Sequence record: OP778609 | DNA: 64,000 bases | Source of the DNA: Escherichia phage A73 | Strand: one strand, 5' to 3' | In this document: positions 1 to 64,000 of the stretch, piece after piece | How positions within the stretch are numbered: the stretch's first letter is position 1 | Layout of the letters: each line of letters opens with the position of its first letter | Position numbers and translations under genes: made by a program | Notes under the pieces: model-generated | Told to the model about the DNA's origin: nothing | The model's database searches: none | The model's input: the letters and a program-made list of their open reading frames with translations, nothing else

Positions 1-350
1 ATTACGCTGATCTGGTTACTCTGAATGCAGATTCTAAAATCAACCTGTCAAACGTGGAAGCGGTGCACGTCCTGGCCCGCCGCTGGTTCCAAAAGTTATA
101 TGGTAATACTTATTTCTCTTTAAGTGTAGATGTGGAGATCGCTGGTAAATTGGTAGAAGTAGTTAACGTCCCGTTTAAATATGGTTATGGTGATCATTTC
201 GATACCGTGGCACTGGAAGAATTTAGCAAGGTTATCAACATGGAAGGAAAAGAGTTTTCAGAGTATAGTTACCTTTCCCGTTTTTGCCGTGACAATAACA
301 TCCCTGTTTATTCGAACGCTGTTGATGTTAAACGCAAAAAAGATATGTAA
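1..350 (+). CDS. hypothetical protein, 5'-truncated at window edge
   Basis: Reading frame open from position 3 to stop at 348-350; no upstream stop in window, so the true start lies outside. Confidence 0.45.
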   Translation, partial: YADLVTLNADSKINLSNVEAVHVLARRWFQKLYGNTYFSLSVDVEIAGKLVEVVNVPFKYGYGDHFDTVALEEFSKVINMEGKEFSEYSYLSRFCRDNNIPVYSNAVDVKRKKDM

Positions 351-437
351 TTATTATTGACAGTACATAGAAAACAAGTAAACTGTATTACATAGAAAGC
401 GGGAACACTTCCCGCTTATATTCCAGGAGTAAGAGAA

Positions 438-689
438 ATGATCGAACAAATCAAAACTACGACGGCTAATGTAACGGGTACAGTATCGCACTTCATTAGT
501 GATGAATCACGGGGCGTTCCTTATTGTGCAGTACATATAAACAAAAATGGCGACTACTGGTTAACGGCGTATGGATCTTATTCTTTCGGACGTAGTGCAC
601 ACCAAAAGATCCTAGATAAAGTACAGCCAACGGGTAAAAATATTACCGCTGAGATGTTTAATAAATCACTTGCAAAGTTAAAAGCGTAA
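438..689 (+). CDS. hypothetical protein (83 aa)
   Basis: ATG preceded by AGGAG RBS; upstream hairpin 398-418; downstream hairpin 703-725. Confidence 0.55.
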   Translation: MIEQIKTTTANVTGTVSHFISDESRGVPYCAVHINKNGDYWLTAYGSYSFGRSAHQKILDKVQPTGKNITAEMFNKSLAKLKA

Positions 690-750
690 AGTATAATACA
701 TCACATCAGGCGGGGAGTGTTTCCCCGCCACAAAACGAAAGGCCAACAAA

Positions 751-921
751 ATGAAAGCAAGCATGATGGTAGCGACTGTAAACATTATCATTGGTAACGG
801 AACTGGACACCACGAAATCATAAAAAACAAGGCTTACTCTATTAGCTCCCTCAAAAACGACATGCGTTTATCTTTGGGCCAAATCCGCGCTTACTTTCGT
901 GAAGGCTATCAGAAAAAGTAG
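751..921 (+). CDS. hypothetical small protein (56 aa)
   Basis: ATG at 751 after AAAGG; below the 60-aa track cutoff; fills the gap between flanking genes. Confidence 0.3.
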   Translation: MKASMMVATVNIIIGNGTGHHEIIKNKAYSISSLKNDMRLSLGQIRAYFREGYQKK

Positions 922-932
922 CAAATTAATAG

Positions 933-961
933 TTGACGCAAAGGTCATTTTAATTTAATCT
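933..961 (+). promoter_or_regulatory. sigma70-like promoter (TTGACG-17-TAATCT)
   Basis: -35 at 933-938 and -10 at 956-961 upstream of the ORF at 990. Confidence 0.45.
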
Positions 962-989
962 ATAACAAATCGACAAATGAGGCATAATC

Positions 990-1292
990 ATGTTTACCAA
1001 AGCAAATGAGTATTTCTTTTTAGATTTACTTGATGAAAGTATCTTTGTAGCTATGGGCAAAAAGTCAATGGTCTTTAAACGCAAAAAAGATAATGGTGAA
1101 TTTGAAGATAGCGAAGCCGTGCTAACAGTCAAGGAAGGTAAAGAACCTGCAACGTCTGTTTTAATCTACACCTTGACCAACGGCGGTGAAGTTATCGCAT
1201 CAGGTAGTAGCCATCCGATCCCAAAATCGGAAGTGAACACTGTAATTATTGGTTTTGTTGCAGCTTGTTTCTACGAGGAAAAAAGCAAATGA
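990..1292 (+). CDS. hypothetical protein (100 aa)
   Basis: ATG with upstream GAGG; stop overlaps the next start (ATGA). Confidence 0.55.
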   Translation: MFTKANEYFFLDLLDESIFVAMGKKSMVFKRKKDNGEFEDSEAVLTVKEGKEPATSVLIYTLTNGGEVIASGSSHPIPKSEVNTVIIGFVAACFYEEKSK

Positions 1293-1453
1293 ATCCGCAA
1301 AATTTATCTTATGTAAACTGGCCCAATAAGGCTGAGAAGAAAGAAAACTTGAAACGTCTGGTTAACTTTTATCGTGAAGCTGGTCATAGTAAAGTAACAG
1401 CGGTTAAAATGGCAAAGCGCCACCTTAACAAGCCAAGTACTAAACTAATTTAA
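1289..1453 (+). CDS. hypothetical basic protein (54 aa)
   Basis: ATG at 1289 overlapping the upstream stop, GAGGAA RBS; lysine-rich. Confidence 0.4.
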   Translation: MNPQNLSYVNWPNKAEKKENLKRLVNFYREAGHSKVTAVKMAKRHLNKPSTKLI

Positions 1454-1461
1454 AAAACTTG

Positions 1462-1490
1462 TTGACGTTGGCTTGTGCCGTACCTATAAT
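1462..1490 (+). promoter_or_regulatory. sigma70-like promoter (TTGACG-17-TATAAT)
   Basis: Consensus -35 at 1462-1467 and perfect -10 at 1485-1490 with 17-bp spacer. Confidence 0.6.
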
Positions 1491-1525
1491 GGACGGCATA
1501 GGCAAACGAAATAGGATTTATAGAA

Positions 1526-1732
1526 ATGAAAAAGAAAATTGTATATAATATTATTAGCTTTATCGCAACTATCCTCCTGGCTATTGCTGGTCTATCTTTG
1601 ATTGTTGCAGTAGGATCTCTGTTTCCTGGGGCAATAAGTATTAGCATAGCTTTCGCCGCATTGTCTGTTTTTACAGGGTATGCAGGGATTAAAGTTACTT
1701 ACTGGTCAGAAGATTACAAATATTCAAACTAA
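1526..1732 (+). CDS. small membrane protein (68 aa, two predicted TM helices)
   Basis: Hydrophobic stretches IISFIATILLAIAGLSLIVAV and ISISIAFAALSVFTGYAGI. Confidence 0.5.
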   Translation: MKKKIVYNIISFIATILLAIAGLSLIVAVGSLFPGAISISIAFAALSVFTGYAGIKVTYWSEDYKYSN

Positions 1733-1745
1733 ATTGAGGTGTAAG

Positions 1746-1895
1746 ATGTACAAGCTATTAACCTGGGAAACAGAATCATCGTCACCGATCAGCCGGACCT
1801 TTTTTGATTTGTGCACGGCTTACAGGCTGGCAAAGGGAGGATATCATAAGGCCCAAATCATTGATGAATTTAATGTTATCCTTTATGAATTTTAA
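1746..1895 (+). CDS. hypothetical small protein (49 aa)
   Basis: ATG at 1746 after GAGGTG; the longer track ORF uses an alternative start. Confidence 0.3.
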   Translation: MYKLLTWETESSSPISRTFFDLCTAYRLAKGGYHKAQIIDEFNVILYEF

Positions 1896-1942
1896 TCAAT
1901 TCATACACTTAAAAGAAAGTTAGAAAAAGTTTTAAAAAGTGG

Positions 1943-1971
1943 TTGCAACAGGTATTGGATAGTAGTATAGT
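1943..1971 (+). promoter_or_regulatory. sigma70-like promoter (TTGCAA-17-TATAGT)
   Basis: -35 at 1943-1948, -10 at 1966-1971. Confidence 0.4.
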
Positions 1972-2122
1972 ACTTTCAACGGGGCGAGATGGCCCAAAAC
2001 GAAAAAACTTGAAAGGTGATTATCATGATGGCAATTTTCTTAGTTTCTCTTCTGGTTGCTGTATGTTCTGCCACTGCTGCCGCTGTACTTTATGACACTC
2101 GCTACAATGAGGAATAATAAAA

Positions 2123-2341
2123 ATGAATATTGTCAACATTACAGGTAAGACCGAGATCCTTAAGAATCTTGCACCAGGTGAGTCCACCGTATGGATCTGC
2201 AAAGATGGAGAAGTAGAAAAACAAATGAGATTGTTTACCGCTATTTGTTGTCGGTTAAACATGAAAGTTACACAAATCCGGTCGATGATTGTTAGTGTGG
2301 GAAACATTCCGACTGAATGCATAATTCTTACAAAGATTTAA
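2123..2341 (+). CDS. hypothetical protein (72 aa)
   Basis: ATG preceded by GAGGAA RBS. Confidence 0.5.
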   Translation: MNIVNITGKTEILKNLAPGESTVWICKDGEVEKQMRLFTAICCRLNMKVTQIRSMIVSVGNIPTECIILTKI

Positions 2342-2417
2342 AAATAGCTTTACAACAACGATAAAATCAGTACAATACAAATCAGGCAATAAAGCCGACT
2401 AAAGAAAGGTAAAGACC

Positions 2418-2657
2418 ATGCAAACTATTATCACTAAATTTCTTCCTCCTACTAATACCCGTGGCGCTCGCATCAAAGCAAAATGTTGGTTGACAGATAT
2501 CACTATCGCCTATCCGGTAGCCGAGATCAACGAAGCCCATAAACTGGCGGCAGAAGTGTTAATTACAAAATTGAAGATGACAACAGATATTGATTGGAAT
2601 ATCGTTGCAAGCGGTGAAACACCGGACGGCAGCGGCTACGCTTTCATTATCAAATAA
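2418..2657 (+). CDS. hypothetical protein (79 aa)
   Basis: ATG after AAAGG; followed by hairpin 2666-2685. Confidence 0.55.
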   Translation: MQTIITKFLPPTNTRGARIKAKCWLTDITIAYPVAEINEAHKLAAEVLITKLKMTTDIDWNIVASGETPDGSGYAFIIK

Positions 2658-2711
2658 TCATAAAGCGGCGGGAATAGTTCCCGCCTTATTAAAGAGAAAA
2701 GAGAAGATATC

Positions 2712-2990
2712 ATGACTATTACTAAATTATCCACCGAAGAGATCACCAACATTCTGACTACTAATCTTGAAGATTGGAAGCGTGAAGCTGATTTGCAAGC
2801 AACCTGTAAGCTGAATACAGAGCTAACATCAGACGATATTGAAACGATCGTCCATGCTGATTTCTATGATGCTTTGCATGATGATTCTATCATCCTTGAA
2901 ACGATGCTAGATAATGCCTGGATTAATCCCGATTTGGCGGCGTATGGTCGTAGCACCTTTATCACTATCCACAATATTTATAACCGTTAA
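2712..2990 (+). CDS. hypothetical protein (92 aa), paralog of 3662-3940
   Basis: N-terminus MTITKLSTEEI...TTNLE.WKREAD and C-terminus FITIH.IYN shared with the ORF at 3662. Confidence 0.6.
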   Translation: MTITKLSTEEITNILTTNLEDWKREADLQATCKLNTELTSDDIETIVHADFYDALHDDSIILETMLDNAWINPDLAAYGRSTFITIHNIYNR

Positions 2991-3117
2991 GAGGCGATAA
3001 ATGGTCCTGTAACAGCCTAAAACGGCGAAAGTATGCAATCACCTTACTTGACGATATTCTACGCACTGGCTTACACTGGGGCTTTTAAAAGGGCACAAAA
3101 TAATTCGAAAAAAGTAG

Positions 3118-3146
3118 TTGACGGCAATTAATAATCTGGTAAAGTG
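3118..3146 (+). promoter_or_regulatory. sigma70-like promoter (TTGACG, weak -10) with conserved leader
   Basis: -35 at 3118-3123; downstream ACGTAAGGCGGCAATAGCGCCGCC leader hairpin at 3156-3173. Confidence 0.4.
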
Positions 3147-3192
3147 TACCACGTAAGGCGGCAATAGCGCCGCCATTAAAGAGATAAACGAA

Positions 3193-3579
3193 ATGAAACA
3201 AGAAATCATCAATGAAATTATTAGCGGTTACAAAGAAGCCTTTATTTTCGCTGAATCAGCAACAGATCAGCACGGGGAGTATATCGATAACCTTGATCCT
3301 TATGACTTCTCCCAGGATGCAAACGACCGGATCGCCCAGGATGTGACAGCCTTTATCAATGCTAATGTTGCCGCTATCTCTGAAGCGATGAGCGACGGCG
3401 CTACAGCCAACCAGATCGGGAATGATTTACATTTTACCCGTAACGGTCACGGTGTAGGCTTTTGGGATCGCCCTGAAATATACACCACTAACACGGCTAA
3501 CCGTTTGAGCAATGCCGCTAAATTAATGCCTAACGTGTCAGCTTACATTGGGAAAGATAATCTGATTTATATTGAATAA
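3193..3579 (+). CDS. hypothetical protein (128 aa)
   Basis: ATG after AAAGAG; acidic protein. Confidence 0.55.
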   Translation: MKQEIINEIISGYKEAFIFAESATDQHGEYIDNLDPYDFSQDANDRIAQDVTAFINANVAAISEAMSDGATANQIGNDLHFTRNGHGVGFWDRPEIYTTNTANRLSNAAKLMPNVSAYIGKDNLIYIE

Positions 3580-3661
3580 AAAGTATTGACAAGCTGAATC
3601 AACCTGATAAGATGTATCACATAGGGGCGACAAGCGCCCCGCCTAACAGAGAGATAGAATC

Positions 3662-3940
3662 ATGACCATCGCCAAATTATCCACCGAAGAAATCGAACAA
3701 GTGTTAACTACTAACCTGGAACAATGGAAACGTGAGGCAGATATACAATCAGCAAAATGGCTTAACGAGAAGTTAACACCGGATGATCTGAGTAAGATTA
3801 TAGATCCTCAATTCTATGAAGATATTCACGACACGGCGTTATCCGTTGAGGATGTACTCGATAAGCATTACATTGCTACTGATTTGCAGGTTTACGGGCG
3901 TAAAAACTTTATTACTATTCACGACATTTACAATAACTAA
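3662..3940 (+). CDS. hypothetical protein (92 aa), paralog of 2712-2990
   Basis: About half of residues identical to the ORF at 2712 along the full length. Confidence 0.6.
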   Translation: MTIAKLSTEEIEQVLTTNLEQWKREADIQSAKWLNEKLTPDDLSKIIDPQFYEDIHDTALSVEDVLDKHYIATDLQVYGRKNFITIHDIYNN

Positions 3941-3975
3941 GGGCGGCAACGCCCTACAACTAAAAGGGTAATATT

Positions 3976-4170
3976 ATGACGTTAGCAACATGCACCGGAT
4001 CAAAAATTGCTTGCTTTGAGTTTATGGAAGACTATGAAACGACAGCTATCACCGATCAATATATCACCGTGATCACGCGTGACGGTATCGCCTGGCATGT
4101 TCCGGTTTATGATGGGGATACCTATGAAGTCACCGACAGCGGCGGCAATACAGCTATCTTTGTTGTCTAA
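3976..4170 (+). CDS. hypothetical protein (64 aa)
   Basis: ATG after AAAGGG. Confidence 0.45.
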   Translation: MTLATCTGSKIACFEFMEDYETTAITDQYITVITRDGIAWHVPVYDGDTYEVTDSGGNTAIFVV

Positions 4171-4183
4171 GGGGGGAAACACT

Positions 4184-4411
4184 ATGCACAATAACATCAT
4201 TACCGATCGTGCCGCTACTATGCGCCCTGGCGATCGGGCACGTTTACAGATCGGCGCTTATCCGTTCCCTACCTATGACTTTTGCAAAGTAACCGCTATC
4301 GAAAACAATCCCTTTGATCCTGATACCGTGATCATCTGGTACGAAGGAAAGGGAAATAAATTTGAAGACATTTTGGGGCGGGATGAGCATATCAATATTA
4401 TTCGTTACTAA
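4184..4411 (+). CDS. hypothetical protein (75 aa)
   Basis: ATG at 4184 preceded by GGGGGG; the longer track ORF 4079-4411 overlaps the previous gene. Confidence 0.5.
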   Translation: MHNNIITDRAATMRPGDRARLQIGAYPFPTYDFCKVTAIENNPFDPDTVIIWYEGKGNKFEDILGRDEHINIIRY

Positions 4412-4529
4412 TCGCCACCTAACAGCCTAAATAGTAGGAGGCAATGCAATCCCCTACTCAATGAGAATGGAGCGCCCTGGCTTATGCTGGGGCGTTCTAC
4501 GTTACAGCAAAATAATTTTAAAAATACAC

Positions 4530-4558
4530 TTGACGTTCGCCAGGTGAGCGGGTATATT
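4530..4558 (+). promoter_or_regulatory. sigma70-like promoter (TTGACG-17-TATATT) with conserved leader hairpin
   Basis: -35 at 4530-4535, -10 at 4553-4558; leader ACGTAGGGCGGCAATAGTGCCGC at 4565-4587. Confidence 0.55.
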
Positions 4559-4607
4559 TTATCACGTAGGGCGGCAATAGTGCCGCTCACTGACTGGAGC
4601 TATCATT

Positions 4608-5009
4608 ATGGCCTTTACAATCACCTCTTACACTGACGTTGCCAACATTGCTAAAACTTTCGGCCCTGAAGCCCTTAAGTATGCGGTATCCAATGGTAAA
4701 CTAACGAAAGAGCAATGTTACCTGATTGGAAGCTGTAAACGTTGGGCGGCATCTCGTAACATCGAGATTGAAAACGTAAATGATGGTAACATCGAGTATA
4801 GCGTTGATGCAGTATTCAAGGCCGTGTATTTGGGCGGTATCTACAATACCAATCTTAATGATGTTCGTATCGTTCGCACTGGTTTTGGGGCTTATGATGT
4901 TCCAGTCCGCGAAGCTATGGAAAAAGGTTATATTAATCCAGCTATTTTAAGTATGATCATGACTGAGGCCAAAGAACGTAACGAAGTACGGGCCATCCTG
5001 GGCCTGTAA
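4608..5009 (+). CDS. hypothetical protein (133 aa)
   Basis: ATG after TGGAG RBS. Confidence 0.55.
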   Translation: MAFTITSYTDVANIAKTFGPEALKYAVSNGKLTKEQCYLIGSCKRWAASRNIEIENVNDGNIEYSVDAVFKAVYLGGIYNTNLNDVRIVRTGFGAYDVPVREAMEKGYINPAILSMIMTEAKERNEVRAILGL

Positions 5010-5040
5010 TGAAATATTAATCGAAAACTATTGACACGGA

Positions 5041-5068
5041 TCGTCAATATGCTAATATTTATCACGTA
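5041..5068 (+). promoter_or_regulatory. sigma70-like promoter (TTGACA-16-TAATAT) with conserved leader hairpin
   Basis: -35 at 5041-5046; leader ACGTAGGGCGGCAATATCGCCGC at 5075-5096. Confidence 0.5.
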
Positions 5069-5113
5069 GGGCGGCAATATCGCCGCTCACCCCTTAAAAG
5101 AGCGAGATCTAAA

Positions 5114-5329
5114 ATGGCGTTAACAAAACAAGAAATCATCGACCGCATCAAAGAGTCAACTGGCGAGAATATTGGTAATGGTTTAATTGTTAAAGTTCTT
5201 GATTATTCAAATAATCCCCTGGCACCGGAACCAGTGGCTTACAAATTATCCTGGATATCCGTATTTAGTGGTAAGCGTACAAGATGCGTATACTATCCGA
5301 ACACCGTGGGGCGTCAGTACTGTAAATAA
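5114..5329 (+). CDS. hypothetical protein (71 aa)
   Basis: ATG after AAAGAG; followed by hairpin GGGGCGGCAACGCCCC at 5351-5366. Confidence 0.5.
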   Translation: MALTKQEIIDRIKESTGENIGNGLIVKVLDYSNNPLAPEPVAYKLSWISVFSGKRTRCVYYPNTVGRQYCK

Positions 5330-5389
5330 AGGGCACTTTAATATTAATAAGGGGCGGCAACGCCCCAGGTCAACCAAAGGGAAACAACA

Positions 5390-5596
5390 ATGAGTATTGC
5401 AATGATTAGCTCATCCGACATTAAAAAGGCTTTATCTGTATTGCGCTATCACCATAGAAGGAAGGTAATCAATGACGAGAGCTATCTAGATTCATCGTTA
5501 GAAAGCGATACGTTGGAAGCCATTTCAAAATTATCTGATTTGCATAAACGCATGACCGAAAGCAACCGATCCGACTTCATAGGGGGCGAAATATGA
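5390..5596 (+). CDS. hypothetical protein (68 aa), MSIAM N-terminus
   Basis: ATG after AAGGGA; shares the N-terminal pentapeptide with the next ORF. Confidence 0.5.
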   Translation: MSIAMISSSDIKKALSVLRYHHRRKVINDESYLDSSLESDTLEAISKLSDLHKRMTESNRSDFIGGEI

Positions 5597-5853
5597 GTAT
5601 TGCAATGTTAATCAATACCGTAGAAGAGGCGAAAGCATTAAAGTTACGTGTTGAACTGATTGATCAACCAGGTGGAGATCTCCTTGTACAAATCTATCCC
5701 CCAAAGGATGATTCTGGCGCTTATGATTGGTGCTACTCTGACACGTTCGAACAAGTAGACATTAAAGCAATAACATCATTTATCAACAGGGCTATACTTG
5801 AGCAAACGATAGAACTTAACGGGATGTTAAAAACACCCTGGCACATTTACTGA
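5593..5853 (+). CDS. hypothetical protein (86 aa), MSIAM N-terminus
   Basis: ATG overlapping the upstream stop; AGGGGG RBS. Confidence 0.5.
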   Translation: MSIAMLINTVEEAKALKLRVELIDQPGGDLLVQIYPPKDDSGAYDWCYSDTFEQVDIKAITSFINRAILEQTIELNGMLKTPWHIY

Positions 5854-5863
5854 GTTCGACAAA

Positions 5864-5891
5864 AGGGCTTGACTTGTTCAGCCCTTTTTTG
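5864..5891 (+). terminator. rho-independent terminator
   Basis: Stem AGGGCT/AGCCCT followed by TTTTTT. Confidence 0.6.
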
Positions 5892-6029
5892 CTATTCTTA
5901 TCAAACGGGCGGCACCTGGGAACAGGGGGAGGTAATCACTGGACGACTCCGCTATACAGTGATAGTAAATAGCTATCAATAATCTCCAAAAATAAAATAA
6001 AACCTATCGAGTCTTTACAATTCTTTCTG

Positions 6030-6058
6030 TTGACACAACAACCGCATTACAGTATTAT
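6030..6058 (+). promoter_or_regulatory. sigma70-like promoter (TTGACA-17-TATTAT)
   Basis: -35 at 6030-6035, -10 at 6053-6058, then CTCGTAGGGC leader motif. Confidence 0.55.
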
Positions 6059-6061
6059 TTA

Positions 6062-6330
6062 TCTCGTAGGGCAGCGAAGCAGTGATGTAAAGTAGTTACT
6101 CTATGATGTAAGTTCTGAGAAGTCGAATCCGATAAAGTATCAGAAAGTTTCTAAGTTTTCGAATCGTCCAGATGAAAAAGGCTGGCAAGTGTTGAGAAAG
6201 GGCACGTTGAGTAAGTCCTGAACAGGGGCGCTCCTAGACACCTTCTACTGAGATTGCGATCGAAGTGTTAAACTGTGAGAAACAAAAGAGCGCTAGGAAA
6301 GAAAGAAACAAGAAAAGAAGTTAAAAAGAT
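6062..6330 (+). ncRNA. candidate untranslated transcript / sRNA
   Basis: About 270 nt downstream of a strong promoter with no ORF longer than 7 codons; the next promoter (6333) serves the gene at 6407. Confidence 0.2.
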
Positions 6331-6332
6331 TG

Positions 6333-6362
6333 TTGACACAAAAGTAAGTTGTATACTATTAT
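6333..6362 (+). promoter_or_regulatory. sigma70-like promoter (TTGACA-18-TATTAT)
   Basis: -35 at 6333-6338; CTCGTAGGGC leader follows. Confidence 0.45.
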
Positions 6363-6406
6363 ATCTCTCGTAGGGCAAACATTCAAAACATCAAAAAGGG
6401 TACAAA

Positions 6407-6682
6407 ATGTTACAACTTAACGCTAAATTAGACAAAGAAATCACTGAATTTTGGGATATGGTAGTAGCTACTGATGTGGACGGTGTAGCAAGTCCTTACC
6501 TCAATAACATCGAGTATCACAATGTTGCCGCTATCAATGCAGAACACAAAGAGAAAGGCGGTGCTGATAAATTTGCTAAAAGCAATGGCTTCACTGATGC
6601 TAATCACATGATGCAATCAGTATTGTGGCAAGCTCAAGAAGATTTCGAAGAAAAAACTCTTGAATTTGCCAGACGCTCATAA
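6407..6682 (+). CDS. hypothetical protein (91 aa)
   Basis: ATG after AAAGGG; followed by hairpin GGGCCGAAAGGCCC at 6697-6710. Confidence 0.55.
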   Translation: MLQLNAKLDKEITEFWDMVVATDVDGVASPYLNNIEYHNVAAINAEHKEKGGADKFAKSNGFTDANHMMQSVLWQAQEDFEEKTLEFARRS

Positions 6683-6737
6683 TAGAATAATCAAACGGGC
6701 CGAAAGGCCCACTAACTGACCTAACAGGATTAACATC

Positions 6738-7007
6738 ATGAATCGCATCGACCAGCTTAAAGTAGTTCAGCATATGGCTTACCGTATCCTTGAAGTTCAG
6801 AAAGGGAGCAAAAAAGAAGTATGTGAGAAGGCTTATAAGGTATTCAGCCACAAAGCTGATGATTGGAAGTTGCAGAAAGTCAAAAAGGCCGATATCCTGG
6901 GCTACCTTGAGGATGAGATCCGCCTTGCGGAGCAAAAACAGATTCGTCGTGATGAGGCAGAACATAACCAGGCCTGGCAGGAGTGGTTTAAAGGGTATAC
7001 TAAGTAA
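6738..7007 (+). CDS. hypothetical protein (89 aa)
   Basis: ATG after ACAGGA; Lys/Glu-rich helical protein. Confidence 0.55.
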   Translation: MNRIDQLKVVQHMAYRILEVQKGSKKEVCEKAYKVFSHKADDWKLQKVKKADILGYLEDEIRLAEQKQIRRDEAEHNQAWQEWFKGYTK

Positions 7008-7016
7008 TATCGAAAA

Positions 7017-7040
7017 CGGGGGGTTATATGCCCCCTTTGT
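7017..7040 (+). terminator. rho-independent terminator
   Basis: GGGGGG/CCCCC hairpin followed by a T-run. Confidence 0.55.
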
Positions 7041-7070
7041 AAATATTCCATTAATTTACAATTCCCTCTA

Positions 7071-7100
7071 TTGACAAGAAAGTCAATTTTGCAGTATAGT
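7071..7100 (+). promoter_or_regulatory. sigma70-like promoter (TTGACA-18-TATAGT)
   Basis: -35 at 7071-7076, -10 at 7095-7100. Confidence 0.5.
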
Positions 7101-7140
7101 TATATCTCTAGCAGCAAACAACAAAACAAAGGACAACGAC

Positions 7141-7560
7141 ATGAACATCAAATCAACTAATCCGGCTTACTCTTTCGATAACGCTTTTTGTCACGGTAGT
7201 GCCGCCAAAGGTTTTGAAATTGATGGTAAACTGGTTATCGTCAATGTTGATGGGGAAGAGGTTGCAGTTTATCCAGTGGCAGACGTTAAAAGCCGTTTAC
7301 AATGCCGCATGGATGTTAACGAATACCGCCTTGATCCGGTTCGTGTCGTTGCCCTGGTACTGGAAGAAGAAATTAAAGCAATGCAGCACAGCAACAAATT
7401 TATCGGCGATGCACAGGACAACATGAAAGTAAGCCGCCACAAAGTTAATGAAGCACTGAAAGATTTTGGCTTTAAAGATCTAGTTATCAAACGTGATGAA
7501 AAATTTCGCTTTCGTAATGATCTGGCAAATCGCTACTATGAAATCTATGAAGCACTTTAA
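7141..7560 (+). CDS. hypothetical protein (139 aa)
   Basis: ATG after AAAGGA; longest ORF in this block. Confidence 0.6.
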   Translation: MNIKSTNPAYSFDNAFCHGSAAKGFEIDGKLVIVNVDGEEVAVYPVADVKSRLQCRMDVNEYRLDPVRVVALVLEEEIKAMQHSNKFIGDAQDNMKVSRHKVNEALKDFGFKDLVIKRDEKFRFRNDLANRYYEIYEAL

Positions 7561-7575
7561 GAGGTAAGACAACAA

Positions 7576-7598
7576 GGGGCCGCAATAGCGGCCTTTTC
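7576..7598 (+). terminator. rho-independent terminator (GGCCGC-AATA-GCGGCC + TTTT)
   Basis: Hairpin with the GCAATAG loop shared by the leader hairpins, followed by a T-run. Confidence 0.6.
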
Positions 7599-7600
7599 TA

Positions 7601-7629
7601 TTGACACCTGCTAATCATTCCTTTAATAT
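7601..7629 (+). promoter_or_regulatory. sigma70-like promoter (TTGACA-17-TAATAT)
   Basis: -35 at 7601-7606, -10 at 7624-7629; CCTTGTAGGGC leader. Confidence 0.55.
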
Positions 7630-7680
7630 GTACCTTGTAGGGCAAGCAATAACGCAAGCCCATAAATAGGACAAACTATC

Positions 7681-7878
7681 ATGACCATCGCTAATGAACT
7701 GATCGCTGTATTGAATGAAGCCAAATCTAATCAGATCGATGTACAGATCAAAGAATTGCCCAATGGCCTGATCGGTTGCACTTGCACCTGCTTCGGAAGT
7801 GACTACACAGAGGTAAGCTCTCTAGAATCTCTCATTCGTCACTTGAAATCAATAGTTGAAGATTGGAGAATCATCTAA
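7681..7878 (+). CDS. hypothetical protein (65 aa)
   Basis: ATG after TAGGA; followed by hairpin GGGCCGCAATAGTGGCCC at 7887-7904. Confidence 0.5.
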   Translation: MTIANELIAVLNEAKSNQIDVQIKELPNGLIGCTCTCFGSDYTEVSSLESLIRHLKSIVEDWRII

Positions 7879-8494
7879 TCAACCAGGGGCCGCAATAGTG
7901 GCCCTTGTCATATCCATCGGCGTGACTCTCCCAACTCTATTAATCCCTTCCCCATTTGGATCATCATAACTTACCTCATCTAATCATTAATCTAATCCCC
8001 TTTGGAATCTCTCCCCCACAAATCTAAACTAATCTGATAGCTTACCATAACATAATCCACAAAGAAAGAACTATTTTGCCCACAATGAAAGGCAGTTTTA
8101 AAGAGATACCATTGCCAGAGTATGGAGGTGGCGCGACCGTAGGGAGCGACACTATAAAACGAGTATACCCCTCCTACCGCTATGCGGTCATCGGTGATAA
8201 CCGATATCGTTACACGCTATCTGTTCTCTTCGTTTCCTCGTTTTATAGTGTCTATATGTAGTAATCTTTTATTCTTTGTCAATACATTATCGAAGATAAT
8301 ATTGAATTATTTAATGCTTTGTTATTCATATAAAGTGAATAGCTAGTCAATAGGAAGGCCGTTAGTGTGACCACACAAAGAGGCTATGCACCACAAAGAG
8401 AGGCCGTACTTGCCCACAAAAGGAGCAAACAAGCAAGGCGGTACGCCAGTTTGCTAATGAGCGTAGCTCTTTTGCTAGACAAAACTCTCTTCTC

Positions 8495-8653
8495 TCTTCT
8501 TTCCCAAAATAAATTTTTTCTTGCTTTTATTGCCAGAGTATGGCGGGGGGAATGTTGAAAAAATAGATCTTGACTGGTCAACATACGATACATCCTATCT
8601 TCTTTCCCAAAATAAATTTTTTCTTGCTTTTATTGCCAGAGTATGGCGGGGGC
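8495..8653. repeat. two copies of a ~55-bp direct repeat
   Basis: TCTTCTTTCCCAAAATAAATTTTTTCTTGCTTTTATTGCCAGAGTATGGCGGGGG at 8495-8550 and again at 8598-8653; partial third copy of TTGCCAGAGTATGG near 8113. Confidence 0.85.
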
Positions 8654-17642: not shown

Positions 17643-18102
17643 CCAACCCTGGTTTCAGTTTTGGAAGATCTCTTATAAACTCAGGATAGAGGACATTAAC
17701 GAAGTCAATCTCATCATCTGTGGGTTTTTGAATATCTTCGAAATACTCGTCAAGATTGAATATCTGCCAATCCTTACACCCTGCCTTTCGGACACCCATG
17801 AAGATTTCATTGTTACAGGTAGCCATCCAGGAGATCCTAGATCCTTTACCATTCGCATTCGGCAATGTTGAAACACAGAAGCGTGGTACTTCCTGAACCT
17901 TAAAACCCTCGTCATAGTATCCACGACCACGTTGAAATTTAAACTTGGTCTTTCCCACTCTTTGACTAATCTTCATATCTCGGCGAAAGCTGTGGTCCCC
18001 CGTATAGATCAGTTGACGAAGACACTGAGTATATCTGATCTTTTTCCAATTCCAATCTCGAATGAGTATTTCATAGACTTCCTTAAATGCTTCATACGCC
18101 AT
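17599..18102 (-). CDS. hypothetical protein (167 aa)
   Basis: ORF. Confidence 0.55.
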   Translation of the reverse strand: MAYEAFKEVYEILIRDWNWKKIRYTQCLRQLIYTGDHSFRRDMKISQRVGKTKFKFQRGRGYYDEGFKVQEVPRFCVSTLPNANGKGSRISWMATCNNEIFMGVRKAGCKDWQIFNLDEYFEDIQKPTDDEIDFVNVLYPEFIRDLPKLKPGLDEIHKELRWRFGGY

Positions 18103-18331
18103 CGGAGGATTCCTTATCTAGAGCACCAACAATCTCGAACTTTGCTACGCCTAAAACAACCACATGACCCAAGGATTGTACACCTGTCCACGGAGTACCA
18201 TTCCTCTTAGGTCGCTTACCAGTTACATCGCAGAAATCATTCCGCATTTCTGTTGCATCAAACAACTCGCCTTTCGGAAAAACATCTTTGAAGTCAGCGA
18301 TCACGTTAAGACATTTCAGTTTCATATTCAA
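18092..18331 (-). CDS. hypothetical protein (79 aa)
   Basis: ORF. Confidence 0.45.
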   Translation of the reverse strand: MNMKLKCLNVIADFKDVFPKGELFDATEMRNDFCDVTGKRPKRNGTPWTGVQSLGHVVVLGVAKFEIVGALDKESSDGV

Positions 18332-18650
18332 ACACTCCTCTCTCTAATCTTTGTTTGGCAAGTAACTCCCTTTGTGCTCTAAGTGGCATCCTGAAAAATA
18401 TCACAACATTCTCCAAATCCGCTGCCCGTTTTTTAAGCCCTTTGGTGAATTTACCTTCCCGCTTAATTGCATCATATATACCCCTGTACTCCTCTTCAAT
18501 GGAGTTGTCTTCAAATATCTGGTTGGATACCATACTATCAATCTCCATACCGAGAGCTTCAAAGCTATACCAGTCTACATGTTCTTCTGTAACAGGACCT
18601 CTTTCTTTGTACACTTGTCCAGTTATTTCATTAACTACGATCGTTGTCAT
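18306..18650 (-). CDS. hypothetical acidic protein (114 aa), paralog of 18631-18975
   Basis: Start MTTIVVNE with AAGGAGA RBS; C-terminal FFRMPLRAQRELL motif shared with the next gene. Confidence 0.5.
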   Translation of the reverse strand: MTTIVVNEITGQVYKERGPVTEEHVDWYSFEALGMEIDSMVSNQIFEDNSIEEEYRGIYDAIKREGKFTKGLKKRAADLENVVIFFRMPLRAQRELLAKQRLERGVFEYETEMS

Positions 18651-18975
18651 TGGAGTATCTCCTTGCATTATACGGCATCCTGAAAAAGTTTAAAAGGTTG
18701 TAGATAGCAGCAACCCTCTCTCTTACCTTTTCGTCAGAGAAACAATCAGGACCTTCGCTGCAAAGTTTAAAATCTATATCTTCCCACTCAGCGACCACAG
18801 ATTCGTCTTCGAAAACTCCCTTTTCAAACATCATTCGAATCTCCATCTCCATACCCTTGAAGATTGTAAAAGTAACATCTTCAGGATCAAGGTATGATAC
18901 ATTGTCTATAAAGAGGCCCCTTTCGGGATAAATGACCATATGCAAAATAATCCTCCTGTGTCCAATATAATCCAC
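18631..18975 (-). CDS. hypothetical acidic protein (up to 114 aa), paralog of 18306-18650
   Basis: C-terminal NFFRMPYNARRY motif; start may be the internal MVIYPERG after AGGAGG. Confidence 0.45.
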   Translation of the reverse strand: MDYIGHRRIILHMVIYPERGLFIDNVSYLDPEDVTFTIFKGMEMEIRMMFEKGVFEDESVVAEWEDIDFKLCSEGPDCFSDEKVRERVAAIYNLLNFFRMPYNARRYSNDNDRS

Positions 18976-19063
18976 CCAGAAGCGATTTTGACGAGGTTTT
19001 CTTAAGATAATGATAAATCACCTTACCTCGTCGTAGACCTCGTTAGAATCGTTCTGAGAGCGT

Positions 19064-19321
19064 TTAAGCCATACCGAGCAAATTCATCTCTTTTAACAGG
19101 CCTTCCAAGGTAGCATTAAACAACACTGGCTTACCTTCCTCCAGCTTATTGAAGAAGATTTCATGAGTCTCATTGTCTATCTTCGCCATCTCTTTTACCA
19201 CTTCTTCTGACAAAAAGATATCGCTACCTCTTAACCCAGGGAACATTAAGAGGATTGCCGTTTTTGAATCAGTTGCCCAACCCTTTCCACCATCCAGACT
19301 GAATACCTTGATCATCATTTT
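19064..19321 (-). CDS. hypothetical protein (85 aa)
   Basis: Start MMIKVFS with GGAG RBS, directly after the upstream stop. Confidence 0.45.
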   Translation of the reverse strand, partial: KMMIKVFSLDGGKGWATDSKTAILLMFPGLRGSDIFLSEEVVKEMAKIDNETHEIFFNKLEEGKPVLFNATLEGLLKEMNLLGMA

Positions 19322-19616
19322 ACTCCAAATTAGCCAGTGCAGTTCGGACTTCAAGAAGAGTTGCCTCTCTTGACTCATTTCTTTCCGAGAAATCACGAAT
19401 TATCATCTTGTACTTCATTTCTTCTTCAGTACGGAGAATCTTCTGTTCGATCAACTTGTAAACTTTGTCCGCTCTTTCTGGAAACAACGCTGCAAAGAGA
19501 TTCCAGTCTTCCAATCGACCTTCGTAAGACTCTCCAGAGGTAAAGTACCGATCTCTTTCGATGCTGTCAACAAAATAATAACCGAATTCACCATAACGCC
19601 AAGTTTCATTTTTCAT
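19320..19616 (-). CDS. hypothetical protein (98 aa), paralog of 19778-20017
   Basis: Shared motif (R/E)YFTS...EGR.EDWN(L/F)...(F/H)PE(R/K). Confidence 0.5.
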   Translation of the reverse strand: MKNETWRYGEFGYYFVDSIERDRYFTSGESYEGRLEDWNLFAALFPERADKVYKLIEQKILRTEEEMKYKMIIRDFSERNESREATLLEVRTALANLE

Positions 19617-19774
19617 TTGATGTACCGCGCCGCAGCAGTGCCGATAAGGAATCCAGCAGGAACTGCGACGATGATAGCTTCAACCATTTTCAGGTCCGCT
19701 GCAACACAAGCTGCACCAACAACAACAGAACCAGCCCAGATAGCAATTACACGTTTCAAAAATTTAGTATTCAT
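19613..19774 (-). CDS. small membrane protein (53 aa, two TM segments)
   Basis: ATG at 19774 with GGAGA RBS; below the track cutoff; hydrophobic VIAIWAGSVVVGAACVAA and AIIVAVPAGFLIGTAAA. Confidence 0.4.
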   Translation of the reverse strand: MNTKFLKRVIAIWAGSVVVGAACVAADLKMVEAIIVAVPAGFLIGTAAARYIK

Positions 19775-19777
19775 TCG

Positions 19778-20017
19778 TTAGTCTCCTGATTTTGTTAAGT
19801 TTTCTTTTATTTTTACGTATTCAATTAAAGAGTTTGCAAGTTCACCATCGATTTTCTCACAAACCATTAGTATCTCTCTTACCTTTTCGGGATGAACAGA
19901 CTCATAAAAGTTCCAATCCTCTGTTCTTCCTTCTGGAGTTTTAGAAGTGAAGTATTCTTCTCTGTCTTGCTCCGGTAAGAGATAATATACAAGATTCAGC
20001 CTTTTATCGTCAAGCAC
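19778..20017 (-). CDS. hypothetical protein (79 aa), paralog of 19320-19616
   Basis: EYFTSKTPEGRTEDWNFYESVHPEK aligns with RYFTSGESYEGRLEDWNLFAALFPER. Confidence 0.5.
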   Translation of the reverse strand: MLDDKRLNLVYYLLPEQDREEYFTSKTPEGRTEDWNFYESVHPEKVREILMVCEKIDGELANSLIEYVKIKENLTKSGD

Positions 20018-20026
20018 TTTATCACC

Positions 20027-20401
20027 TTATTCGTAAAAAAGTTTATCCGCTTGCTCATTCAACCAACCCTGGCGAAAAGCCCCCTTGAGTACCTCTGCCC
20101 ACTTCGGATTTGCTGCCTCTAAGAGAAGAATTTCTTCTTTCTCTATGTTCATAGGATCAGCAAAGAAATCCAAAATCTGTTCATTAAATATACCCTCTAT
20201 CAAGATCCCTTTATATTTCAACGTCAAACGTTTTGTCATAAAACCTTGAGATAACAAAGCCTCCTCCACATCGAGTTTCGTAGTTGGAGGGTTTGGAAAA
20301 GGAAAGCCCGTCATAGGTGTTGGCGATGCACCTGTCTTCACAAAGGTATTCCCTCCAGTATTATTGAAGAAACCTTTCGCATTTTTATCATAAAGCGACA
20401 T
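20027..20401 (-). CDS. hypothetical protein (124 aa)
   Basis: ORF. Confidence 0.5.
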   Translation of the reverse strand: MSLYDKNAKGFFNNTGGNTFVKTGASPTPMTGFPFPNPPTTKLDVEEALLSQGFMTKRLTLKYKGILIEGIFNEQILDFFADPMNIEKEEILLLEAANPKWAEVLKGAFRQGWLNEQADKLFYE

Positions 20402-20404
20402 ATT

Positions 20405-20842
20405 TCATACCCCCTCTTGAATTTTTATCTCTGCCTCGTCCAAAGCTTCACCCATTGCAAGGATATACCTTGAAATTTCAGGAAACAACGCTTCAAACAT
20501 CTCTATCTCTTCTTCAAGTATATCCGTTGGATCGAGGAAATACTCTTCAAGGACTATCCGCTTTGTCCCACTCTTGTTGCCATAAGTAACAAAAACGAAA
20601 CGATCAGGTTTGCCAATAGAATCTTTGGAGGTTCTCCATTGGAAAAGATGCCTGTTTGAACTTATGTTTATCCTTTTGTCAGCCTTGTCCAGCGGGATTC
20701 TAAAACTTACGGATGTTGACATTCCTTCGGATTGAGTCCATTTTTCACTCTTCTTAAAAATATTGTTCCGGTATCTGTTTTTACCTAAGGCATTAAAAGT
20801 CCACTGCCTGCTCAATCTCTCGATTATCTCTTTAGTTTTCAA
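20405..20842 (-). CDS. hypothetical protein (145 aa)
   Basis: ORF; stop overlaps the next start. Confidence 0.5.
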   Translation of the reverse strand: MKTKEIIERLSRQWTFNALGKNRYRNNIFKKSEKWTQSEGMSTSVSFRIPLDKADKRINISSNRHLFQWRTSKDSIGKPDRFVFVTYGNKSGTKRIVLEEYFLDPTDILEEEIEMFEALFPEISRYILAMGEALDEAEIKIQEGV

Positions 20843-21360
20843 AACGGTATGTCCTCGTCAACAATAAATTTTATAGCATTCTTTACAGCCGCTTTATTCA
20901 GATGTTGAACACGCTGGAAGAACATTAGGTTCAAGTCAAGAAGAATATCATCATCTCCGTACAACGCCGTGAAAAGATCAAGCTCTTCATCTGTCGGATG
21001 CGTGGGATTCTCAAATAAGCCCTCAAACACCACCTGGGCCTCATTTCTTTTAGCCAGCGTGGTTGAGTCTCGATAGATATTTAATACCGTGTGTACATCA
21101 TCTACGCTTAGGATTTTGACACATTCCAGATCTCCTGTGTCACCATCGAGATAAAGAGTGATCGCAGGAGTTGACCAATTTGATTCACTTATTGCATAAA
21201 CGTAGATGCTTTTGCGATTACCAACTGCAATAGACTCTTCAATTTTCTTTTCTGCCGCCTTAAAGAAAGGTTGGTGTTTGATCCAATGCTCCCAACCAAT
21301 CCAACGAGCACCCTTACCATACGCATTCAGCACATGATTCTCAATGTTACGTTTACTCAT
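20839..21360 (-). CDS. hypothetical protein (173 aa)
   Basis: ORF; terminator downstream of the block at 21374-21406. Confidence 0.55.
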   Translation of the reverse strand: MSKRNIENHVLNAYGKGARWIGWEHWIKHQPFFKAAEKKIEESIAVGNRKSIYVYAISESNWSTPAITLYLDGDTGDLECVKILSVDDVHTVLNIYRDSTTLAKRNEAQVVFEGLFENPTHPTDEELDLFTALYGDDDILLDLNLMFFQRVQHLNKAAVKNAIKFIVDEDIPF

Positions 21361-21373
21361 TTAAAACCCCCAT

Positions 21374-21406
21374 AAAAGAAAAGCCAGCCACCTTTCGGTG
21401 ACTGGC
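21374..21406 (-). terminator. rho-independent terminator
   Basis: Hairpin GCCAGTCACC-GAAA-GGTGGCTGGC followed by a U-run on the minus strand. Confidence 0.55.
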
Positions 21407-21412
21407 CTAGAG

Positions 21413-21880
21413 TTAGCTACTAATCACCACGAATGCAGTAACTATAGCATACAGAAATCCAATTGCAACAAAAATTATCATAATGGGGTCAGAGGTTACT
21501 CGCTTAAGTTTTCCTAAGAAAGTTGATCGGTATTTGTGTTCCTTCTCCATTTTGTTTATCAAAATGATGAAAGAGTTGATATGAATATCTTCAGCACTCT
21601 CTGCAAAAGGTGTGTACTTGAACGTACCTTCTGTATTTGCAACAAAGCTGCGATGATACTTTTTACCGTCATAACTTTCTATAAGAAGACCATCCTTTGT
21701 CACCCGATAACTGACTGAACGGAACTTGTCATAAAAAACGTATGCCCTGAATCCATCTTGATCGGGAACAGCCTTTCTGACGTAGCCGTCAAAAAACTCC
21801 AATCTCTTTCCAGAATTCAGTTCCAAGTTGTCAGCTAACATAGGGAGTTGACTTACGTATGTAAAGTACATAATGATCAT
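21413..21880 (-). CDS. C-terminally membrane-anchored protein (155 aa)
   Basis: C-terminal hydrophobic segment IMIIFVAIGFLYAIVTAFVVISS. Confidence 0.5.
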   Translation of the reverse strand: MIIMYFTYVSQLPMLADNLELNSGKRLEFFDGYVRKAVPDQDGFRAYVFYDKFRSVSYRVTKDGLLIESYDGKKYHRSFVANTEGTFKYTPFAESAEDIHINSFIILINKMEKEHKYRSTFLGKLKRVTSDPIMIIFVAIGFLYAIVTAFVVISS

Positions 21881-22072
21881 CCTTCCACTAAGCTGAAATC
21901 ATTTTATCATATTATGAAAAAATACAACAGCGAAGATCGGTCATGAACACTATGTTGTTAATTTTTACAACAGGACTCCAAAAAAGTATTTAAATCACTT
22001 AAATCGATTTTAATACATAGAAAATACCTATGGACCAGATCTGACCCATAGGCTATACCTTAATGTGAAATT

Positions 22073-22651
22073 TTATTCATTTCCCCGATATTTTTGAATT
22101 GCGATCGAAGTCCTTGGTTCAGCCAGTCCAGTTCCATATGCATACCATTTGCCAGTGAGTGTTTTTCGAGCACCGTAGGACCCAATCTCCATGTCGTCAC
22201 AATAAACATCGTAACCGATCGGGGTCTTAACTAAAAAGAGTACATTACGAGGAATCCCTAAGAGGGTAAACATCGATATGGCATCTTTTGCGATCTCGTG
22301 AGAAATCTTCTCTGCATTCTTTTTACTGGTTGCACTTCTAAACAGTTCCATCTTTAAGAAGATATTGAAATGAATATCATCAAGAACCATCTCATCACGG
22401 AAGCATGGGGTCACAGCCATCCAACTGCCATCTTCCAACTTCCCTTCTTTGTCGAGTTGGAGGAATGATTGCTCTGCGGAAGCCACTGCATATTTCCCGT
22501 TCTGGACAATTCGAAGATCAGTAACATCTTCGGGGCATGTATGGTCCATAGCATCATCATCCACATAGCTTGGGACAACCTTATCATTGAAACCTTTACA
22601 TTTCCACCAACTGTGGGCATCAATAAACAATGTGAAGTCGATGTTTGACAT
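22073..22651 (-). CDS. hypothetical protein (192 aa)
   Basis: Start MSNIDFTLF with GAGGCT RBS; function not recognised. Confidence 0.5.
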   Translation of the reverse strand: MSNIDFTLFIDAHSWWKCKGFNDKVVPSYVDDDAMDHTCPEDVTDLRIVQNGKYAVASAEQSFLQLDKEGKLEDGSWMAVTPCFRDEMVLDDIHFNIFLKMELFRSATSKKNAEKISHEIAKDAISMFTLLGIPRNVLFLVKTPIGYDVYCDDMEIGSYGARKTLTGKWYAYGTGLAEPRTSIAIQKYRGNE

Positions 22652-22652
22652 T

Positions 22653-23156
22653 TTAGCCTCGCTTACCATTCTGGAATGCACGTTTAGTAATTTTTGACAT
22701 AACCATCAGGTCTTCTATTGAAGTGCTTGGATGATACTTATTCAGGTAGGCTTCCATAGCACCGACCAGATCAGAAAGCTCTACCAACTCCATGATCTTA
22801 CATTTTTGTTTAGCTGCATCCTTGAGTTCATCAAGTTCTTCTTGAATCTTAGTGATCTCTCCAAGCTCTCCGCGAGGGAAAGTATCCAGATGATAACCAG
22901 GTTTTTGTTCTTCAATACCCTCATGTCCGACAACACGAAATTTTCCGGCAGCGAAACGCCAAACACCTTCAAAATACACAATGTAATGTTCCGACTCTAC
23001 AATGAAGATAGTGTCGAAATTTTTAAATTTAAAAAATCCTTCGACAAGATTATCTTCTGTACTGAAACTTCCTAAGAAGTTGAGTTCTTGCTCCGTATGA
23101 AATTCCATAACCATATTTTCGTTCTGGAGTTTCGTCAGCAATTTTAAAATTTTCAT
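22653..23156 (-). CDS. putative MazG-like nucleotide pyrophosphohydrolase (167 aa)
   Basis: C-terminal half has an acidic helical pattern (EITKIQEELDELKDAAK...ELVELSDLVGAMEAYL) resembling MazG/dCTPase; start MKILKLL with AGGAGAG RBS. Confidence 0.35.
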   Translation of the reverse strand: MKILKLLTKLQNENMVMEFHTEQELNFLGSFSTEDNLVEGFFKFKNFDTIFIVESEHYIVYFEGVWRFAAGKFRVVGHEGIEEQKPGYHLDTFPRGELGEITKIQEELDELKDAAKQKCKIMELVELSDLVGAMEAYLNKYHPSTSIEDLMVMSKITKRAFQNGKRG

Positions 23157-23167
23157 TTTCTCTCCTC

Positions 23168-23656
23168 TTATGGGCAACACCGTGGAGATCTTCCACAGAA
23201 GAATTGCCAATTGGTTTCTGAGTCTTTGTAATTTACAAACCCTATCCTTCCGCACCCTTGTCCACTACAAACAGCCTCACGAGGATGATAGTCTATACTA
23301 CAAGAGTGTGGATGGTCAAATGCTTCTCGTATTTCAACACATAGTCGGCTTAACCAGGCGAACATTTTTGGCATAGAAGCCTCAAGAAGTTTAAGTTCGT
23401 CGATCGTAGGTTTGTCTTTCTCAAGGAAGAAGTCATCTATCTCGGAAAACAAAATAACGTTTTGAACTATCCCGTCAGTTACCTTGTAAGAGAACTCCTC
23501 AGTAAGCCTCACGGTAACTTCCTCTATCAGTTCTTTTTCATTATCTTGATCTTTTGCCAGTCTTTCCTCAATCCATCGGATAATGAAGAATCTTTCTCTC
23601 TGAACATCCATGTTCAAAGTGTTGATTATTTTTTCATAGATTAGGTTTCCTTCCAT
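23168..23656 (-). CDS. hypothetical Cys-rich protein (162 aa)
   Basis: C-terminal cluster of Cys/His (HPHSCSIDYHP...CSGQGCGR...CGRSPRCCP). Confidence 0.5.
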   Translation of the reverse strand: MEGNLIYEKIINTLNMDVQRERFFIIRWIEERLAKDQDNEKELIEEVTVRLTEEFSYKVTDGIVQNVILFSEIDDFFLEKDKPTIDELKLLEASMPKMFAWLSRLCVEIREAFDHPHSCSIDYHPREAVCSGQGCGRIGFVNYKDSETNWQFFCGRSPRCCP

Positions 23657-24768
23657 ACCTTGTCTTGTGCCTCCAGGATAAGTTTTTCAACAATCTTCAG
23701 ATCTGTTTTCTTTGGTAAGCTCGATTGCTTATAAAGAACATCTGTGATCATTTTATCTTTTTCTTCAGCCCAGTCAACAATTTCTTCATAGCGGTATTCA
23801 CCATTTCGGATTGCGAGGAGTTCTTCAGCGTCTGGTCGATTCACTAAAACTTTACCTTCTGTGAGGATTTCTTCACCCATCCGAAGAAGCCGGACCAAAT
23901 GCATAGCATGTTTAGTGTCGTAACCGAACTTCTCTTCCAGTTCATGACGCTTCTCGTTACGATTCTTAACCCATTCCCAATAGTTGTGGTGTTTCTCCTT
24001 GGCCCATTTATGATCGTCAGCACAATACTTAACAATCATCAGTGTCTTACCTCTTTTAACTTCATCTGGGATTTCTTCATAGTCCAGCTTACGGATAGAA
24101 CCATCTTTGTTAAACATAGGTTCAACATTTTCACGACGATCCTCTACAACGCCGTAAATGTTACTGCCGTAATGAACCAAAGTACAGAAGCCTTCCATGT
24201 TTTTAAATTTACGAACAAAGTCTTCGTACTTCAACTCACCTTCTCCGAGATAGCTCTGCACCAGACGGAAATAGTCAAATTGAGTTGGTGGCTCTTTTGG
24301 TTGCGGATTATTAATGTGTTTGTTGTGACCCTTGATCCGCTTTAACTGAGACATTGCATAACCACTGAAGCGAAATGCAACTTCACGAGACAGTAAGGAG
24401 TAGAAATGTTCTTTCATCTCTTTCCAAGCTTCGTGCTCGTACAATGTGGCTTTCGGATCAGTAAAACCCAGTTCAATGATATTTGGGTTCATCTTCGAAA
24501 ACAGTTGAAGGAAAGTTCCCAATTCGTAGATCTTAGCATCCTCTTCACCAGGGATGTTTAATTCAGTAACCTCTTTGAATGGGGTACGAACCACATTTGG
24601 GGTTGCAACAAAAACCCCACGGATATCAATATCACTACCTTCGTTATTCGTACCATACGCATGAGATCCTGCCAGACTCAACATCAGTACCTTCGCCACG
24701 TCTGGATGATTTTCCATCTTCTCTACGATACTTTTTACCTTTCCAGCACTCACAACTGAATTTTCCAT
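23641..24768 (-). CDS. Pol-beta-superfamily nucleotidyltransferase-fold protein (375 aa)
   Basis: N-terminal GS-x-AYGT-x(4)-GSDIDIRGVF (GS...D-x-D minimal NTase signature) followed by a long helical domain; GGAGG RBS. Confidence 0.5.
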   Translation of the reverse strand: MENSVVSAGKVKSIVEKMENHPDVAKVLMLSLAGSHAYGTNNEGSDIDIRGVFVATPNVVRTPFKEVTELNIPGEEDAKIYELGTFLQLFSKMNPNIIELGFTDPKATLYEHEAWKEMKEHFYSLLSREVAFRFSGYAMSQLKRIKGHNKHINNPQPKEPPTQFDYFRLVQSYLGEGELKYEDFVRKFKNMEGFCTLVHYGSNIYGVVEDRRENVEPMFNKDGSIRKLDYEEIPDEVKRGKTLMIVKYCADDHKWAKEKHHNYWEWVKNRNEKRHELEEKFGYDTKHAMHLVRLLRMGEEILTEGKVLVNRPDAEELLAIRNGEYRYEEIVDWAEEKDKMITDVLYKQSSLPKKTDLKIVEKLILEAQDKVWKET

Positions 24769-24858
24769 TTATCCTCCAATCATGTAAGTCACACAAGCCA
24801 ACCCAGTTGGCCTGTTTAATCTTTATAAAGTTTACGCAGCTTGTGCAGTCTTTTTTAT

Positions 24859-25254
24859 TTATAGGCATTTCACACCATAAATGATCATCAATACAACAAG
24901 TGTCAGTGTATAGATCAAACTCCCATAAAGTCCATGACTGGTGATTTTAAGCTTTTTCTTAAAGCACATCATTGTACTATAAATTACACCAGTCCAGTGA
25001 ATCACTAAAATCGCGGTGGCAATATCTGAAACATTACCCGCCCAAAGCATCAGAGAGTATGAGAGGTACATTGCAAAACCTGATAGCAGGAATGTAAACA
25101 AATAACCAATTACACTTTTCTTTTTCTGATATACGATTTTATTTTTCATGGTATCGATGTTCAGATTGTAATAGGCAACTGCCACTATCTGGATAATCAG
25201 CCCCAAGATAAAGAAAGAGATCAGTGTAACGTATTCAAAAATTGGTGCAGTCAT
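24859..25254 (-). CDS. integral membrane protein (131 aa, about 4 TM segments)
   Basis: Four hydrophobic stretches along the protein. Confidence 0.5.
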   Translation of the reverse strand: MTAPIFEYVTLISFFILGLIIQIVAVAYYNLNIDTMKNKIVYQKKKSVIGYLFTFLLSGFAMYLSYSLMLWAGNVSDIATAILVIHWTGVIYSTMMCFKKKLKITSHGLYGSLIYTLTLVVLMIIYGVKCL

Positions 25255-25652
25255 TATAATTTCTCCTCAATAATTTCAGAAATGAGATTCGAGATCTCGA
25301 AAGTTTCTAACTCTTCGACGTGTGACAAGCGCTGGAGGCGCTCGATAACAAAGTCTTTCTTCACAAATACATCCGACAAATGCTCAATGTCCTGCTTACC
25401 ACGCATTCCGCTAACCAACTGCTTGTATCGGATGAGTTCAATATACTCCTCTTTAGACATTACTGTCAAGCGTTCATCTGCACAAATATGCAAAAATACT
25501 TGCTTGCTGTCCCAGTCAAATCCTCTGTACACTGCCTCTACTTCACGGCGTGGTGTCCCGCCCAGTGTTACATGACCAACCTCAACAGGGATAGATACCT
25601 GATCATCAGGTCGGCACTGCTGCAACTCCTCAATCAATTCAGAAACTTTCAT
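25254..25652 (-). CDS. hypothetical protein (132 aa)
   Basis: ORF; start overlaps the upstream stop. Confidence 0.5.
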   Translation of the reverse strand: MKVSELIEELQQCRPDDQVSIPVEVGHVTLGGTPRREVEAVYRGFDWDSKQVFLHICADERLTVMSKEEYIELIRYKQLVSGMRGKQDIEHLSDVFVKKDFVIERLQRLSHVEELETFEISNLISEIIEEKL

Positions 25653-25654
25653 AG

Positions 25655-26110
25655 TTACCCCTGCTTAAGCTTGAAAGATTTAAATGCTTCGATAAAGTCC
25701 ATTTCTTTTTGCGTATACTTATGATCGATTGTATCAGCGAAAAGAGGGCAACGACCATCAACCAACTTCACATCCCACAGATGTTGAGGGAGAATAAATG
25801 CAATGGCTGTAAGTGCACCATTCAAAGAATCATTCTCCTCGCAGAAAAATGCGTAAGGAATCTTCTCTATGTTTGGAGCTAAAAATCCTTCTGCAAAATT
25901 AAGCATCTTAGATTGATAGCCTCCGTTCAACAAGATCATTGTTTGGTCTTTGCTTTGCCACTGATCTACAAGGTTGTATCTGTCATCATATCGATCGGCA
26001 TAGGCAAAGCCATAATGACCTACAAGGTTTGCTGCTGCATGTGCTGCTTGGATACCTGCTTGGATTCCCATCATATAGCTGTTTACCAATACGTACATCC
26101 GAGTTTTCAA
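25655..26110 (-). CDS. hypothetical protein with tentative PTH2-like (peptidyl-tRNA hydrolase 2) fold (151 aa)
   Basis: N-terminal M-x-VLV-x(3)-MG-x(4)-I-QAAHAA resembles the PTH2 core; TTG start 5 nt after GGAGG; weak. Confidence 0.3.
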   Translation of the reverse strand: MKTRMYVLVNSYMMGIQAGIQAAHAAANLVGHYGFAYADRYDDRYNLVDQWQSKDQTMILLNGGYQSKMLNFAEGFLAPNIEKIPYAFFCEENDSLNGALTAIAFILPQHLWDVKLVDGRCPLFADTIDHKYTQKEMDFIEAFKSFKLKQG

Positions 26111-26427
26111 TTCTTACCTCCGAAAATTCTTTTTGCAAATTTTTCATTACCTAACGTCATGTTGTAGAAAACTATAATTGAATAGACAATCCACGCAAGG
26201 ACATAAAATAAAATCAAGAAAGGCCAGCCCACAAACCAAAACACTGTCATTATTAACCAGCCCGTCATAAGGAGTTTATAATTAACATTCCCGTGATTTA
26301 AAGGGTCAAGTAAGTTACTGTTCTCTGGCAGGGTGATACGAAACCCACCTTGACGAAGCTTGATCAAAAAGAACCAAGCAGCAGAACTTATAATGCAACA
26401 TAAAATATATATCAGTAATCCTGTCAT
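26107..26427 (-). CDS. small integral membrane protein, paralog A (106 aa)
   Basis: Shares W-F-x-LIKLRQ-x-GF-x-I motif and TM topology with the adjacent gene. Confidence 0.55.
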   Translation of the reverse strand: MTGLLIYILCCIISSAAWFFLIKLRQGGFRITLPENSNLLDPLNHGNVNYKLLMTGWLIMTVFWFVGWPFLILFYVLAWIVYSIIVFYNMTLGNEKFAKRIFGGKN

Positions 26428-26753
26428 TTTTTAACTCCGAAGATCTTAGATAGTAATTTATCATTCCCGATAGTTACACCACAAAAACTTTTTACTCCGT
26501 ATACTAGATACGACCCGATTGTAACACAGATAATGATCGGATAAACAAGATACCAAAAGAATGTTGCAAGTATCCACCCTGCCATCACCATACGTAAATT
26601 TACATTTTCGTTATTCAGTGGCTCCAGGATATAAATATCCTCACAATCTTTTGGGAAGGGGATGTTGAACCCCTTCTGCCGTAATTTGATCAGTAAGAAC
26701 CAAAGTGGGCAACTAATAAGACAACCTATTAAATAACCTTCAACCATTTTCAC
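26424..26753 (-). CDS. small integral membrane protein, paralog B (109 aa)
   Basis: Tandem duplicate of 26107-26427. Confidence 0.55.
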   Translation of the reverse strand: MKMVEGYLIGCLISCPLWFLLIKLRQKGFNIPFPKDCEDIYILEPLNNENVNLRMVMAGWILATFFWYLVYPIIICVTIGSYLVYGVKSFCGVTIGNDKLLSKIFGVKK

Positions 26754-27990
26754 TCTCCTTCAACTTGTCAAGATATTGTGTAACGTATCTTACTTTTACA
26801 TTTCGGATTCTGCTCTTGATCTCATCTGGACGTCCCGCGAATTTTTCAGAAATCTCTTTACTTTCTTTTGAGATTGCAACACTGTTCTGAATAATCCCCG
26901 CCAGTGCTGAGAATAATACCAGTGGTTGACTGTAGTTGTCAAACATTTTTTCAGGTCCACGCCCACGAGCATCACAGATGCAAGCGTCAATAAATTCAGA
27001 GAGGAATGCTTGGTCCTTTTCACCACGTAAGGCTACTAACAAGTCATAAACTTTCTTTGGCTTCATTTCTTTGATACGGTGAAGTCGTGTATGATGCTCA
27101 GTTACAGCTAAAGCCAACTTCTTCCAATTATTGGGGACACCAAAGCGATCACAAACTTGTTCAGTTAACTTGATACCATGTTCTTCGTGACCGTGCAGTT
27201 TACCCGTTAGCCAATAAATACATTTACCTAAGTCGTGACAAAGGACTGCCCACTTCACAGCCTCACTTGCACGAGTCGCCTGGGCATAATCCATGCAAAG
27301 TAAAGTGTGAACAAATGCATCACCTTCAGGATGGTGCTCCTTGGGTTGAACAACATCGTATAAATCCACAAGCTCAGGAAATTCTCCCAGTTGAGTCAAC
27401 ATACGGATCATTACCGAAGGTTTATTCATTTCTGACTGATCACTGAAGCATTTCTTAATCTCTGCAAATTTACGCTCTTTTGGCAATGCACTTAAATCCA
27501 CACTCCGACACATTAGCCAAGTGTCAGGATCAATTGTAAACTCACCGCCGTATCTGGCATGTAATCTGGCTAGTCGGTACACACGTAAAGGGTCTTCGAT
27601 AAATGCTTTAGTGGATACACAACGTAACCGACGAAGTTCAATATCCATTGCACCATTACAAGGGTCGATAATTTCGCCCGTGGAAATATCCTTGGCGATC
27701 GCATTAATGGTTAAATCTCTTCGCATCAGGTCTTGTTCAATTGTAACGTCTGGAGAGAACACAACTTCGAAATCGTGATAACCAGGGCCTGTTGATCTTT
27801 CCGTTCGAGCAAGAGCATACTCTTCTTTAGTGTTCGGTTCAAGGTACACAGGGAAAGCTGCACCAACCTTAGTAAATCCCTTCTCAATCATTTCTTCATG
27901 GGTCGCTCCAACTACAACGTAGTCACGATCCTTGCTTTCAACACTCATTAGTTCATCGCGAACTGCACCACCTACCAAGTAAACTTTCAT
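26740..27990 (-). CDS. cca: CCA-adding tRNA nucleotidyltransferase with HD domain (416 aa)
   Basis: MKVYLVGGAVRD...DRD.VVVG...ERS.GPGY...RRDLTINA plus C-terminal HD-type histidine cluster; matches my recollection of E. coli Cca; GAGAAGAAGGA RBS. Confidence 0.9.
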   Translation of the reverse strand: MKVYLVGGAVRDELMSVESKDRDYVVVGATHEEMIEKGFTKVGAAFPVYLEPNTKEEYALARTERSTGPGYHDFEVVFSPDVTIEQDLMRRDLTINAIAKDISTGEIIDPCNGAMDIELRRLRCVSTKAFIEDPLRVYRLARLHARYGGEFTIDPDTWLMCRSVDLSALPKERKFAEIKKCFSDQSEMNKPSVMIRMLTQLGEFPELVDLYDVVQPKEHHPEGDAFVHTLLCMDYAQATRASEAVKWAVLCHDLGKCIYWLTGKLHGHEEHGIKLTEQVCDRFGVPNNWKKLALAVTEHHTRLHRIKEMKPKKVYDLLVALRGEKDQAFLSEFIDACICDARGRGPEKMFDNYSQPLVLFSALAGIIQNSVAISKESKEISEKFAGRPDEIKSRIRNVKVRYVTQYLDKLKESENG

Positions 27991-28028
27991 TCCTTCTTCT
28001 CCCATTCTTTCCAATTCTGCATGTCCGC

Positions 28029-28223
28029 TCATAGCCATCCCCTTTCTTTATACCCTTTTGTAAATCCTGATTCCCAATCTTGAAATTGCTCCGGCATGGT
28101 GTTTGGATTATACGGGTTGTTTCTCTTGAACATCCCAAACTTGAATCCAGCGGCTCGGCCCTTCTCGTATGCTGAACTGCTTTTTCTTGTCATACTCTTT
28201 CTCCTCTTAAATTTAAAGACCAA
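28029..28223 (-). CDS. hypothetical basic protein (64 aa)
   Basis: ORF. Confidence 0.4.
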   Translation of the reverse strand: MVFKFKRRKSMTRKSSSAYEKGRAAGFKFGMFKRNNPYNPNTMPEQFQDWESGFTKGYKERGWL

Positions 28224-28519
28224 TCTTTTATTTCTTCTTTCCAGTTCGTATTTCTCTTAATGTCTTGCTTTTGACCGCGAAGATAGTTAATGATCTCAAG
28301 CGGGTCTTGCTTAACAAAAGAAATATTGTCGATCGGGCACTCAACTAACTTAAGCATCCTTTCAAAACGATTATACTCATCTTCTGATTTCGGTGCAACA
28401 GGAATAACATCATAATCTTCAAGATTGTCGAGAGTTTCAAGGGTAACCCTCATCTCGTAGCCTTCTAATCTCTTTGTCTTGATACCAAACACTCTTCGAA
28501 AGTAAATGTAATATTTCAT
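28190..28519 (-). CDS. hypothetical protein (109 aa)
   Basis: ORF. Confidence 0.45.
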   Translation of the reverse strand: MKYYIYFRRVFGIKTKRLEGYEMRVTLETLDNLEDYDVIPVAPKSEDEYNRFERMLKLVECPIDNISFVKQDPLEIINYLRGQKQDIKRNTNWKEEIKDWSLNLRGERV

Positions 28520-28572
28520 TATGTTCTCCTACTTAATGATCATCATTATACACATCCCTGAATTCAAGTCAA

Positions 28573-28598
28573 CAAAAAAGGCCACCCGAAGGTGACCT
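28573..28598 (-). terminator. rho-independent terminator
   Basis: Hairpin AGGTCACC-TTCG-GGTGGCCT followed by a U-run on the minus strand. Confidence 0.55.
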
Positions 28599-28604
28599 TT
28601 AAAT

Positions 28605-29114
28605 TTAAGGGTGAATCCAGTAAAAAGGTTTTGTTAAACCAAGTTTACCTTTCGGGTCCCAAATGAAGTAGGCATACGCCGCACCATCTGTTTTCCCATC
28701 CTCAGTAAAAGAGGGTCGCTTGGATAGAGTAACCAAGTGATCAACAGGATATTCCTTCCAGAACTCCACACGTTTGGTACTCTCAAGGAAACCTAAACGA
28801 AGCAGCATTATCACCACATCAGCATCCTTGTGAGCCTTCTCTACAAACTCTTGAGCTAAATTATAAGGTGGGTTAGTTAACACACAATCTACCTTATTGT
28901 ATTTAGTTGCAAGATAATCAACACCTTCTTGAATCTCTCCCCAAGCTGAACCAATTGGCATTTCATTATAAAAACGTCCAGAGGCTCTGCAAGGTTCCAG
29001 ATAAGTCCAATCCTGACGGATTGGAACTAAATTCAAGAAAGCATCTACTGCCCATTTCGGAGTTTCATAGCGATCATTTTCACGGCGCTCTGCTTTAGGT
29101 TTCAATGCTGCCAC
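28605..29114 (-). CDS. phage Dam-like N6-adenine DNA methyltransferase (169 aa)
   Basis: DRYETP motif near the N-terminus and catalytic NPPY tetrapeptide (LTNPPYNL). Confidence 0.65.
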   Translation of the reverse strand: MAALKPKAERRENDRYETPKWAVDAFLNLVPIRQDWTYLEPCRASGRFYNEMPIGSAWGEIQEGVDYLATKYNKVDCVLTNPPYNLAQEFVEKAHKDADVVIMLLRLGFLESTKRVEFWKEYPVDHLVTLSKRPSFTEDGKTDGAAYAYFIWDPKGKLGLTKPFYWIHP

Positions 29115-29116
29115 TC

Positions 29117-29962
29117 TTATTTGCCCCCTTCTTTCGCCGCAGTGATGATCTGTTCAATTAACTCATCACGATAATAAACGTACTGTTCAACACCGAAACA
29201 TTCCGCAATCTCGTCTAGTTCGTCGAGGTTGTACTCGTCAAAGTCTCGTGGGTTAAGAGTAAAGATGTTGAATTTTTTGGCGTAGCCTTCGTCGAGGACG
29301 ATTTCAAATTCTCCCTCTCCGATTTCCTTCGCATCATCAACATCACTCGATTCGATTGACCCTTCAACCTTAATCCCCCCTGTATTTTGTTGATCGGCTT
29401 CCATTTGCTTTTTAATTGCTTCATCTTCAGCGGTCAAACGGGCTTGCATCTGAGAGGAAGTGAAGTAAATTTCGCCAGCACGATCAAACAGTTCAACGAG
29501 TTCATCTTCTGTCATAACACCCTTGTACAGATCGTAGTATTTCTCTTTGAACAGGTCTTTGTAGAAATCGCTACGTTTAAATACCAGTGCTGAATCACCA
29601 CCCATACTCATCTGAACGTTGTGGAACATGTAATGAGAACCTGGACGACAAATTCGAACATGACCAGACAAGAAGATCATTGTTGCAGCACTTGCCACTT
29701 CACCAATACCGTGTGTTACAACAGTCGCCTTTGTTTCAGAGATCGCTGTCATGTACATATCTGCGATATCACAATAACCACCACAAGAAGTAATGTACAG
29801 ATTTACAATATCACCTTCAGGTGCTGAACGAATCAGGTCAACAGCCTCGATATGTGCTTCAGGTGAATTGTGCAGATCCGTAACATAAATACGCCAATCG
29901 TTAGAAGTTACTGGAGACACCCAAATGTTTTTTGCCGGACCATTCATTACGATTTCTTCCAT
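29117..29962 (-). CDS. ClpP-like serine peptidase (S14 family) (281 aa)
   Basis: LYITSCGGYCDIADMY...GEVASAATMIFL...HYMFHNVQMSMGG follows the ClpP pattern. Confidence 0.6.
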   Translation of the reverse strand: MEEIVMNGPAKNIWVSPVTSNDWRIYVTDLHNSPEAHIEAVDLIRSAPEGDIVNLYITSCGGYCDIADMYMTAISETKATVVTHGIGEVASAATMIFLSGHVRICRPGSHYMFHNVQMSMGGDSALVFKRSDFYKDLFKEKYYDLYKGVMTEDELVELFDRAGEIYFTSSQMQARLTAEDEAIKKQMEADQQNTGGIKVEGSIESSDVDDAKEIGEGEFEIVLDEGYAKKFNIFTLNPRDFDEYNLDELDEIAECFGVEQYVYYRDELIEQIITAAKEGGK

Positions 29963-29974
29963 ATTAATTCCCCC

Positions 29975-30445
29975 TTAGCTAATTAAAGTACGGATGCGGG
30001 TAGCGTTTTGCAGAACCCAGTCTACTACGACAGAATGATCAGAGTCAACAATTACTTCATGATGACGTTTGAACATATCAAGAATCTTTGCTGCTTCGGC
30101 AGTATAAAGTGCCGCACGATCTAAAAAGATAATCTGCTCTTTAAGTTCTTCTGTAATCGGACATAACTTACTTGGGACCTTGATGGCTGACAAATGTTCT
30201 ACCAACTCTTTTCGAGTAGAGAACATAATATCAACTTCCTGATCGATACTAAGAGAGCCTAAGAATAAGCGAGAAAACCATCCACGATACTCATCGTTGT
30301 TTTTACGCAAAGTCTTAATTCCAAATATTAACTCTTCGAACAGGGCTGTTGCAATTTCTTCAATACGATCAGGAACAATAGCCCCACAATTTTTCAATTC
30401 CATCAGTTTACGATGATCAACTGTTGCGTACATACCCTTATCCAT
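29975..30445 (-). CDS. hypothetical protein (156 aa)
   Basis: ORF. Confidence 0.5.
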   Translation of the reverse strand: MDKGMYATVDHRKLMELKNCGAIVPDRIEEIATALFEELIFGIKTLRKNNDEYRGWFSRLFLGSLSIDQEVDIMFSTRKELVEHLSAIKVPSKLCPITEELKEQIIFLDRAALYTAEAAKILDMFKRHHEVIVDSDHSVVVDWVLQNATRIRTLIS

Positions 30446-30453
30446 ATCACCCC

Positions 30454-30771
30454 TTAAATTCCGATTAAATATTTAAACTTCCCGTCGTTCTCTGCGATCT
30501 TGTGGATTACATAGAACCAATTTTCAATTCCGTCTTCATCTTCCTCTTTCACACGATCACCAGTTTTTAACTCAACCTCGGAAACGTACTCCTTACTTTC
30601 AAGGAAATACTTCCACTGAACCATGTCTTTAAAATTACAGATTAGTTTATTTTTGCCATCTGTCGTCCAAAGGTCCTGATTGACCCACATACCAACAACG
30701 AAATTCTTTTCTTTCTTAGGACGACCAAGTGCATAAGTGTTGTTTAACATCTTTGCTTTATCTAAGACCAC
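30454..30771 (-). CDS. hypothetical protein (105 aa)
   Basis: ORF. Confidence 0.5.
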   Translation of the reverse strand: MVLDKAKMLNNTYALGRPKKEKNFVVGMWVNQDLWTTDGKNKLICNFKDMVQWKYFLESKEYVSEVELKTGDRVKEEDEDGIENWFYVIHKIAENDGKFKYLIGI

Positions 30772-31390
30772 GTTTTGACTCCAAGTTAACTAAGAAACTC
30801 TCAAGCACTGCGATGTTGTCTTCTTTCCAAAGATTAAGTGTTCTTACACCATTCTTCTTTGCCAGATTGACTGCTGTTGCAGTGCCGCCTTTAGGATTAC
30901 CCGTCTTTGTTTCCTTTGCGTAGTATATCACAAATTTACTTTGCATCAAGTAGGCATTTGAAAGATTTTTACCAAAAATTTGGTGTACGTTTCTTTCGTG
31001 TAATTTCCTTGCCCCTTGACTCAACTTGTCCCATCCACCATGAACTTCCTTTATCCATTCCCATCGCATTTCTGTATGTTCTGGAAATTCTTTATCAATC
31101 GTGTTCAGGGAGATATTATACAGATCTTTAAGTCCTTGTCCACCTTTAAAGTTGTCCCAAGGAACATATATCTCTGCAAGTTTGCTCGGTGATTGAGTCA
31201 TATTGCAATCTTCATGAAACTTCTGCATACCTCTTTGGAAAGCTGCATCTGCACCATCTGCACCGCCAGATCGTAATGTATATCCGACCCTTGCTAATCT
31301 CCAACCCGCATCTTCCATAATTTTTAATACTTCTTCAGGGGCCTCCCTTGAACCTATTCCTGTATAAGCTGGCACTTTAACCTCCTTCAT
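30758..31390 (-). CDS. DprA/SLOG-like Rossmann-fold protein (about 210 aa; start uncertain)
   Basis: GIGSREAPEEV...LRSGGADGADAAFQRG pattern; the track ORF would overlap nrdG by 113 nt, so the start MKEVKV (overlapping the nrdG stop) is preferred. Confidence 0.4.
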   Translation of the reverse strand: MKEVKVPAYTGIGSREAPEEVLKIMEDAGWRLARVGYTLRSGGADGADAAFQRGMQKFHEDCNMTQSPSKLAEIYVPWDNFKGGQGLKDLYNISLNTIDKEFPEHTEMRWEWIKEVHGGWDKLSQGARKLHERNVHQIFGKNLSNAYLMQSKFVIYYAKETKTGNPKGGTATAVNLAKKNGVRTLNLWKEDNIAVLESFLVNLESKRGLR

Positions 31391-31859
31391 CTTCAGTTGA
31401 CCAGTACCCATTAACTTTTTTCCAAAGTCTTTGGTTATCTGATCCCCTGAATCTTTTAGTTGTAGGTTTGTTTTCATCATACTTGCCATCCATGATTAAG
31501 TCAACGTATTTCTTTATTTCCTCATCTAAGTCTTGAAAAAGATACCCTGTCCACACCATGATATCTTTACTCTCACCAAAGCACGACTTTACTTCCTTGA
31601 TAATTCTTTTTACAACATCAATATTCTCAGGGTCAAGAGGTTCTCCACCCATAATTGACAATCCACTGATAAAATTTCGAGAAAGATCTTTTTTCAAACT
31701 CTCCATATCTTCATCTGTGAATTCTTTCCCATACCTGTATGACCAAGCCTTTTGGTTAAAACAACCCTTACACTTATGACTGCATCCACTAACCCAGAGA
31801 GAGGTTCTTACCCCCTCTCCATTGATGAAGTCTGTTCTTTCATATCCGCAAATGTTCAA
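31377..31859 (-). CDS. nrdG: anaerobic ribonucleotide reductase activating protein
   Basis: Radical-SAM CSHKCKGC motif; immediately downstream of nrdD. Confidence 0.9.
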   Translation of the reverse strand: MNICGYERTDFINGEGVRTSLWVSGCSHKCKGCFNQKAWSYRYGKEFTDEDMESLKKDLSRNFISGLSIMGGEPLDPENIDVVKRIIKEVKSCFGESKDIMVWTGYLFQDLDEEIKKYVDLIMDGKYDENKPTTKRFRGSDNQRLWKKVNGYWSTEDEGG

Positions 31860-33934
31860 ACGTGTTTTTCCCTTTGTAAGACCTCCTGCATCTTACCTTT
31901 GTTATAAGGTCTTGCATTTGGTGCAGATAAATAACCAGAAACCCTTCGGATTACTGAAATTGTTCCCTCTTCTTTGTTACCGCAACAAGGGCATTCAAAA
32001 CCTTTAGCCGTTGCATCGAACTCCCCGCTAAAGTTACATTTAAAGCACTGGTCTACAGGTTGATTAACACCGAAGTAAGGTATGGTTTTATAACCGTAAT
32101 CGATCAACGTTTCAAGTGCCTTCATATTATTTTTCAAGTTTGGCGTTTCAACATAACCAATATTACCGCCTGAACTTATTGTTGCGAAACCGGATTCATA
32201 CTTCCACTTAGCGAAAGGATCTGAATGTTCCCAAACAGGTGCATGAAAAGAGTTTGTAAGATAGTCTCGCTTAATGGCTTCTGGATATTTTTCCTTAAGC
32301 TTGGTGGCGAAACGATAACATAAACTCTCAGCGGGTGTTCCGTAGAGGCTAAAGGAAATACGTGAACGCTCTTTAAATTCATCACATTTGATTTTCATGT
32401 GATTGAGGATCATTACCGCTAAAGCCTTATGCTTTTGCCCCACCATAATATCAACTGCTTCCGATAAGCCTACATATCCAATACTGATCGATGCGTACCC
32501 GTCATAGAATAACTTACTAATCTTTTCATCAGCACCCAATCTTGCTAAAGCACCCTCCATAAACAGGGTTGGGTTTTGAGATGCTTTCACATTCTTGAGT
32601 CTATTGACACGAACCATATGCGATTCATATGCGTTTTCCATGTGCTGGTCAAGAAGTGCATAAAAATTACCACCTTTGGCTTTATACTCTGCCGCAATCA
32701 ATGGGAGGTTGATCGACACAACACCAAGGTTGAACCTTCCATCATACTTCTCTCCATGTTCTGTCGTAAATTTGGAAAGGAAGCTCCTACAACCCATACT
32801 TGTAACTTTCCCATCTGAAGATCCAGTAACCTCTTTATTTAATGGCACAGAGATGAAGTCAGGATAGATCCTTTCAACACAGCACTGCATTGCTATTTGT
32901 TTAAGGTCATAATTAACATCACCAGGTTTCAGGTTTACACCATCTTGCAAAAAGAAGACAACCTTCGGAAAAACTGGAGTTACCTTATCCTTGCCAAGCC
33001 CCTCAGTATGGACCTTTAGATAGTTTTTGGTAATCATCCTACCAAACTCTGAAGTTTCAAGACCCATACTGATCGTAATGAAAGGCGATTGACCGTTAAC
33101 ACTCATTAAAGTATTAACCTGATAAACCAGAGTCTGCATTGCATCATACACATCTCGGTCTGTCATTTCCATTGCTAAAGATTCATTAGGTTTTCCGATC
33201 TTTTCTAAAAACTCGATATTCTTTTTGTGACTCATCTCAACATATGTTTTCAAACCCTCATCGATATGAGCACATGTTTGTCCTCCGTATTGACTGGATG
33301 CTACAGCCTGAATGATTTGAGTCAGAACTGTTGTTGCAACACCAATCGACTTAGGTTTTTCGATCTTCGCATTTCCAATCTTAAAACCATTTTCAAGCAT
33401 GTCCCGATAGTTAACAAGACAACAGTTAGTTAATGGACTAACCAAATAATCCAAGTCGTGAATGTGACCATAACCTTCATTGTGCCAAGCAGCGAGGTCT
33501 TTTGGCAAGATCTGATTAATACTGACATGCTTGCTTAAAATACCTGCCAGCAAGTCCCGATGAGTATTTACCAAATTGCTAGGTTTGTTTGCATTCTCAC
33601 GAGTAAATTCTTCAGCCGTTTGATCCAAAAATCCGCTAATATCTGAATAAAGTTTACCTTTGCCTTCACGAACTGAATCCCGATCATGACGGTATTCAAT
33701 ATAGCATCTGGCAACATCTTGAAGATTTTTCTGACTCATTAAGGTATTCTCAACAACCTTATGAATCTCTTCTACAGATATACGATCTTTATCTTCAATC
33801 TGACTAACGACTTCAGTAATGAGTTTATCAACATCGGCTTTAGTGCCTGCGGATAAAAGAGCGCCCCGAAGGGCTGCTCCGATCTTATCCGTGCACAAGG
33901 TTTCTTCACGCCCGTCACGTTTTGCAATAATCAA
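31856..33934 (-). CDS. nrdD: anaerobic ribonucleoside-triphosphate reductase
   Basis: 692 aa; C-terminal glycyl-radical motif RVSGYL; cysteine cluster CPCCG. Confidence 0.93.
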   Translation of the reverse strand: MIIAKRDGREETLCTDKIGAALRGALLSAGTKADVDKLITEVVSQIEDKDRISVEEIHKVVENTLMSQKNLQDVARCYIEYRHDRDSVREGKGKLYSDISGFLDQTAEEFTRENANKPSNLVNTHRDLLAGILSKHVSINQILPKDLAAWHNEGYGHIHDLDYLVSPLTNCCLVNYRDMLENGFKIGNAKIEKPKSIGVATTVLTQIIQAVASSQYGGQTCAHIDEGLKTYVEMSHKKNIEFLEKIGKPNESLAMEMTDRDVYDAMQTLVYQVNTLMSVNGQSPFITISMGLETSEFGRMITKNYLKVHTEGLGKDKVTPVFPKVVFFLQDGVNLKPGDVNYDLKQIAMQCCVERIYPDFISVPLNKEVTGSSDGKVTSMGCRSFLSKFTTEHGEKYDGRFNLGVVSINLPLIAAEYKAKGGNFYALLDQHMENAYESHMVRVNRLKNVKASQNPTLFMEGALARLGADEKISKLFYDGYASISIGYVGLSEAVDIMVGQKHKALAVMILNHMKIKCDEFKERSRISFSLYGTPAESLCYRFATKLKEKYPEAIKRDYLTNSFHAPVWEHSDPFAKWKYESGFATISSGGNIGYVETPNLKNNMKALETLIDYGYKTIPYFGVNQPVDQCFKCNFSGEFDATAKGFECPCCGNKEEGTISVIRRVSGYLSAPNARPYNKGKMQEVLQREKHV

Positions 33935-33936
33935 CC

Positions 33937-34683
33937 TTAATTACCTCCTTTAAGATCCTTTTCACGAGCCTTGACAACTGCCTTACAGAATGGACTACGA
34001 ACGATTTCTTCACTAGTCGCTTCAACATAATCGGCAAAGTCGTAAAGTTCATGACGATCAATGAATTCGATTGCCCATTCTAATCCAGTTTCACGATTAC
34101 GCATATCGTTCTGTGTGATATCGCCTAAGCAGAACAGCTTAGAACTTTCACCTTTACGAGTCATGATCGTGTAAGCCGTATCTTCATCTGTGTTCTGAAA
34201 CTCATCGACAATAACAACCGCATTATCGAAAGAACGCCCACGGATATATTCCAGAGGAACAAATTCAATGTTACCACAACCCAACTGAGTTTCAAAGAAA
34301 CCGTGACCGTAGCGTTGCTGAATAACCTGAATAAGTGCCTGAAGGAAAGGCTCGAATTTCTCACGGATAGTCCCAGGTAGTAACCCGAGGCTGTTCCCCA
34401 TTCCCAATGTTGGTCGAGTAAGGACGATCTTTTCAATCTTACCTTGCTTCAGCCAATCAATAACGGTACTCATAATGACAAATGTCTTACCTGTACCCGC
34501 CGGAGCGTTAACGAAAACAACTTCCTTCTCGTTAACCAGAGATAACAATTCCTTTTGGAATCGGTTCTTTGGAGTAATAGGTTTTTTCAACTCTTCATAG
34601 GCTTTAGGTGTTACCTGACGGCCTTTTGAACGCTTCTCTTCACGACGATCCTGACGAGATTTACGATTAGTATGACGTTGCAT
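33937..34683 (-). CDS. phoH: PhoH-like ATPase
   Basis: Walker A GTGKTF and PhoH-like arrangement. Confidence 0.85.
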   Translation of the reverse strand: MQRHTNRKSRQDRREEKRSKGRQVTPKAYEELKKPITPKNRFQKELLSLVNEKEVVFVNAPAGTGKTFVIMSTVIDWLKQGKIEKIVLTRPTLGMGNSLGLLPGTIREKFEPFLQALIQVIQQRYGHGFFETQLGCGNIEFVPLEYIRGRSFDNAVVIVDEFQNTDEDTAYTIMTRKGESSKLFCLGDITQNDMRNRETGLEWAIEFIDRHELYDFADYVEATSEEIVRSPFCKAVVKAREKDLKGGN

Positions 34684-34698
34684 AGAGTACCTCGCTTC

Positions 34699-35082
34699 TT
34701 AAGGGTAGAGTTTATGAGGGAGTTGGAAATGAGGACCATCTTTAAATGAAGTCCAATCACCGCCCCACTCAATCGGGATGTTTAATTCTTTTGCTGCATC
34801 CTTAACAGCTTCTGCCATCGGGTAATAATATTTCCAGTCCCAAGTAACCGATCCGTTAACCAAAGGCCACAAATCTACAGCATGTCCGGTCAGATGACGA
34901 CTATTCATCGTTTTACTCTTACCTTCTGCAACATACTTACGTTGGGTTTCTATTGTACGTAGACCTTCACCAACAGTAAAGTCAATCGTACTCTTTTTGA
35001 TTGCCAGTTTCACAACTTCAACCAAGTCGGGATGAACGCCCTTAAGACGTTCAATACTCCGTTTACCTAATACAAATCCCAT
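34699..35082 (-). CDS. endolysin, L-alanyl-D-glutamate peptidase (peptidase M15, T5-type)
   Basis: GLRT...Q...SRHLTGHAVDL...WGGDW...DGPHFQL matches my recollection of the phage T5 endolysin. Confidence 0.85.
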   Translation of the reverse strand: MGFVLGKRSIERLKGVHPDLVEVVKLAIKKSTIDFTVGEGLRTIETQRKYVAEGKSKTMNSRHLTGHAVDLWPLVNGSVTWDWKYYYPMAEAVKDAAKELNIPIEWGGDWTSFKDGPHFQLPHKLYP

Positions 35083-35090
35083 TAAGTCTC

Positions 35091-35501
35091 CTAGTGAGTA
35101 ACTTCAGTTTTTACATACCCCAAGATCAAATCATCTTGGATCTCTTTCATCGCCACAGACATTTTCAACTGAACTTCAGCGATAGCTTCTGAATATTCAA
35201 TTTCGTCTACAAAGCGTTGAAGATGTTCAGTGGATAACGAATCCATATTTTCCACGATCGCATTCTGCATTACCTTTTCGTAATTTTCAGAAGTCATCGC
35301 TTCAACGATCTTCTGTTGATTTCGGACCTTAATGATATCTTCTTCTGTCTTATCTTCAATACCTTTCAGGAAGTCCAGCGTCATCACTGCCACTTCAAGG
35401 TTTGCGTCAATTGCCTTACCAACAACGTACTTTGCAATTTTATGAAGCAGACGCTCACGATCAGTCAGTTCTTTTTCAATTTTATCAACGGTATTAGTCA
35501 T
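35091..35501 (-). CDS. hypothetical protein (136 aa)
   Basis: ORF; no TM segment, so not an obvious holin. Confidence 0.5.
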   Translation of the reverse strand: MTNTVDKIEKELTDRERLLHKIAKYVVGKAIDANLEVAVMTLDFLKGIEDKTEEDIIKVRNQQKIVEAMTSENYEKVMQNAIVENMDSLSTEHLQRFVDEIEYSEAIAEVQLKMSVAMKEIQDDLILGYVKTEVTH

Positions 35502-35794
35502 TACAGATCTCCCAGGTCATCGTTATTGAAGTCAAGTTCTACTTTGCTCGGCAAATTCTTTGCTACCAGTTCAGTGTAGCCACCAACGTACTCACTGTCA
35601 ATAAAAATCTGAGGAACTGTACGTGGAACATAACCAACAGCATCGCTTACCTTTTTAACCATCTCTTGCAGATTGCCAGAGTTTGCACCCACGTCAATAT
35701 ACTCATACTCATAACCTTTCTGATCAAGGAGGGTTTTTGCATTGTCACAGAATGGGCAGTTTACTTTACCAAAAATCACATTACTCATTATCAA
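35501..35794 (-). CDS. glutaredoxin/thioredoxin-like protein (NrdH/NrdC-like)
   Basis: Active-site CPFC in VNCPFCDNAK; adjacent to nrdAB. Confidence 0.85.
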   Translation of the reverse strand: MIMSNVIFGKVNCPFCDNAKTLLDQKGYEYEYIDVGANSGNLQEMVKKVSDAVGYVPRTVPQIFIDSEYVGGYTELVAKNLPSKVELDFNNDDLGDL

Positions 35795-35825
35795 TCTCCT
35801 TTATCCAGAAAACAAAACTATTTAA

Positions 35826-36089
35826 TCACACTTCTTTGAACGTTGCAAGCACTGTTGATTCAATTTCGTAATAATTTTCACGAACTTTGATATCTTCATT
35901 CAATGCCCAAGGTACACCAAGGTCAGTGCTTACATATTGGAGATCATCTGATCCATCATAAACAGAATTCTGTTCAAACACAAAACCTTCCACTGCAAAA
36001 GTACAAATAAGTTTTTTCACTTTTAGAATCTCCAGGTTAAGGGCCTTTCGGCCCAGCTTATTAAAGTTCGAAATCGAAGTCAGATGCAC
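35826..36089 (-). CDS. hypothetical protein (87 aa; start overlaps the nrdB 3' end)
   Basis: ORF overlapping nrdB by 29 nt. Confidence 0.35.
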
Positions 36090-37158
36090 TTACTGAAGAG
36101 TCAACCTGACCAGACAGATATTGACCATTTTCTAGTTCCTGTGGAGTCACCTGGACGTTTTTAGTATTCAGGTGGCTATTGATCCAAGGGATCGGATTCT
36201 TCAGTGGCTTACTGATGAAACTATCTAAACCAACTGCTCGCATACGTTGGTCAGCCATATAATCTACGTATTGCCACAGGATCTCTTTATTCAGTCCAAC
36301 CATCGAACCATCTTTGAACAGGTATTCTGCCCAATCACGTTCTTGCTGTCGTGCCTGTAAGAACAACTCACGGGCTTCATCTTTACAATCTTCTGCAACT
36401 CGTGCAATAAGGTCACCTTCACGACCACTCTGCATTTCGTTCAGAATATACTGAGTACCCGACAAATGCAAGGCTTCATCACGAGCGATCAGTTCAATAA
36501 TGTTGGTGTTACCAGTCATGATACTACGCTCACCAAATGCAAACGAACATGCAAAGCTCACATAGAAACGGATTGCTTCCAGAGCATTAATGCTGTGCAT
36601 ACACAGATACAGTGCTCGTGCATGTGCATAACGATCAACTGACAAGTTCAAAGCGTAACGACTGTTCAACTGGAATAAATCGTCATACAGCCTCGTAACC
36701 GCATCTGCACGTTCCAGAATTTCTGGAGTTTTCATGATCTCATCAAGAATTGCAGAAGGATCACTAAATACATTTCGAATAATGTGTGTATATGAACGGC
36801 TGTGGATTGTTTCACTGAAACCCCAAGTCTCAATCCAAGTTTCCAAAGCTGGATCAGAAACAATTGGAAGTAATACTGCATTCGGGCCACGCCCTTGAAC
36901 TGAATCAAGCAATGTTTGATACTTAAGGTTACTAATGAAAATATGTTTTTCATGATCAGGTAATCCCATAAAGTCAATTCGGTCGCGGGTCACATCGATC
37001 TCTTCCGGCCGCCAGAAGAATGCCAACTGCTTTTCTGTCAGCTTTTCAAATTTGTTGTGTTTTTGCTTGTCGTAACGAGAAACGTTAACAGACTCGCCAA
37101 AGAACATCGGTTGTTCCATAAAATCAAACTGGTTTTTGTTAAAAGTTGTGTAACTCAC
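36061..37158 (-). CDS. nrdB: ribonucleotide reductase class Ia beta subunit
   Basis: Near-colinear with E. coli NrdB as I recall it (MSYTTF...EPMFFG...FFWRPEE...[15 protein letters not shown]...EALHL). Confidence 0.97.
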
Positions 37159-37213
37159 TTATTATCTCCTCTTCGCTAATCTGAAAACCATTATACCTAA
37201 ACTTACCAGGAAA

Positions 37214-37555
37214 TCAATAGTTATTTCTTAAAATTTCAATCCCATACCGCTTAAAGACTTCCTTTGCTGCCATAAACTTTTGTGCTGCACTTGGATTTGA
37301 AGTGTGAACAAACAGAACAGCAGGATACAGGATCGGTTTGCCAAACACAAGTTTTTCTTCTAACATTTCTAAGCAACGGTAACCTTCTTTTGAATCTTCA
37401 CCAAGATCATTGTCGAAATGCCATTCTGTTACCCGACGATACATTTTATTAGGGTCCTCAAGGAACTCTATAAACTGGTCAGAATTTTTAAACCAGATGG
37501 CATCATCATGCCCGTAATCTTTCGGATCTCTCAAATCATCAAGCCAAATCTTCAT
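37214..37555 (-). CDS. hypothetical protein (113 aa)
   Basis: ATG with AGGAGGAAAGG RBS. Confidence 0.55.
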   Translation of the reverse strand: MKIWLDDLRDPKDYGHDDAIWFKNSDQFIEFLEDPNKMYRRVTEWHFDNDLGEDSKEGYRCLEMLEEKLVFGKPILYPAVLFVHTSNPSAAQKFMAAKEVFKRYGIEILRNNY

Positions 37556-37611
37556 CCTTTCCTCCTGTCTCGTTTATGTGATTTATTATACGGATTACTT
37601 TACCAAAGTCA

Positions 37612-37638
37612 ATAAAAAACCGCCCCAAAGGGCGGTTA
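37612..37638 (-). terminator. rho-independent terminator (AACCGCCC-TTTG-GGGCGGTT + U-run)
   Basis: Member of the recurring CCGCCC hairpin family. Confidence 0.65.
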
Positions 37639-37641
37639 ATT

Positions 37642-37830
37642 TCAATTGTACTTGTTGAGAATCTTAAACATATCTTTTGCAATATATTTATTGTCTCGAC
37701 AACCAGCAAGGTTGTTACGAAGTGCAGCCATATAGATCTCTGTACCACAACCTGGGTATTTCGTTCCGAATCTTTTTGCCTGCCGTTTAAATGTCCAACG
37801 ATCAATAAAGAACCACGAGATAAACTTCAT
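37642..37830 (-). CDS. hypothetical protein (62 aa)
   Basis: Start MKFISW with GAGGAGGAA RBS. Confidence 0.45.
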   Translation of the reverse strand: MKFISWFFIDRWTFKRQAKRFGTKYPGCGTEIYMAALRNNLAGCRDNKYIAKDMFKILNKYN

Positions 37831-37870
37831 ATTCCTCCTCAGAACCACCCCAAAGGGTGGCTATTCATTG

Positions 37871-40129
37871 TCACAATTTGCAAGCACCTGATTCGCAACC
37901 ATCATCCTCTTCATCTTCACCATCGCGAGTTTCTTGATAGTAAACAGTTTTCAAGCCAATCTTGTAAGCATACATCAGGTCACGCAGTACAATCTTAATT
38001 GGCAGTTTGCCACCTGGATAATCCCAAGGTTTGTAGAAGGTATTGGTCGAGATCGACTGGTCAATAAACTTCTGGATGATAGCCATCAGGTTAAGATAAG
38101 CTGTCGGTCCGTTCATATCCCATTTGTACTCGTACACCACACCTTCCTCACCAACACCAGGAACCAGCGTCGGAAGCATACCCGCAGGTGACTTCTTAAA
38201 CGTCACCGGACCACGAGGAGGTTCAATCCCGTTGGTAGAGTTGGTGATCTGGCTTGATGTTTCACAAGGCATCATTGTGGACAACGTTGAGTTACGTAAT
38301 CCGTGCAATGCGATATCCAGACGCAAACTTTCCCAATCTTGTTGCAATTCTGCGGTATGCAACTGATCAACTTCTTTCTTGTAGCGATCGATAGGTAAGA
38401 TGCCACGAGAATAAGATGTTTGATCGTACCACTCACAAGAACCACGCTCTTTTGCCAACTGAACAGAAGCTTTCAGCAGGTAGAACTGGAATGCTTCCGC
38501 GAGTTTATGAACTTCATTGGCAGCTTCTGGCGAACTATATTTGAGTCCACGTTTAGCTAAGTAATACGCCAAGTTAGTCCAGCCAATACCCAAAGTACGA
38601 CGCAGTAACGTTTTCTCTGCTGCAAGAACAGGGTAGTTCTGATAATCAAGCAGGTTATCAAGAGCACGTACCGTGATCATAACAGGTTCTTCTAAATCTT
38701 CAAGCTTCTCGATCTTCCCGAGGTTGATTGCTGATAAAGTACACAGTGCAACTTCACCAGAATCTTTCGGGTCCTTAATGTTATTGATCGGGGCCGTAGG
38801 TAATGCAATTTCCATACACAGATTAGACTGCTTAATCGGAGCCACATCAGGAAGGAACGGACTGTTGCTATTGCAGTGGTCAACGTTCTGAATATAAATA
38901 CGACCTGTCTGGCTACGTTCTTGAGCTAAACGAGTGAAAGCATCCGTCGCTTCAAGCTCTTTGCGAGGAATGGAAGGGTCTGCTTCCAATTTCTCATACA
39001 GTTCTGCAAATGCTTCTTGATCCGAGAAGAAGTGTTTATACAGATCGCCGTTTGCTACGTTTGGATGGAAGAAACTGATCTTGCCACCTTTCTGTAAACG
39101 AGTATAGAAGAACTTGTTGATCTGAACACCATAGTCAACATGTCGTGCACGGGTGCTTTCAGTACCACGGTTGTTCTTCATTACGATCAGATTTTCAAAG
39201 TCCCAGTGCCAAATCGGGTAGAAGTAGTTAGCTGAAGCTTTACGCAGACCACCTTGAGATGCCCAACCTAAAGATTCTTGATACATTCGAACAATGCCGA
39301 CCGTACCTGCATGTTTAACTTCCCCGCCGCGAATAGGAGCGTCCTGTCCACGAATAGCACCAAAGTTCAAACCGATACCTGCTCGCTGTGCTGCATACTT
39401 ACCTTGTGCTTCAACTGCGGCAAAGATCTGGTTAATATCATCACCAGATTCAATCAGTACACAAGAACTGAATTGGCGAGTCGGAGTTCGTACACCACCC
39501 ATAATCGGAGTAGGCAGAGAAACCTTCATGGTAGAAACCATATTGTACAGATCAATCACTTTTTGTAGACGCTTCTTAGGATCTTCTTTACTCATCAAGC
39601 ACATTGCGATCAGCATCAGTGCTGTCTGAGGAGATTCAAAGATTTCACCTGTTACACGATCCTTGACCAGATATTTATCTTCGTACTGACGCATAGCTGC
39701 GTAAGTGTAATCAAAATCACGGTCATGATCGATAACTGTATCTAAAAATTCAATCTCTTCTTTCGTGTAATCTGAAATCAGATGTTCATCGTATTTACCG
39801 CGAGCCACAGTCATAAGAATGTGAGCGTACAGTGGACGAGGTTCAAAACCACCATAAGCCTGCTTACGCAGTTTAAACAGAAGCAGACGTGCTGCTGGAT
39901 ACTGATAGTTTGGACTTTCTACACTAATTAGGTCCGCTGCGGACTTGATCAGGGTATCGTGGATCGCGTCTGTTTCTACACCATCATACATCTGAATCTG
40001 AGATTTCATCAGGATATCAGAAGGACTTACATCATTAACCCCTTCACAAGACCAAACTACAACACGGTTGATTTTCTCAGCTTCGAATTTCTCTACAGAA
40101 CCATTACGCTTACGAACAGTAATACCCAA
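37871..40129 (-). CDS. nrdA: ribonucleotide reductase class Ia alpha subunit
   Basis: 752 aa; N-terminal ATP-cone, SGVRTPTRQFSSCVLIE, NLC.EI, C-terminal CESGACKL; near-colinear with E. coli NrdA as I recall it. Confidence 0.97.
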   Translation of the reverse strand: MGITVRKRNGSVEKFEAEKINRVVVWSCEGVNDVSPSDILMKSQIQMYDGVETDAIHDTLIKSAADLISVESPNYQYPAARLLLFKLRKQAYGGFEPRPLYAHILMTVARGKYDEHLISDYTKEEIEFLDTVIDHDRDFDYTYAAMRQYEDKYLVKDRVTGEIFESPQTALMLIAMCLMSKEDPKKRLQKVIDLYNMVSTMKVSLPTPIMGGVRTPTRQFSSCVLIESGDDINQIFAAVEAQGKYAAQRAGIGLNFGAIRGQDAPIRGGEVKHAGTVGIVRMYQESLGWASQGGLRKASANYFYPIWHWDFENLIVMKNNRGTESTRARHVDYGVQINKFFYTRLQKGGKISFFHPNVANGDLYKHFFSDQEAFAELYEKLEADPSIPRKELEATDAFTRLAQERSQTGRIYIQNVDHCNSNSPFLPDVAPIKQSNLCMEIALPTAPINNIKDPKDSGEVALCTLSAINLGKIEKLEDLEEPVMITVRALDNLLDYQNYPVLAAEKTLLRRTLGIGWTNLAYYLAKRGLKYSSPEAANEVHKLAEAFQFYLLKASVQLAKERGSCEWYDQTSYSRGILPIDRYKKEVDQLHTAELQQDWESLRLDIALHGLRNSTLSTMMPCETSSQITNSTNGIEPPRGPVTFKKSPAGMLPTLVPGVGEEGVVYEYKWDMNGPTAYLNLMAIIQKFIDQSISTNTFYKPWDYPGGKLPIKIVLRDLMYAYKIGLKTVYYQETRDGEDEEDDGCESGACKL

Positions 40130-40140
40130 TTTATTTCTCC

Positions 40141-40389
40141 TTATTTAGTTTCAGTTTTAGTTGCAGACTTGTTGATCAGGGTATCATATTTATCGACATT
40201 TTCAAGTGTCGGTTCACCTAATCGAACAGTTAATCCAGAATATTGATCGTGGTAAGTGTCGTCATAACCAAACGAGTCATCAACCAGATCATTAAACTGC
40301 AACCAACCTAAGTATTCATGCTTGCTTGCAAAACCACGCTGGAACCATTTAGTTTGTTCAACCGGAACTGTTAATTTAGATTTACCCAT
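40141..40389 (-). CDS. hypothetical protein (82 aa)
   Basis: ORF. Confidence 0.5.
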   Translation of the reverse strand: MGKSKLTVPVEQTKWFQRGFASKHEYLGWLQFNDLVDDSFGYDDTYHDQYSGLTVRLGEPTLENVDKYDTLINKSATKTETK

Positions 40390-40403
40390 AATATCTCTCC
40401 TTA

Positions 40404-40877
40404 TTATTTAATCAGTGTTTCAGAAAACTCAGGAAGATCCATAACGATTGTTTCGGAACGATCTTCTTTTCGTGTGTACTTACGGGTATTCACCTTTTCA
40501 ACAACCGGAATATCAAAATCTAAAGAGTTAACAAAAGCTGTTGCTTTTGAACTTCTAACATCCAGAATGTCCATCTTTTCATAGATATCTACCAGCGGGA
40601 ATTCTGATTTGTCACGTAGACGTCCAGAAAACACTGTTGTTTCACGGCAAAGGTACGGCTTGTCGATACAACGCACATTCACTCGGTTAATTCGGTCAAT
40701 CTGGCAAGGTTTATATTCACCAGTCTCTTCATTCAGAATTGAAACTTGGAAACCGATCAGGTGAAGGACTTTACGAAGAGTTTTGTCATCCTTCGGGTCG
40801 AAGTTCATGATTTTTGCACATTCCAAAATGAAATCCAGAGTTACTGCACCGTATTTAACTTCTTTCTTAAAACCCAT
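40404..40877 (-). CDS. hypothetical protein (157 aa)
   Basis: Start MGFKKEV with GAGGAGA RBS. Confidence 0.5.
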   Translation of the reverse strand: MGFKKEVKYGAVTLDFILECAKIMNFDPKDDKTLRKVLHLIGFQVSILNEETGEYKPCQIDRINRVNVRCIDKPYLCRETTVFSGRLRDKSEFPLVDIYEKMDILDVRSSKATAFVNSLDFDIPVVEKVNTRKYTRKEDRSETIVMDLPEFSETLIK

Positions 40878-40964
40878 TTTAATCTCCTCGTACAACATTT
40901 TAAAAGTGGGGCAACATGCCCCAGCGCCGATAATGATATAAAATTAACTAACCAATGTCAATAA

Positions 40965-41987
40965 TTATTTTGCAACATGTCCAGGAATTAACTGACGATG
41001 TTGAACAAACCCTTTCAGGTTACCACTCCAGAAGTTACCGTCGCGATCTACGTGAGTAATGCCTTCTTCCCAAGATTCTGGACACCACGGCACGTTCACC
41101 ATGCTCTGCCCTTCTTCAACATCCTCACACGTTTCCTGGATCTCCTTCGCCTGATGCTCGAATGGAGAAGCGTGAACCTTTTTACCCGATACAAGCTTGG
41201 CATAAATATCCAGAGCCTTATCTTTCGTATTGTTAAGACGACGATAACTTACCTGCCCACAACAAGAGGAAGAGATAGACAAAGCTTCTTCTTCAGACAG
41301 CATAATATGATTACCATCTTCATCCTGTACACAATACCCTGCGAAAATATGTCCATCGCCCAAAGGTCCAGAGTCGAAGCAATGATCTACGTAAGGAGTA
41401 TGCCACACCCCAGGCTGTAACCATTCTGGAGTAGAAGCTTTATAAGCTTCGTGCATTTTCTTAGCCAATACTTCGATCGTTGGATCTGCATCTGCATCAA
41501 CACGTAGCCAGAAGAAGTTTTCAAATTCCGTTGCTGTAACGATAGTCTTCATCATCTGGAACGGTTCGATCAATCGGTTAGCAATCTGCTTATGGAACCC
41601 TGCCGTCTCGAAACGTTCTGCCCATTCACAGGCATTTTCCGCAGCCTTGGCCCAAGCTTCTCGTCCGGTACAGTACAGTTCATGACACACGCCACTTGTA
41701 TCTTCCACCCAATCATACCATACTTTACCATCATGTTCTGTTCCTTTATCCTGCATACCAGGTTGGTTAGCACCAAATCGAACAGGCATTGCCATATTTT
41801 CACGGATCAGTTTAACCATTGTCTTGATCGGCACTGCACGAGAAGACATTGCATTTCGGCTAAACAGTCGGTGCGTCATAAGTTCTGAGTGAATGAATCG
41901 AGGATAGGTCAATTCAAACGTGGTGATACGAGCTTTACTACGGTAGCCAACAGAATCTGCAATAATACGGGCTTCAATCATGGACAT
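40965..41987 (-). CDS. thyX: flavin-dependent thymidylate synthase
   Basis: ThyX signature RHR-x(7)-S-x-R (THRLFSRNAMSSRAVP). Confidence 0.8.
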   Translation of the reverse strand: MSMIEARIIADSVGYRSKARITTFELTYPRFIHSELMTHRLFSRNAMSSRAVPIKTMVKLIRENMAMPVRFGANQPGMQDKGTEHDGKVWYDWVEDTSGVCHELYCTGREAWAKAAENACEWAERFETAGFHKQIANRLIEPFQMMKTIVTATEFENFFWLRVDADADPTIEVLAKKMHEAYKASTPEWLQPGVWHTPYVDHCFDSGPLGDGHIFAGYCVQDEDGNHIMLSEEEALSISSSCCGQVSYRRLNNTKDKALDIYAKLVSGKKVHASPFEHQAKEIQETCEDVEEGQSMVNVPWCPESWEEGITHVDRDGNFWSGNLKGFVQHRQLIPGHVAK

Positions 41988-42003
41988 TCAAATCTCCTCT
42001 CTA

Positions 42004-42210
42004 TTAATTTAAATCTTCAACAAATTGTGGCAAGTAATCTTCAATTGGGCGACTCAAATCATTTTCTCTTACAATTTCCAAGTTAGCAAGTCTTTTCTTT
42101 GCCAAGTAAGAAATAAATTCCTTAGTATCTACCCTGTGCCCTTCTAGTGCCAACTTACCGTCAATATAAACACCTTCCCAATCTTCACCTTCGAAAAATA
42201 CTATTTTCAT
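42004..42210 (-). CDS. hypothetical protein (68 aa)
   Basis: ORF. Confidence 0.45.
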   Translation of the reverse strand: MKIVFFEGEDWEGVYIDGKLALEGHRVDTKEFISYLAKKRLANLEIVRENDLSRPIEDYLPQFVEDLN

Positions 42211-42392
42211 TTTATTTTCCTGATTTTGTAATCAACACGAACATCATACATAACGTGAAGATACATGTCAAACATTTCTTTGCACATATCGCTTTTTACT
42301 TTGAAGGAAGCCAAAAGGCTTCCATTTTCTTTAGAAAGGATCTCTACATAATCCCCTTCCCTAACTACCCACCTTCCTTTACCACATCTCAA
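42207..42392 (-). CDS. hypothetical protein (61 aa)
   Basis: ORF with overlapping stop/start. Confidence 0.4.
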   Translation of the reverse strand: MRCGKGRWVVREGDYVEILSKENGSLLASFKVKSDMCKEMFDMYLHVMYDVRVDYKIRKIK

Positions 42393-42994
42393 GATTCTCT
42401 CTCCAAAATAAATTCAGCAATCGATGCCCAATCGCTAGTTACCAAGTCGTAACATCCGATCTCTTCTTCATCTTGACTGAAGGGTGTATCATACTTGATT
42501 TTTACTACCTTGTCACTAAATTGATTCAAAAATTTATTACGATCATCAATGATGTAATCACCCGAAACTCCAGCCTTGTACTTTGTAGCATAAAATCCAC
42601 ACCCGTCTGTTCCATTTTCAAGGTCCAGGTTAGGGAAGTGTCTCTTCAAGAAACGAACCTTACTGCTAAAATGACCTTTCTTGCAATAAGAAACAAACCG
42701 AATAGGGAATCCTGCGGCATGTAACTTGTTGATTGCATCTACCGCCCCCGCAATAGGGAACATCTTATCATACAAGAAAGGATCTTCCCAATAATCATAA
42801 GGAGGGATAGCCTTCTTACAGCGATCAGGGAAGTACCGAGAAAGATTGTAATCAAAATACCCATTCTCGCTAATGTCCTTGTCCATAAGGTCAGAATCAG
42901 CCTCCATATTATAGATGCTTTCCATCCAGTGCAACCAAGGCCATCCAGAATCAACGATAGTTAAGTCAACATCCACAATGATCGCTTTTTTCAT
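42389..42994 (-). CDS. HAD-superfamily phosphatase, possible 5'(3')-deoxyribonucleotidase (201 aa)
   Basis: N-terminal IIVDVDLTIVDSG (HAD motif I-like D-x-D-x-T) and later YIIDDR. Confidence 0.4.
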   Translation of the reverse strand: MKKAIIVDVDLTIVDSGWPWLHWMESIYNMEADSDLMDKDISENGYFDYNLSRYFPDRCKKAIPPYDYWEDPFLYDKMFPIAGAVDAINKLHAAGFPIRFVSYCKKGHFSSKVRFLKRHFPNLDLENGTDGCGFYATKYKAGVSGDYIIDDRNKFLNQFSDKVVKIKYDTPFSQDEEEIGCYDLVTSDWASIAEFILERES

Positions 42995-43633
42995 TTACTC
43001 TTTCCCCTCTGAGAGTTTGATAATTAATTTTGCAGTTTCAGTTAGCTTACCATTAACGTTTTCAACGTCGAAATCTCTAGGTCGTGCACTTTCAGGGAAA
43101 TTCTCAGAGTAAATATAATTACGAGAATCACCTTCAAAAGTTAATTTATTACCTGTTCGTGGATCAGTACGATGTAAACGGATCAGGGTGTAATCACCAT
43201 TTACCGCTTTAACTACCGGAACACTTTCATGAATAAATCCACCATCAGAGCTAATAAATGTACAAGTATAACCATCCATTTCCATACTTTTCGCAATATC
43301 TTTAACACGCTTGGCAAGAGCAACACCGAAGTATTCTTCCCCGAAGAGAGGCTTCGCAACATTCTCCGAGATGTGGATCAGCCAGTTACGTGGGGACACT
43401 TGTTTACCTGCAACATTAAAATATGGTTGAGGTACTTCTTTATAATCACGGTGGTAAAGTGCATCCCACAGTTCACGATTAATACCTGCAATACGAATAG
43501 CTAGATCGATAAGGGAACCTTTAAACTCCACATGAATACCCACGTTGTTGCCTACGGTAACTAACTGAGCGATCTCACCAGCAAGAGCATCTTTACCAGA
43601 AAAAGCAGGACCATTCAAATTGATAAATTTCAT
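42995..43633 (-). CDS. deoxynucleoside monophosphate kinase
   Basis: N-terminal P-loop-like GPAFSGKD, resembling T4 gp1-type dNMP kinase. Confidence 0.65.
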   Translation of the reverse strand: MKFINLNGPAFSGKDALAGEIAQLVTVGNNVGIHVEFKGSLIDLAIRIAGINRELWDALYHRDYKEVPQPYFNVAGKQVSPRNWLIHISENVAKPLFGEEYFGVALAKRVKDIAKSMEMDGYTCTFISSDGGFIHESVPVVKAVNGDYTLIRLHRTDPRTGNKLTFEGDSRNYIYSENFPESARPRDFDVENVNGKLTETAKLIIKLSEGKE

Positions 43634-43657
43634 ATTAATCTCCTCTCAGTTTCACAA

Positions 43658-43683
43658 TAAAAAACCGCCCCGAAGGGCGGTTA
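43658..43683 (-). terminator. rho-independent terminator (AACCGCCCTTCGGGGCGGTT + U-run)
   Basis: Recurring hairpin family. Confidence 0.65.
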
Positions 43684-43691
43684 AATCAAAA

Positions 43692-44786
43692 TTACAGAAT
43701 GTTTGCCAGCGTTTTCTTCATCGCTGCCTTCTCGCGAACATTCTGACGATCTCGTGCACAAGAACCACATTCTTGACAACGATAAATCTTGAACTTAGAC
43801 AAGAACGTTACTGCTGACTTACCTTCCTCAATAACCAGGTCGTCACTACCACAACGAACACAACGCATTGCCGTCTGATCTTTGTGGAACAATGCAATGT
43901 TCGGATGTTTACGCATGAAAGGTCGTACAGTCAGATACAGTTCTTCCAGCGTTGGAATATCACCAATGTTATATTCTTCCATCTCTTCAAATGCGGTTGG
44001 GTCACCTTCAACACAACGTCGCCACAGACTGAAACCTTCGTGCGACAGCTTACGACTATCAAGTTCAAAATAGTTACATGCTGCTTCAAGTGCATTTGAA
44101 GGAAGAGAGAAAGCTTCTTTCAGTGCAGCCAATGTATCGATCGTAATGTAAGGACTTGGTGGTTGCATACCGTAGTATGCGAAACGCTGATTTGCCCAAC
44201 CACGGTCAAAGCGAGCATTATGTGCGATGAAGATATCACATTCATCCAGAACTTTCCACAGGTCTTCGATCAACTTACGATCTGACTGGTGATCTCGTGC
44301 AAACTCTTCTGGATAATCCGTCAGCTTACGGCTGAAGATCGACGGGTTGTGCAACCACTTACCAGCGAATGTCAGCATGTACGGTTCCATAATTACCTGC
44401 TTCGGTGCAATGAACTGTTTAAATCGTCCAAACGAATATGCAACAGAAGGAGATGTTTCAACGTCACCAAGGAAAACTTTAGCACCTGGGTTCTGCTCTT
44501 TGATCTTTTCAATGAAATCTTTTTGAATCTTAGCAACAGGTTCACCACTCGACTCTTTCTGCTGCATATATTCCGCATAGTTTTCGTAATCTTCATAGGC
44601 CGGAGTAATTTCAAGGAGTTCCTTAACACTTGAAACATCATTCTTTTCAATTTCACGACGGATCATATTACGAACCGTGGATTCCTGAGACTCTTTACCC
44701 AATTGGCGAGCTACTTCACGCTGAGACAGACCGTGTTTCATCAGTTGCAGAACTTGTTCAACAGTAAAAGTTACTTTATTAGTCAC
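43692..44786 (-). CDS. DEDDh 3'-5' exonuclease with N-terminal HTH domain (364 aa)
   Basis: Exo I FLGDVETS and Exo III AHNARFD motifs. Confidence 0.6.
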   Translation of the reverse strand: MTNKVTFTVEQVLQLMKHGLSQREVARQLGKESQESTVRNMIRREIEKNDVSSVKELLEITPAYEDYENYAEYMQQKESSGEPVAKIQKDFIEKIKEQNPGAKVFLGDVETSPSVAYSFGRFKQFIAPKQVIMEPYMLTFAGKWLHNPSIFSRKLTDYPEEFARDHQSDRKLIEDLWKVLDECDIFIAHNARFDRGWANQRFAYYGMQPPSPYITIDTLAALKEAFSLPSNALEAACNYFELDSRKLSHEGFSLWRRCVEGDPTAFEEMEEYNIGDIPTLEELYLTVRPFMRKHPNIALFHKDQTAMRCVRCGSDDLVIEEGKSAVTFLSKFKIYRCQECGSCARDRQNVREKAAMKKTLANIL

Positions 44787-44796
44787 TAAAAACTCC

Positions 44797-45024
44797 TTAT
44801 TTAAAAAATTCGATTACATCGGCAACAGCAAAGTCACGGATATCTTGTTTATCTACATCATACGCTTTCATAAACCACTGTTCGCCACGATGATAGGGCG
44901 ATTCACCATACCACATCACTGGCGTTCCAGTTACAGTACGATAACCACACTCACCTTTCCAATTGCGATAATAAAACCGCAGGGTTGGTAAACCGTAGGT
45001 GTTATGGTCAACTTCTTGACTCAT
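44797..45024 (-). CDS. hypothetical protein (75 aa)
   Basis: Start MSQEVD with GAGGAGGG RBS. Confidence 0.45.
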   Translation of the reverse strand: MSQEVDHNTYGLPTLRFYYRNWKGECGYRTVTGTPVMWYGESPYHRGEQWFMKAYDVDKQDIRDFAVADVIEFFK

Positions 45025-45586
45025 ACAAATAACCCTCCTCAAGTTTATCGATAAACGCTTTTACATAAAGAGTTATCATCTCTCCTTTATCCAAGCTCTC
45101 ATCGATAACTACATTGTATCTCAATAAAGCGTTCGTTGCAATTGTTTCTTTCTTTAATCTCTTCAAATATTTTTTCAGGTCAGCAACAATCTCACCATGA
45201 AATTTCCTTGAAGAGTAATCCCTTTCGAGATAGTCAGCCATTCTACGCAGAACTTCACTCATTGTCAAGTCTGTTTTATCTTCCATATGTTTAGACCAAA
45301 GTTTTTGTACACCACCTTCGAAAAGGTTAAGAGTGCTTCCAATAACGCCCCTTACCTTTCCGTCGAAGTGGTCATGGTCCAAACAAGGCTTCTCCATAAC
45401 TTCACCCAGTATAGCACAAACTCCTTGTTGGTCAAGCAATATTTCATCACGATATTTTGCTATTTCTTTTGACCCACTTACCCAAAGATCCTTATTTAGT
45501 TTCACACGGATAGGTGTAGTCGCCTTATCCTTTGCTGTGAATAGAGGCTTCTTTGACCGCCGCTTCCTCACTCTCGGTACTCGCAT
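45008..45586 (-). CDS. Endonuclease VII-like Holliday-junction resolvase (start uncertain)
   Basis: CAILGEVMEKPCLDHDHFDGKVRGV resembles T4 Endo VII (C..C...HLDHDH...GKVRGL). Confidence 0.6.
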   Translation of the reverse strand: MRVPRVRKRRSKKPLFTAKDKATTPIRVKLNKDLWVSGSKEIAKYRDEILLDQQGVCAILGEVMEKPCLDHDHFDGKVRGVIGSTLNLFEGGVQKLWSKHMEDKTDLTMSEVLRRMADYLERDYSSRKFHGEIVADLKKYLKRLKKETIATNALLRYNVVIDESLDKGEMITLYVKAFIDKLEEGYLYESRS

Positions 45587-46193
45587 GTACTCCCTCCAAG
45601 GCTAAAGCCATTAATAACTCACCATGTGTTGGTTCAAGAGGGTTTTCAAAATACTCTTCCATTCCGAAACGATAAAGTGACATTGGGAAGTTTATACTAC
45701 TAAACAAGCTGTTGTCAACATTATTTTTAAATTCCGGTGGAACGTTCGTATCAAATTCCCTAAAGAATTCAGATCGACTAGAGTTTATAAAAACCCTTAG
45801 AGCATTATCAAAAATTGGATTACCTTTTTGCTTAGTCAGATAAAGCAATTCTTTTAGCGAAGCCTTATCAGAAACAGACTTAAAAGAATATCCACTGATG
45901 ATGATCTCGTCAAAACACATACCCCTGACTTTTTGCCAGAAAGACCACTGTGCAGAACTGATCGTCTGAATGTGCATGTTCAGCTTAGATCGTTCATTAA
46001 ACAGGTTTATATCGTAACCACTACGATCTTTCTGATAAGAACCAAACCCCAAGCTATTTGCAGTGTGCTTCAGTTTAGCAATGAAATCCCCCCTTTCGAG
46101 GGTATTCCAACAGATCACTAATTTCTTACTCTGGTAAAACTCTTCAGATTCATAGCGTTCAATAACCGTTTCGTTCAAGGTAGCATCTCCCAA
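45525..46193 (-). CDS. hypothetical protein (222 aa)
   Basis: ORF. Confidence 0.5.
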   Translation of the reverse strand: MGDATLNETVIERYESEEFYQSKKLVICWNTLERGDFIAKLKHTANSLGFGSYQKDRSGYDINLFNERSKLNMHIQTISSAQWSFWQKVRGMCFDEIIISGYSFKSVSDKASLKELLYLTKQKGNPIFDNALRVFINSSRSEFFREFDTNVPPEFKNNVDNSLFSSINFPMSLYRFGMEEYFENPLEPTHGELLMALALEGVHASTESEEAAVKEASIHSKG

Positions 46194-46737
46194 TTAAGTA
46201 GGCATCTGCAAGATCTGTAGACCCGCCGTTCTTACCCGTCTTTGAATATCCAGCTAAAAACCCAGGTTCCATCAACTCGCAAACCTTCATCATTTGATCT
46301 TTATCCATTTTAATTTTTTCCATCTTCGTACCTTTTGCATTCATCACTTCTTGTTCTTCACCAGGTAACTTACCTCGTGCCCAAGATTTAACGGATGTTG
46401 GTGCAATTGTGTGTATGTTGTCCATACTATACCCATCTCGAAGCAGTGTCAACTGAATACAGAAAAATAATCCTGCAAGATCCCTTGTCGCATTACCAGC
46501 AGAGCCGAAACTCAAAGACTCCAATACGATCTTCTCAACCTTAAAAGATTCACAAATATCTGCAATGTGTCTAGAGATGTATGCCATCTGCTCGACAGGG
46601 TTGTCAAATCGAATCTGCCAGTCCTTGGCATTTGCAGATCCAGTGGTTTTTAATACCTCTTTAAAGATCGGTTCATTACCGTCAAAAACTACACATGCAC
46701 AAGAAGCCATACTCTGATCGATGGATAAAATTTTCAC
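46159..46737 (-). CDS. RuvC-like / RNase H-fold nuclease (192 aa)
   Basis: MKILSIDQSMASCACVV...VLESLSFGS...TDLADAYLIG follows the RuvC-like pattern. Confidence 0.45.
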   Translation of the reverse strand: MKILSIDQSMASCACVVFDGNEPIFKEVLKTTGSANAKDWQIRFDNPVEQMAYISRHIADICESFKVEKIVLESLSFGSAGNATRDLAGLFFCIQLTLLRDGYSMDNIHTIAPTSVKSWARGKLPGEEQEVMNAKGTKMEKIKMDKDQMMKVCELMEPGFLAGYSKTGKNGGSTDLADAYLIGRCYLERNGY

Positions 46738-47045
46738 GCTGATTCCCCTTCTTCGGTATTATCAAGATAATGATACTGGTCGATTAAGAACACATAGTTC
46801 TTTACTTCTCCGTCCATGTAAACCATAAAAGTTACATATTTCTCATCATAGAACGGATCACCAACAACATAGATCTGGCAGATAGAATCAACACGTTTGT
46901 CAAACCACTGGATTCGCCAAGGCTCCTCAAGCATAGTCCAAGGTTCTTCAATCTTGTAGACCTGGCGCTTTGCGCCAGGAACGAGTGCTGCACGAATTTC
47001 GTCAGCGATCATAACATCATCAAAACTCTCAGAAAAACCCGACAT
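46734..47045 (-). CDS. hypothetical protein (103 aa)
   Basis: ORF. Confidence 0.5.
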   Translation of the reverse strand: MSGFSESFDDVMIADEIRAALVPGAKRQVYKIEEPWTMLEEPWRIQWFDKRVDSICQIYVVGDPFYDEKYVTFMVYMDGEVKNYVFLIDQYHYLDNTEEGESA

Positions 47046-48154
47046 TAAATACCTACCCGTTTTAAAGTTGAGGCTAATGTTGTCTTATCATTTTCTGTAC
47101 GCTTCATATAAACACACTGGAAAATGACAGAAGCCCACTGACCCGCCGAAAACTTACGATGATTACCTAAATGATCTGTGTATTCAACACCATCAGGAAA
47201 CCACTTCTTATATTGATCAATAATAGCCAACCACATACTCTTCTCGTCTGCACAAGGGGAGATGACCTGGAAAGCCGATGTTTCACCAAAGCGAAGACCC
47301 TCGAAGGTTTGATATGGTTTAACGTTATCCGCTGCATCACCAAATAGCATTTGGTAACCGAAGAATTTCTTACCCCAACCTTTTACCTTACCAGACTCCA
47401 TCCAGATCTCACCCATAGAATCATCGATCAACCAAAGTTCAGGATGTTTCCATGTACGCTCTGTTGAGTCACGCATTGTGTTAAACAACAAAGAAGGAAC
47501 CTGAACCTGATCCTTATCGAATGATGCCACAATATGACTAAACTTTCCAGTCTTCCGATAATTTAAATATCCTTTATATCCAAGGATCGATAAATAATCA
47601 TCTGCCTCAATACCATCCACAATGATCGCACCATACTTCTGCTGAACATATCGACGAGTCTCCCCAAGCAACAGAGGACGTAAAGTATCTTCACGGTTAC
47701 CCTTATAGATCTCAGGGGTCGGGAGTGCAAGACGGAAGTTACCACTCCCACCTAAAACACCAAGCCCGTTTGCTGATCCTACGTGTTCAAGAATAGCATT
47801 GATCTTAATCTTCAATAAGTGAAGACAGTTCTCCACTGGTTCTGGAGTTTGCTTTTCAATGATCTCGAAATCATCACGGGTCCACGGAGTAAATTCTTTT
47901 CCGCGAGCAACCGCTTTTGCTTCCATATTAATGTTTTGGTCTTTTAACCATCCACCAACAACATTCTTTTGGCGACCCCAGAATTCTGTTCGATTTTTAA
48001 ACTCTTTCTCTCGGCCTGTTTCTTTGTGCCGAGCAATGATCGTTCGCTTCTCTGCACCTGCCGCAGCCACGTATGCTGTCTGGTCCAGATCCAATGCCAC
48101 GACAACATTATCTTCGACAATACCTGACCAATCTTTAATTACCGGATAACCCAT
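47045..48154 (-). CDS. 5'-3' exonuclease / flap endonuclease (FEN family, T5 D15-like)
   Basis: GIEADD, FDKD and GDAADNV motifs typical of 5' nucleases. Confidence 0.75.
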   Translation of the reverse strand: MGYPVIKDWSGIVEDNVVVALDLDQTAYVAAAGAEKRTIIARHKETGREKEFKNRTEFWGRQKNVVGGWLKDQNINMEAKAVARGKEFTPWTRDDFEIIEKQTPEPVENCLHLLKIKINAILEHVGSANGLGVLGGSGNFRLALPTPEIYKGNREDTLRPLLLGETRRYVQQKYGAIIVDGIEADDYLSILGYKGYLNYRKTGKFSHIVASFDKDQVQVPSLLFNTMRDSTERTWKHPELWLIDDSMGEIWMESGKVKGWGKKFFGYQMLFGDAADNVKPYQTFEGLRFGETSAFQVISPCADEKSMWLAIIDQYKKWFPDGVEYTDHLGNHRKFSAGQWASVIFQCVYMKRTENDKTTLASTLKRVGI

Positions 48155-48168
48155 GAAATCTCCCCTTA

Positions 48169-48687
48169 TTAAAATGCTTCGCCGTAATCTTCGTCTTCTT
48201 TAACTTCTTTTACTGGTCGCTTAAATTTGAAATCTTGACCCATGTATTCATACAGATAATCAATATTCAAAGACCATTCTTGCTTACTTCTTTGTCGCCA
48301 TAAACTAAATTCTTCTTTCAAATAATCAATCGCCTGATCACGAGTGATGTTGTTAACCTTCATGAATTGACGAATTGCCCTTTCAAGGTGTCCATTCTTT
48401 TGTGCTAACCCAGGATGCATGAATTCATGACAAGGTGGGCAAAGACACATAAGGCCGACAAGTTTAACCTCTCCATTTTCAAAAGTCCACTCTTCATGAC
48501 ATTCTACCGCATGTTTTCTTCCATTACCTCCCTGACCGTTACATATCTGACAATGCCAGTTGTGCTCTGCATAACTTTTCTTGCGGATCTTATCCCATTG
48601 GGACTGAGTAAGATATGAACGTAAATTGTTATTCCATGCTGTCTGTGGGATTATGCAAATTTTATGTTTTATATCTACCATTTTCAT
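48169..48687 (-). CDS. putative zinc-binding HNH-like nuclease (172 aa)
   Basis: C..C...H...CHE...C..CH...H pattern. Confidence 0.4.
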   Translation of the reverse strand: MKMVDIKHKICIIPQTAWNNNLRSYLTQSQWDKIRKKSYAEHNWHCQICNGQGGNGRKHAVECHEEWTFENGEVKLVGLMCLCPPCHEFMHPGLAQKNGHLERAIRQFMKVNNITRDQAIDYLKEEFSLWRQRSKQEWSLNIDYLYEYMGQDFKFKRPVKEVKEDEDYGEAF

Positions 48688-49193
48688 TTTCCTCTAAAGT
48701 TGCCTTCCAGTTCAGGGTATTTTTCATTTTTTAGATCGAGGTAAGCTTGTTTTGCTTCCTCTTCTGTTTTGCAATACTTCACGTACTCTCGACCACCCCT
48801 GTTAAGTCTTGCTTGCCAGCAATTACTCTTTTTATGCCAACGATAACCTTTACTCAGTGACCTGTTTACGTTGTTTGCAGATCTATCGACTTCTCGCAGA
48901 TTCCAACCTGCATTATTTTGTCTATTCCCGTCTATGTGATCAATATCTCCAAGAGGCCAATACCCATTAAGAATGAAAAACACAACTCTATGCGCCCTAT
49001 AAGTTTTGTCATTAAGATTCCCGTAAAAATAATTACGATCTCCTTTCTTACATGTTGTGAAGGCGGGATCTCCTATCTCAGACCTTATTCTCTTTATCTT
49101 CCAACGAAGACCTGTATAACTTGACTCATCAACCCCCAGCGATAACTTTATATTTTCAAGTTCCTCCTCGGTTGGGACTCTAACTTTTGTCAT
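48684..49193 (-). CDS. HNH homing endonuclease (169 aa)
   Basis: AHRVVF...DHIDGNRQNN...NLR; paralog at 52876-53376. Confidence 0.75.
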   Translation of the reverse strand: MTKVRVPTEEELENIKLSLGVDESSYTGLRWKIKRIRSEIGDPAFTTCKKGDRNYFYGNLNDKTYRAHRVVFFILNGYWPLGDIDHIDGNRQNNAGWNLREVDRSANNVNRSLSKGYRWHKKSNCWQARLNRGGREYVKYCKTEEEAKQAYLDLKNEKYPELEGNFRGK

Positions 49194-49745
49194 TTAATAT
49201 GCCTCACATTTACCAATCATATTCATAGCTTCAGAAACATCGATAATCATATCGGTTGCTTCGTCCCAAGCTTTCCCCAAGAGATTCTCACCATACCAGA
49301 AACTTTCATCATCTACCATAGGGTGATTCTCATCCATACCGATCCCCCATATACGATCTCTCGGAGAAGCCTCTACAAACTTTAAACCCTTTTTACGGTA
49401 ACCTACCGCAAGTTCACGGAGATTACCATTATCACACATACGACTATACACTAAACGGGTTACAATGTTAAATTTATTTTCATCCCAAACTGCCTGATCA
49501 AAATCCTTAACTTTACGACCTAGCCTTTTAGCACCTTGTGGAGTTACAGATTTAAGGATTCTTTCCGCTGAAGCTTTGTCACCGAAAAGCATAGCCTTTT
49601 CATACATCATGTAATGCTCACCTGTGTGGAAATAAACCCCTTTCATCTTCTGGTCGAAGTTTGAAAACGGAGAGATCTCCTGGTAATGATTACTAAAAAC
49701 ATCACGAAAAGAATAAAAGAACACATGTTTATCAGTGACTCGCAT
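49194..49745 (-). CDS. NADAR-domain (YbiA-like) protein (183 aa)
   Basis: FFYS...FSNF...TGEHYMMYEKA.LF.D...KRLGRKV.DFD...W...K...LR...EASP.DRIWGIG; start MRVTDK with AGGAG RBS. Confidence 0.6.
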   Translation of the reverse strand: MRVTDKHVFFYSFRDVFSNHYQEISPFSNFDQKMKGVYFHTGEHYMMYEKAMLFGDKASAERILKSVTPQGAKRLGRKVKDFDQAVWDENKFNIVTRLVYSRMCDNGNLRELAVGYRKKGLKFVEASPRDRIWGIGMDENHPMVDDESFWYGENLLGKAWDEATDMIIDVSEAMNMIGKCEAY

Positions 49746-49881
49746 AAAAACTCCTATAGATCTAATGCAGATATTGAAATCAAGAATAGCACTACCGAAA
49801 GTAATCCGTCCGGCGTACTGAAAAATCCAATCCAGCACGCTCTTGTGAACAGGTAGAATGCCAGTATTAAAACGATAACCC

Positions 49882-50118
49882 CTAAGAATGTTTCGATTTT
49901 TCTAACTCCCGAGCCATAATCTTCGTAATGTCAGCAAACGCAACATAAGCATGTTTGTAACAACCTACATCAACATTGAGAGACTTGATCTCCTCTTCTA
50001 ATGAATTTATTACATGAAGTGTTTGACGAATAAGATCAACATCCTTAGTCGTTACATTGGGCGAAGCTGTCATCAACTTAAGCCTTTCTTTAATCGTTTC
50101 GATATCTTGATTATACAT
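49882..50118 (-). CDS. hypothetical protein (78 aa)
   Basis: ORF. Confidence 0.45.
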   Translation of the reverse strand: MYNQDIETIKERLKLMTASPNVTTKDVDLIRQTLHVINSLEEEIKSLNVDVGCYKHAYVAFADITKIMARELEKSKHS

Positions 50119-50443
50119 TCACAATCTCCAGTAAAGATCCAGGAATTGAAACAGAACAGTTTTCTGCCATCGGGAATTTAGCAATCCAATCTGAAAGGCT
50201 GCAATAGGCAGACCAATCAAAGTCTTCGTCGAAAACGACAATATTATTAAATTCCACACCATCAAGATTAACAATCTTTTTAATAATCAGGTCTTCGATC
50301 TGACTTGCCTTAAAAAGACCACAGATTTTGGATGGCAAGTTAAGTCCCCACCGTTCACGAAATTCAGAATCTTCAAACTTGAAGAAACCAACTGCCTTTG
50401 CCAAGTCTGCTGCACGGACCTCTAAAATAACCAATTTACTCAT
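50111..50443 (-). CDS. hypothetical protein (110 aa)
   Basis: ORF. Confidence 0.5.
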   Translation of the reverse strand: MSKLVILEVRAADLAKAVGFFKFEDSEFRERWGLNLPSKICGLFKASQIEDLIIKKIVNLDGVEFNNIVVFDEDFDWSAYCSLSDWIAKFPMAENCSVSIPGSLLEIVNV

Positions 50444-50692
50444 TTAATTTTCTCCTCGATCTGTGTAGTGCTGTATAATCTCATTTAAACATTTACCTGT
50501 CAACGAAAATTTCTTAGCTACGTAGCATTCGAGAATATGCTCTTTCAAGTCTTCAGAGTCAGTGTATCCCATCTTCACAATGAAGTTGCGAATCTTAGCC
50601 TTATCTTTATCATTTAAAGAATTAAAATAATCACTTTTAGAATTAATTATCCTCATTTTCAAGTTTCCTGATCTGATAGTAAAGAGAGTCAA
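50444..50692 (-). CDS. hypothetical protein (82 aa)
   Basis: ORF. Confidence 0.45.
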   Translation of the reverse strand: MTLFTIRSGNLKMRIINSKSDYFNSLNDKDKAKIRNFIVKMGYTDSEDLKEHILECYVAKKFSLTGKCLNEIIQHYTDRGEN

Positions 50693-50915
50693 TGATCTCT
50701 TCGTTGGCCTTAATGTACATATCCCGTAAGAAAGGTTTCAACCCATCACGCAAAATATTTCCATCACAAGCATCGTTCAGGTATGGATGACCTAGAGCCT
50801 CCCAGGCAGGTTGATTGGTATAAGTGCCCCAGCCTTCATTCATCATCTGGTTAAGATACTCGATTTGTTTTATCTTAAGCTGCAAAGCTTCAATAGTAAG
50901 CTGTTTAATGTTCAT
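50643..50915 (-). CDS. hypothetical protein (90 aa)
   Basis: ORF. Confidence 0.45.
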   Translation of the reverse strand: MNIKQLTIEALQLKIKQIEYLNQMMNEGWGTYTNQPAWEALGHPYLNDACDGNILRDGLKPFLRDMYIKANEEIIDSLYYQIRKLENEDN

Positions 50916-51379
50916 CAGTAAAGGTCCTCCGAGTAAAGTTCTTTCTCACTTCCACCACGTTCGATACGTACCTGTCCGGCATAAGTTGCAATAACCATTG
51001 CTTCTTCACGAGTCCAGTAATTTGAATATTGATCAATAAAGCCTTGATCATCACCACAAACTTGTTGTGAAACTAATTGGGGACCAACCACATCAAGCAC
51101 TTCAGCCATATCTTTAGAGTAATGACGAGCACCAGGAATGACTATAGTTCCACCATCCTTCAATTTAAACCGATTAGCAGCACATACAATAGTACGTTGA
51201 ACTTTTTGATCATTATTCCAATGACATGTTTGCCAACAGATCTCAGGAATATCGTCCATCATATCTTCGAAAGAGTAATCAGCATTTCCGTATGACTGTA
51301 GTTTTTCAAACAAACTCTCTGGAGTTTCACGAGACAAAGCTTTATCCAATAATTCCAGACGTTCTTTAAAAGTTTTCAA
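50915..51379 (-). CDS. hypothetical protein (154 aa)
   Basis: ORF. Confidence 0.5.
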
Positions 51380-51383
51380 TTGA

Positions 51384-51572
51384 TCACCCCTCTGTAGTAG
51401 AATCTTGCTTGGTCATTTCACGAAGAATAAGTGCTCCAACATTTTCAAGAAGTGTTACGAGAGAGTCAACTTCAGGTAACTTAATACTCTTAGATTCTTT
51501 ACTCATCCCATCACGAACTGACGAAATTTGCATAAACACGGCGATCATTTCTTTTGTAAGCTTAATATTCAT
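51384..51572 (-). CDS. hypothetical protein (62 aa)
   Basis: ORF. Confidence 0.4.
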
Positions 51573-51647
51573 TTTATCCTCTTTAGTTAGTAGATGAATC
51601 GTTGATCATGGTTGTGGCCCAAGTTGAACAATCTGAAGTAATTTATA

Positions 51648-51869
51648 TCAATTTCTCTTGATGTGTTTACTAGGACAGGCTCCCGCACCGTCTTTATATA
51701 CCACAGCAGACGATCGACCGTTGCTATAAACGCATACAGTTTGGCTACCGTCGCGGTATGAATCTTCTAAGTCTAACGTCTGACTGGCGTGAGCCTCAGG
51801 GAAGTTTAGTACACTCGTAATTAGGCAACCAAGTGCAAAACCCATAATCAGTGCTCTATTTTTGCGCAT
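51648..51869 (-). CDS. small secreted protein with signal peptide (73 aa)
   Basis: N-terminal MRKNRALIMGFALGCLITSVLNFPEAHA with AxA cleavage site; two mature cysteines. Confidence 0.5.
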   Translation of the reverse strand: MRKNRALIMGFALGCLITSVLNFPEAHASQTLDLEDSYRDGSQTVCVYSNGRSSAVVYKDGAGACPSKHIKRN

Positions 51870-51942
51870 TATTTCATATCCTCTTCGTTGGTTGATATAA
51901 GGATTATACAGGATTGGTGGCAGGTGTCAATAGATAGATAAA

Positions 51943-51968
51943 GAAAAACCGCCCCGAAGGGCGGCTTA
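51943..51968 (-). terminator. rho-independent terminator (AAGCCGCCCTTCGGGGCGGTT + U-run)
   Basis: Recurring hairpin family. Confidence 0.65.
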
Positions 51969-51975
51969 AAAATTT

Positions 51976-52218
51976 TTACCAATTTGCGTAACCATCTTGT
52001 TCATCAGTGTCACGATCTACGATTCGTGGCTTTGGAGTTAGATCCATATGAGCAAGAGGCGTACCTTCTGGAATATCATTCAGTGAATATTCAACATTTA
52101 CCAGTTGACCTGTAAGCTCATCCATCTTTTGGGAGATATACGCTGCAACTGATCGACCTTCCAGAGTAGCCAGGTATTTCAGTTTTTCGTAAGTCGCGTC
52201 ATTAAAATTGATATTCAT
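51976..52218 (-). CDS. hypothetical protein (80 aa)
   Basis: ORF. Confidence 0.45.
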   Translation of the reverse strand: MNINFNDATYEKLKYLATLEGRSVAAYISQKMDELTGQLVNVEYSLNDIPEGTPLAHMDLTPKPRIVDRDTDEQDGYANW

Positions 52219-52280
52219 ATTTGTATCTCCTTTTTGTATTTTTCATTATAAGGGCCACACTAACGTGGCCCGATCGTTAC

Positions 52281-52502
52281 TTAAGCTACCAGTTCTAAAT
52301 CTTCAGCTTCTGCGTAGAAACCATCAACGATAACACCATCCTGACGTGTGAATGCAACAATAACATCTCCCCAATCTTCATCGACGAATTCAACAACGCC
52401 AATATCTCCAAATCGAACACCAGACAAACTGTAGCGGTCTTCATAATTACCTAACGGACTGAACTTAACTGTCTGACCTGGATTAACTTCTTTGATATTC
52501 AC
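52281..52502 (-). CDS. hypothetical protein (73 aa)
   Basis: ORF; hairpin GGGCCACGTTAGTGTGGCCC downstream. Confidence 0.45.
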   Translation of the reverse strand: MNIKEVNPGQTVKFSPLGNYEDRYSLSGVRFGDIGVVEFVDEDWGDVIVAFTRQDGVIVDGFYAEAEDLELVA

Positions 52503-52544
52503 AGAATTTCTCCTTATACAACTTTAAGATATTAGCTTTCTATA

Positions 52545-52859
52545 TTATTCACCAAAAGCAACTTCACGACCCATCAGGATATCAAGCTCATTCAGTTGCT
52601 CAATCTGACTTTCAAGCGCTGCACGTTTCTTCTCTGCTGCATCTTGCTTATCGTATTCACCGTTGATCAGGGTACGCAGGAATTTAGGGTCGATGTTCAG
52701 GTCTTCTTTAGTGATCGCCAGTATGCTTTTCAGATCTTCAGCGGCATCTTTCTGACGACGAACAGCTTCAACACCTTCCTGAACAATGTTAGCCAGACGC
52801 TTACGAACTTCCAGGTCAGAAGGCAGGGTAGTGATCAGATCAGTTTTAGATTTAGCCAT
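52545..52859 (-). CDS. hypothetical coiled-coil protein (104 aa)
   Basis: Start MAKSKTD with AGGAGA RBS. Confidence 0.5.
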   Translation of the reverse strand: MAKSKTDLITTLPSDLEVRKRLANIVQEGVEAVRRQKDAAEDLKSILAITKEDLNIDPKFLRTLINGEYDKQDAAEKKRAALESQIEQLNELDILMGREVAFGE

Positions 52860-52875
52860 TTTTTTATTTCTCCTA

Positions 52876-53376
52876 TTATTTCCAATAAAATTTACCATTA
52901 AGATGAGGGTAGAGTTCAAGTTTCTTTTTCTCGTACCACTCCCTCGCTTCTTTTTCACTTAAGGTGTTTTTAGTATACACCCTAACTCCGCACTTTACAA
53001 CACTTCTCCAACAATTTTTCTCTGTACACCAAAAATAACCACGAGCTATTTTATTAGCACCGTTATCCAAATGATCAACCTCTCGGAGATTATCAGGATT
53101 GTTGTTACTTTTATCTCTGTCTATATGGTCTATTATACCACTAGGCCAATAGCCTCTGTCAAGAAAAAATACAACTCGGTGACAAAGATACGGCTTATTC
53201 AAAAATCTACCAGAGAAATACCCACTCTTTGTTACTGTGGTCATTGCTGGGTCACCAACCAAAGCCCTTGGCCCAGGTGATAACTTCCAACGAAGAAAAC
53301 TTATACTTGTGTCATCTACGAAAAGATAATCATTGATTGCATAAAGTTCCTTATCACTTGGGATGTATATTTTCAT
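52876..53376 (-). CDS. HNH homing endonuclease (166 aa)
   Basis: CHRVVF...IDHIDRDKSNN...NLR; paralog of 48684-49193. Confidence 0.75.
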   Translation of the reverse strand: MKIYIPSDKELYAINDYLFVDDTSISFLRWKLSPGPRALVGDPAMTTVTKSGYFSGRFLNKPYLCHRVVFFLDRGYWPSGIIDHIDRDKSNNNPDNLREVDHLDNGANKIARGYFWCTEKNCWRSVVKCGVRVYTKNTLSEKEAREWYEKKKLELYPHLNGKFYWK

Positions 53377-53436
53377 AAAATAACACCTCTATCTTTGCTT
53401 CGATGGGGTAAATAATACCCCATTCAATATCTTCTG

Positions 53437-53781
53437 TCAAGCAGGATTTTTAAGTTCTTTAAAAACAACCTGAAAGACTGGAATTTCATCACTGATCTCT
53501 GACACAAGCAGAGCTACAGTTTCACAAGGTAAAGTACACGTTGCAAATGTTTCATAACCCGTATGGATCTTCAAGGTTAAATTACCTTTTAGTCCAATTT
53601 GGAACTGACGGACAAAAGGACTTAATGCACTGACATAGATCTCATGATAACCGTTTGGACGACGAGCATATTTTTTACCACTCGCAAGACCTGTAATAAC
53701 TAAACCATCAAAAGAAATTTTAGTCTGAGAACCATCATACACAGGTAAGCCAGGTTTTTCAACATCTTTTTCTTGATTCAT
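53437..53781 (-). CDS. hypothetical protein (114 aa)
   Basis: ORF. Confidence 0.5.
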   Translation of the reverse strand: MNQEKDVEKPGLPVYDGSQTKISFDGLVITGLASGKKYARRPNGYHEIYVSALSPFVRQFQIGLKGNLTLKIHTGYETFATCTLPCETVALLVSEISDEIPVFQVVFKELKNPA

Positions 53782-53789
53782 AATTCCCC

Positions 53790-53965
53790 CTATCGTACAA
53801 ACATTTTACCCTGGTCACAATAACCGTTTTTAATTCCTCGTGGAGCAGACAAACATTTTACTGCAATCTCTCCACACTTGCAAGGAGCATTTTCACGTTC
53901 TGCAATCTTTCGATTCTGATCGAAAACTTCACCACATTTTTCACATTTGTAAGAATACAACGGCA
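53790..53965 (-). pseudogene. FmdB-like zinc-ribbon gene interrupted by an apparent 1-nt frameshift
   Basis: ATG at 53965 with MPLYSYKCE N-terminus, then a -1 shift in an A4 run; downstream frame reads CGEVFDQ...PCKCGE...LSAP; one extra A would restore a ~58-aa CxxC...CxxC protein. Confidence 0.4.
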
Positions 53966-53969
53966 TTAA

Positions 53970-54707
53970 TTACATACCCTCCAGGTTTGCTTCAAAATAA
54001 GTGATTGGCTTCATGATCTTGCCATTCTTATCTTTAAATACTACACGATCCATACCATCACCACCTTTTACGATGCTTCCCTTTACACCTTGATAACGGT
54101 TACGGTTACGCAGTTCAATCTGTTCAGCTTCCAAACGCAACATGGCATCAATATCAAAATCAGCTTCTGCAAAAAAGTAATACGTCTTGTAGAAACATTC
54201 CGTAAATTCTTTCACGGTTGGGATCTTGGAATCATTTGAATCCAAAACCTCATTTAAAGCACGACGAGCATTAAAGTTGGAGTTCTGCATGATTGCAACA
54301 ACCGCCATAACGATCCCGTTTGTATTGTCACTCTCGATAAATTGATCAAGAGTTCGATAAAGCGAAGTCAGATTATACGTACCAACATTGTCAGCAGGAC
54401 AGATGTTTTCAGAACCACCTTTCAGGAAGTTGTAATATGATCCAACTACAAACAGGTCGCAAAGTGCATCTATGATTTCCTTACGATTCTTTTTAGTTAA
54501 ACCAAGATCATAAAGTTCATTGTACTCTTCCATAACAAGAGTTTTTTGGAATTTTGAAACATCTTCAGAGAAGTCATGAAAACCACGAGCAACAAAATTC
54601 CAATTTTTTACTCGCTCTGCTGCTTCCCGAAAGAAGCTATTGCCCTTAACATCAATCATCTCGGAAATAAAGGTTTTTTGATCAGTACTCAATTCTTTGT
54701 ATTTCAA
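53970..54707 (-). CDS. hypothetical protein (245 aa)
   Basis: ORF. Confidence 0.55.
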   Translation of the reverse strand: MKYKELSTDQKTFISEMIDVKGNSFFREAAERVKNWNFVARGFHDFSEDVSKFQKTLVMEEYNELYDLGLTKKNRKEIIDALCDLFVVGSYYNFLKGGSENICPADNVGTYNLTSLYRTLDQFIESDNTNGIVMAVVAIMQNSNFNARRALNEVLDSNDSKIPTVKEFTECFYKTYYFFAEADFDIDAMLRLEAEQIELRNRNRYQGVKGSIVKGGDGMDRVVFKDKNGKIMKPITYFEANLEGM

Positions 54708-54760
54708 TTTAATCTCCTTTCGTTTAACTTGGGGCCATTATACATGACCCCTTATCATTG

Positions 54761-55222
54761 TCAACAGTCTTTATAAGTTTCTAGTGCAACTTTACGTGCT
54801 TCATCCTTTTCAATCTCAAACTTAGATCGCTTGTCCTTTCTTGAAGCCTTGTTACGGCGTTTAATGATCCGACGGCAAGCATGATAAAGGCGTGTACCTT
54901 CGTAATCATTCATCCAGAACAGATCGCCATTTACAAAAAGGCTGTCGGAGAAAATACCACAAACCTTTTCAATGTAAGTAACCTTACCTGTGACCGTATC
55001 AACAATTGTATAATCAACATACCAAAGATCATCATTGTCTTCACAAGGGTCTTCATGACCTTCAGGAACAAAAACTCCAGAATGTATCTCAAACCGAGGA
55101 GATCCTTTACGAATCAACTTCAAGATCTTACCTGCTGGCTTACGAGTCATCAGCACAGGAGCGCCCAAAATTAAAGAAAGGTAAAGCGCAATCCCCACAA
55201 CAGCGATAATTAAAGCTTCCAC
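54761..55222 (-). CDS. N-terminally membrane-anchored protein (153 aa)
   Basis: N-terminal TM helix LIIAVVGIALYLSLILGAPVL; basic C-terminus. Confidence 0.5.
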   Translation of the reverse strand: MEALIIAVVGIALYLSLILGAPVLMTRKPAGKILKLIRKGSPRFEIHSGVFVPEGHEDPCEDNDDLWYVDYTIVDTVTGKVTYIEKVCGIFSDSLFVNGDLFWMNDYEGTRLYHACRRIIKRRNKASRKDKRSKFEIEKDEARKVALETYKDC

Positions 55223-55224
55223 TA

Positions 55225-56592
55225 TTAAACCTCCTCTGCAATTTTACGAAGAAGATCCAGAAGAGAGTTCGATGCTTCGATCACTTCTTCCAGGCTGTTG
55301 GCTACGCTCTTATCAAAGCGAAGTTCAACAAACTTATAATTTAAACGAGGCAAAAACAGAGATTTCAGATCTTTGTTCTCTGCATCAGTAATGTCATTAG
55401 CCTTGATCGTAATAATCTGCCCAATGAAATACTCACTCGGTTTTTTACGAAGAGCATCAGTAAGTCCAGACCCTGCACCAACTTCAAGAAGTCCATCACG
55501 AGTACGGCAGATCAGAGATCCAATAAGCCCAGGCTTCTTTTTGTGAGGCGTTGTCGCCACAACTTCAAGATCAACATCGAACTCATTTTTAAGTTTGATC
55601 CCTTTCTTAGTTTTGTTATCTCCCCAAGGCATATTCGCTTCTTTAAGAACCGTACCCTCTTTCTTCTGCAAACGCATTTCGATAAAGTGGTCAATAGCCT
55701 CTTTAAGACTGCCAATCTGACGACCACGGATCATCTGGAAATGAGAAGACTCATCAACATAGTTGACAATATTTTCAACCTGCTTACGACGGTCTTTATA
55801 TTTTTTCTTGGATTTACGTGCGATATACTCGTCCATAGAAACAACATCCCAAACAACCAAACGTACCAGATTAGGATCAATGTTTTCAGGATCTTGGTTA
55901 AGATATCCGTTACCGATCTCTCGTGGTTGAACCCCGTGCGGGTATGACAGGTCAATAACTAAACCTTCCCCGTGCATAACAAAAGGACCATCAGAATTGG
56001 CTTTTTCTTTCAGGTTTTGCTCAAGTGAAGGAATACACCGGAAATTAAGCTCTTTCCCTGATCGTGAACGATAAATGATCTGCTCAGGCCAAACCATAAT
56101 GTCTGCATAAAGTCCGTCCATCTTCTCGTCGGAGAAAGCACCCTCGTAGTTGAAATTACGAAGGAGATCCTCTTTGAAAAGGGTGTAGCTCTGGTAAGGA
56201 GGCTCTGTAACCAGATCCTTCCAAACCTTGTTGGTCAGAGTTGTCTGGATACCACACTCAAGATCGCGGTTAATGATCTTCAGCAGTGTTTCTGGTTCTT
56301 CGCACAGTTGAACAGCATTCGTGAGAACATCACGGGCTTCATGCCCAGTATACATACGACTTGCAACATCGTTGACGATAAGATCAATACTCTCTTGCAG
56401 ATTCCGATTCCCTTGGTGGAAAGTTGCAGGATCAACCTTAAAACTGCGAACAAAGAAGTTTAACTCTTTGCTGTATGCAACCCGAAATACTTCACGCAGG
56501 CCATCATTGTCCGCATGGCTACGTAAGATCGCTTCTTTTTCTTTTGTTGATCCGGTTGCTGCCAGTTGTTCGATAATCTTAGTTACGCTCAT
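55225..56592 (-). CDS. ATP-dependent DNA ligase (T4 gp30-like)
   Basis: IIEQLAATGSTKEKEAIL, RDLECG, nucleotidyl-lysine motif KMDG, VGAGSGLTD and LFLPR align with my recollection of T4 DNA ligase; motif I residue 6 is Tyr rather than Arg. Confidence 0.85.
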   Translation of the reverse strand: MSVTKIIEQLAATGSTKEKEAILRSHADNDGLREVFRVAYSKELNFFVRSFKVDPATFHQGNRNLQESIDLIVNDVASRMYTGHEARDVLTNAVQLCEEPETLLKIINRDLECGIQTTLTNKVWKDLVTEPPYQSYTLFKEDLLRNFNYEGAFSDEKMDGLYADIMVWPEQIIYRSRSGKELNFRCIPSLEQNLKEKANSDGPFVMHGEGLVIDLSYPHGVQPREIGNGYLNQDPENIDPNLVRLVVWDVVSMDEYIARKSKKKYKDRRKQVENIVNYVDESSHFQMIRGRQIGSLKEAIDHFIEMRLQKKEGTVLKEANMPWGDNKTKKGIKLKNEFDVDLEVVATTPHKKKPGLIGSLICRTRDGLLEVGAGSGLTDALRKKPSEYFIGQIITIKANDITDAENKDLKSLFLPRLNYKFVELRFDKSVANSLEEVIEASNSLLDLLRKIAEEV

Positions 56593-56601
56593 AGTTTCTC
56601 C

Positions 56602-56937
56602 TTAGTTTGCTTTGATTTCTAATGTGTATTTTGCCAGACCAAGATTAATCTTGTCAAGATCTTCTATTGATTTTTTAACCTCTTCAAAGACCTCTTTGGT
56701 TACATTCTTGCCATTAACAATATACTGTATCTCAGGGCTTCCCTCCTCCACAACTTCGAAATCATAGTCCTTAAAAAATACGATCACTCCGGCTGCACCA
56801 TTCTCGTCACTACCAGATAGCATGATTCCCTCTTCATTAGCAACTTCAAAAATTCGATCTTTGAAATCATATACCTTACCAACAACAAACTTAAGAGAGT
56901 TAAATTTAGTCTTGTAGCCTTTAAATCGGTATTTCAT
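56602..56937 (-). CDS. hypothetical protein (111 aa)
   Basis: ORF. Confidence 0.5.
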   Translation of the reverse strand: MKYRFKGYKTKFNSLKFVVGKVYDFKDRIFEVANEEGIMLSGSDENGAAGVIVFFKDYDFEVVEEGSPEIQYIVNGKNVTKEVFEEVKKSIEDLDKINLGLAKYTLEIKAN

Positions 56938-57155
56938 TTAGTCTCCTTTAGTTTTCCACAAAGAGCACCTTCAACATAATCAGGATTCTCTTTAAAGAAC
57001 TGATCATTCTTTTTAATGAAACCACCAATGTTCCGACGGAGAAATGCGAATGCTTTGATCCCTCGATACCAAGCATCAAAGCTTGATTTCTTCAGTTCCC
57101 CACCCATATAGACATTGGTGAAATAAAACGGATGAGTCTTCTTACTTATCCTCAT
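56934..57155 (-). CDS. hypothetical protein (73 aa)
   Basis: ORF. Confidence 0.45.
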   Translation of the reverse strand: MRISKKTHPFYFTNVYMGGELKKSSFDAWYRGIKAFAFLRRNIGGFIKKNDQFFKENPDYVEGALCGKLKETK

Positions 57156-57164
57156 TGTTTCCTC

Positions 57165-57659
57165 CTAAACAGAGAAAAGAACCTCTTCTTTCTCCACATG
57201 AAACTCAAAACCGTCCACAAGATTAGATTCTCGATCCTTACTTTCATGATAACTACACGTCCAACGGTAAACACCAGGACCAGAATCTGAATCAGGTGGA
57301 AGACCAATATACTCCGCTTCAGGACCCTCGTCAAGCAATGCAGGATGAATATTTGGTGCTTTAAGGACGGTTACCCGTCCACTGTAATCAACAGCCACAA
57401 TCCAAACACTTCCATTCGGAGATTCGAAAACTTCCTCTTTTGGATCTTCTTTGATAAGAGCTTTGTTTGGCTTTTTCAAGCAGGTTGCCAATCCAGAATC
57501 AATCCACTGGTTTGACATTCCTGCATTAAGCCATGTTTCAGACAGACTTTTTCTTTTTGACGGCACGTTTCTTCTCCTTAACCTGTTCAACAGGTTTTCT
57601 CTTAGGCTTAGGTTTTGGTTTGTACGGTTCCTCAGGCTTCTGGTAAAGCCCAAGAACAA
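57165..57659 (-). CDS. hypothetical protein (up to 164 aa; start uncertain)
   Basis: Track ORF overlaps the upstream gene by ~120 nt; the real start is probably internal. Confidence 0.4.
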   Translation of the reverse strand: MFLGFTRSLRNRTNQNLSLRENLLNRLRRRNVPSKRKSLSETWLNAGMSNQWIDSGLATCLKKPNKALIKEDPKEEVFESPNGSVWIVAVDYSGRVTVLKAPNIHPALLDEGPEAEYIGLPPDSDSGPGVYRWTCSYHESKDRESNLVDGFEFHVEKEEVLFSV

Positions 57660-57906
57660 CTCTTTCTATTGCACTCATAGGTACGGTTGTCATCTTCCGT
57701 CTCTTAGCGTCAGGAAGCTGCAATTCCCAAATACCCAACCAATAAGACAGATCGTCGATACGATCCTGTACCCAAGGGTCCGGCTTCGGAATAGTTAGTA
57801 GTCTACTTAACTCTTCATTACATGTCAACAAACATTCTTCAAGTTTTTCAACTGGCGTATTAAAAACAAAGGCAGTCTTGTCAAAAGGCTTCTTCTCTGT
57901 CGTCAT
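57538..57906 (-). CDS. hypothetical protein with Lys/Pro-rich basic tail (122 aa)
   Basis: C-terminus KPKPKPKRKPVEQVKEKKRAVKKKKSV. Confidence 0.45.
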   Translation of the reverse strand: MTTEKKPFDKTAFVFNTPVEKLEECLLTCNEELSRLLTIPKPDPWVQDRIDDLSYWLGIWELQLPDAKRRKMTTVPMSAIERVVLGLYQKPEEPYKPKPKPKRKPVEQVKEKKRAVKKKKSV

Positions 57907-57910
57907 AGCA

Positions 57911-58102
57911 TCACTCTTCAGTATCGTAAGTGTTATTCTTGATTGCTTCCAGTAATACGTCCAAAGGAACAGTGAATGACTCTACAGTGTCCATCCCACC
58001 AACCTTATAGCCGTGAACAATCTCACCACCTTCACGATTGCATACCAGAAGAGAATACCCACCAGCAATGTTCTCACTGATCTCGATATCAACAACTTTC
58101 AT
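57911..58102 (-). CDS. hypothetical protein (63 aa)
   Basis: ORF. Confidence 0.4.
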   Translation of the reverse strand: MKVVDIEISENIAGGYSLLVCNREGGEIVHGYKVGGMDTVESFTVPLDVLLEAIKNNTYDTEE

Positions 58103-58331
58103 CTTTAGTCTCCTTCTTGTTCTCTACCCAACCATAAGCCTTCATACACCCCTGGTAATTAGGCCACCTTTTATTTACAACGTTCTCAAGCCACTCAAGA
58201 TCCGTACTTACATGAATGTATTCACTATACAGTTCATCAAGAGTGTCAACAAGGTCAGGGCGATCTTTCAAATACTCTCGAACATCACTGATCCTTTTTC
58301 CAAGCTTACAGTTATCACATTCACAAGTCAT
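58089..58331 (-). CDS. hypothetical Cys-containing protein (80 aa)
   Basis: N-terminal CECDNC. Confidence 0.45.
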   Translation of the reverse strand: MTCECDNCKLGKRISDVREYLKDRPDLVDTLDELYSEYIHVSTDLEWLENVVNKRWPNYQGCMKAYGWVENKKETKDESC

Positions 58332-58627
58332 CCCATATGCTCCAAAACAAGAAGGTGCTTATAACGATGATTATGTGCATAGACCAATAGGGCCATATCC
58401 ATCCAAGCAACCTCGTCAGCGTCACCAATCACAGAGAGGCATAAGTTGTCACAGTTCTGTCTTACTTTCGCCACAGTGAGTTCTACACCCCTTCCTTCTA
58501 GGATTTCTTCAAGATATTCAAACTGGTCATTCAGTTCCATAGACCACAAGTAGAATCGTGGCTTCTCCTGTGCACGAAAGATGTTTTCCAACTGCTCGCT
58601 TAATTCATCACTAAAGATCAATTTCAT
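58328..58627 (-). CDS. hypothetical protein (99 aa)
   Basis: ORF. Confidence 0.45.
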   Translation of the reverse strand: MKLIFSDELSEQLENIFRAQEKPRFYLWSMELNDQFEYLEEILEGRGVELTVAKVRQNCDNLCLSVIGDADEVAWMDMALLVYAHNHRYKHLLVLEHMG

Positions 58628-58766
58628 GATTTACTTTTCCTCTCTCCAATACCTTTGTTAAGATACTTAACCAAACTGATACCAAATGCTATCATGATCA
58701 GAAACCACACTGTACCAAACTCAACAATGTTCAATCCAAACGCAACAACATCGTTACACTCTTTCA

Positions 58767-59048
58767 TCAGATCATCTCCAAAGTTATTAGTACATTATCC
58801 AAATCTTCAGCCACAAGCTGTAAGTCAGGTTTCATACTATCTTCCACACGATGATAAATCAAGCCTTTTTCCACATAAGGATTCATTACTCCGTAATAGT
58901 TCCCCAAAATGGTGTACCAGTCACATTCGTAAACAGTCACAACACATACTTTCAGTCCAGCTTTTGCTGAATGCCAAGCTTCTCTCATAGCTTGAAGGTG
59001 ACTTAGTTCATTTTCTGATAACTTTTTACATTTATTATTCAAAATCAT
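58767..59048 (-). CDS. hypothetical protein (93 aa)
   Basis: First gene of the minus-strand block, downstream of the promoter at 59085-59116. Confidence 0.5.
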   Translation of the reverse strand: MILNNKCKKLSENELSHLQAMREAWHSAKAGLKVCVVTVYECDWYTILGNYYGVMNPYVEKGLIYHRVEDSMKPDLQLVAEDLDNVLITLEMI

Positions 59049-59084
59049 TATAAAAATAACCTGTTGTTTGTTAAAGTAAGAGCA

Positions 59085-59116
59085 CTATACCTATGTAAAA
59101 ACTCCATGTCAAGACT
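59085..59116 (-). promoter_or_regulatory. sigma70-like promoter (TTGACA-17-TATAGT on minus strand)
   Basis: Complement of 59111-59116 is the -35, complement of 59085-59090 is the -10. Confidence 0.5.
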
Positions 59117-59360
59117 TTAAATTTAAAAAATTTAGTATAAAATCTATAAAAGATCCTTTAAGATCTATAGATCATACATAAAAAGATCTTATAAAAGATC
59201 TTGTTTTTATTGTTTTTAATAATAATTATGAATGTAATGAATAATTATTATATAATTTATGAATGTAATGAATAAATTATAAAGATAAAGGGTTTGGCGA
59301 GAGGCTTCGAGCCAGGGAAATCTAATATAGTATTGTATGCCTAAACGGGCATAAAGGGTT
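59117..59360. repeat. AT-rich divergent intergenic region with GATC cluster and 22-bp direct repeats
   Basis: Five GATC sites within ~50 bp (59150-59205); TTATGAATGTAATGAATAA repeated at 59227-59249 and 59257-59279. Confidence 0.7.
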
Positions 59361-59389
59361 TGACATGTTGGGATAGTCATGTAAGATAG
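59361..59389 (+). promoter_or_regulatory. sigma70-like promoter (TTGACA-16-TAAGAT)
   Basis: Upstream of the plus-strand gene at 59416, which has a GAGGAGGG RBS. Confidence 0.5.
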
Positions 59390-59415
59390 CGAATGTAAGG
59401 TTAAGAGGAGGGACT

Positions 59416-59802
59416 ATGTTTGAGATAAACACCTCTGTTGGGAAGAAAACTTTTGAAGACGATGCATTCGCCATGCTTCCTCTTCGTTGGGTTACTGAAA
59501 TGTCCGGCGAGGATTTAAAGAGGATGATACTTTTGAGGTGGAGATTTTCATTCTTTGCGGAGTTTGCTTCTCGACAGGGCGAATCAGTGGAAACGTGTTT
59601 CTATGAATCACAGGTGGCATTGTGTGAGTTGTTTCAAATGTCACCGACCAGTCAAGCTAAGGTAAGTGCATTCCTTAAGAAGATGGAGACTGGTGGTTAC
59701 ATCAGGATTTACAGAGATAAGGTGATAATCAACGGGAAGTCGAAACCACGTCATTACATTGTGGTTAACGACCCAATACTTAAAGAGAAGTACGGATATT
59801 GA
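59416..59802 (+). CDS. hypothetical protein (128 aa)
   Basis: ATG with GAGGAGGG RBS. Confidence 0.6.
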   Translation: MFEINTSVGKKTFEDDAFAMLPLRWVTEMSGEDLKRMILLRWRFSFFAEFASRQGESVETCFYESQVALCELFQMSPTSQAKVSAFLKKMETGGYIRIYRDKVIINGKSKPRHYIVVNDPILKEKYGY

Positions 59803-59813
59803 CGGAGGTAATC

Positions 59814-60044
59814 GTGAATCAGGTTTCAGAATGCCGTTTAAACGCAATAGGAAGCTCTCTCACGAAAGAAACAGATGAAGTTATGTCTTTTCTTGACTGG
59901 AGTGCAATGAACGCTCAAATCGTTTCTGAGAGAGTTTATGCCGATATGGCATCTCAGTTTATGATACCCTGTAAGGAGATTCAGGTTGAATCTAAGCTTG
60001 AAGAAGAAATATCTGGACTTCTTCAATCGTTTGAGTTACATTGA
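59814..60044 (+). CDS. hypothetical protein (76 aa, GTG start)
   Basis: GTG 6 nt after GGAGG; track ORF begins at an upstream TTG. Confidence 0.4.
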   Translation: MNQVSECRLNAIGSSLTKETDEVMSFLDWSAMNAQIVSERVYADMASQFMIPCKEIQVESKLEEEISGLLQSFELH

Positions 60045-60102
60045 CTATCATTGGTTATGCCAGTAAAATGGAGGTATACTTTTATTTAACTGGTTAACTA
60101 AT

Positions 60103-60351
60103 ATGAAAAACTTTAAACTTGCACTGGAATACGGTGCTGCTGGATACGTAACGGAAGAGTATATCGATATCTTTGACAGCTATGACGAAGCCTTTGATGA
60201 AGGTAACGACATTGCCTTTGAGAGTACAGGCTTTTCTCTGGAGTGCTGGAAAAAGATTGACTTTGGAAAAGGAAATCGAATATACTTCTTCTACCCCAAC
60301 GAGGGTGATTTAACTTCTCGTTATAAAATGACTTTTATGGAGGCAAAATGA
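60103..60351 (+). CDS. hypothetical acidic protein (82 aa)
   Basis: ORF. Confidence 0.5.
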   Translation: MKNFKLALEYGAAGYVTEEYIDIFDSYDEAFDEGNDIAFESTGFSLECWKKIDFGKGNRIYFFYPNEGDLTSRYKMTFMEAK

Positions 60352-60572
60352 AATTTAGCATTACACTGAACTTTACCGTAGACAAGTCCAATGAAACTCT
60401 TGCCAAAGAGATGAAAGAAGCTGCTGAACGTCAAGGTATTACAGTTGAAGAAATCTACAAGACATTCCCACAGCAATTCCTTCAGGGTTTTGTAGAACAG
60501 TTCCCTAATGACGATTCTGAGTTCCCTGGGTTAACTACAGAAGTTACTGTTTCGGAGATCACCAATGACTAA
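60348..60572 (+). CDS. hypothetical acidic protein (74 aa)
   Basis: ATG with GGAGG RBS; overlaps the upstream stop. Confidence 0.55.
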   Translation: MKFSITLNFTVDKSNETLAKEMKEAAERQGITVEEIYKTFPQQFLQGFVEQFPNDDSEFPGLTTEVTVSEITND

Positions 60573-60783
60573 ACAGGTTGTAGAACTCAAGGTCACTTAT
60601 GAAATTGACTACACTAACGAAGATATGGCAGAGATGTTAAAGGCTAAGATGGAAAAATCTGGCTTGAGCATCGAAGAAATTTTCGAAGCTGTAGAAAAAG
60701 AACTTATCGAAGGAACTCTCGAATCTATGGAGTTAGAGTGCAAAACTCTACCTGGTTTCAGTGTCGGCGTTGTTAAACTGTAA
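60565..60783 (+). CDS. hypothetical acidic protein (72 aa)
   Basis: ATG after GGAGA; overlapping stop/start. Confidence 0.55.
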   Translation: MTKQVVELKVTYEIDYTNEDMAEMLKAKMEKSGLSIEEIFEAVEKELIEGTLESMELECKTLPGFSVGVVKL

Positions 60784-60891
60784 TAGGGGTAAGATACATG
60801 ATTGGATACGGAGAAGGTTGATGAAAGATGAATTTGATGGTTTCGTAGGATTCGGGGAGGGAATCATTAACGAGGAGAATTGGGATGTGTG

Positions 60892-61062
60892 ATGAAAGAC
60901 CAGACCTTTGAATCTCTAAGTTTCGATGACCCTCGTAATCATGAAAAACAAAAAGGTTACATGTGTCAGTGTTTTGTTTGTGGTTACAAATTTTTAGGGC
61001 CTAAGCGATCAGTGATGTGCAATCTTTGCCTTATTGGTAAAAAGACTGTTGACAATAGCTGA
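60892..61062 (+). CDS. small zinc-ribbon protein (56 aa)
   Basis: CQCFVCGY...CNLC cysteine pairs; start codon uncertain (ATG 60892 or TTG 60880). Confidence 0.4.
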   Translation: MKDQTFESLSFDDPRNHEKQKGYMCQCFVCGYKFLGPKRSVMCNLCLIGKKTVDNS

Positions 61063-61313
61063 TTAAATATGTAAGATTATCTTGTCGCCTGAGAGATTAG
61101 TCATCTTAATGGCTGGGTGGATAAATATAAGTTGGAACCATTATACCACCGACGCGATTTACGCTTTTGGTTGACTGTGACTAAATGGGATGCCCAGTCC
61201 ATCCTTCTTTAAAACGGGGAGCCGTCGAAGATTGTCTGATTAGTGATTTACGGATCATTATAGTTTTAATACCACGACAATCTTTTACGGTGTACCCCTT
61301 GTAAGAGAATTTA

Positions 61314-61396
61314 GCGCGGGTGTATCTCAACGGTCTTCTAAACCGTCGTTAATCGAGTAATTGGAGTATGAAGGTTCGAGTCCTTCCTCCCGCGCT
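61314..61396 (+). tRNA. atypical tRNA-like element (possible tRNA pseudogene or unusual tRNA)
   Basis: Canonical T-arm GAAGG-TTCGAGT-CCTTC and acceptor-like pairing GCGGGTG/CTCCCGC with one mismatch; hairpin ACGGT-CTTCTAA-ACCGT could be an anticodon arm (TCT), but there is no room for a normal D-arm. Confidence 0.3.
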
Positions 61397-61413
61397 AAGT
61401 TCTTTTGAATATA

Positions 61414-61488
61414 GGCCCTGTAGCTGGACGGTTCAAGCAAGCGACTCATAATCGCCAGACGGTGGTTCGATTCCACCCAGGGCCACCA
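61414..61488 (+). tRNA. tRNA-Met/Ile2 (anticodon CAT)
   Basis: Acceptor GGCCCTG/CAGGGCC, T-arm GGTGG-TTCGATT-CCACC, anticodon loop CTCATAA, encoded CCA; 75 nt. Confidence 0.8.
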
Positions 61489-61677
61489 TACAAAGTCGGG
61501 TAGCTCCCGATAAGTCGTCGGACTGATGTTCCCTGACTATGAGTTCTCTCAACGATAACGACGTAGATCACAGCAGAAACGGCGCACCCTATTATATTTC
61601 TTAATACATTTCAATAAGTTCTTGACATAATCCTATTATACTGCTAATATAGATATATCGACTGAATTGAGGTGTTT

Positions 61678-62052
61678 ATGGCTAAAGCTGAAATCGTTAC
61701 TCGAAAACGCGGTCGGCCTACTACAGAGGAAAGCATTGCAATCAATACTGAGAGAGCAATTCTTCATGCTCGTTCCGAGTTTGCAAGACTTACTCCTCAA
61801 GCAATTAAAACTCTGGAAGGTCTACTGACTTCCGGTACAGAGAAAGTTAAAGAAACTACTGCGAAGTATATTCTTGAGCAAGCTGAAAAGGCAAACAATC
61901 TGTACACAATGGAAGATAATGAAGAGGATCTGGCAGGAGGAACTACTTCTGCAAATTCAGAAACTCATCAAGGCCCTTCTGATGCATTTAAAGATGCTAT
62001 CCCATTAACTACTCAGATTCGTGAGTATAAAATGGCAGAAGGTGAAGATTAA
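61678..62052 (+). CDS. hypothetical protein with AT-hook-like RKRGRPT motif (124 aa)
   Basis: Own promoter TTGACA-17-TAATAT at 61622-61650; GAGGTG RBS; terminator 62051-62073. Confidence 0.55.
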   Translation: MAKAEIVTRKRGRPTTEESIAINTERAILHARSEFARLTPQAIKTLEGLLTSGTEKVKETTAKYILEQAEKANNLYTMEDNEEDLAGGTTSANSETHQGPSDAFKDAIPLTTQIREYKMAEGED

Positions 62053-62073
62053 GGCTCGCAAGGGCCTTTATTA
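62051..62073 (+). terminator. rho-independent terminator
   Basis: AAGGC-TCGCAAGG-GCCTT followed by a T-rich run. Confidence 0.55.
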
Positions 62074-62297
62074 AGAAGTTTTCTTTAAGGTAGTTCTTAC
62101 TTTAGCAGAGTAAATCTTCGGCAAGTGGCGGTAACCACTTTACCGATACCTCATAGTCAGTGCTGCAAACACTGGCTACCTTAAAGAGAATTTAACTCGT
62201 CGAATAAGGAAGATGCTGATCTCAAAGTGAGGTCACTTACCGCAAGGGGTGTGCATAGACTCCCGCTTCCGAATAGACTATGTGGCGAGATGTATTT

Positions 62298-62379
62298 GGG
62301 GACGTGGCAGAGCGGTCGAATGCGCCTGACTGTAAATCAGGTATCCCACACGGTGGTTCGAATCCATCCGGCCCCACCA
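62298..62379 (+). tRNA. tRNA-Tyr (anticodon GTA)
   Basis: Anticodon arm CCTGA-CTGTAAA-TCAGG, 3-bp D-stem, T-arm GGTGG-TTCGAAT-CCATC, encoded CCA; one A-G mismatch in the acceptor stem. Confidence 0.75.
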
Positions 62380-62382
62380 AAT

Positions 62383-62457
62383 TTTCCGTTAGGCTTACAG
62401 GATAAGATTCCCACAACATATCGTTGTGATACTGGTTCGAATCCAGTACGGAAACCA
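62383..62457 (+). tRNA. atypical tRNA-like element (no encoded CCA)
   Basis: Perfect 7-bp acceptor TTTCCGT/ACGGAAA and T-arm ACTGG-TTCGAAT-CCAGT; anticodon-like hairpin CACAA-CATATCG-TTGTG has non-canonical loop positions; D-arm irregular. Confidence 0.35.
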
Positions 62458-62582
62458 AATTAAGCCGTGATGTGATGTAATCACTGACCTCTTTGAAGGA
62501 TCATGGCATTTTATACAAAAACCTGAATAATTTAGGTTTTAATTCCTGGGGTTCGTAGCCCTATTACTAAGAGGACTTAACT

Positions 62583-62792
62583 ATGTTTACTATTAAAATT
62601 ATTGATATCGATGGAAATGAGACTGGTGTTTCAACAAGGCACTATAGATGGTACTCAAAAATGAATATTTTTGATCTGGAGGGTGGTGAATCTGTTTCTG
62701 TACCACCAAAAAGTCGTGCTTATGTAATGAATGACAAAGGAATAACCATCGGTAGATACACAAATACAGCGGATCAACGCGTTCTTAATTAA
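62583..62792 (+). CDS. hypothetical protein (69 aa)
   Basis: ATG with AAGAGGA RBS; sits between tRNA genes. Confidence 0.5.
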   Translation: MFTIKIIDIDGNETGVSTRHYRWYSKMNIFDLEGGESVSVPPKSRAYVMNDKGITIGRYTNTADQRVLN

Positions 62793-62793
62793 A

Positions 62794-62868
<75 letters not shown>

Positions 62869-62967
62869 AACCTCTATCCATCTGACGCGTTTATGGGGTT
62901 GACCTGATCACTCTTCTCCTAATCTCGTGTGAAGACACCATGATTGTTGGGATGGATAAACTTCTTT

Positions 62968-63042
62968 TGGGGATTAGCCAAGCGGTAAGGCATCGGATTT
63001 TGATTCCGACATTCACTGGTTCGATTCCAGTATCCCCAGCCA
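62968..63042 (+). tRNA. tRNA-Gln (anticodon TTG)
   Basis: Acceptor TGGGGAT/ATCCCCA, anticodon arm TCGGA-TTTTGAT-TCCGA, T-arm ACTGG-TTCGATT-CCAGT, encoded CCA; 75 nt. Confidence 0.85.
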
Positions 63043-63047
63043 ATTAA

Positions 63048-63124
<77 letters not shown>

Positions 63125-63173
63125 ATTTACCCTCATATAATAACAATAATATAATCTCCTCTCCTTCGCCTCA

Positions 63174-63199
63174 GCCTCCCTCATTTGGGAGGCTTTTTT
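63174..63199 (+). terminator. rho-independent terminator closing the tRNA cluster
   Basis: GCCTCCC-TCATTT-GGGAGGC followed by TTTTTT. Confidence 0.7.
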
Positions 63200-63241
63200 A
63201 TTTGTGCTTTCGGTGATAAAATATCCAAAAGGAGGATTTAT

Positions 63242-63601
63242 ATGTTACCCGCTAAAAAATATTTCATTTACGCAATGATCGGCGTTGCGTTATTTACGTC
63301 TGGAAAACTGTATCTCGGACACGTCGAGTCTGTGGGATATGACAAAGGCTACGATGCTGCAAACACGGCTTGGATAAAGAAAGCTACTGAGTACAAAGGA
63401 AAGCTTGACTCTACATTGGAAGAGAATAAGAGGTTGAATGAAGAACTTTCTTATGCAAATGCAAAACGGATCATCGCTGAGGAAAAATTACGTGATGAAG
63501 TAGAGGCAATGAGAATCGACTATGCAAAATCTAAAAAGGGACAAGAAATATTTATGGATGATGAGATAGTTGATATCTATAACAAATCACTGGGGGAATA
63601 A
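63242..63601 (+). CDS. i-spanin-like protein (N-terminal TM + coiled coil, 119 aa), tentative
   Basis: Start MLPAKK with AAAAGGAGGA RBS; TM helix YFIYAMIGVALFTSG then charged helical region; stop overlaps the next start (TAATG). Confidence 0.4.
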   Translation: MLPAKKYFIYAMIGVALFTSGKLYLGHVESVGYDKGYDAANTAWIKKATEYKGKLDSTLEENKRLNEELSYANAKRIIAEEKLRDEVEAMRIDYAKSKKGQEIFMDDEIVDIYNKSLGE

Positions 63602-63900
63602 TGAAGAAGATTATCGCCGGAATTATCCTTTGTTTTGGTCTTGTTGGTTGTCAGAGTAAAGAAATTTGTGGGCCTACTGAAGAAGTTAAGATAGAAAAGC
63701 TGATCGAAAAGCCGGATCTTGAACTTATGAAGAAAGAAGGTCCTAAGCTGGTTATGGAAAAACGCTCTGCAAAGACAACTGTTGCTGACGTTCTTAGTCA
63801 TAACAATCTTCGTGCTGCAAGAATAGAAAGGCGTGCTGAAGGATTACAGACCTACGTTTGTAATATTTTTAAAGAAAATCCACCAGAGTTCTGCAAATAA
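63601..63900 (+). CDS. outer-membrane lipoprotein (o-spanin-like or superinfection-exclusion-type), 99 aa
   Basis: Signal peptide with lipobox LVGC (MKKIIAGIILCFGLVGC); GGGGGA RBS; four cysteines in the mature part. Confidence 0.5.
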   Translation: MKKIIAGIILCFGLVGCQSKEICGPTEEVKIEKLIEKPDLELMKKEGPKLVMEKRSAKTTVADVLSHNNLRAARIERRAEGLQTYVCNIFKENPPEFCK

Positions 63901-64000
63901 TGTTGACAAGGTCAGTGCTTTTATGCATTGGCCTTTATTTTTTATCCTTTTTATGGTAATATACCTTTTATCGGTTCAAGTCAAGAACTAAAGGAGAATT

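Follow-up and report, generated by a model that had tools for sequence, protein, structure and literature searches.

GC-rich stem-loops as putative linkers of early-gene cassettes in an rV5-like Escherichia coli phage

Bases 1–7907 of the window (the whole 64-kb stretch analysed, from Escherichia phage A73, OP778609) are the last part of an array of ~22 small early genes in an rV5-like E. coli myophage with ~94% identity to UPEC06, A5-4, A7_1 and LTH01. Short GC-rich hairpins recur along this array, raising the question of why they resemble one another. An earlier note had argued from their loop, given as AATAG, for a specific recognition element. Here, we relate the hairpins to promoters, genes and homology breakpoints.

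Results

An independent hairpin scan placed 15 of the 32 GC-rich hairpins of the 64-kb window in its first 8 kb (Table 1), and the nine representatives that were folded had energies of -12 to -19 kcal/mol. Seven of eight coordinates in the earlier note were right to within a few bases, whereas its 5079–5096 hairpin lies at 5069–5088, 10 nt off. Hairpins are thus abundant, but the note's figure of at least 12 with the AAUAG-type loop does not stand, as only six to seven carry it: an AAT-type loop sits on a GC stem at 2667, 3157, 4569, 5069, 7574 and 7884 only, and a seventh, at 7640–7661, is interrupted by an internal loop. The remaining loops in the 8 kb are GCAA, GAAA, ACAAG, CAC and GUGUU, and even some of the note's own examples belong here (ACAAG at 3624, GCAA at 3941 and 5351). 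On one strand of the 8 kb, Markov simulations predicted 0.22 AAT-loop hairpins as against the six observed, and no sense-orientation AAT-loop hairpin was found in the other 56 kb of the window.

Table 1. Promoters, leaders and hairpins of the array (all on the + strand; positions are those of the window)
Position	Feature	Context
357–384	sigma-70 promoter TTGACA-16-TAAACT	
397–417	5′ leader hairpin AAGCGGGAA-CAC-TTCCCGCTT	ends 20 nt 5′ of ATG 438; 121Q homology begins within it
670–697	sigma-70 promoter TTGCAA-16-TATAAT	-35 box within end of previous gene
709–729	5′ leader hairpin GGCGGGGAG-TGT-TTCCCCGCC	ends 21 nt 5′ of ATG 751; 121Q homology stops within it
1462–1498	promoter TTGACG-17-TATAAT	inverted repeat 1476–1498 across -10 box
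2349–2396	promoter TTTACA-16-TACAAT, then weak 3-bp hairpin GGC-AATAAA-GCC (2385–2396)	
2667–2685	intercistronic hairpin GGCGGG-AATAGTT-CCCGCC, without promoter	starts 9 nt past stop codon, ends 26 nt 5′ of ATG 2712; A5-4 and A7_1 homology breaks nearby, at 2658
3118–3145	sigma-70 promoter TTGACG-16-TAAAGT	
3157–3174	5′ leader hairpin GGCGGC-AATAGC-GCCGCC	ends 18 nt 5′ of ATG 3193; breakpoints 3157 and 3173
3586–3613	sigma-70 promoter TTGACA-16-TAAGAT	breakpoint 3591
3624–3640	5′ leader hairpin GGGGCG-ACAAG-CGCCCC	breakpoint 3640; unchanged in UPEC06, phAPEC8 and A5-4
3940–3955	intercistronic GNRA hairpin AGGGCG-GCAA-CGCCCT	adjoins stop codon, ends 20 nt 5′ of ATG 3976; breakpoint 3948
4468–4499	long 14-bp stem-loop, -25 kcal/mol	5′ of promoter 4530; in ~120-nt non-coding element, degenerate copy at 3010–3117
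4530–4558	sigma-70 promoter TTGACG-17-TATATT	
4565–4588	leader CGTAGGGC + hairpin GGGCGGCA-ATAG-TGCCGCTC	ends 19 nt 5′ of ATG 4608; breakpoints 4566, 4593 and 4599
5031–5058	sigma-70 promoter TTGACA-16-TAATAT	
5065–5088	leader CGTAGGGC + hairpin GGGCGGC-AATATC-GCCGCTC	breakpoint 5077/5078
5351–5366	intercistronic GNRA hairpin GGGGCG-GCAA-CGCCCC	ends 23 nt 5′ of ATG 5390; breakpoint 5337–5352
5863–5898	composite terminator + promoter, stem-loop AAGGGCT-TGACTTGTTC-AGCCCTT then TTTT	-35 box TTGACT in loop, -10 box TATTCT; 4 similar copies in 121Q
6030–6072	promoter TTGACA-17-TATTAT + leader CGTAGGGC, no hairpin	leads predicted ~270-nt transcript without ORF
6333–6376	promoter TTGACA-18-TATTAT + leader CGTAGGGC, no hairpin	5′ of gene 6407
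6697–6710	intercistronic GNRA hairpin GGGCC-GAAA-GGCCC	ends 27 nt 5′ of ATG 6738
7018–7036	post-gene hairpin GGGGGGT-TATAT-GCCCCCT then TTGT	5′ of promoter 7071–7100
7574–7597	terminator-like hairpin GGGGCCGC-AATA-GCGGCC then TTTT	breakpoint 7593/7596; promoter 7601 directly 3′
7601–7661	promoter TTGACA-17-TAATAT, leader GTAGGGC, hairpin GGGCAAGC-AATAAC-GCAAGCCC	hairpin 7640–7661 ends 19 nt 5′ of ATG 7681
7884–7907	final array hairpin GGGGCCGC-AATA-GTGGCCC	near-copy of 7574
397–417, 709–729, 2667–2685, 3157–3174, 3624–3640, 3940–3955, 4468–4499, 4569–4588	hairpin scan, first half	
4987–5008, 5069–5088, 5351–5366, 6697–6710, 7018–7036, 7574–7597, 7884–7907	hairpin scan, second half	4987–5008 within gene

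The first 8 kb is a modular promoter–gene cassette array, as had been proposed, with 15 promoters scoring at least 9/12 against the sigma-70 consensus and 11 hairpins positioned 18–27 nt 5′ of an initiating ATG. Among the 11, seven start 10–12 nt past a near-consensus sigma-70 -10 box, which, assuming the usual 7–8 nt from -10 box to start site, would put their first base around position +3 to +5 in the transcript; lying directly 3′ of -10 boxes, they would form transcript 5′ ends. The earlier distinction between leader hairpins and hairpins after stop codons likewise held: seven hairpins come after a promoter; another four come after a stop codon and lack a promoter, yet lie 20–27 nt 5′ of the next ATG; and a further four, terminator-like, are found 3′ of a gene, ahead of a promoter or the array end. 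The conserved leader described after -10 elements was recovered as CGTAGGGC in four copies (at 4565, 5065, 6065 and 6369; none on the minus strand) and as GTAGGGC in a fifth (at 7637), all five beginning 6–7 nt past the -10 hexamer. Promoters 933, 6333 and 7071 are strong, yet without any hairpin, and the element is thus not obligatory.

The strongest signal, missed by the earlier note, is that the cassettes recombine at the hairpins. In comparisons with UPEC06, A5-4, LTH01 and A7_1, nine of 13 unique homology breakpoints were no more than 10 nt from a hairpin, an excess both over the region as a whole (p = 4e-8) and over intergenic positions alone (p = 0.001). One hairpin of A5-4 and A7_1 (GTAGGGCGGCAA joined to CGCCCCAG) is a chimera of the 5′ half of window hairpin 5069 and the 3′ half of 5351 that precisely deletes gene 5114–5329. 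One crossover falls exactly inside the common GGGCGGCAA core. UPEC06 has an additional gene between 28-nt direct repeats of the leader hairpin (window copy 4565–4588) and lacks the final cassette, which twin hairpins 7574 and 7884 bracket in the window; its loop in the terminator-like hairpin 7574 is inverted (TATT). Even 121Q, an unrelated jumbo phage, has segments in common with the window that run from hairpin to hairpin (401–729, 5057–5330 and 3689–3941, the last stopping at the 3940 hairpin).

A promoter-anchored survey covered 102 strong promoters from five phage arrays, picked without reference to hairpins. In 61 of them a stem-loop with 5 bp or more follows, mostly starting 11–13 nt past the -10 box. 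Loop conservation was likewise assessed across five arrays. Of 42 unique promoter-proximal hairpins, 28 have the AAU apex, as compared to 7 of 62 others (p = 7e-9), and no inverted AAU apex was found among the promoter-proximal ones, all being in sense orientation. It starts 18–20 nt past the -10 hexamer (sd 0.97), with less spread than the two ends of the stem. Stem families bearing AAU(A/G)G differ through compensatory changes, with 86% of cells paired in the stem alignment, both-side changes at five of seven pairs and none of 500 shuffles matching; directly under the apex, 17 hairpins have a G-C pair and 20 a C-G pair. Conservation reaches 0.3–1.9 bits per position in leader and hairpin, while the promoter spacers in these modules are close to random (mostly 0.02–0.4 bits, one position 0.68), indicating that the modules are not recent duplicates. 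Judged from these results, loop conservation exceeds what would be expected from chance or simple common descent. The G.U and A.C mismatches in the stems are equal (12 vs 13), so that this test gives no evidence for sense RNA over DNA as the selected structure; the 5′ arm is purine-biased (G-C 180 vs C-G 59), a strand asymmetry.

The claim that the loop is conserved beyond the stem is thus upheld by covariation and promoter-proximal enrichment, but not at every hairpin: in this array, hairpins at the same position bear CAC, GUGUU, ACAAG or GCAA loops. The same apex is present in phAPEC8 and 121Q, both of which also have early ORFs in common with the window phage, but rV5 and Salmonella phage SSBI34 mostly carry other 'house' hairpin loops. 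Hairpins specific to a lineage include GTAGGGCGGCAATGGTGCCG, in three copies in phAPEC8, and four SSBI34 copies sharing the core GCGAC-ACAAC-GTCGC, of which two have the complete stem GGGCGAC-ACAAC-GTCGCCC. This variety argues against the loop as a general requirement. Apex positions 4–6 differ among 94%-identical relatives (AATAGT, AATGTT, AATGGT, AATATC), and no Rfam family matching the hairpin was found.

Discussion

We consider it reasonably probable that the hairpins are PeSL-like linkers of early-gene cassettes, probably also protecting or insulating the mRNA 5′ end. A cassette has a near-consensus sigma-70 promoter, optionally preceded by a terminator stem-loop; then come the conserved leader R-U-A-GGG, the GC stem-loop, an 18–27 nt spacer carrying the Shine-Dalgarno sequence and, last, a small ORF. 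At the DNA level, the 20–30 nt of common leader and hairpin would provide microhomology for recombination; recurrent exchange through it would homogenise the copies of a lineage, loop included, and such concerted evolution would yield lineage-specific 'house' hairpins. Since the hairpins are the cassette junctions, concerted evolution offers an account of their similarity that does not invoke recognition. At the RNA level, a stem-loop ~3–5 nt from the predicted 5′ end would keep RppH and 5′-end-dependent RNase E away from the triphosphate end, and would insulate the ribosome-binding site. Both enzymes require single-stranded 5′ ends, which explains why secondary structure there is stabilising (reviewed in PMC3997798). 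Intergenic copies would be 3′ exonuclease barriers or protective ends after processing, and the U-tract copies at 5863 and 7574 would terminate transcription. The PeSL cassettes of T4-like phages, with recombination inside the stem-loop (PMC2839356, PMC4122927), are alike in function and evolution; in contrast to the PeSL stem-loop, which lies upstream of or over the promoter, the one predicted here is transcribed as a 5′ leader.

An AAU apex found on several stem families, restricted to promoter-proximal copies and held at a fixed -10 distance is hard to attribute to concerted evolution alone, and an additional constraint on the apex is likely. That AAU(A/G)G is specifically recognised on early mRNA, either nascent or mature, by a phage or host RNA-binding protein (one serving nut/boxB-like antitermination, translational regulation or processing) would fit its retention on covarying stems, its promoter-proximal bias without inversion, its presence in phAPEC8 and 121Q, and its conservation beside unconstrained promoter spacers. 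We nevertheless regard such recognition as unlikely, given the other loops at the same position, the other apexes predominating in rV5 and SSBI34, the variable positions 4–6 and the lack of an Rfam match; moreover, neither a boxA-like partner nor a candidate protein was identified, and the array offers few terminators that an antiterminator could override.

The fixed distance could alternatively mean that the apex acts on the non-template strand, at ~+11 to +16, as a -10-like element AAnnnT that makes polymerase pause close to the promoter in a sigma-70-dependent manner, as happens at lambdoid late promoters, the hairpin arms being secondary. Recognition of the -10 element TATAAT requires its A at position 2 and its T at position 6, and AATAGT, AATGGT, AATGAT, AATACT and AACACT retain both; the tight spacing, single orientation and confinement to promoter-proximal copies also agree. 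However, roughly one apex in four has C as its last base (AATAGC, AATATC, AATGGC), and the same apex is found far from start sites, on terminator hairpins 7574 and 7884 and the promoter-less 2667. An inverted repeat around it is not something a pause element needs, yet covariation is seen in the stems, and no Q-like antiterminator is known in this phage group; a pause is accordingly improbable.

More than passive microhomology would be involved if the hairpins were sites, integron attC-like or homing-endonuclease-like, at which an enzyme that recombines or nicks specific structures or sequences actively mobilised cassettes. Breakpoint clustering, the crossover precisely inside the GGGCGGCAA core, the hairpin-to-hairpin cassettes held in common with an unrelated phage family and the inverted UPEC06 loop are compatible with this, and the PeSL authors left open a dedicated recombinase (PMC2839356). 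Yet the junctions are accounted for equally well by ordinary homologous recombination between repeats of 20–30 nt, the lytic phage being recombination-proficient, an enzyme does not predict the promoter-proximal apex bias, and no integrase or recombinase was identified beside the array, where ORFs are annotated only as hypothetical, making an enzyme decidedly improbable. Finally, despite T-runs after 5863–5886 and 7574–7597 and a phAPEC8 record marking GTAGGGCGGCAATGGTGCCG as 'putative promoter determined with PHIRE', it is highly improbable that the hairpins are ordinary rho-independent terminators or phage-specific promoters: in line with the earlier note, most are not canonical terminators (0–3 T in the next 8 nt; genuine T-runs at those two sites only) and many stand between a promoter and the gene it serves, while the PHIRE motif always lies directly 3′ of a complete sigma-70 promoter and the only promoters reported in the rV5 paper are of the sigma-70 type, apart from a possible T4-late-like motif (PMC3606486).

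The sequence and genome comparisons show that the array is assembled from cassettes of this kind, with the stem-loop as their boundary. They also show relatives to differ through insertions, deletions and replacements of units, with crossovers in or beside stem-loops, and this exchange of units to extend to the unrelated jumbo phage 121Q.

Early array and its hairpins

Megablast of 398-7904 matched 175 phage records. The nearest (~94% identity) were the Escherichia phages UPEC06, A5-4, A7_1 and vB_EcoM-LTH01, all unclassified Vequintavirinae; Phapecoctavirus and Justusliebigvirus phages matched parts of the query at 83-86% identity. Bases 1-7907 form the downstream end of a plus-strand array, with ~22 small genes, and the array genes are all labelled 'hypothetical' in relatives. 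In UPEC06 and A5-4, the array reaches about 6 kb or further upstream of the window start. Two paralogous 92-aa genes within it (2712-2990 and 3662-3940) both start MTI(T/A)KLSTEEI, and the latter has a homologue in the jumbo phage 121Q with 87% nucleotide identity across 3689-3941.

On its 3′ side, the array is followed by an ORF-poor, repeat-rich stretch (~7908-9700) and by a long region with a GC skew suggestive of minus-strand genes; a tRNA cluster (six genes at 61316-63121, plus strand) comes next. The repeats in 7908-9700 comprise a 58-nt direct repeat (8492-8549 and 8595-8652), three copies of ATTGCCAGAGTATGG, two of CCACAAAGA...GCCCACAA and a 21-nt inverted repeat (8148-8168 and 8232-8252). 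By its location, this stretch appears to correspond to the box marked 'non-coding' in the rV5 map, and could be an origin or packaging-related region.

Scanning for hairpins with at least five pairs (five or more being G-C) and loops 3-8 nt long identified 32 hairpins in 64 kb, 15 of which fell within the first 8 kb. Their loop types are listed in the table, and nine representatives had folding energies of −12 to −19 kcal/mol. An earlier note, made from the sequence alone, had counted at least 12 hairpins of the form GGCGGC-AATAG-GCCGCC or near variants in this interval. That count proved too generous, with six AAT-type loops on a GC stem, and its coordinates were all correct except for one hairpin, placed at 5079-5096 and actually located at 5069-5088. 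Simulation predicted 0.22 AAT-loop hairpins on one strand in 8 kb, compared to the six found (~27-fold more), and there were none in sense orientation in the other 56 kb of the window.

Loop types of early-array hairpins, named by start coordinate or given as a range
Loop type	Hairpin	Strand	Source
AAT-type loop on GC stem	2667, 3157, 4569, 5069, 7574, 7884	plus	hairpin scan
AATAAC loop above internal loop (seventh AAT-type)	7640-7661	plus	
GCAA loop	3940, 5351		
GAAA loop	6697		
ACAAG loop	3624		
CAC loop	397		
GUGUU loop	709		
UAUAU loop	7018		

The leader motif CGTAGGGC occurred four times, with GTAGGGC as a fifth copy, each beginning 6-7 nt past the −10 hexamer, and was absent from the opposite strand. 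Rfam returned no array match at the gathering threshold, nor at E ≤ 1 across 1-10000; its matches elsewhere in the window were tRNAs only. The minus-strand region differs from the early array in its hairpin 'style', with terminator-like hairpins carrying C(UUCG)G tetraloops (12184-12203, 43663-43682 and 51949-51964) or a UUUG loop (37618-37637), all on the minus strand.

Placement relative to promoters and genes

The first 8 kb contain 15 near-consensus sigma-70 promoters (scores of at least 9/12, several 11/12), and a stable stem-loop adjoins the promoter inside one intergenic element of about 100 bp. Array hairpins occupy two positional classes. Eleven precede a gene, ending 18-27 nt 5′ of the next ATG, a gap that holds the Shine-Dalgarno sequence; seven of the eleven begin 10-12 nt past a −10 hexamer, and four (2667, 3940, 5351 and 6697) come after a stop codon, have no recognizable promoter and lie at the same distance from the ATG. 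The other class comprises four post-gene hairpins (5863, 7018, 7574 and 7884), located 3′ of a gene and 5′ of a promoter or of the array end.

A U-tract follows only the hairpins at 5863-5886 (TTTT) and 7574-7597 (TTTTCT), with 7018 and 7884 being borderline. Leader and intercistronic hairpins have 0-3 T residues in the next 8 nt, the exception being 2667 with four. Most array hairpins do not conform to an intrinsic (rho-independent) terminator, that is, a GC hairpin followed by a U-tract. Transcription is predicted to start 7-8 nt past the hexamer, at a conserved C-R-T, so that transcripts would begin R-U-A and enter the stem directly.

At 5863-5898, terminator and promoter form a composite element, the −35 box (TTGACT) lying in the loop of a T-run terminator hairpin. 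Four near-identical composite elements (AAAGGGATTGACTCCGGTCAGTCCCTTT GCTATTAT) are present in 121Q near 19919, 23613, 26911 and 28835, each heading a short ORF-free transcript with ...CTAGCCCAC(A/T)GGGTGC...; these transcripts may represent a small RNA gene family. The window itself has an ORF-free 550-nt stretch (5854-6406), kept in UPEC06 and A5-4, with three strong promoters (5869, 6030 and 6333), two of which retain the CGTAGGGC leader without the hairpin, and two predicted non-coding transcripts of about 130 and 270 nt. This stretch had no Rfam match, and folding z-scores of −0.85 and +1.2 for the ORF-free transcripts 5905-6035 and 6066-6335 provided no evidence of structured RNA. In addition, a ~120-nt non-coding element (consensus TAACAGCCTAAA ... 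CTGGCTTAyrCTGGGGC ... CAAAATAATT ... TTGACG) is located at 2991-3117 and 4412-4529, upstream of promoters 3118 and 4530. The copy at 4412-4529 contains a 14-bp stem-loop (4468-4499; −25 kcal/mol, with G.U pairs), and that at 2991-3117 is degenerate.

Conservation of the apex and covariation of the stem

A covariance model seeded on AAU-apex hairpins (~20 nt) would merely re-find its own apex. A survey anchored on promoters scoring at least 10/12, picked blind to downstream sequence in the arrays of the window, UPEC06, A5-4, phAPEC8 and 121Q, is free of this circularity. A stem-loop of at least 5 bp followed 61 of 102 promoters in these five arrays, mostly starting 11-13 nt past the −10 box. 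As a MAFFT alignment of mixed hairpins (A1) brought odd- and even-length loops out of register, we replaced it with an apex-centred alignment of 44 unique hairpins, and took pair counts from an even-length subset (A2). The three positions 5′ of the apex centre were A (38/44), A (35/44) and T (31/44), followed by R, then G/T, then T/C. The first pair under the apex was G-C in 17 hairpins and C-G in 20, and the fourth C-G in 18 and G-C in 18. The stems covary: 86% of cells in the even-length subset were paired, with both-sided changes at five of seven pairs, a result matched by none of 500 shuffles. G.U and A.C stem mismatches, a test for sense-RNA selection, were uninformative (12 vs 13).

Among 104 unique GC hairpins from the five arrays, the AAT apex was present in 28 of 42 promoter-proximal hairpins as compared to 7 of 62 others (odds ratio 15.7, p = 7e-9), and the inverted apex ATT in none of the former and six of the latter. 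The apex started 18-20 nt past the −10 hexamer (sd 0.97), a tighter placement than that of either stem boundary (start, sd 2.7; end, sd 3.0). The claim of the earlier note that the loop is conserved, and not the stem alone, holds in this lineage. Promoter spacers mostly carried 0.02-0.4 bits per position (one 0.68) and leader plus stem 0.3-1.9; since the spacers are low in information while leader and stem are conserved, the array modules are not recent duplicates.

Other lineages use other loops. In rV5, 5′ hairpins followed 5 of 15 strong promoters and had UGU, AAC, AACAA and AAAG loops, and Salmonella phage SSBI34 keeps the leader ACATAGGGC along with a hairpin repeated four times on the core GCGAC-ACAAC-GTCGC. 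phAPEC8 contains three identical copies of GTAGGGCGGCAATGGTGCCG, with AAUGG in place of the AAUAG of the window. Apex positions 4-6 drift even among the 94%-identical relatives (AATAGT, AATGTT, AATGGT and AATATC). Each lineage thus has a 'house' hairpin of its own, a pattern characteristic either of concerted evolution or of a reader specific to the lineage. As an explanation for the single orientation, promoter-proximal location and constant spacing from the −10 hexamer that mark the AAU apex, specific recognition by a protein is doubtful, and a sigma-70 pause element distinctly more improbable.

Four features of phAPEC8 (JX561091 / NC_020079) annotated as 'putative promoter determined with PHIRE' (556-575, 937-956, 1787-1806 and 3202-3221) correspond to the transcribed leader hairpin directly 3′ of complete sigma-70 promoters. 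The label is probably a misannotation of 5′ leaders. Between UPEC06 (20256-20277) and the window (7574-7597), the loop is exactly inverted (GGGCCGC-TATT-GCGGCC vs GGGCCGC-AATA-GCGGCC), the kind of change in a perfect-palindrome stem that is expected from intrastrand template switching at a hairpin.

Hairpins as cassette boundaries and crossover points

Alignment of the window with four close relatives (blastn) identified 13 unique homology breakpoints, of which nine lay no more than 10 nt from a hairpin. Positions within 10 nt of a hairpin make up 7.5% of the region (p = 4e-8) and 25% of intergenic positions (p = 0.001). The gene at 5114-5329 is missing in A5-4 and A7_1, where the junction (...TAATATTTATCACGTAGGGCGGCAA|CGCCCCAG...) is a chimera: the promoter and the 5′ half come from hairpin 5069, the 3′ half from hairpin 5351, and the crossover falls within their common GGGCGGCAA. 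An extra gene in UPEC06 is bracketed by a 28-nt direct repeat, GTAGGGCGGCAATAGTGCCGCTCACTGA, and the last cassette of the window, between the twin hairpins 7574 and 7884, is missing from that phage. The hairpins are cassette boundaries and crossover points, and this role as recombination junctions is a signal absent from the earlier note.

Related segments also occur in more distant phages. In 121Q, an unrelated jumbo phage (Asteriusvirus), segments corresponding to 401-729, 3689-3941 and 5057-5330 are 77-87% identical, with a hairpin at their start or end, and the architecture is that of the window, namely promoter, leader, hairpin and small ORF. A 32-nt query of leader plus hairpin had 935 matching sites, spread over 341 phage records. 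In T5-like phages, a 100% identical copy of the first 20 nt of this query (TTATCACGTAGGGCGGCAAT) lies within the left terminal repeat, in the pre-early promoter region that precedes the A2 operon (for example pork29, MF431732, about 5039-5058, 3′ of a sigma-70 promoter; also many Demerecviridae records), and the structure downstream of this shared leader differs from that in the window. The shared leader points to movement of promoter-leader modules between coliphage families that are unrelated. The 32-nt query had no match in 5,426 E. coli genomes, and the leader hairpin therefore has no host or prophage counterpart there.

Relation to known systems

The nearest described system is the promoter-early stem-loop (PeSL) cassette of T4-like phages (Arbiol et al. 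2010, PMC2839356; Comeau et al. 2014, PMC4122927). PeSLs combine a strong sigma-70 early promoter with a stem-loop and cluster among ORFans in hyperplastic regions; the cassettes mediate indels and replacements, crossovers have been located within the stem-loop itself, and the stem-loop consensus differs from lineage to lineage (PMC2839356, PMC4122927). The array likewise couples a near-consensus sigma-70 early promoter to a stable GC stem-loop, a Shine-Dalgarno sequence and a small ORFan. It, too, shows clustering in a plastic genome region of small ORFans, indel and replacement junctions between close relatives at the elements, including inside the stem-loop, and a stem-loop consensus particular to each lineage. 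All the PeSL features listed recur in the array but one, the placement and terminator role of the stem-loop. The PeSL stem-loop lies upstream of the promoter, between −35 and −10, or over the −10 box, and terminates upstream transcription (PMC2839356, PMC4122927), whereas array stem-loops are mostly 11-13 nt downstream of the −10 box and predicted to be transcribed as a 5′ leader; only 4468, 5863, 7018 and 7574 have a PeSL-like position upstream of or over the promoter. The hosts of the array element are rV5-like, Phapecoctavirus-like and 121Q-like rather than T4-like phages.

Bounding of single-gene cassettes by imperfect inverted repeats that are sites of cassette gain and loss is also reminiscent of integron attC sites. 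However, attC sites are 55-140 bp long, IntI recombines their folded single strands and the cassettes are mostly promoterless, whereas array cassettes carry their own promoters. Beside the array, with its ORFs annotated only as 'hypothetical', we identified no integrase, and we think a dedicated recombination enzyme acting at the hairpins very unlikely.

The position of the leader hairpins may bear on mRNA decay. The preferred substrates of E. coli RppH have at least 2-3 unpaired nucleotides and a purine at position 2. The array stem begins 11-13 nt past the −10 hexamer, its distance to the transcript 5′ end resting on the predicted start site, and U is conserved at the predicted +2 position (93%). 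With this conserved +2 U and only ~3 unpaired nucleotides, the leaders would be poor RppH substrates. Both RppH and RNase E require single-stranded 5′ termini, and 5′ structure therefore stabilizes mRNA (PMC3997798). The E. coli ompA and papA leaders are 5′-terminal stem-loop stabilizers (Emory, Bouvet and Belasco 1992, as cited in PMC3997798). Array hairpins are likewise stable and, with transcription starting as predicted, would stand a few nucleotides from the 5′ terminus and ahead of the ribosome-binding site, the geometry that blocks RppH and 5′-end-dependent RNase E in those leaders. In the E. coli stabilizers, however, the loop sequence is irrelevant, whereas the array apex is conserved. 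In the rV5 paper, gp11 is called Srd-like (PMC3606486); the idea of an Srd-like RNase E stimulator that might make 5′ protection necessary was set aside, as the current record labels this gene an HNH endonuclease.

UUCG is an exceptionally stable tetraloop. AAUAG and AAUGG are not known to belong to the loops of unusual stability, so that stability would not explain their conservation. C(UUCG)G hairpins are reportedly reused across phage T4 intercistronic regions, in work attributed to Tuerk et al. in 1988. T4 and the array are alike in that one small fixed-loop hairpin type is reused many times, in several contexts, in one phage genome. The window has UUCG loops only on late-region terminators. 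The lambda nut site (boxA plus N-bound boxB) also offers a small promoter-proximal RNA hairpin, in which recognition would fall on the loop and not on the sequence of the stem. Loop and stem geometry nevertheless set the array apart from a lambda-type nut: boxB, found once in each operon and accompanied by boxA, consists of a 5-bp stem and a GNRA-like pentaloop, whereas array stems are 6-10 bp with AAUAG-type loops, one hairpin per gene. The rV5 genome paper gives promoters and terminators, with no mention of leader hairpins (PMC3606486), and the literature searched on phAPEC8/PHIRE, rV5, PVP-SE1, phi92 and Stephanstirmvirinae transcription contained no description of them.

Implications for early-region evolution

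On the RNA, we infer the hairpin to provide 5′-end protection and insulation. Concerted evolution would be the main reason that its copies look alike. In a more specific proposal, which we consider unlikely, the leader hairpin with the AAU(A/G)G apex would be read specifically. The reader would be either a phage or host factor that binds early mRNAs at their 5′ end and governs their fate as a class, or a dedicated enzyme for which the hairpin is the recombination site of a phage 'cassette system', carrying promoter-bearing genes from one unrelated phage family to another (rV5-like, Phapecoctavirus and 121Q jumbo phages, and the T5 pre-early leader).

Cassettes bounded by the array hairpins would extend PeSL-type modular shuffling beyond T4-like phages to rV5-like, Phapecoctavirus-like and 121Q-like coliphages, and would show cassette exchange between unrelated phage families via a common leader hairpin. 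They account for the early regions of these therapy-relevant phages being mosaics of tiny unknown genes, and offer a concrete rule by which cassette boundaries can be located and candidate genes directed against the host or its defences recognized. As a compact unit, the strong promoter with its 5′ hairpin is a natural, reusable part for expression and insulation.

Follow-up and report, generated by a model that had tools for sequence, protein, structure and literature searches.

Look-alike small genes in a 64-kb stretch of Escherichia phage A73 probably arose in several ordinary ways

Repeated genes in the window

The window (the whole stretch of DNA analysed, 64,000 nt of Escherichia phage A73, OP778609) belongs to a Septuagintavirus (Vequintavirinae) coliphage and is the accessory and early-to-middle part of its genome; from ~9.4 kb onward it is 99.9% identical to W70. 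We used BLASTP all-against-all on 529 six-frame ORFs of at least 35 aa, combined with Smith-Waterman scores set against 2000 shuffles for each pair, and the window was compared with five related, Septuagintavirus-like genomes (W70, A7_1, A5-4, LTH01 and UPEC06). A sequence-only reading of this DNA had listed six paralog pairs, and all 12 of their ORFs are present where it had placed them. These pairs (A to F), together with a multigene family at 17.6-21.4 kb which that reading had overlooked and a tandem pair at 60.3 kb absent from its list, are as follows:

A1, 2712..2990, plus strand: 92-aa all-alpha protein, phrog_14947, phAPEC8-type subfamily
A2, 3662..3940, plus strand: 92 aa, phrog_14947, 121Q/PsgM04F-type subfamily; single-gene cassette
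B1, 5390..5596, plus strand: 68 aa, phrog_9599; its first 15 nt duplicate the B2 start
B2, 5593..5853, plus strand: 86 aa, phrog_20600; MSIA start native to its family
C1, 18306..18650, minus strand: 114 aa, genus-restricted ORFan
C2, 18631..18939, minus strand: tandem paralog of C1
D1, 19320..19616, minus strand: 98 aa, genus-restricted ORFan
D2, 19778..20017, minus strand: 79 aa, paralog of D1, with one 53-aa ORF between them
E1, 26107..26427, minus strand: 106 aa, three hydrophobic helices; conservative copy
E2, 26424..26747, minus strand: 107-aa tandem paralog of E1; divergent copy
F1, 48684..49193, minus strand: free-standing HNH_3 endonuclease gene; insertion relative to A7_1 and UPEC06
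F2, 52876..53376, minus strand: free-standing HNH_3 endonuclease gene; clean 515-bp insertion relative to A7_1 and UPEC06
Multigene family, 17599..21360, minus strand: common C-terminal module ..EYF.D....EEI..F..LYPE; members 17599-18102, 20027-20401, 20405-20842 and 20839-21360, with 17186-17401, 23168-23656 and D1/D2 as weak candidates
Extra tandem pair, 60348..60783, plus strand: members 60348-60572 and 60565-60783

Similarity was significant by BLASTP and shuffling for five of the six pairs named as paralogs (A, C, D, E and the HNH genes F1/F2), and not for B. For A, C, D, E, F and the 60.3-kb pair alike, all 2000 shuffles fell short of the score that was observed (z-scores 13.7-56). A1 and A2 are 56% identical over 91 aa (E 6e-34, z 42), F1 and F2 44% over 169 aa (E 1.5e-41), E1 and E2 41% over 103 aa (E 8e-28, z 37), D1 and D2 37% over 46 aa (E 4e-8, z 13.7), and C1 and C2 33% over 92 aa (E 5e-8, z 14.6); the members of the 60.3-kb pair match each other with E 3e-8 and z 13.7. 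The FFRMP..R.R tail common to C1 and C2 and the YFTS..EGR.EDWN motif of D1 and D2 were both confirmed. For B1 and B2, the score of 27 compares with a shuffle mean of 22, and 284 of 2000 shuffles were as good (p ~0.11). The pairs had also been called tandem or near-tandem, a description that suits C and E (whose stop and start overlap), D and A, but not the HNH genes, which lie 3.7 kb apart. On the same strand, the members of C, E and the 60.3-kb pair overlap or abut, and A1 and A2 are ~670 bp apart with one gene and two promoter modules between them.

Pfam scans of the pair members and their neighbours gave no match except HNH_3 and RCC1, and the PHROG matches of pair and family members are all of unknown function except the HNH endonucleases. 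Homology to a characterised takeover or anti-defence protein was not found for these families in Pfam or PHROGs. The genus paper does not mention paralogs, duplications, HNH genes or RCC1, and a search of the literature for paralogs in rV5-like phages returned nothing relevant.

Probable old tandem duplicates

Local duplication is the best reading for C1/C2, D1/D2 and E1/E2, which appear to be old, diverged duplicates (tandem for C and E, near-tandem for D), and likewise for the 60.3-kb pair, the RCC1 genes and the 17.6-21.4 kb family. Tandem duplication long ago, followed by divergence, would account for all of them. The copies are 24-41% identical, are kept in nearly all genus members, and are arranged head to tail within long minus-strand arrays that resemble operons, with one clean loss, that of C2 in LTH01. 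There, C2 is precisely missing and its leader is joined straight to the ATG of C1, a junction that supports the C1 start at 18650. C1 lacks annotation in the W70, A7_1 and A5-4 records; its dN/dS against orthologs is 0.07-0.23. Within the genus C is present in one or two copies, RCC1 genes number four in LTH01 and three elsewhere, and D1 and D2 are both found in all five relatives. Homologs of C and D are confined to five genus members, and, as neither family has outgroup homologs, it is adjacency only that points to their duplication in situ.

E has relatives outside the genus. E1 and E2 both match phrog_17692, and the gene is double in 5/5 Septuagintavirus-like genomes, single-copy beside the tRNA nucleotidyltransferase in Certrevirus phages, and single-copy in a different neighbourhood in FBKp34. 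Identity to CR9 gp216 is 54% for E1 and 39% for E2. In an NJ tree E1 and E2 are sisters with 56% bootstrap, and E2 groups with the FBKp34 outgroup in 44%; as the sister bootstrap is only 56%, an older duplication followed by loss in Certrevirus is a possible course of events.

Members of the 17.6-21.4 kb family have one-to-one orthologs (gp192, gp203 and gp204) in CR9, a Certrevirus and thus of a different genus, which suggests that the expansion is older than the genus split. Diverged tandem paralog arrays of this sort occur in accessory regions of large myoviruses, here in the CR9 gp201-gp206 block. Like the array of the window, that block follows the tRNA nucleotidyltransferase module, in the same place and orientation, and the array members are homologous, with one-to-one orthologs. 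Unlike CR9, Septuagintavirus has an extra E copy and genus-specific C and D pairs. D is no more than a tentative member of the family, the links being weak: BLASTP of D1 against CR9 gp200 gave E 3e-4, the family HMM gave E 0.012 against CR9 gp200 and 1.3 against D1, and hhalign of D with the family gave P 0.012.

Alleles, a duplicated junction and inserted nucleases

Both A proteins match phrog_14947, but their closest relatives lie in different phages. A1 is 98% identical to its counterpart in LTH01, 93% to that in UPEC06 and 68-84% to those of phAPEC8-like phages, whereas A2 is 97% identical to the PsgM04F protein and 85-88% to those of the jumbo phages 121Q and PBECO4. In the A-family tree A1 falls with phAPEC8-type genes and A2 with 121Q and PsgM04F, and the two are not sisters; the word-indexed protein search behind the alignments gave 16 matches for A1 (and 4 for E1), too shallow for deep phylogeny. 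dS between A1 and A2 is ~2.1. A2 is missing from A7_1, A5-4, LTH01 and W70, and in A7_1 and A5-4 its flanks abut; the genus as a whole has zero, one or two A copies. The view of A1 and A2 as local duplicates, taken by the sequence-only reading, is rejected on the separate clades and on the closer relatives that each has in other phage taxa. On this evidence they are xenologs, each from a different subfamily, and represent distantly related alleles of a family that is widespread. The AF2 model of A1 has a pLDDT of 92.5, and no structural match to it was found.

B is likewise rejected as a paralog pair, given the shuffle result and the different PHROGs of its members (9599 and 20600). The shared MSIAM start that had suggested a relationship does exist in the DNA, where both genes carry the same 15 nt (ATGAGTATTGCAATG), but it reflects a duplicated junction and not protein homology. 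The PHROG profile of B1 starts only at residue 7, and the PsgM04F homolog begins MNAEQ; the B2 homologs phAPEC8 gp250 and PsgM04F CDS0116 both begin MSIAT. An unrelated B1 may have inserted just behind the first B2 codons with duplication of 15 nt, which would leave a common start without homology.

F1 and F2 carry HNH_3 domains (E 2e-11 and 3e-15) and match phrog_99 (E 3e-42 and 9e-39). In A7_1 and in UPEC06 alike, a 25-bp gap stands where the window has 52877-53392, the positions that hold F2, and F1 is missing from the same two genomes. W70 carries F1, F2 and a third HNH copy that the window does not have. These two genes, too, had been taken for local duplicates; they are instead free-standing insertions, absent from those A7_1 and UPEC06 sites. 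Large lytic phages have free-standing HNH homing endonuclease genes, of which mob and seg in T4 are examples. F1 and F2 resemble that type in their HNH_3 domain and intergenic positions, in being present or absent among near-identical genomes, and in occurring as several diverged copies per genome. Spread of such genes into intergenic sites by homing would explain F1, F2 and the third W70 copy. They differ from the T4 type in that F1 directly adjoins a divergent second, unrelated endonuclease-like gene (48169-48687), and their homing is putative, predicted from sequence.

Promoter-box-hairpin modules and proposed cassette exchange

The genes around A and B are accompanied by a repeated regulatory element:

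Promoter-box-hairpin cassette of A2, 3586..3650, plus strand: predicted to drive A2; one of seven modules
Seven modules, 3.1-7.7 kb, plus strand: -35 elements at 3118, 3586, 4530, 5031, 6030, 6333 and 7601

The module pattern is TTGACA, N17, TAnnnT, then ..CGTAGGGC and a GC hairpin. A cassette opens with the sigma-70-like promoter and the box CGTAGGGC with its GC hairpin, continues with one or a few small genes and closes with a terminal hairpin. The conserved box occurs 10 times on the plus strand of the window and once on the minus strand, and the seven modules are on the plus strand only. The same modules are found in phAPEC8, where their sequence is annotated only as 'PHIRE promoter', and in PsgM04F; the A2 cassette string is identical, bar the last one or two bases, in these two phages, where it stands upstream of their A-family gene. 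The plus-strand array holds 47 sigma-70-like promoter sites against 25.7 expected, and the minus-strand pairs 44 against 44.9. The earlier description of the paired genes as early is therefore plausible for the plus-strand array, whereas the minus-strand genes have no such excess.

Nineteen of 21 alignment block ends fall within 15 nt of a module, a zone that covers 16% of the span overall and 45% of its intergenic positions, although these ends are not independent events and lie near modules partly because they are intergenic anyway. Alignments overlap at 3157-3173 and 4566-4599, showing a shared repeat. W70 lacks 6.75 kb of the plus-strand array, a gap that is evidence that ~6.7 kb of small genes may be dispensable on the isolation host. 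Judging from these comparisons, the gene content of the plus-strand array changes fast through gain, loss and swap of cassettes. Recombination between the repeated modules could shift cassettes within and between lineages, and would have brought the two A alleles to within 670 bp of each other.

T4-type phages have hyperplastic regions in which modular shuffling is associated with regulatory cassettes called PeSL (promoter-early stem-loop); in one PeSL subclass the stem-loop follows the -10 element (Arbiol et al. 2010, PMC2839356; Comeau et al. 2014, PMC4122927). The window is similar in that sigma-70-like promoters recur together with GC-rich stem-loops, ahead of small ORFans that are non-essential, in that insertion, deletion and replacement differences between close relatives end in repeats, and in that the module stem-loop lies 3' of the -10 element, as in that subclass. 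It differs in lineage, which is Vequintavirinae and Stephanstirmvirinae and not T4-like, and in that the module has its own conserved box CGTAGGGC and hairpin GGCGGCAATAGCGCCGC, with promoter and terminator roles that are predicted only. We tentatively suggest, at somewhat less than even confidence, that the modules form a PeSL-like gene-exchange system outside T4-like phages, by which small early genes, those of the widespread A family among them, pass between phAPEC8-like Stephanstirmvirinae and Septuagintavirus (Vequintavirinae); the C, D and E duplicates would in that case be genus-specific accessory innovations with host-directed functions. Shared promoter-hairpin modules would be a concrete recombination substrate and would explain movement of early genes between two subfamilies of therapeutic-candidate coliphages.

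Origin of the pairs

The look-alike pairs probably stem from four separate, well-known processes, namely old tandem duplication, cassette exchange, HNH spread and the B1 insertion. As the pairs arose in at least three ordinary ways, they point to the normal behaviour of the accessory region of a large phage rather than to a special fast-duplicating locus, and a phage genomicist will find the results unsurprising. Local duplication, proposed for all six pairs, is the likely origin of C, D and E, as of the larger family, the RCC1 genes and the extra pair at 60.3 kb, but it fails for A, B and the HNH genes.

In poxvirus-type gene accordions, a host-range gene is transiently amplified under selection, and the copies are near-identical and unstable. 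We consider it unlikely that all pairs reflect recurrent, ongoing local duplication of this kind in a rapidly evolving host-takeover or anti-defence locus under arms-race selection. The strictly tandem order of C, E and the 60.3-kb pair and the near-tandem order of D and A would suit such an accordion, as would the varying copy number of RCC1, C and A in the genus, the restriction of C and D to the genus as ORFans, the lack of a known function for the families, and the dispensability of the plus-strand array in W70. But A1 and A2 are not sisters, B is not homologous, the HNH genes are selfish insertions, and the CR9 orthologs place the expansion of the larger family before the genus split. Moreover, the paralogs are only 24-56% identical with saturated dS, all-against-all BLASTP among the 529 ORFs gave no near-identical or recent copies, and every member has a dN/dS of 0.02-0.5 against its orthologs, indicating purifying selection on copies that are individually conserved. 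Nearly every paralog copy is kept in all five genomes, and 'rapidly evolving', as the locus had been described, is not supported at the sequence level. Chance or composition (a transmembrane bias for E, short acidic motifs for C and D, or faulty ORF calls or assembly) is hardly credible as a general explanation. B is indeed non-significant, C1 is unannotated in three GenBank records, and the D alignment spans 46 residues only; for the other five pairs this explanation is refuted by the shuffles, by conservation and by dN/dS: both members are kept as intact ORFs in as many as five genomes, each sequenced independently, and their dN/dS is far below 1. The common PHROG family of A1 and A2, and likewise of E1 and E2, also argues against it.

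A different view of E, that E1 and E2 form a holin/antiholin-type or superinfection-exclusion membrane pair whose duplication is a division of labour and not part of an arms race, is in our assessment very unlikely. It draws on the form of the proteins (~106 aa each, three hydrophobic helices, basic C-terminal tail), on their tandem order with overlapping stop and start, and on their retention across the genus under strong purifying selection (dN/dS 0.04-0.09); in addition, the cell-lysis section consulted names no holin for this genus. However, neither Pfam nor PHROG gives E1 or E2 a lysis annotation, the endolysin is 8 kb off at 34.7 kb, and the neighbouring genes encode tRNA-related enzymes and a 'hydrolase' whose type is unclear, so that gene context gives a holin/antiholin pair no support. 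The AF2 model of E1 (pLDDT 67, pTM 0.41) is too low in confidence for fold comparison.

Under the preferred reading of several processes, true duplicates, horizontally swapped alleles and selfish nucleases are told apart though alike in raw sequence, which matters where paralog density serves as a flag for arms-race loci. For a recently described genus, the comparison also adds an unannotated conserved gene, C1, and a family of four or more members held in common with Certrevirus.

Genomic context and similarity within the gene pairs

By megablast, the window belongs to a small group of E. coli myoviruses (W70, A7_1, A5-4, UPEC06 and vB_EcoM-LTH01, hereafter LTH01), a clade that makes up the genus Septuagintavirus of the subfamily Vequintavirinae (PMC11370258). 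A73 is the fourth isolate listed there (142,009 bp, W70 strain), and that paper makes no mention of paralogs, duplications, HNH genes or RCC1 (PMC11370258). W70 is 99.9% identical to the window from ~9.4 kb to at least 44 kb, and the segment 685-7440 is missing from W70 and matched only blockwise, at 83-99%, by the other four phages. The layout of the window is as follows.

Before position 1 to ~8 kb, plus strand: array of small genes
From near 59.9 kb, minus strand: ~50-kb block, convergent with the plus-strand array at 8-9.7 kb
61414-63124, plus strand: five tRNA genes (Met, Tyr, Gly, Gln, Pro)

The minus-strand block encodes a ligase, an exonuclease, ThyX, RNR, a methyltransferase and the CCA-adding enzyme, followed by numerous small ORFs along with three RCC1-like genes. 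The five tRNA genes equal the number reported for the genus.

The sequence-only reading had listed six pairs of paralogous small genes and ascribed them to recurrent local duplication. All of the ORFs it named are present. They were compared by BLASTP, run all against all on the 529 six-frame ORFs of at least 35 aa in the window, and the Smith-Waterman score of each pair was set against 2000 shuffles.

Similarity within the six pairs
2712-2990 (A1) and 3662-3940 (A2), plus strand: 56% identity over 91 aa, E 6e-34, shuffle z 42
5390-5596 (B1) and 5593-5853 (B2), plus strand: score 27 against a shuffle mean of 22, p ~0.11
18306-18650 (C1) and 18631-18939 (C2), minus strand: 33% over 92 aa, E 5e-8, z 14.6
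19320-19616 (D1) and 19778-20017 (D2), minus strand: 37% over 46 aa, E 4e-8, z 13.7
26107-26427 (E1) and 26424-26747 (E2), minus strand: 41% over 103 aa, E 8e-28, z 37
48684-49193 (F1) and 52876-53376 (F2), HNH genes, minus strand: 44% over 169 aa, E 1.5e-41, z 56

Similarity was thus confirmed for five of the six pairs, and the shared motifs FFRMP..R.R, YFTS..EGR.EDWN and LIKLRQ.GF were each recovered in the pair alignments. The exception is pair B, whose members also fall in different PHROG families and cannot be called paralogs. The list was also incomplete: the all-against-all search returned a further tandem pair (60348-60572 and 60565-60783, E 3e-8) and weaker links among genes 17186, 17599, 20027, 20405 and 20839. 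A single cause accounts for the pairs only in part: local duplication probably holds for C, D and E, and A, B and the HNH genes arose otherwise. Overall, four processes probably lie behind the pairs: old duplication with purifying selection, cassette exchange between phages, spread of putative homing endonucleases and one junction duplication. All four are already known from accessory regions of large lytic phages.

Probable old tandem duplicates on the minus strand

Pairs C, D and E, together with a larger gene family at 17.6-21.4 kb, are probably old tandem duplicates. No homolog of C or D was found beyond the five genus members, and D1, D2, E1 and E2 are kept in all five. LTH01 lacks C2, with the C2 leader abutting the C1 ATG at 18650. 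C1 is annotated in UPEC06 and LTH01 and unannotated in the W70, A7_1 and A5-4 records; it is intact in all the genomes with a dN/dS of 0.07-0.23, and is under purifying selection. Against orthologs, dN/dS was 0.02-0.5 for every pair member. The Certrevirus phages examined carry one E gene, beside a tRNA nucleotidyltransferase gene, and FBKp34 likewise carries one, in another neighbourhood. The Certrevirus CR9 protein gp216 is 54% identical to E1 and 39% to E2, and E1 and E2 are sisters in the E tree with a long E2 branch, at a bootstrap of only 56%.

The larger family is defined by a C-terminal module, ..EYF.D....EEI..F..LYPE, common to the minus-strand genes 17599, 20027, 20405 and 20839. Three of these have one-to-one orthologs in CR9 (gp192, gp203 and gp204), and the family also takes in CR9 gp201-206. 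An HMM of these family members also retrieved 23168/gp210, gp200 and 17186 above all decoys; the family numbers at least four in the window (17186-23656) and at least eight in CR9. The link between 17599 and 20405 was given independently by PHROG cross-hits. Pair D may tentatively be placed with this family (hhalign P 0.012). Sigma-70-like sites are not enriched at 9.6-28.6 kb (44 versus 44.9 expected). At 28.6 kb, however, a terminator is followed by a strong site that lies upstream of the E-containing unit.

Promoter-hairpin modules and probable cassette exchange in the plus-strand array

In the plus-strand array, sigma-70-like sites are enriched (47 versus 25.7 ± 4.4 expected), and seven of the predicted promoters form a repeated module.

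3118-7644, plus strand: seven promoter modules, with -35 elements at 3118, 3586, 4530, 5031, 6030, 6333 and 7601

All seven promoters carry a conserved box, (A/C)TC(A/T)CGTAGGGC, a few bases downstream of the -10 element, followed in most copies by a GC hairpin (e.g., GGCGGCAATAGCGCCGC); further GC hairpins lie at gene ends in the array. phAPEC8 has this module too, with box and hairpin annotated there as 'PHIRE promoters', and PsgM04F has ten copies within 8 kb; no copy was seen in the 121Q or CR9 loci examined. When the window was aligned with four relatives over 2.6-7.95 kb, 19 of 21 alignment block ends, which are not independent events, fell within 15 nt of a module, a distance covering 16% of the span and 45% of intergenic positions. 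Neighbouring blocks overlap within modules (3157-3173 and 4566-4599), as expected if recombination occurs within the repeat. At 3178-7596, blocks are ~83-86% identical in nucleotide sequence to many phAPEC8-like (Stephanstirmvirinae) genomes, with several ends at or beside modules, which indicates probable exchange between Vequintavirinae and Stephanstirmvirinae. This pattern matches the modular shuffling of promoter-early stem-loop (PeSL) cassettes in T4-type phages, one subclass of which likewise places the stem-loop after the -10 element (PMC2839356). The PeSL-like module common to the window and phAPEC8-type phages is the most interesting by-product of this analysis.

A1 and A2 are two foreign alleles and not a local duplicate. 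A tblastn search of 50,697 phage records with both as queries found the family in ~90, nearly always as a single copy; carriers include phAPEC8-like Stephanstirmvirinae, jumbo Asteriusvirus and RaK2-like phages. A1 shares 68-84% identity with the phAPEC8-type genes versus ~54% with the jumbo-phage type, and A2 is 97% identical to its homolog in PsgM04F, 85-88% to those in 121Q and PBECO4, and 46-58% to the phAPEC8 type. The two differ from each other at a dS of ~2.1, and the neighbour-joining tree puts them in separate clades, both with foreign members. Among the five relatives, only UPEC06 has both genes; LTH01 has A1 only, and A7_1, A5-4 and W70 have neither. In A7_1 and A5-4, A2 is missing along with its promoter and its flanks are directly joined, and the module preceding A2 is essentially identical across the window, UPEC06, PsgM04F and phAPEC8.

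The shared MSIAM start of B1 and B2 comes from 15 identical initial nucleotides, ATGAGTATTGCAATG. The B2 homologs of phAPEC8 and PsgM04F start with MSIAT and are directly preceded by the hairpin found ahead of B1 in the window, and the PsgM04F homolog of B1 starts with MNAEQ and does not adjoin that of B2. The PHROG profile of B1 begins at its residue 7. This is most simply explained by insertion of the B1 body right after the first B2 codons, which would have duplicated the junction.

W70 lacks positions 685-7440 (~6.75 kb, roughly 20 small genes), including A1, A2, B1 and B2, and so shows that this segment is dispensable on E. coli K-12. The junction (W70 7018-7090) lies in the microhomology CAAAGTTAA..AAGC (window 673-686 and 7439-7452), and in the resulting chimeric ORF, W70_1, the 438-689 ortholog is joined in frame with the final ~35 residues of the 7141-7560 ortholog.

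PsgM04F (OR584014.1) is labelled a Pseudomonas coronafaciens phage, and its early-gene array has phAPEC8-type modules and encodes proteins 81-97% identical to those of the window coliphage; its host label or relationships deserve a check.

Probably mobile HNH genes

F1 and F2, both with the Pfam HNH_3 domain and a phrog_99 match, are insertions and probably mobile. In A7_1 and UPEC06, 25 bp stand in place of F2 (52877-53392), and relative to these phages F1 is an extra gene adjoining 48169-48687 (minus strand). The latter, unrelated to F1, is an allele of their 'homing endonuclease'. It is endonuclease-like, of the CxxC...H type, and 65% identical to its counterpart versus 93-98% in the flanking DNA. 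W70 carries F1, F2 and a third copy, 38-42% identical, which lies in the convergent intergenic region and is missing from the window.

Possible functions and minor observations

No member of pairs A to E matched Pfam, and none of their PHROGs has an assigned function. Three hydrophobic helices and a basic tail are present in both E1 and E2; the structural model has low confidence (pLDDT 67), and the surrounding genes relate to tRNA and not to lysis. A putative host-takeover or anti-defence role, as the sequence-only reading proposed, is plausible by position.

RCC1-like genes number four in LTH01 (28045-32714) and three in the window (12219-15717), W70, A5-4 and UPEC06; only two are annotated in A7_1, beside an unannotated 1.4-kb gap. 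Positions 8550-8603 (54 nt) are a 100% identical inverted copy of the RCC1-like gene segment 12814-12867, with a perfect 55-nt direct repeat on either side (8495-8549 and 8598-8652). W70 and the other four relatives each carry a single repeat and lack the insert, and the structure at 8495-8652 may have arisen by template switching or may be an artefact of assembly.

Follow-up and report, generated by a model that had tools for sequence, protein, structure and literature searches.

A conserved, structured 5' leader RNA behind an early promoter of Escherichia phage A73 and its relatives in unrelated enterobacterial phages

The early region of Escherichia phage A73 (sequence record OP778609) is built from promoter-gene-hairpin cassettes, and in one place a sigma-70 promoter is followed by some 270 nt with no evident gene before the next promoter is reached. 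What is this stretch for? Here we present an analysis of this locus within the window, by which we mean the whole 64,000-nt stretch of DNA that was analysed. The segment 6065-6267 is a structured non-coding 5' leader RNA, a transcript of the host sigma-70 RNA polymerase (RNAP) from promoter P1, and is one member of a "promoter + leader" family that moves horizontally and is carried by many virulent enterobacterial phages. The elements that frame it are as follows.

5861..5891, + strand: intrinsic terminator of the upstream cassette, AAGGGCU-10 nt loop-AGCCCUU plus U run, found by direct sequence reading
6030..6058, + strand: sigma-70 promoter P1, TTGACA-17-TATTAT, 11/12 consensus positions
6333..6362, + strand: second promoter, promoter P2, TTGACA-18-TATTAT, 11/12 consensus, serving the downstream gene directly
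6407..6682, + strand: first downstream gene, 91 aa, ATG at 6407, without a Pfam match

The upstream terminator, which has a weak, terminator-like Rfam match to STnc320, was overlooked by the simple scan because its loop is longer than 8 nt. A new transcription unit begins 3' of it with the leader element. Transcription from promoter P1 is predicted to start at about 6065-6066, and the initial transcribed motif ATCTCGTAGGGCA is found at this promoter and at four further early promoters within the window. The distance from promoter to ATG is 41-56 nt at P4530, P5031, P6333, P7071 and P7601, against 349 nt at P6030. From 6062 up to the gene at 6407, the scan of the + strand detected neither an intrinsic terminator nor any site resembling one, and this gene is co-transcribed with the leader from promoter P1. 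No tRNA or tmRNA was found within 6062-6332, and the GC skew has no turning point at the leader locus.

The preliminary description of this locus had noted the consensus promoter, the unusual spacing, the lack of a credible reading frame and a purine-rich sequence with internal short repeats, all of which hold. Across the three forward frames of 6062-6332 there are 20 stop codons; the longest ATG-started ORF has 7 codons (ATGAAAAAGGCTGGCAAGTGTTGA) and, if every start codon is allowed, the longest closed one has 19. A GTG-started ORF of 32 aa (6275-6373) leaves the region, crossing the second promoter. The micro-ORF MKKAGKC (6173-6196) was rejected: it has no Shine-Dalgarno sequence, and it is not conserved in Era103, where the same position reads AUG AAA UAG, with a stop at codon 3. 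On the minus strand, ORFs of 25-36 aa are present, some of them annotated as "hypothetical protein" in A5-4, A7_1 and UPEC06, and the annotation of LTH01 has none. Those annotated in A5-4 and UPEC06 were rejected, as they cover the promoter and the indel-rich tail, and the GenBank "hypothetical protein" calls over the leader are flagged as spurious. Purines make up 62.8% of the region and C 14.9%, compared with 47.2% and 22.6% for the whole + strand. TCGAATC and GTTGAG each occur twice within it, and AAGT(A) recurs.

The evidence that the RNA itself is conserved comes from comparison. Among four relatives, identity over 6062-6255 is 97.9-100%, against 81-99% for the promoter spacer, the tail and the flanking genes, making this the most conserved segment of the locus. 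Covariation across homologues had been proposed as a check, and the helices of 6065-6267 carry many compensatory changes, at more than 20 base pairs overall; the G.U pairs are compatible with the + strand only. Folding with RNAfold, also proposed, gave a divided answer, in that the minimum free energy (MFE) fold agrees with the comparative model for D1 and D2, while thermodynamic stability does not exceed that of shuffled sequence (z of +0.94 for the whole region and +1.31 for D3). The case for structure therefore rests on covariation. Homology also reaches further than BLAST can follow: a covariance model built from Autographiviridae cores only had a single significant match in the 64 kb, at 6148-6216 (29.4 bits, E~1e-4). 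The RNA is organized into two similar hairpins, D1 and D2, a junction domain, D3, containing helices P2, P3 and P4, and a further hairpin, H4.

6065..6105, + strand: D1, 5'-terminal hairpin; outer stem CGUAGGG/CUCUAUG, proximal stem AGC/GUU, internal loop GAA // AAAGUA, inner stem GCA/UGU, GNRA tetraloop GUGA
6113..6145, + strand: D2, hairpin; outer stem UUCUGA/UCAGAA, internal loop GAA // AAAGUA, inner stem GUCG/CGAU, invariant AAUC loop
6168..6185, + strand: helix P2 of D3, CCAG[AUGAAAAAGG]CUGG; 100% paired, 3/4 pairs compensatory
6189..6205, + strand: helix P3 of D3, GUG[UUGAGAAAGGG]CAC, 3-bp stem; 100% paired, 3/3 pairs compensatory
6209..6233, + strand: P4 insertion, specific to the window, Rtp and Seurat types; outer pairs GAG/CUC
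6215-6219 / 6225-6229, + strand: P4 stem, 5-bp GUCCU/GGGGC, with a GAAnA pentaloop at 6220-6224
6229..6236, + strand: boxA-like octamer CGCUCCUA, directly 3' of P4; lambda boxA CGCUCUUA with U6C
6241..6246, + strand: CCUUCU, invariant; 3' strand of helix P1, which closes D3
6246..6267, + strand: H4 hairpin, UACU-GA-GAU[UGCG]AUC-GA-AGUG, by eye and RNAfold
6268..6332, + strand: purine-rich tail, GGAAAGAAAGAAACAAGAAAAGAAG, poorly conserved and terminator-free

In hand-segmented alignments, D1 was paired in 94% of cells over 15 family members, with compensatory changes at five of six pairs, and D2 in 95%, with such changes at all ten. The covariation score of D2 was 1.10, compared with 0.31+-0.06 for shuffled alignments, none of which reached it (0/500), and at most 0.24 for slid controls. 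In the window, D1 fits the family definition GAA-GCA-GNRA-UGY-nAAGUA at the 5' end of the transcript, and D2 fits [stem]GAA[4 bp]AAUC[4 bp]nAAGUA[stem]. The GAA // nAAGUA internal loop is invariant in both hairpins: the GAA/AGUA bases are kept in 10/10 D2 and all 15 D1 sequences, the sole departure being AAA in the D1 of Bas89. Also, a search model, R2, recovers members absent from its training set, namely Seuratvirus and the microvirus NC29. In the window, 7-11, Era103 and NC29, D1 starts about 0-3 nt from the predicted transcript start.

D3 of the window likewise fits the family definition, which consists of the P2 hairpin, the P3 hairpin with a UUGAGnAAGGG loop and the CCUUCU strand. Helices P2 and P3 together are 100% paired over 18 distinct sequences, and six of their seven pairs are compensatory. 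The P2 loop begins and ends with A..G in some relatives and with G..A in others, and the P3 stem occurs as AGG/CCU, CGG/CCG, ACG/CGU, CGA/UCG, GGG/CCU, GGC/GCC and GUG/CAC around an 11-nt loop that is nearly invariant. P4 has three covarying pairs (G-C<->C-G, C-G<->U-A and U.G<->C-G), and only position 4 of its loop, GAACA, GAAAA or GAAUA, varies among members. The partner of CCUUCU in relatives is AAGGA, AAGGUA or GAAGGUG, with an A-U<->U-A covariation in helix P1 between the Klebsiella/Erwinia phages and the Nifs112/Seurat types; in the MFE fold of the window, CCUUCU pairs with the P3 loop instead. By eye and RNAfold, relatives have a hairpin at the H4 position with stems CUAG/CUAG, CCGA/UCGG, CUCA/UGAG or CAUA/UAUG. 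The tail, which includes a polypurine stretch at 6296-6330, has 82-97% identity among relatives, with indels and up to 8 unaligned bases.

The family is apparently undescribed. At gathering threshold, Rfam 15 returned only tRNAs for the window; at E<=10 the top match for 5850-6450 was a Drosophila snoRNA (20.9 bits, where the gathering score is 101), and the loci of nine relatives gave no match at E<=1. The C/D-box snoRNA match (E 0.24) was discarded as being due to UGAUG/CUGA strings that are not kept in relatives. No host match was found by blastn among 5,426 E. coli genomes and 72,556 plasmids, and literature searches by sequence strings and by topic found no description of such a leader-RNA family. 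Several known types of element were considered and rejected: a CsrA sponge, as the GGA of the Rtp and Seurat P2 stem is CCAG in the window (the P3 loop, AAGGG in most members, also disfavours it), and, for D1, an RfaH ops or sigma-dependent pause element, since a reading of the sequences shows that its motifs are not kept between members.

Homologues were found in Vequintavirinae, Rtp-like Drexlerviridae, Seuratvirus, Grimontviridae (phage 7-11), Kuravirus, Klebsiella and Erwinia Autographiviridae and the microvirus NC29. In at least seven unrelated lineages the leader lies directly 3' of a host-type promoter, begins some 0-3 nt from the predicted transcript start and is co-oriented with the downstream genes, no terminator-like site separating it from them; such sites were also not found in the Rtp and NC29 leaders. 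The genes 3' of the leader are unrelated between members, so it is not a gene-specific regulator. Within lineages its occurrence is sporadic (4-5 Vequintavirinae, ~5 Drexlerviridae, 3 Seuratvirus, 1 microvirus). Because the whole locus of the window is confined to a five-phage clade, comparing presence with absence is uninformative. Collection scans gave few true matches; one match in Verrucomicrobia and about 20 in metagenomes are at chance level. Tandem promoters were sought in Rtp and discarded, as the simple scan finds none, the flanks of the element having no more than a repeated AATAGCACTTTTTGYTAA motif. In the record of phage 7-11, promoters at 101-129 and 196-222 lie directly upstream of the D1-D2 leader, and we infer that they are the published promoters 151-3 and 151-2. 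The published pair are the only two validated sigma-70 early promoters of that phage, giving leftward polycistronic transcripts over almost half the genome, for which its authors held an undefined antitermination strategy to be "highly likely" (PMC8948821).

The preliminary description had proposed a small RNA. A non-coding, promoter-driven transcript with an RNA-level function agrees with the covarying helices, whereas a discrete RNA of ~270 nt does not agree with the missing terminator, on account of which the leader is probably not a free-standing small RNA. Its terminator-free sense position 5' of genes, with the conserved RNA ending at about 6267-6285, gives it the appearance of a 5' leader belonging to the operon that follows. 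A free fragment of it may arise by processing.

A possible link to the elongation machinery is suggested by boxA. The canonical boxA, GCUCUUUAACAA, lies 25-160 nt 3' of the leader in every Autographiviridae member, Era103 having a 1-mismatch variant, and is also present in T7 and in the E. coli rrnB leader. Additional copies occur in Autographiviridae early regions with no D-type domains adjacent, and boxA is therefore independent of the scaffold. In the window, (U/C)GCUCUUUAACAA was not found at one mismatch or fewer, and the 2-mismatch matches are at chance level; boxA was not recognisable in the Kuravirus, Grimontviridae, NC29 and Rtp-type members. A match to the boxA reverse complement in the window tail, AAAGAGCG, was dropped, being absent from A5-4 and LTH01. 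The octamer behind P4 is exactly CGCUCUUA in UPEC06 and CGCUCCAA in SA80RD. A pyrimidine transition at position 6 of boxA should be tolerated, G2, C5 and Y6 being the critical positions (PMC3177189). G2 is missing in Rtp (AACUCCCA) and in SLUR75 (GCCUCCAA), and hence the octamer is whole in some clades only.

We tentatively favor the reading that the leader acts in cis to make early transcription by host RNAP processive, through antitermination or an anti-Rho effect, and to protect the 5' end. It would act on its own transcript and on the polymerase making that transcript. D1, formed from the first transcribed bases, would shield the 5' end against decay, and the invariant loops (the two GAA//AAGUA loops, AAUC, UUGAGnAAGGG and CCUUCU) would bind a host elongation component, either RNAP or Nus factors, with the boxB-like hairpin and CGCUCCUA adding to the binding in the clade of the window. 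Polymerases starting at promoter P1 would thereby withstand termination, both Rho-dependent and intrinsic, and continue deep into the early operon, while the C-poor, purine-rich leader may keep Rho away from long untranslated RNA. More doubtful is the further proposal of a self-sufficient mobile "promoter + RNA" cassette, the transcript of which would by itself, with no phage protein, reprogramme host RNAP or its Nus/Rho partners. Several observations count against antitermination: the members in which boxA was not recognisable; the boxA copies that lie apart from D-type domains; the loss of the boxA-critical G2 from the octamer in the Rtp and SLUR75/WildeMaa types; a fold no more stable than shuffled sequence; the separate promoter of every cassette further downstream in the window, which leaves a need for read-through not obvious here; and a stability-only or trans role that fits most of the context data equally well.

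Two of the competing readings are unlikely, though less so than the others. The leader could be solely a stabilizer or processing element, in which D1 and the structure behind it guard against 5'-end-dependent decay by RNase E/RppH and the conserved loops are sites for a host RNA-binding protein or an RNase setting the half-life, with polymerase unaffected. A 5'-terminal stem-loop stabilizes E. coli mRNA, and the placement of D1 at the predicted start in four members and of the leader always in cis, 5' of genes, is what this somewhat improbable reading predicts. The leader of T4 gene 32 is of this type (cited in PMC8948821). However, a single stable 5' hairpin suffices for that purpose, leaving unexplained some 200 nt with invariant loops over seven lineages, and the association with boxA or boxA-like sequence. 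Slightly less probable is a decoy or aptamer acting in trans, perhaps cut from the mRNA, that binds and neutralizes a conserved protein of the host, for example Rho, Hfq, an RNase or a defence factor, and that would be produced directly upon DNA entry, translation not being required. The sporadic presence inside each lineage, the horizontal transfer of promoter and RNA as a cassette in the manner of accessory or anti-defence genes, the invariance of the loops, the mutually unrelated downstream genes and the acquisition by a tiny microvirus all speak for it, but a terminator or defined 3' end is seen in no member, the constant orientation and position relative to genes is unnecessary for a trans-acting gene, and neither a complementarity target nor a host homologue was found.

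The other readings are far less probable. D3, with its covarying stems, invariant joining and loop nucleotides and a CCUUCU strand that can pair in helix P1 or with the P3 loop, could be the three-way junction of a riboswitch-like sensor in which small-molecule binding changes read-through or leader folding. This is quite improbable: there is no expression platform, as no terminator is present and a promoter and 160 nt between leader and ATG put the ribosome-binding site out of reach, the downstream genes are unrelated across members, and no Rfam aptamer matched. Still less credit can be given to a non-functional remnant, either an emptied gene cassette or a recombination scar spread by recent horizontal transfer. 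The cassette structure of the early region and the unremarkable overall stability would suit it, but covariation largely refutes it, with more than 20 compensatory base pairs in the best-conserved segment of the locus, and the leader is kept in lineages with identity as low as 72-76% and in a 6-kb microvirus. Least probable of all is a replication primer or R-loop, as at the ColE1 and T4 origins, formed as a persistent RNA:DNA hybrid by the promoter-driven, non-coding, purine-rich RNA and its polypurine tail. The tail is the least conserved part, the family spans phages with unrelated replication systems, including the microvirus, the T7-like phages have their origins elsewhere, and the skew does not turn here.

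Virulent phages that depend on host RNAP must carry long early transcripts past Rho and terminators. To our knowledge, few solutions have been described: lambda N and Q, HK022 put and P4 Psu. If our favored reading of a cis-acting leader is right, this conserved RNA, being independent of protein, would add a solution that is both new and widespread. The leader is a concrete candidate for the unexplained antitermination of phage 7-11. The self-sufficient cassette, if real, would define an RNA antiterminator of a new structural class, with no relation to put, nut or EAR. An ssDNA microvirus and dsDNA phages from six families would have it in common, and it would account for the "undefined antitermination strategy" of 7-11. 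Should the leader not be an antiterminator, it would represent a new RNA-based device for host takeover or anti-defence. If it boosts long-range expression, promoter and leader would also make a compact, portable part for synthetic biology.

Among the known systems, lambda nut offers parallels at the level of motifs. P4 of the window, a 5-bp hairpin with a GAAnA pentaloop, resembles lambda boxB, GCCCU-GAAAA-AGGGC (PMC2724277), and CGCUCCUA resembles lambda boxA. The order differs, as nut runs boxA-spacer-boxB, whereas in the window the hairpin precedes the octamer, and none of the eight neighbouring ORFs has a Pfam match to an N-like protein or antiterminator. The hairpin-then-boxA order is that of the rrn leaders: P4 ends at 6229, the first base of the octamer, and rrnB boxB ends 2 nt 5' of boxA. 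In the Autographiviridae relatives, boxA is of the canonical rrn type, together with the CAC that precedes it (CACUGCUCUUUAACAA in F4M1D). Neither nut nor the rrn leaders have counterparts of D1, D2, P2 and P3, and rrnB is missed by search model R1. The early leader of T7 is similar in having tandem strong host-type promoters (A1-A3) and an untranslated boxA leader before the first early gene, and the Molineuxvirinae relatives of T7 have the D1-D3 scaffold complete in the corresponding position. T7 itself, in contrast, is missed by models R1 and R2, the A2-A3 interval showing a by-eye resemblance only (AUCG-CUAG-GUAACA-CUAG...GUGCCUUCUAGG).

PeSL, reported by Arbiol et al. in 2010, is said to be an early promoter with a simple stem-loop, mobile among T4-like phages and flanking small accessory genes. 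It is likewise a mobile module of promoter and RNA structure, but its simple stem-loop differs from the complex RNA of the leader, with invariant loops and a spread over phage families and realms. Within D1 and D2, the strand signature GAA opposite AGUA, as a sequence signature only, recalls the sarcin-ricin/loop-E (S-turn) motif, from which it differs in having a long strand extended by two bases (nA). Finally, put of HK022 is a cis-acting structured RNA 3' of early sigma-70 promoters that acts on the transcribing polymerase with no phage protein (PMC9378689); it binds the zinc-binding domain of RNAP beta' and suppresses pausing and termination. The position of the leader 3' of an early sigma-70 promoter and its apparent protein independence are alike. 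No match to the leader and its relatives was found by blastn in HK022 or other lambdoid records (50,697 phage records). Compared by description and blastn, the two also differ in architecture: put has ~70 nt with two long stem-loops and a triplex, and the leader ~200 nt with two short internal-loop hairpins, a junction and a further hairpin.

The promoter-driven stretch without an ORF is real and is more interesting than first proposed: it specifies a structured RNA (window 6065-6267) from a family of early-leader RNAs that are structured, move horizontally and have apparently not been described before. The source of the window is a Vequintavirinae E. coli myovirus of ~145 kb, and the locus is 95% identical to phage A5-4. 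Its features, with the common RNA layout derived by reading the aligned leaders of the window and its relatives, are as follows.

~5861-5891, strong terminator, 5' of the promoter at 6030-6058
6030-6058, + strand, promoter TTGACA-17-TATTAT
6065-6105, + strand, D1, 5'-terminal hairpin
6113-6145, + strand, D2, same plan as D1: stem, GAA, 4-bp stem, invariant AAUC loop, nAAGUA, stem
about 6160-6246, + strand, D3, junction with helix P2, CCAG[AUGAAAAAGG]CUGG, and P3, a 3-bp stem around the loop UUGAGnAAGGG
6215-6229, + strand, P4, 5-bp hairpin with a GAAnA pentaloop
6246-6267, + strand, H4, further hairpin, in the same place in relatives
6268-6332, + strand, poorly conserved tail
6333-6362, + strand, next promoter, TTGACA-18-TATTAT

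Both promoters named in the preliminary description were confirmed, each matching the consensus at 11 of 12 positions. Equally borne out were the lack of an ORF between them (20 stops on the + strand, ATG ORFs of at most 7 codons, any-start closed ORFs of at most 19 codons), the purine richness of the promoter-to-promoter stretch (62.8% purine, 14.9% C) and the unusual promoter-to-ATG spacing, 349 nt here versus 41-56 nt in neighbouring cassettes. The window scan found no terminator between the element and the gene at 6407. One 32-aa GTG ORF and several minus-strand ORFs of 25-36 aa overlap the stretch; these were rejected as not credible, since they cross the second promoter and the indel-rich tail and are annotated in some relatives only. 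GenBank entries for A5-4, A7_1 and UPEC06, and not LTH01, carry minus-strand "hypothetical proteins" over leader and tail (A5-4, 3386-3529; compared record L010, 1538-1630 and 1676-1813; compared record L014, 1676-1819), which are probably spurious. Five early promoters of the window have in common an initial transcribed motif, A(T/C)C(T/A)CGTAGGGC(A/G), at 4561-4573, 5061-5073, 6061-6073, 6365-6377 and 7632-7644 (5 matches versus 0.96 expected); in the leader, the outer stem of D1 has this native motif as its 5' side.

Whole-region stability in RNAfold was not in excess of shuffled sequence, and the case for structure therefore rests on covariation. For D2, aligned from 10 lineages, 95% of cells were paired and all 10 pairs showed compensatory changes, with a covariation score of 1.10 against 0.31±0.06 for shuffles (0 of 500 reached 1.10) and no more than 0.24 when partners were slid. 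D1 (15 sequences) was 94% paired, with compensatory changes in 5 of 6 pairs; both alignments were hand-cut to equal length. P2 and P3 of D3, in an alignment of 18 distinct sequences fitted to the model, were 100% paired (6 of 7 pairs compensatory), and P2, P4 and a GAG/CUC extension in the window-type core were 93% paired and included three pairs that covary. Since the opposite strand would have A.C in place of U.G, it is the + strand that folds. Folded alone, D1 and D2 of the window reproduced the comparative structures.

The outer stem of D1 is lineage-specific (CGUAGGG/CUCUAUG in the window, CUCACC/GGUGAG in Era103, CAAGAC/GUCUUG in MR4, and others) and encloses an invariant part, GAA - GCA - GNRA - UGC - nAAGUA, with a compensatory GUG-GCGA-CAC in F4M1D. 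In both D1 and D2 the GAA lies opposite AGUA, a pattern suggestive of a sarcin-ricin/loop-E (S-turn) internal loop. The invariant CCUUCU of D3 closes helix P1 in relatives by pairing with AAGGA, AAGGUA or GAAGGUG; the window, Rtp and Seurat types have a duplicated P3 unit, with P4 inside the second copy. A D3 covariance model trained on nine Autographiviridae cores only had window 6148-6216 as its sole significant match in the window (29.4 bits, E about 1e-4), and also recovered the Rtp and Seurat cores. The D2 model found Seuratvirus and NC29 copies absent from its training set and matched D1 hairpins more weakly, so D1 and D2 are alike.

Compared with four relatives, D1-D3 (6062-6255) is 97.9-100% identical and is better conserved than the promoter (81-100%), the tail (82-97%) and the flanking genes (89.5-98.9%). 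LTH01 and UPEC06 retain little of the promoter spacer, whereas just 4 of the 194 RNA positions are changed.

By blastn, two sub-modules are common to unrelated phages. The first, window 6159-6246, shares 85-92% identity with leader DNA that carries no annotation in Seuratvirus SA80RD, SLUR75 and WildeMaa/Bas23 and in the Rtp-like Drexlerviridae Rtp, ZL19, PH1062 and BUCT-XGG-1; window 6073-6152 is ~76% identical to the Grimontviridae Salmonella phages SE131 and pSal-SNUABM-01. Iterated searches from these matches added Erwinia, Pantoea and Klebsiella Autographiviridae (Era103, Nifs112, KL01, F4M1D, K1-ULIP33 and others), Kuravirus XT32, SU7, MN03, Bas86 and Bas89, phage 7-11 and the ssDNA microvirus NC29. 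The last, a 6,259-nt phage, carries a promoter (TTGACG-17-TATATT) and a D1-D2-Kuravirus-type-D3 leader in its C-D intergenic region (record 2477-2703); this cassette is 78.6% identical to that of MN03 and is the sole microvirus match among 50,697 phage records. Horizontal acquisition is thus likely, and the sequence points to movement of a non-coding cassette between dsDNA and ssDNA phages. The element had no match in E. coli genomes and plasmids, no Rfam family matched the window region or the relatives' leaders, and literature searches by sequence string and topic found no description of the family. In SE131, the ~1.1 kb after the D1-D2 leader (1140-2245) has no annotated gene; it could be an exceptionally long untranslated early leader, or could hold unannotated small genes.

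Elsewhere in the window, two 58-nt direct repeats (CT(C/A)TCTTCTTTCCCAAAATAAATTTTTTCTTGCTTTTATTGCCAGAGTATGGCGGGGG; 8492-8549 and 8595-8652, 98% identical, 103 nt apart), with a third, partial copy upstream (8111-8134), sit in ~1.8 kb without a long ORF (about 7.9-9.7 kb). They match no Rfam family and form no tandem array; regulatory sites present in several copies, or a further non-coding unit, are possible readings. Rfam reports a sixth tRNA of the tRNA cluster at 61316-61394 (35.8 bits) that ARAGORN does not, and for a 133-aa early protein (4608-5009) the Pfam match to "phage late-transcription coactivator" is weak and below threshold (PF16805; E 0.007, 16.6 bits versus a cut-off of 25).

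In every lineage except Rtp, a host-type promoter stands immediately before the element, which across lineages begins at the predicted transcription start or within a few bases of it. A simple sigma-70 scan calls no promoter before the Rtp element. A repeated motif, AATAGCACTTTTTG(C/T)TAAA, stands before and after the Rtp leader (about 60-80 and 300-320) and is also present in PH1062, ZL19 and BUCT-XGG-1; each copy is 22 nt 5' of a -10-like hexamer, and the scan called neither as a promoter. The element is oriented towards protein genes that are unrelated between lineages, and no lineage has a terminator after it. Such a context favours an element that acts in cis, in a general way, on the transcript or the polymerase, and speaks against a gene-specific regulator and against an ordinary trans-acting small RNA. 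The earlier proposal is thus supported as regards a non-coding RNA, and not supported as regards a free-standing small RNA.

Our tentative reading is that the leader would make host-RNAP transcription processive, by anti-Rho action or antitermination via RNAP or Nus factors, and would also protect the 5' end of the transcript. Phage 7-11, the sole family member with experimental data, has only two validated sigma-70 early promoters, from which leftward polycistronic transcripts cover almost half the genome, and an undefined antitermination strategy was considered highly likely (PMC8948821). Its record has annotated promoters at 101-129 and 196-222, presumably promoters 151-3 and 151-2 of that study, with D1 and D2 immediately after them. 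There are two main rivals, each less probable than this reading. A pure mRNA stabiliser would equally suit a role on the transcript and a place at its start. A decoy acting in trans, which faces the cis context and lack of a terminator, is slightly less probable still.

Several features link the family to antitermination; boxA/boxB function in the leader is putative. All Autographiviridae members have a canonical rrn-type boxA (GCUCUUUAACAA; CACUGCUCUUUAACAA in F4M1D) 25-160 nt after D3; T7 has its boxA upstream of gene 0.3. Three Klebsiella-type Autographiviridae contigs (L042, L058, L060) carry three exact boxA copies (GCTCTTTAACAA) about 350-700 nt apart in the early region, with the D1-D3 scaffold before the first only. 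Between A2 and A3 of T7 (about 225-285), AUCG-CUAG-GUAACA-CUAG...GUGCCUUCUAGG resembles by eye P2 and the CCUUCU strand of D3; neither covariance model matched it. Canonical boxA is absent from the whole window, the Rtp and SLUR75 types have a degenerate boxA-like octamer, and lineages other than Autographiviridae and the window, Rtp and Seurat types have none; it follows that the scaffold (D1, D2, P2, P3) must serve a separate function. The lineage-specific insertion of the window sets the boxB-like P4 directly 5' of CGCUCCUA, and in the E. coli rrnB leader boxA follows its boxB hairpin. CGCUCCUA differs from the lambda boxA, CGCUCUUA (PMC2724277), by a pyrimidine transition at position 6, a change which Stagno et al. 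argued is tolerated, G2, C5 and Y6 being critical (PMC3177189); UPEC06 has the exact lambda octamer.

Follow-up and report, generated by a model that had tools for sequence, protein, structure and literature searches.

Whether phages of the Vequintavirinae carry an enzyme that erases ADP-ribose from their DNA is the question raised by a short gene on the minus strand of the window, that is, of the whole 64,000-nucleotide stretch of DNA analyzed here. The original prediction read its product as a NADAR-domain protein that could reverse the modification of DNA by DarT-type toxins and, from the presence of an HNH endonuclease gene next to it, suspected that the gene was mobile. Several published results bear on this question. 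NADAR enzymes hydrolyze guanine-ADP-ribose and serve as the antitoxin of DarT1; guanosine-ADPr has been hydrolyzed in vitro by every tested member of all four NADAR families, and the thymidine-ADPr of DarT2 has been removed by none of the NADARs tested, three phage AdfNs included. The gp30.3 protein (AdfN) of phage T4 removes ADP-ribose from phage DNA and thus defeats DarTG1 (Johannesman et al., Nat Commun 2025, PMC11825919). In the same study, AdfN-Bas32 and AdfN-Bas60, a further pair of unrelated phage NADARs, neutralized DarT1 even without infection and restored plaquing of RB69, T5 and Bas25 on DarTG1 hosts, leaving DarTG2 unaffected (PMC11825919). For AdfN-Bas60, other phage factors were not required for this neutralization (PMC11825919). 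Bas60-62 are phi92-like phages. Neither E. coli YbiA nor T4 gp30.3 rescues DarT1 toxicity in uninfected cells.

The gene and its start codon

The region surrounding the gene (47000-52000) is 100% identical, in megablast comparisons, to Escherichia phage W70 (OP778610.1, 137,323 bp), a member of the Vequintavirinae for which the GenBank record gives MG1655 as the isolation host, and matches only four further phages, A5-4, A7_1, LTH01 and UPEC06, at 93-98% identity; the window makes up the final 64 kb of the W70 record, and we refer to the gene and its product by the name of W70. The reading frame (49194..49745, minus strand) runs, just where it had been placed, from ATG 49745 to TAA 49194 and encodes 183 amino acids followed by a stop codon. 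In GenBank the gene is W70_174, a “hypothetical protein, COG3236” with the start placed at GTG 49838, and A5-4_183 is likewise annotated from a GTG located 31 codons 5' of the ATG (window positions 49746-49838). We rejected this long form of 214 amino acids as over-extended by 31 codons. The short form is preferred because a Shine-Dalgarno sequence, AGGAG (49751..49755, minus strand; kept in UPEC06, LTH01 and A5-4), precedes ATG 49745 with a 5-nt spacing, because nearly all the homologues listed (n=120) have about 150-190 amino acids, because the alignments with phage homologues and AdfN-Bas60 begin at residue 1, because the UPEC06 and LTH01 records annotate the 552-nt form, and because all four substitutions found among relatives in the 31-codon extension hit first codon positions. 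Over the 183 codons, 26 of the 33 differences between W70 and UPEC06 are third-position changes, and comparisons of W70 with UPEC06 and LTH01 give a dN/dS of 0.04-0.05, so that the short form is a real gene under purifying selection.

The spacer of 136 nt upstream of the gene (49746..49881, minus strand), 93 nt of which lie inside the GenBank coding sequence, is most likely a non-coding leader. It contains no match to a consensus promoter or terminator, the counts for the region not exceeding those in shuffled sequences, and its RNA fold has a z-score of -0.67, with no RNA element found. The near-identity of this spacer among relatives is uninformative because divergence is patchy and mosaic throughout a sliding comparison: between 46500 and 52500, adjacent windows of 100 nt differ among the W70-like phages by either 0-1 or 10-40 positions, which points to frequent recombination and mosaicism. 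In the same region, the gene at 51648-51869 is missing in UPEC06 and LTH01.

Family membership and active site

The W70 protein matches the Pfam NADAR profile (PF08719, DUF1768) with an E-value of 4.1e-37 and 128.4 bits, the gathering score being 35.1, and the match spans positions 11-158 of the 163 in the profile. It also matches PHROG 1017 (E 1.4e-46) and the PDB structure 8BAU (E 3.6e-13). All pieces of the YbiA/NADAR pattern that had been read from the sequence are found in the protein, namely FYS (residues 10-12), SNF (28-30), EHY (43-45), KAMLFGD (50-56), LGR (75-77) and the motif EASPRDRIWGIG at residues 125-136; a single detail needs correction, as the element written “FD..W” is FDQAVW, with three residues separating D and W. 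The AlphaFold2 model, for which 30 homologues were used, reaches a pLDDT of 96 and a pTM of 0.90 and displays the YbiA-like fold, an alpha-helical core with small flanking beta sheets. Homology to NADARs is thus borne out by sequence profile, predicted fold and, as described below, active-site residues. A profile made from W70-like proteins recovers 8BAU, the NADAR of Phytophthora nicotianae (PnNADAR), with an E-value of 3.5e-36 (128 bits) and YbiA with 6.4e-17 (65 bits), and has no match to DarG1 in the PDB.

In PnNADAR, the contacts with ADP-ribose are made by E43, K50, R79, W89, R93, E125, D130 and W133 (Schuller et al., PMC11543638). When the two-residue tag in the PDB chain is allowed for, these contacts map to E43, K50, R77, W87, K91, E125, D130 and W133 of the W70 protein. 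In an alignment of 30 homologous sequences (A1), six of these residues do not vary (E43, K50, R77, W87, E125 and D130), and W133 is kept in at least 90% of the sequences; position 91 is variable, with Lys in W70 and Arg in the consensus. A serine, a glutamate and a lysine line the NADAR substrate channel (S69/E87/K94 in SCO5665; E43/K50 in PnNADAR), and in W70 S18, E43 and K50 are invariant in a MAFFT alignment (A3), S18 being at least 90% conserved in A1. The C-terminal half of T4 gp30.3 is unreliably placed in A3 and was left out of the residue mapping.

Glu43 (codon 49617..49619, minus strand) corresponds to E43 of PnNADAR and E36 of AdfN-T4 and would position the distal ribose, the role ascribed to this residue in PMC11543638. 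Lys50 (49596..49598, minus strand) corresponds to K50 of PnNADAR and K43 of AdfN-T4, with a predicted role in diphosphate binding, and the Asp130-Trp133 stretch, DRIW (49347..49358, minus strand), contains the counterparts of D130 and W133. The subfamily-defining catalytic residue, Glu125 (49371..49373, minus strand), aligns with E125 of 8BAU and sits within VEASPRD. This position is occupied by Glu in the NADAR and YbiA types, by Asp in DarG1 and by His in the T4-type AdfN; the W70 protein accordingly belongs to the Glu-type, PnNADAR-like branch and not to the DarG1 or the T4 AdfN branch. At position 20, W70 has His; the aromatic side chain found there in most relatives may be stacked against the base.

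Kinship to characterized NADARs

Among the characterized NADARs, AdfN-Bas60 (bas60_0111, phage PaulScherrer) is the nearest relative of the W70 protein, with which it aligns end to end, over 170 residues, at 39% identity (E 7e-32); identity is 30% to PnNADAR and 24% to YbiA, and BLASTP yields no meaningful alignment with T4 gp30.3 (E 0.11). In a bootstrapped neighbor-joining tree of 66 sequences, the taxa of which were picked by similarity to W70 and the deep nodes of which are unresolved, the W70 protein belongs to a Vequintavirinae clade together with the NADARs of Certrevirus, Mydovirus and Seunavirus (bootstrap 92). The group of Phapecoctavirus and phi92/Bas60 appears as the sister of this clade with a bootstrap of 43/100, and PnNADAR, YbiA and gp30.3 are progressively farther away. 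NADARs from Flavobacteriia are as similar to the W70 protein as Bas60 is (40-47% identity).

Orthology between the W70 protein and AdfN-Bas60 is likely but unproven. AdfN-Bas60, from Justusliebigvirus, is also a stand-alone protein of 183 amino acids that lacks an N-terminal extension of the DarG1 type, has the same Glu-Lys-Arg-Glu-Asp active-site set, passes the same Pfam, PHROG and TIGR models, and, like the W70 protein, comes from large E. coli myoviruses, the respective subfamilies being related. It differs in having Tyr in place of Trp133 and Trp in place of His20, in a 7-residue insert after helix 3 and, overall, in 61% of positions. Synteny is not shared: the AdfN-Bas60 gene is located 3' of a gene for a 467-aa protein in another region, whereas the W70 gene is upstream of a 5'-3' exonuclease gene.

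The other characterized NADARs are more distinct. PnNADAR, which represents the “NADAR family” sensu stricto, is eukaryotic and carries 17 additional residues ahead of the last helix. In YbiA (2B3W), the 17-residue loop 136-152 and the long C-terminal helix of the W70 protein are missing; the W70 protein is not closer to YbiA than to other NADARs, and YbiA provides no protection from DarT1 in vivo. DarG1 (E. coli C7; G. lovleyi 8BAT) shares the NADAR fold and also, as predicted for W70, the guanine-ADPr hydrolase chemistry and the enzymatic mode of action of type IV antitoxins, in which the toxin is not bound. We nevertheless rejected assignment to the DarG1-type antitoxins, given Glu125 in place of Asp, the absence of the N-terminal beta-beta-alpha extension with its basic ssDNA groove and the lack of a darT1 operon, with no ART-like gene among the annotated or Pfam-scanned neighbors. 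AdfN-T4 belongs to the same superfamily and has the same job that is proposed for the W70 protein, that of an orphan phage eraser of DarT1 guanine marks, but it consists of the core domain only, has His at the position of Glu125 and is fully active only with a T-even factor. Membership in the T4-AdfN family was rejected on account of Glu125 and the absence of similarity to gp30.3, and the W70-type and T4-type NADARs represent independent acquisitions.

Genomic neighborhood and the question of mobility

The W70 NADAR gene is embedded in a long run of minus-strand genes for replication, recombination and nucleotide metabolism, which encode ribonucleotide reductase (RNR), thymidylate synthase, an NT5C nucleotidase, a DNA polymerase exonuclease subunit, endonuclease VII, a 5'-3' exonuclease and DNA ligase. 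It is phage-encoded without an adjacent DarT toxin, its neighbors being HNH, exonuclease and small hypothetical genes. As had been predicted, an HNH endonuclease gene is located directly downstream: a free-standing HNH_3 homing endonuclease (48684..49193, minus strand; Pfam E 2.2e-11) is inserted at the TAA/ATG junction after the NADAR gene. It is followed on the same strand by a gene for an HNH-like zinc-finger protein, phrog_5200 (48169..48687; E 3e-70), which is 66% identical in UPEC06 and 51% in BIS47 and is the conserved resident that separates the NADAR and exonuclease genes, and then by the 5'-3' exonuclease itself (FEN/RNase H-like; 47045..48154, minus strand; phrog_107, E 7e-66), the conserved downstream anchor, whose orthologues in Mydovirus and Vequintavirus are 68% and 54% identical.

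The order NADAR - HNH gene(s) - 5'-3' exonuclease is kept in the Klebsiella Mydovirus BIS47, with one HNH gene, in the Pectobacterium Certrevirus DU_PP_I, with three, and in all W70-like phages, with one or two. At the exonuclease locus of the rV5-like Vequintavirus FFH2, no NADAR is present, and an HNH gene and two small “transposase-like” genes are found instead. The junction between the NADAR and exonuclease genes is a hot spot of HNH genes across Vequintavirinae genera (in DU_PP_I, L012 3542-5047; in BIS47, L010 4555-4992). The HNH_3 gene itself is absent at the NADAR site of UPEC06, LTH01 and A5-4, and has no close DNA match beyond W70 among 50,697 phage records. A paralogue, 44% identical as protein, lies 3.7 kb away (52876-53376, minus strand). 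In A5-4, the NADAR gene of which differs from that of W70 by one synonymous base, a different HNH_3 gene sits on the far side of the phrog_5200 gene. The gene downstream of the HNH_3 insertion is diverged from UPEC06 in its 5' two-thirds and near-identical at its 3' end, which looks like a co-conversion tract.

The insertion is the usual invasion of an intergenic hot spot by a free-standing homing endonuclease, and the endonuclease fails as a hint of mobility, because the position of the NADAR gene is conserved in three Vequintavirinae lineages and the HNH_3 gene is specific to W70; a mobile NADAR cassette was rejected on these grounds. A recent capture from the host likewise finds no trace in 5,426 complete E. 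coli genomes, none of which contains a nucleotide match to the NADAR gene.

There are signs of exchange with other phages elsewhere in the region. Three small genes at 50444-51379 (minus strand) are homologues of T4 arn.2, arn.3 and arn.4 (y16B/C/D, “arn-motA intergenic region”). Their nucleotide identity to T-even phages of Mosigvirus, HX01 and S143_2 among them, is about 78%, which suggests that a cassette has passed between Tevenvirinae and the W70-like Vequintavirinae. In GenBank these homologues are labeled “anti-restriction nuclease”, a name that seems to stem from the neighboring arn gene.

Burkholderia, Pseudomonas and Vibrio also carry stand-alone NADAR homologues, 38-44% identical to the W70 protein, on conjugative plasmids and megaplasmids, for example on Burkholderia cenocepacia pBcn842-1 (L016 6001-6486) and in 92 other plasmid records. 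These might be anti-ADP-ribosylation factors; the one plasmid neighborhood inspected was uninformative.

Predicted function and alternative explanations

Taken with the published phenotypes, the comparisons favor, with a probability of roughly 65%, the identification of the W70 gene as a stand-alone (“orphan antitoxin-like”) AdfN-type NADAR, a predicted ADP-ribosyl N-glycohydrolase that erases the guanine marks of DarT1. The enzyme would be expressed together with the phage replication and nucleotide-metabolism genes and would bind ADP-ribosylated guanine in phage DNA, its presumed physiological substrate, cleaving the N-glycosidic bond that links the distal ribose to the base (guanine-N2-ribose). 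In such a reaction, Glu43 and Glu125 would hold and activate the ribose, and Lys50, Arg77, Trp87, Lys91, Asp130 and Trp133 would hold the diphosphate and ribose. Marks of the DarT1 type, set by the abortive-infection system DarTG1, would thus be erased from the phage DNA, and replication could proceed.

Of the role predicted originally, a counter to DarTG-like systems in general, the part concerning DarT1 is retained as probable, through homology to AdfN-Bas60, and the part concerning DarT2 is abandoned, since all the NADARs tested fail on its product; a guanine modification of the DarT1 type is the only plausible target. As the phenotype of AdfN-Bas60 is published (PMC11825919), the anti-DarT idea is a known one and not a new hypothesis. 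Several observations count against the AdfN assignment, namely a match to a riboflavin-enzyme model discussed below, the low bootstrap (43/100) of the sister relationship to the Bas60 clade, the residues His20 and Lys91, and isolation on MG1655. Identity of 39% to AdfN-Bas60 leaves room for another specificity, and activity on G-ADPr in vitro is no guarantee of protection in vivo, as the examples of YbiA and gp30.3 demonstrate. No plaquing data for W70 on a DarTG1-carrying host were found.

The alternative that survives best is a nucleic-acid eraser of broader or different range, which would accept both C-ADPr and G-ADPr, in RNA and DNA alike, and would have a main target other than DarT1; pierisin/ScARP-like, YarT-like or undiscovered defense ADP-ribosyltransferases (ARTs) may be such targets. 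In its favor, Glu-type NADARs have been reported to act also on C-ADPr, the Asp (DarG1) and His (T4) types acting on G-ADPr only (PMC12945103), guanosine-ADPr on RNA is also reversed by all tested NADARs (PMC11833690), and the W70-like profile, which leaves DarG1 unmatched, fits PnNADAR far better than YbiA. However, E. coli has no known cytosine-targeting ART defense, the replacement W53S left the specificity of SCO5665 unchanged, so that sequence predictors of C-ADPr activity are weak, and AdfN-Bas60, itself a Glu-type enzyme, suffices against DarTG1, so that a broader activity may be an addition to the anti-DarT1 function rather than an alternative to it. We consider a main target other than DarT1 unlikely. 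Somewhat less doubtful, and put forward tentatively, is the proposal that the W70-type enzyme is a broad-spectrum eraser of G and C adducts in DNA and RNA that works without other phage factors and protects against several ADP-ribosylating defenses; if so, the Certrevirus, Mydovirus, Seunavirus and W70-like phages would be shielded beyond DarTG1, including from defenses that are still undiscovered.

Scavenging of small ADP-ribose-derived molecules or immune signals was proposed as the predominant role of phage NADARs by Iyer, Burroughs, Anantharaman and Aravind in 2022, who reported NADARs in 27% of myoviruses and their co-occurrence with Macro, SLOG and Nudix domains (PMC9503650). This proposal is older than the biochemistry, and all phage NADARs tested since then act on DNA adducts; cleavage of a cyclic ADPR signal has been demonstrated for no NADAR, and a Pfam scan of the 17 neighboring ORFs revealed no ART, Macro, SLOG, Sir2 or Nudix domain. 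A scavenger role for the W70 protein is accordingly very unlikely.

The least probable explanation is housekeeping of the YbiA type, in which an N-glycosidase (COG3236) would destroy reactive intermediates of the riboflavin pathway during infection. The W70 protein does exceed the curated cutoff of the NCBIfam model TIGR02464, “riboflavin biosynthesis intermediates N-glycosidase” (128.1 bits, cutoff 73.7), has Glu at the YbiA-defining position, and has phage relatives labeled “YbiA-like N-glycosidase”, “GTP cyclohydrolase II” and “swarming motility protein”, but the validated anti-DarT1 factor AdfN-Bas60 passes TIGR02464 as well (109.4 bits), identity and the profile and structure scores are all better for PnNADAR than for YbiA, no riboflavin genes are annotated near the NADAR gene, and Johannesman et al. 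place a large group of phage NADARs outside the YbiA branch (PMC11825919). Since AdfN-Bas60 passes it, TIGR02464 cannot separate housekeeping YbiA from counter-defense NADARs, and the automatic naming of phage NADARs as riboflavin enzymes is unsafe.

Implications

The concept, the mechanism and the phenotype of a homologue have already been published, and identification of the W70 gene as an anti-DarT1 NADAR opens no new question. The Vequintavirinae NADAR clade is, at the same time, unannotated in GenBank, and homologues are present in 717 phage records. If the identification is correct, a function would be assigned to a gene that is now “hypothetical” or mislabeled in W70 and in hundreds of phages, and the experimentally grounded AdfN counter-defense would be extended from Justusliebigvirus to a second, well-supported clade within the Vequintavirinae. 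It would also predict which of the coliphages considered for therapy are expected to resist DarTG1.
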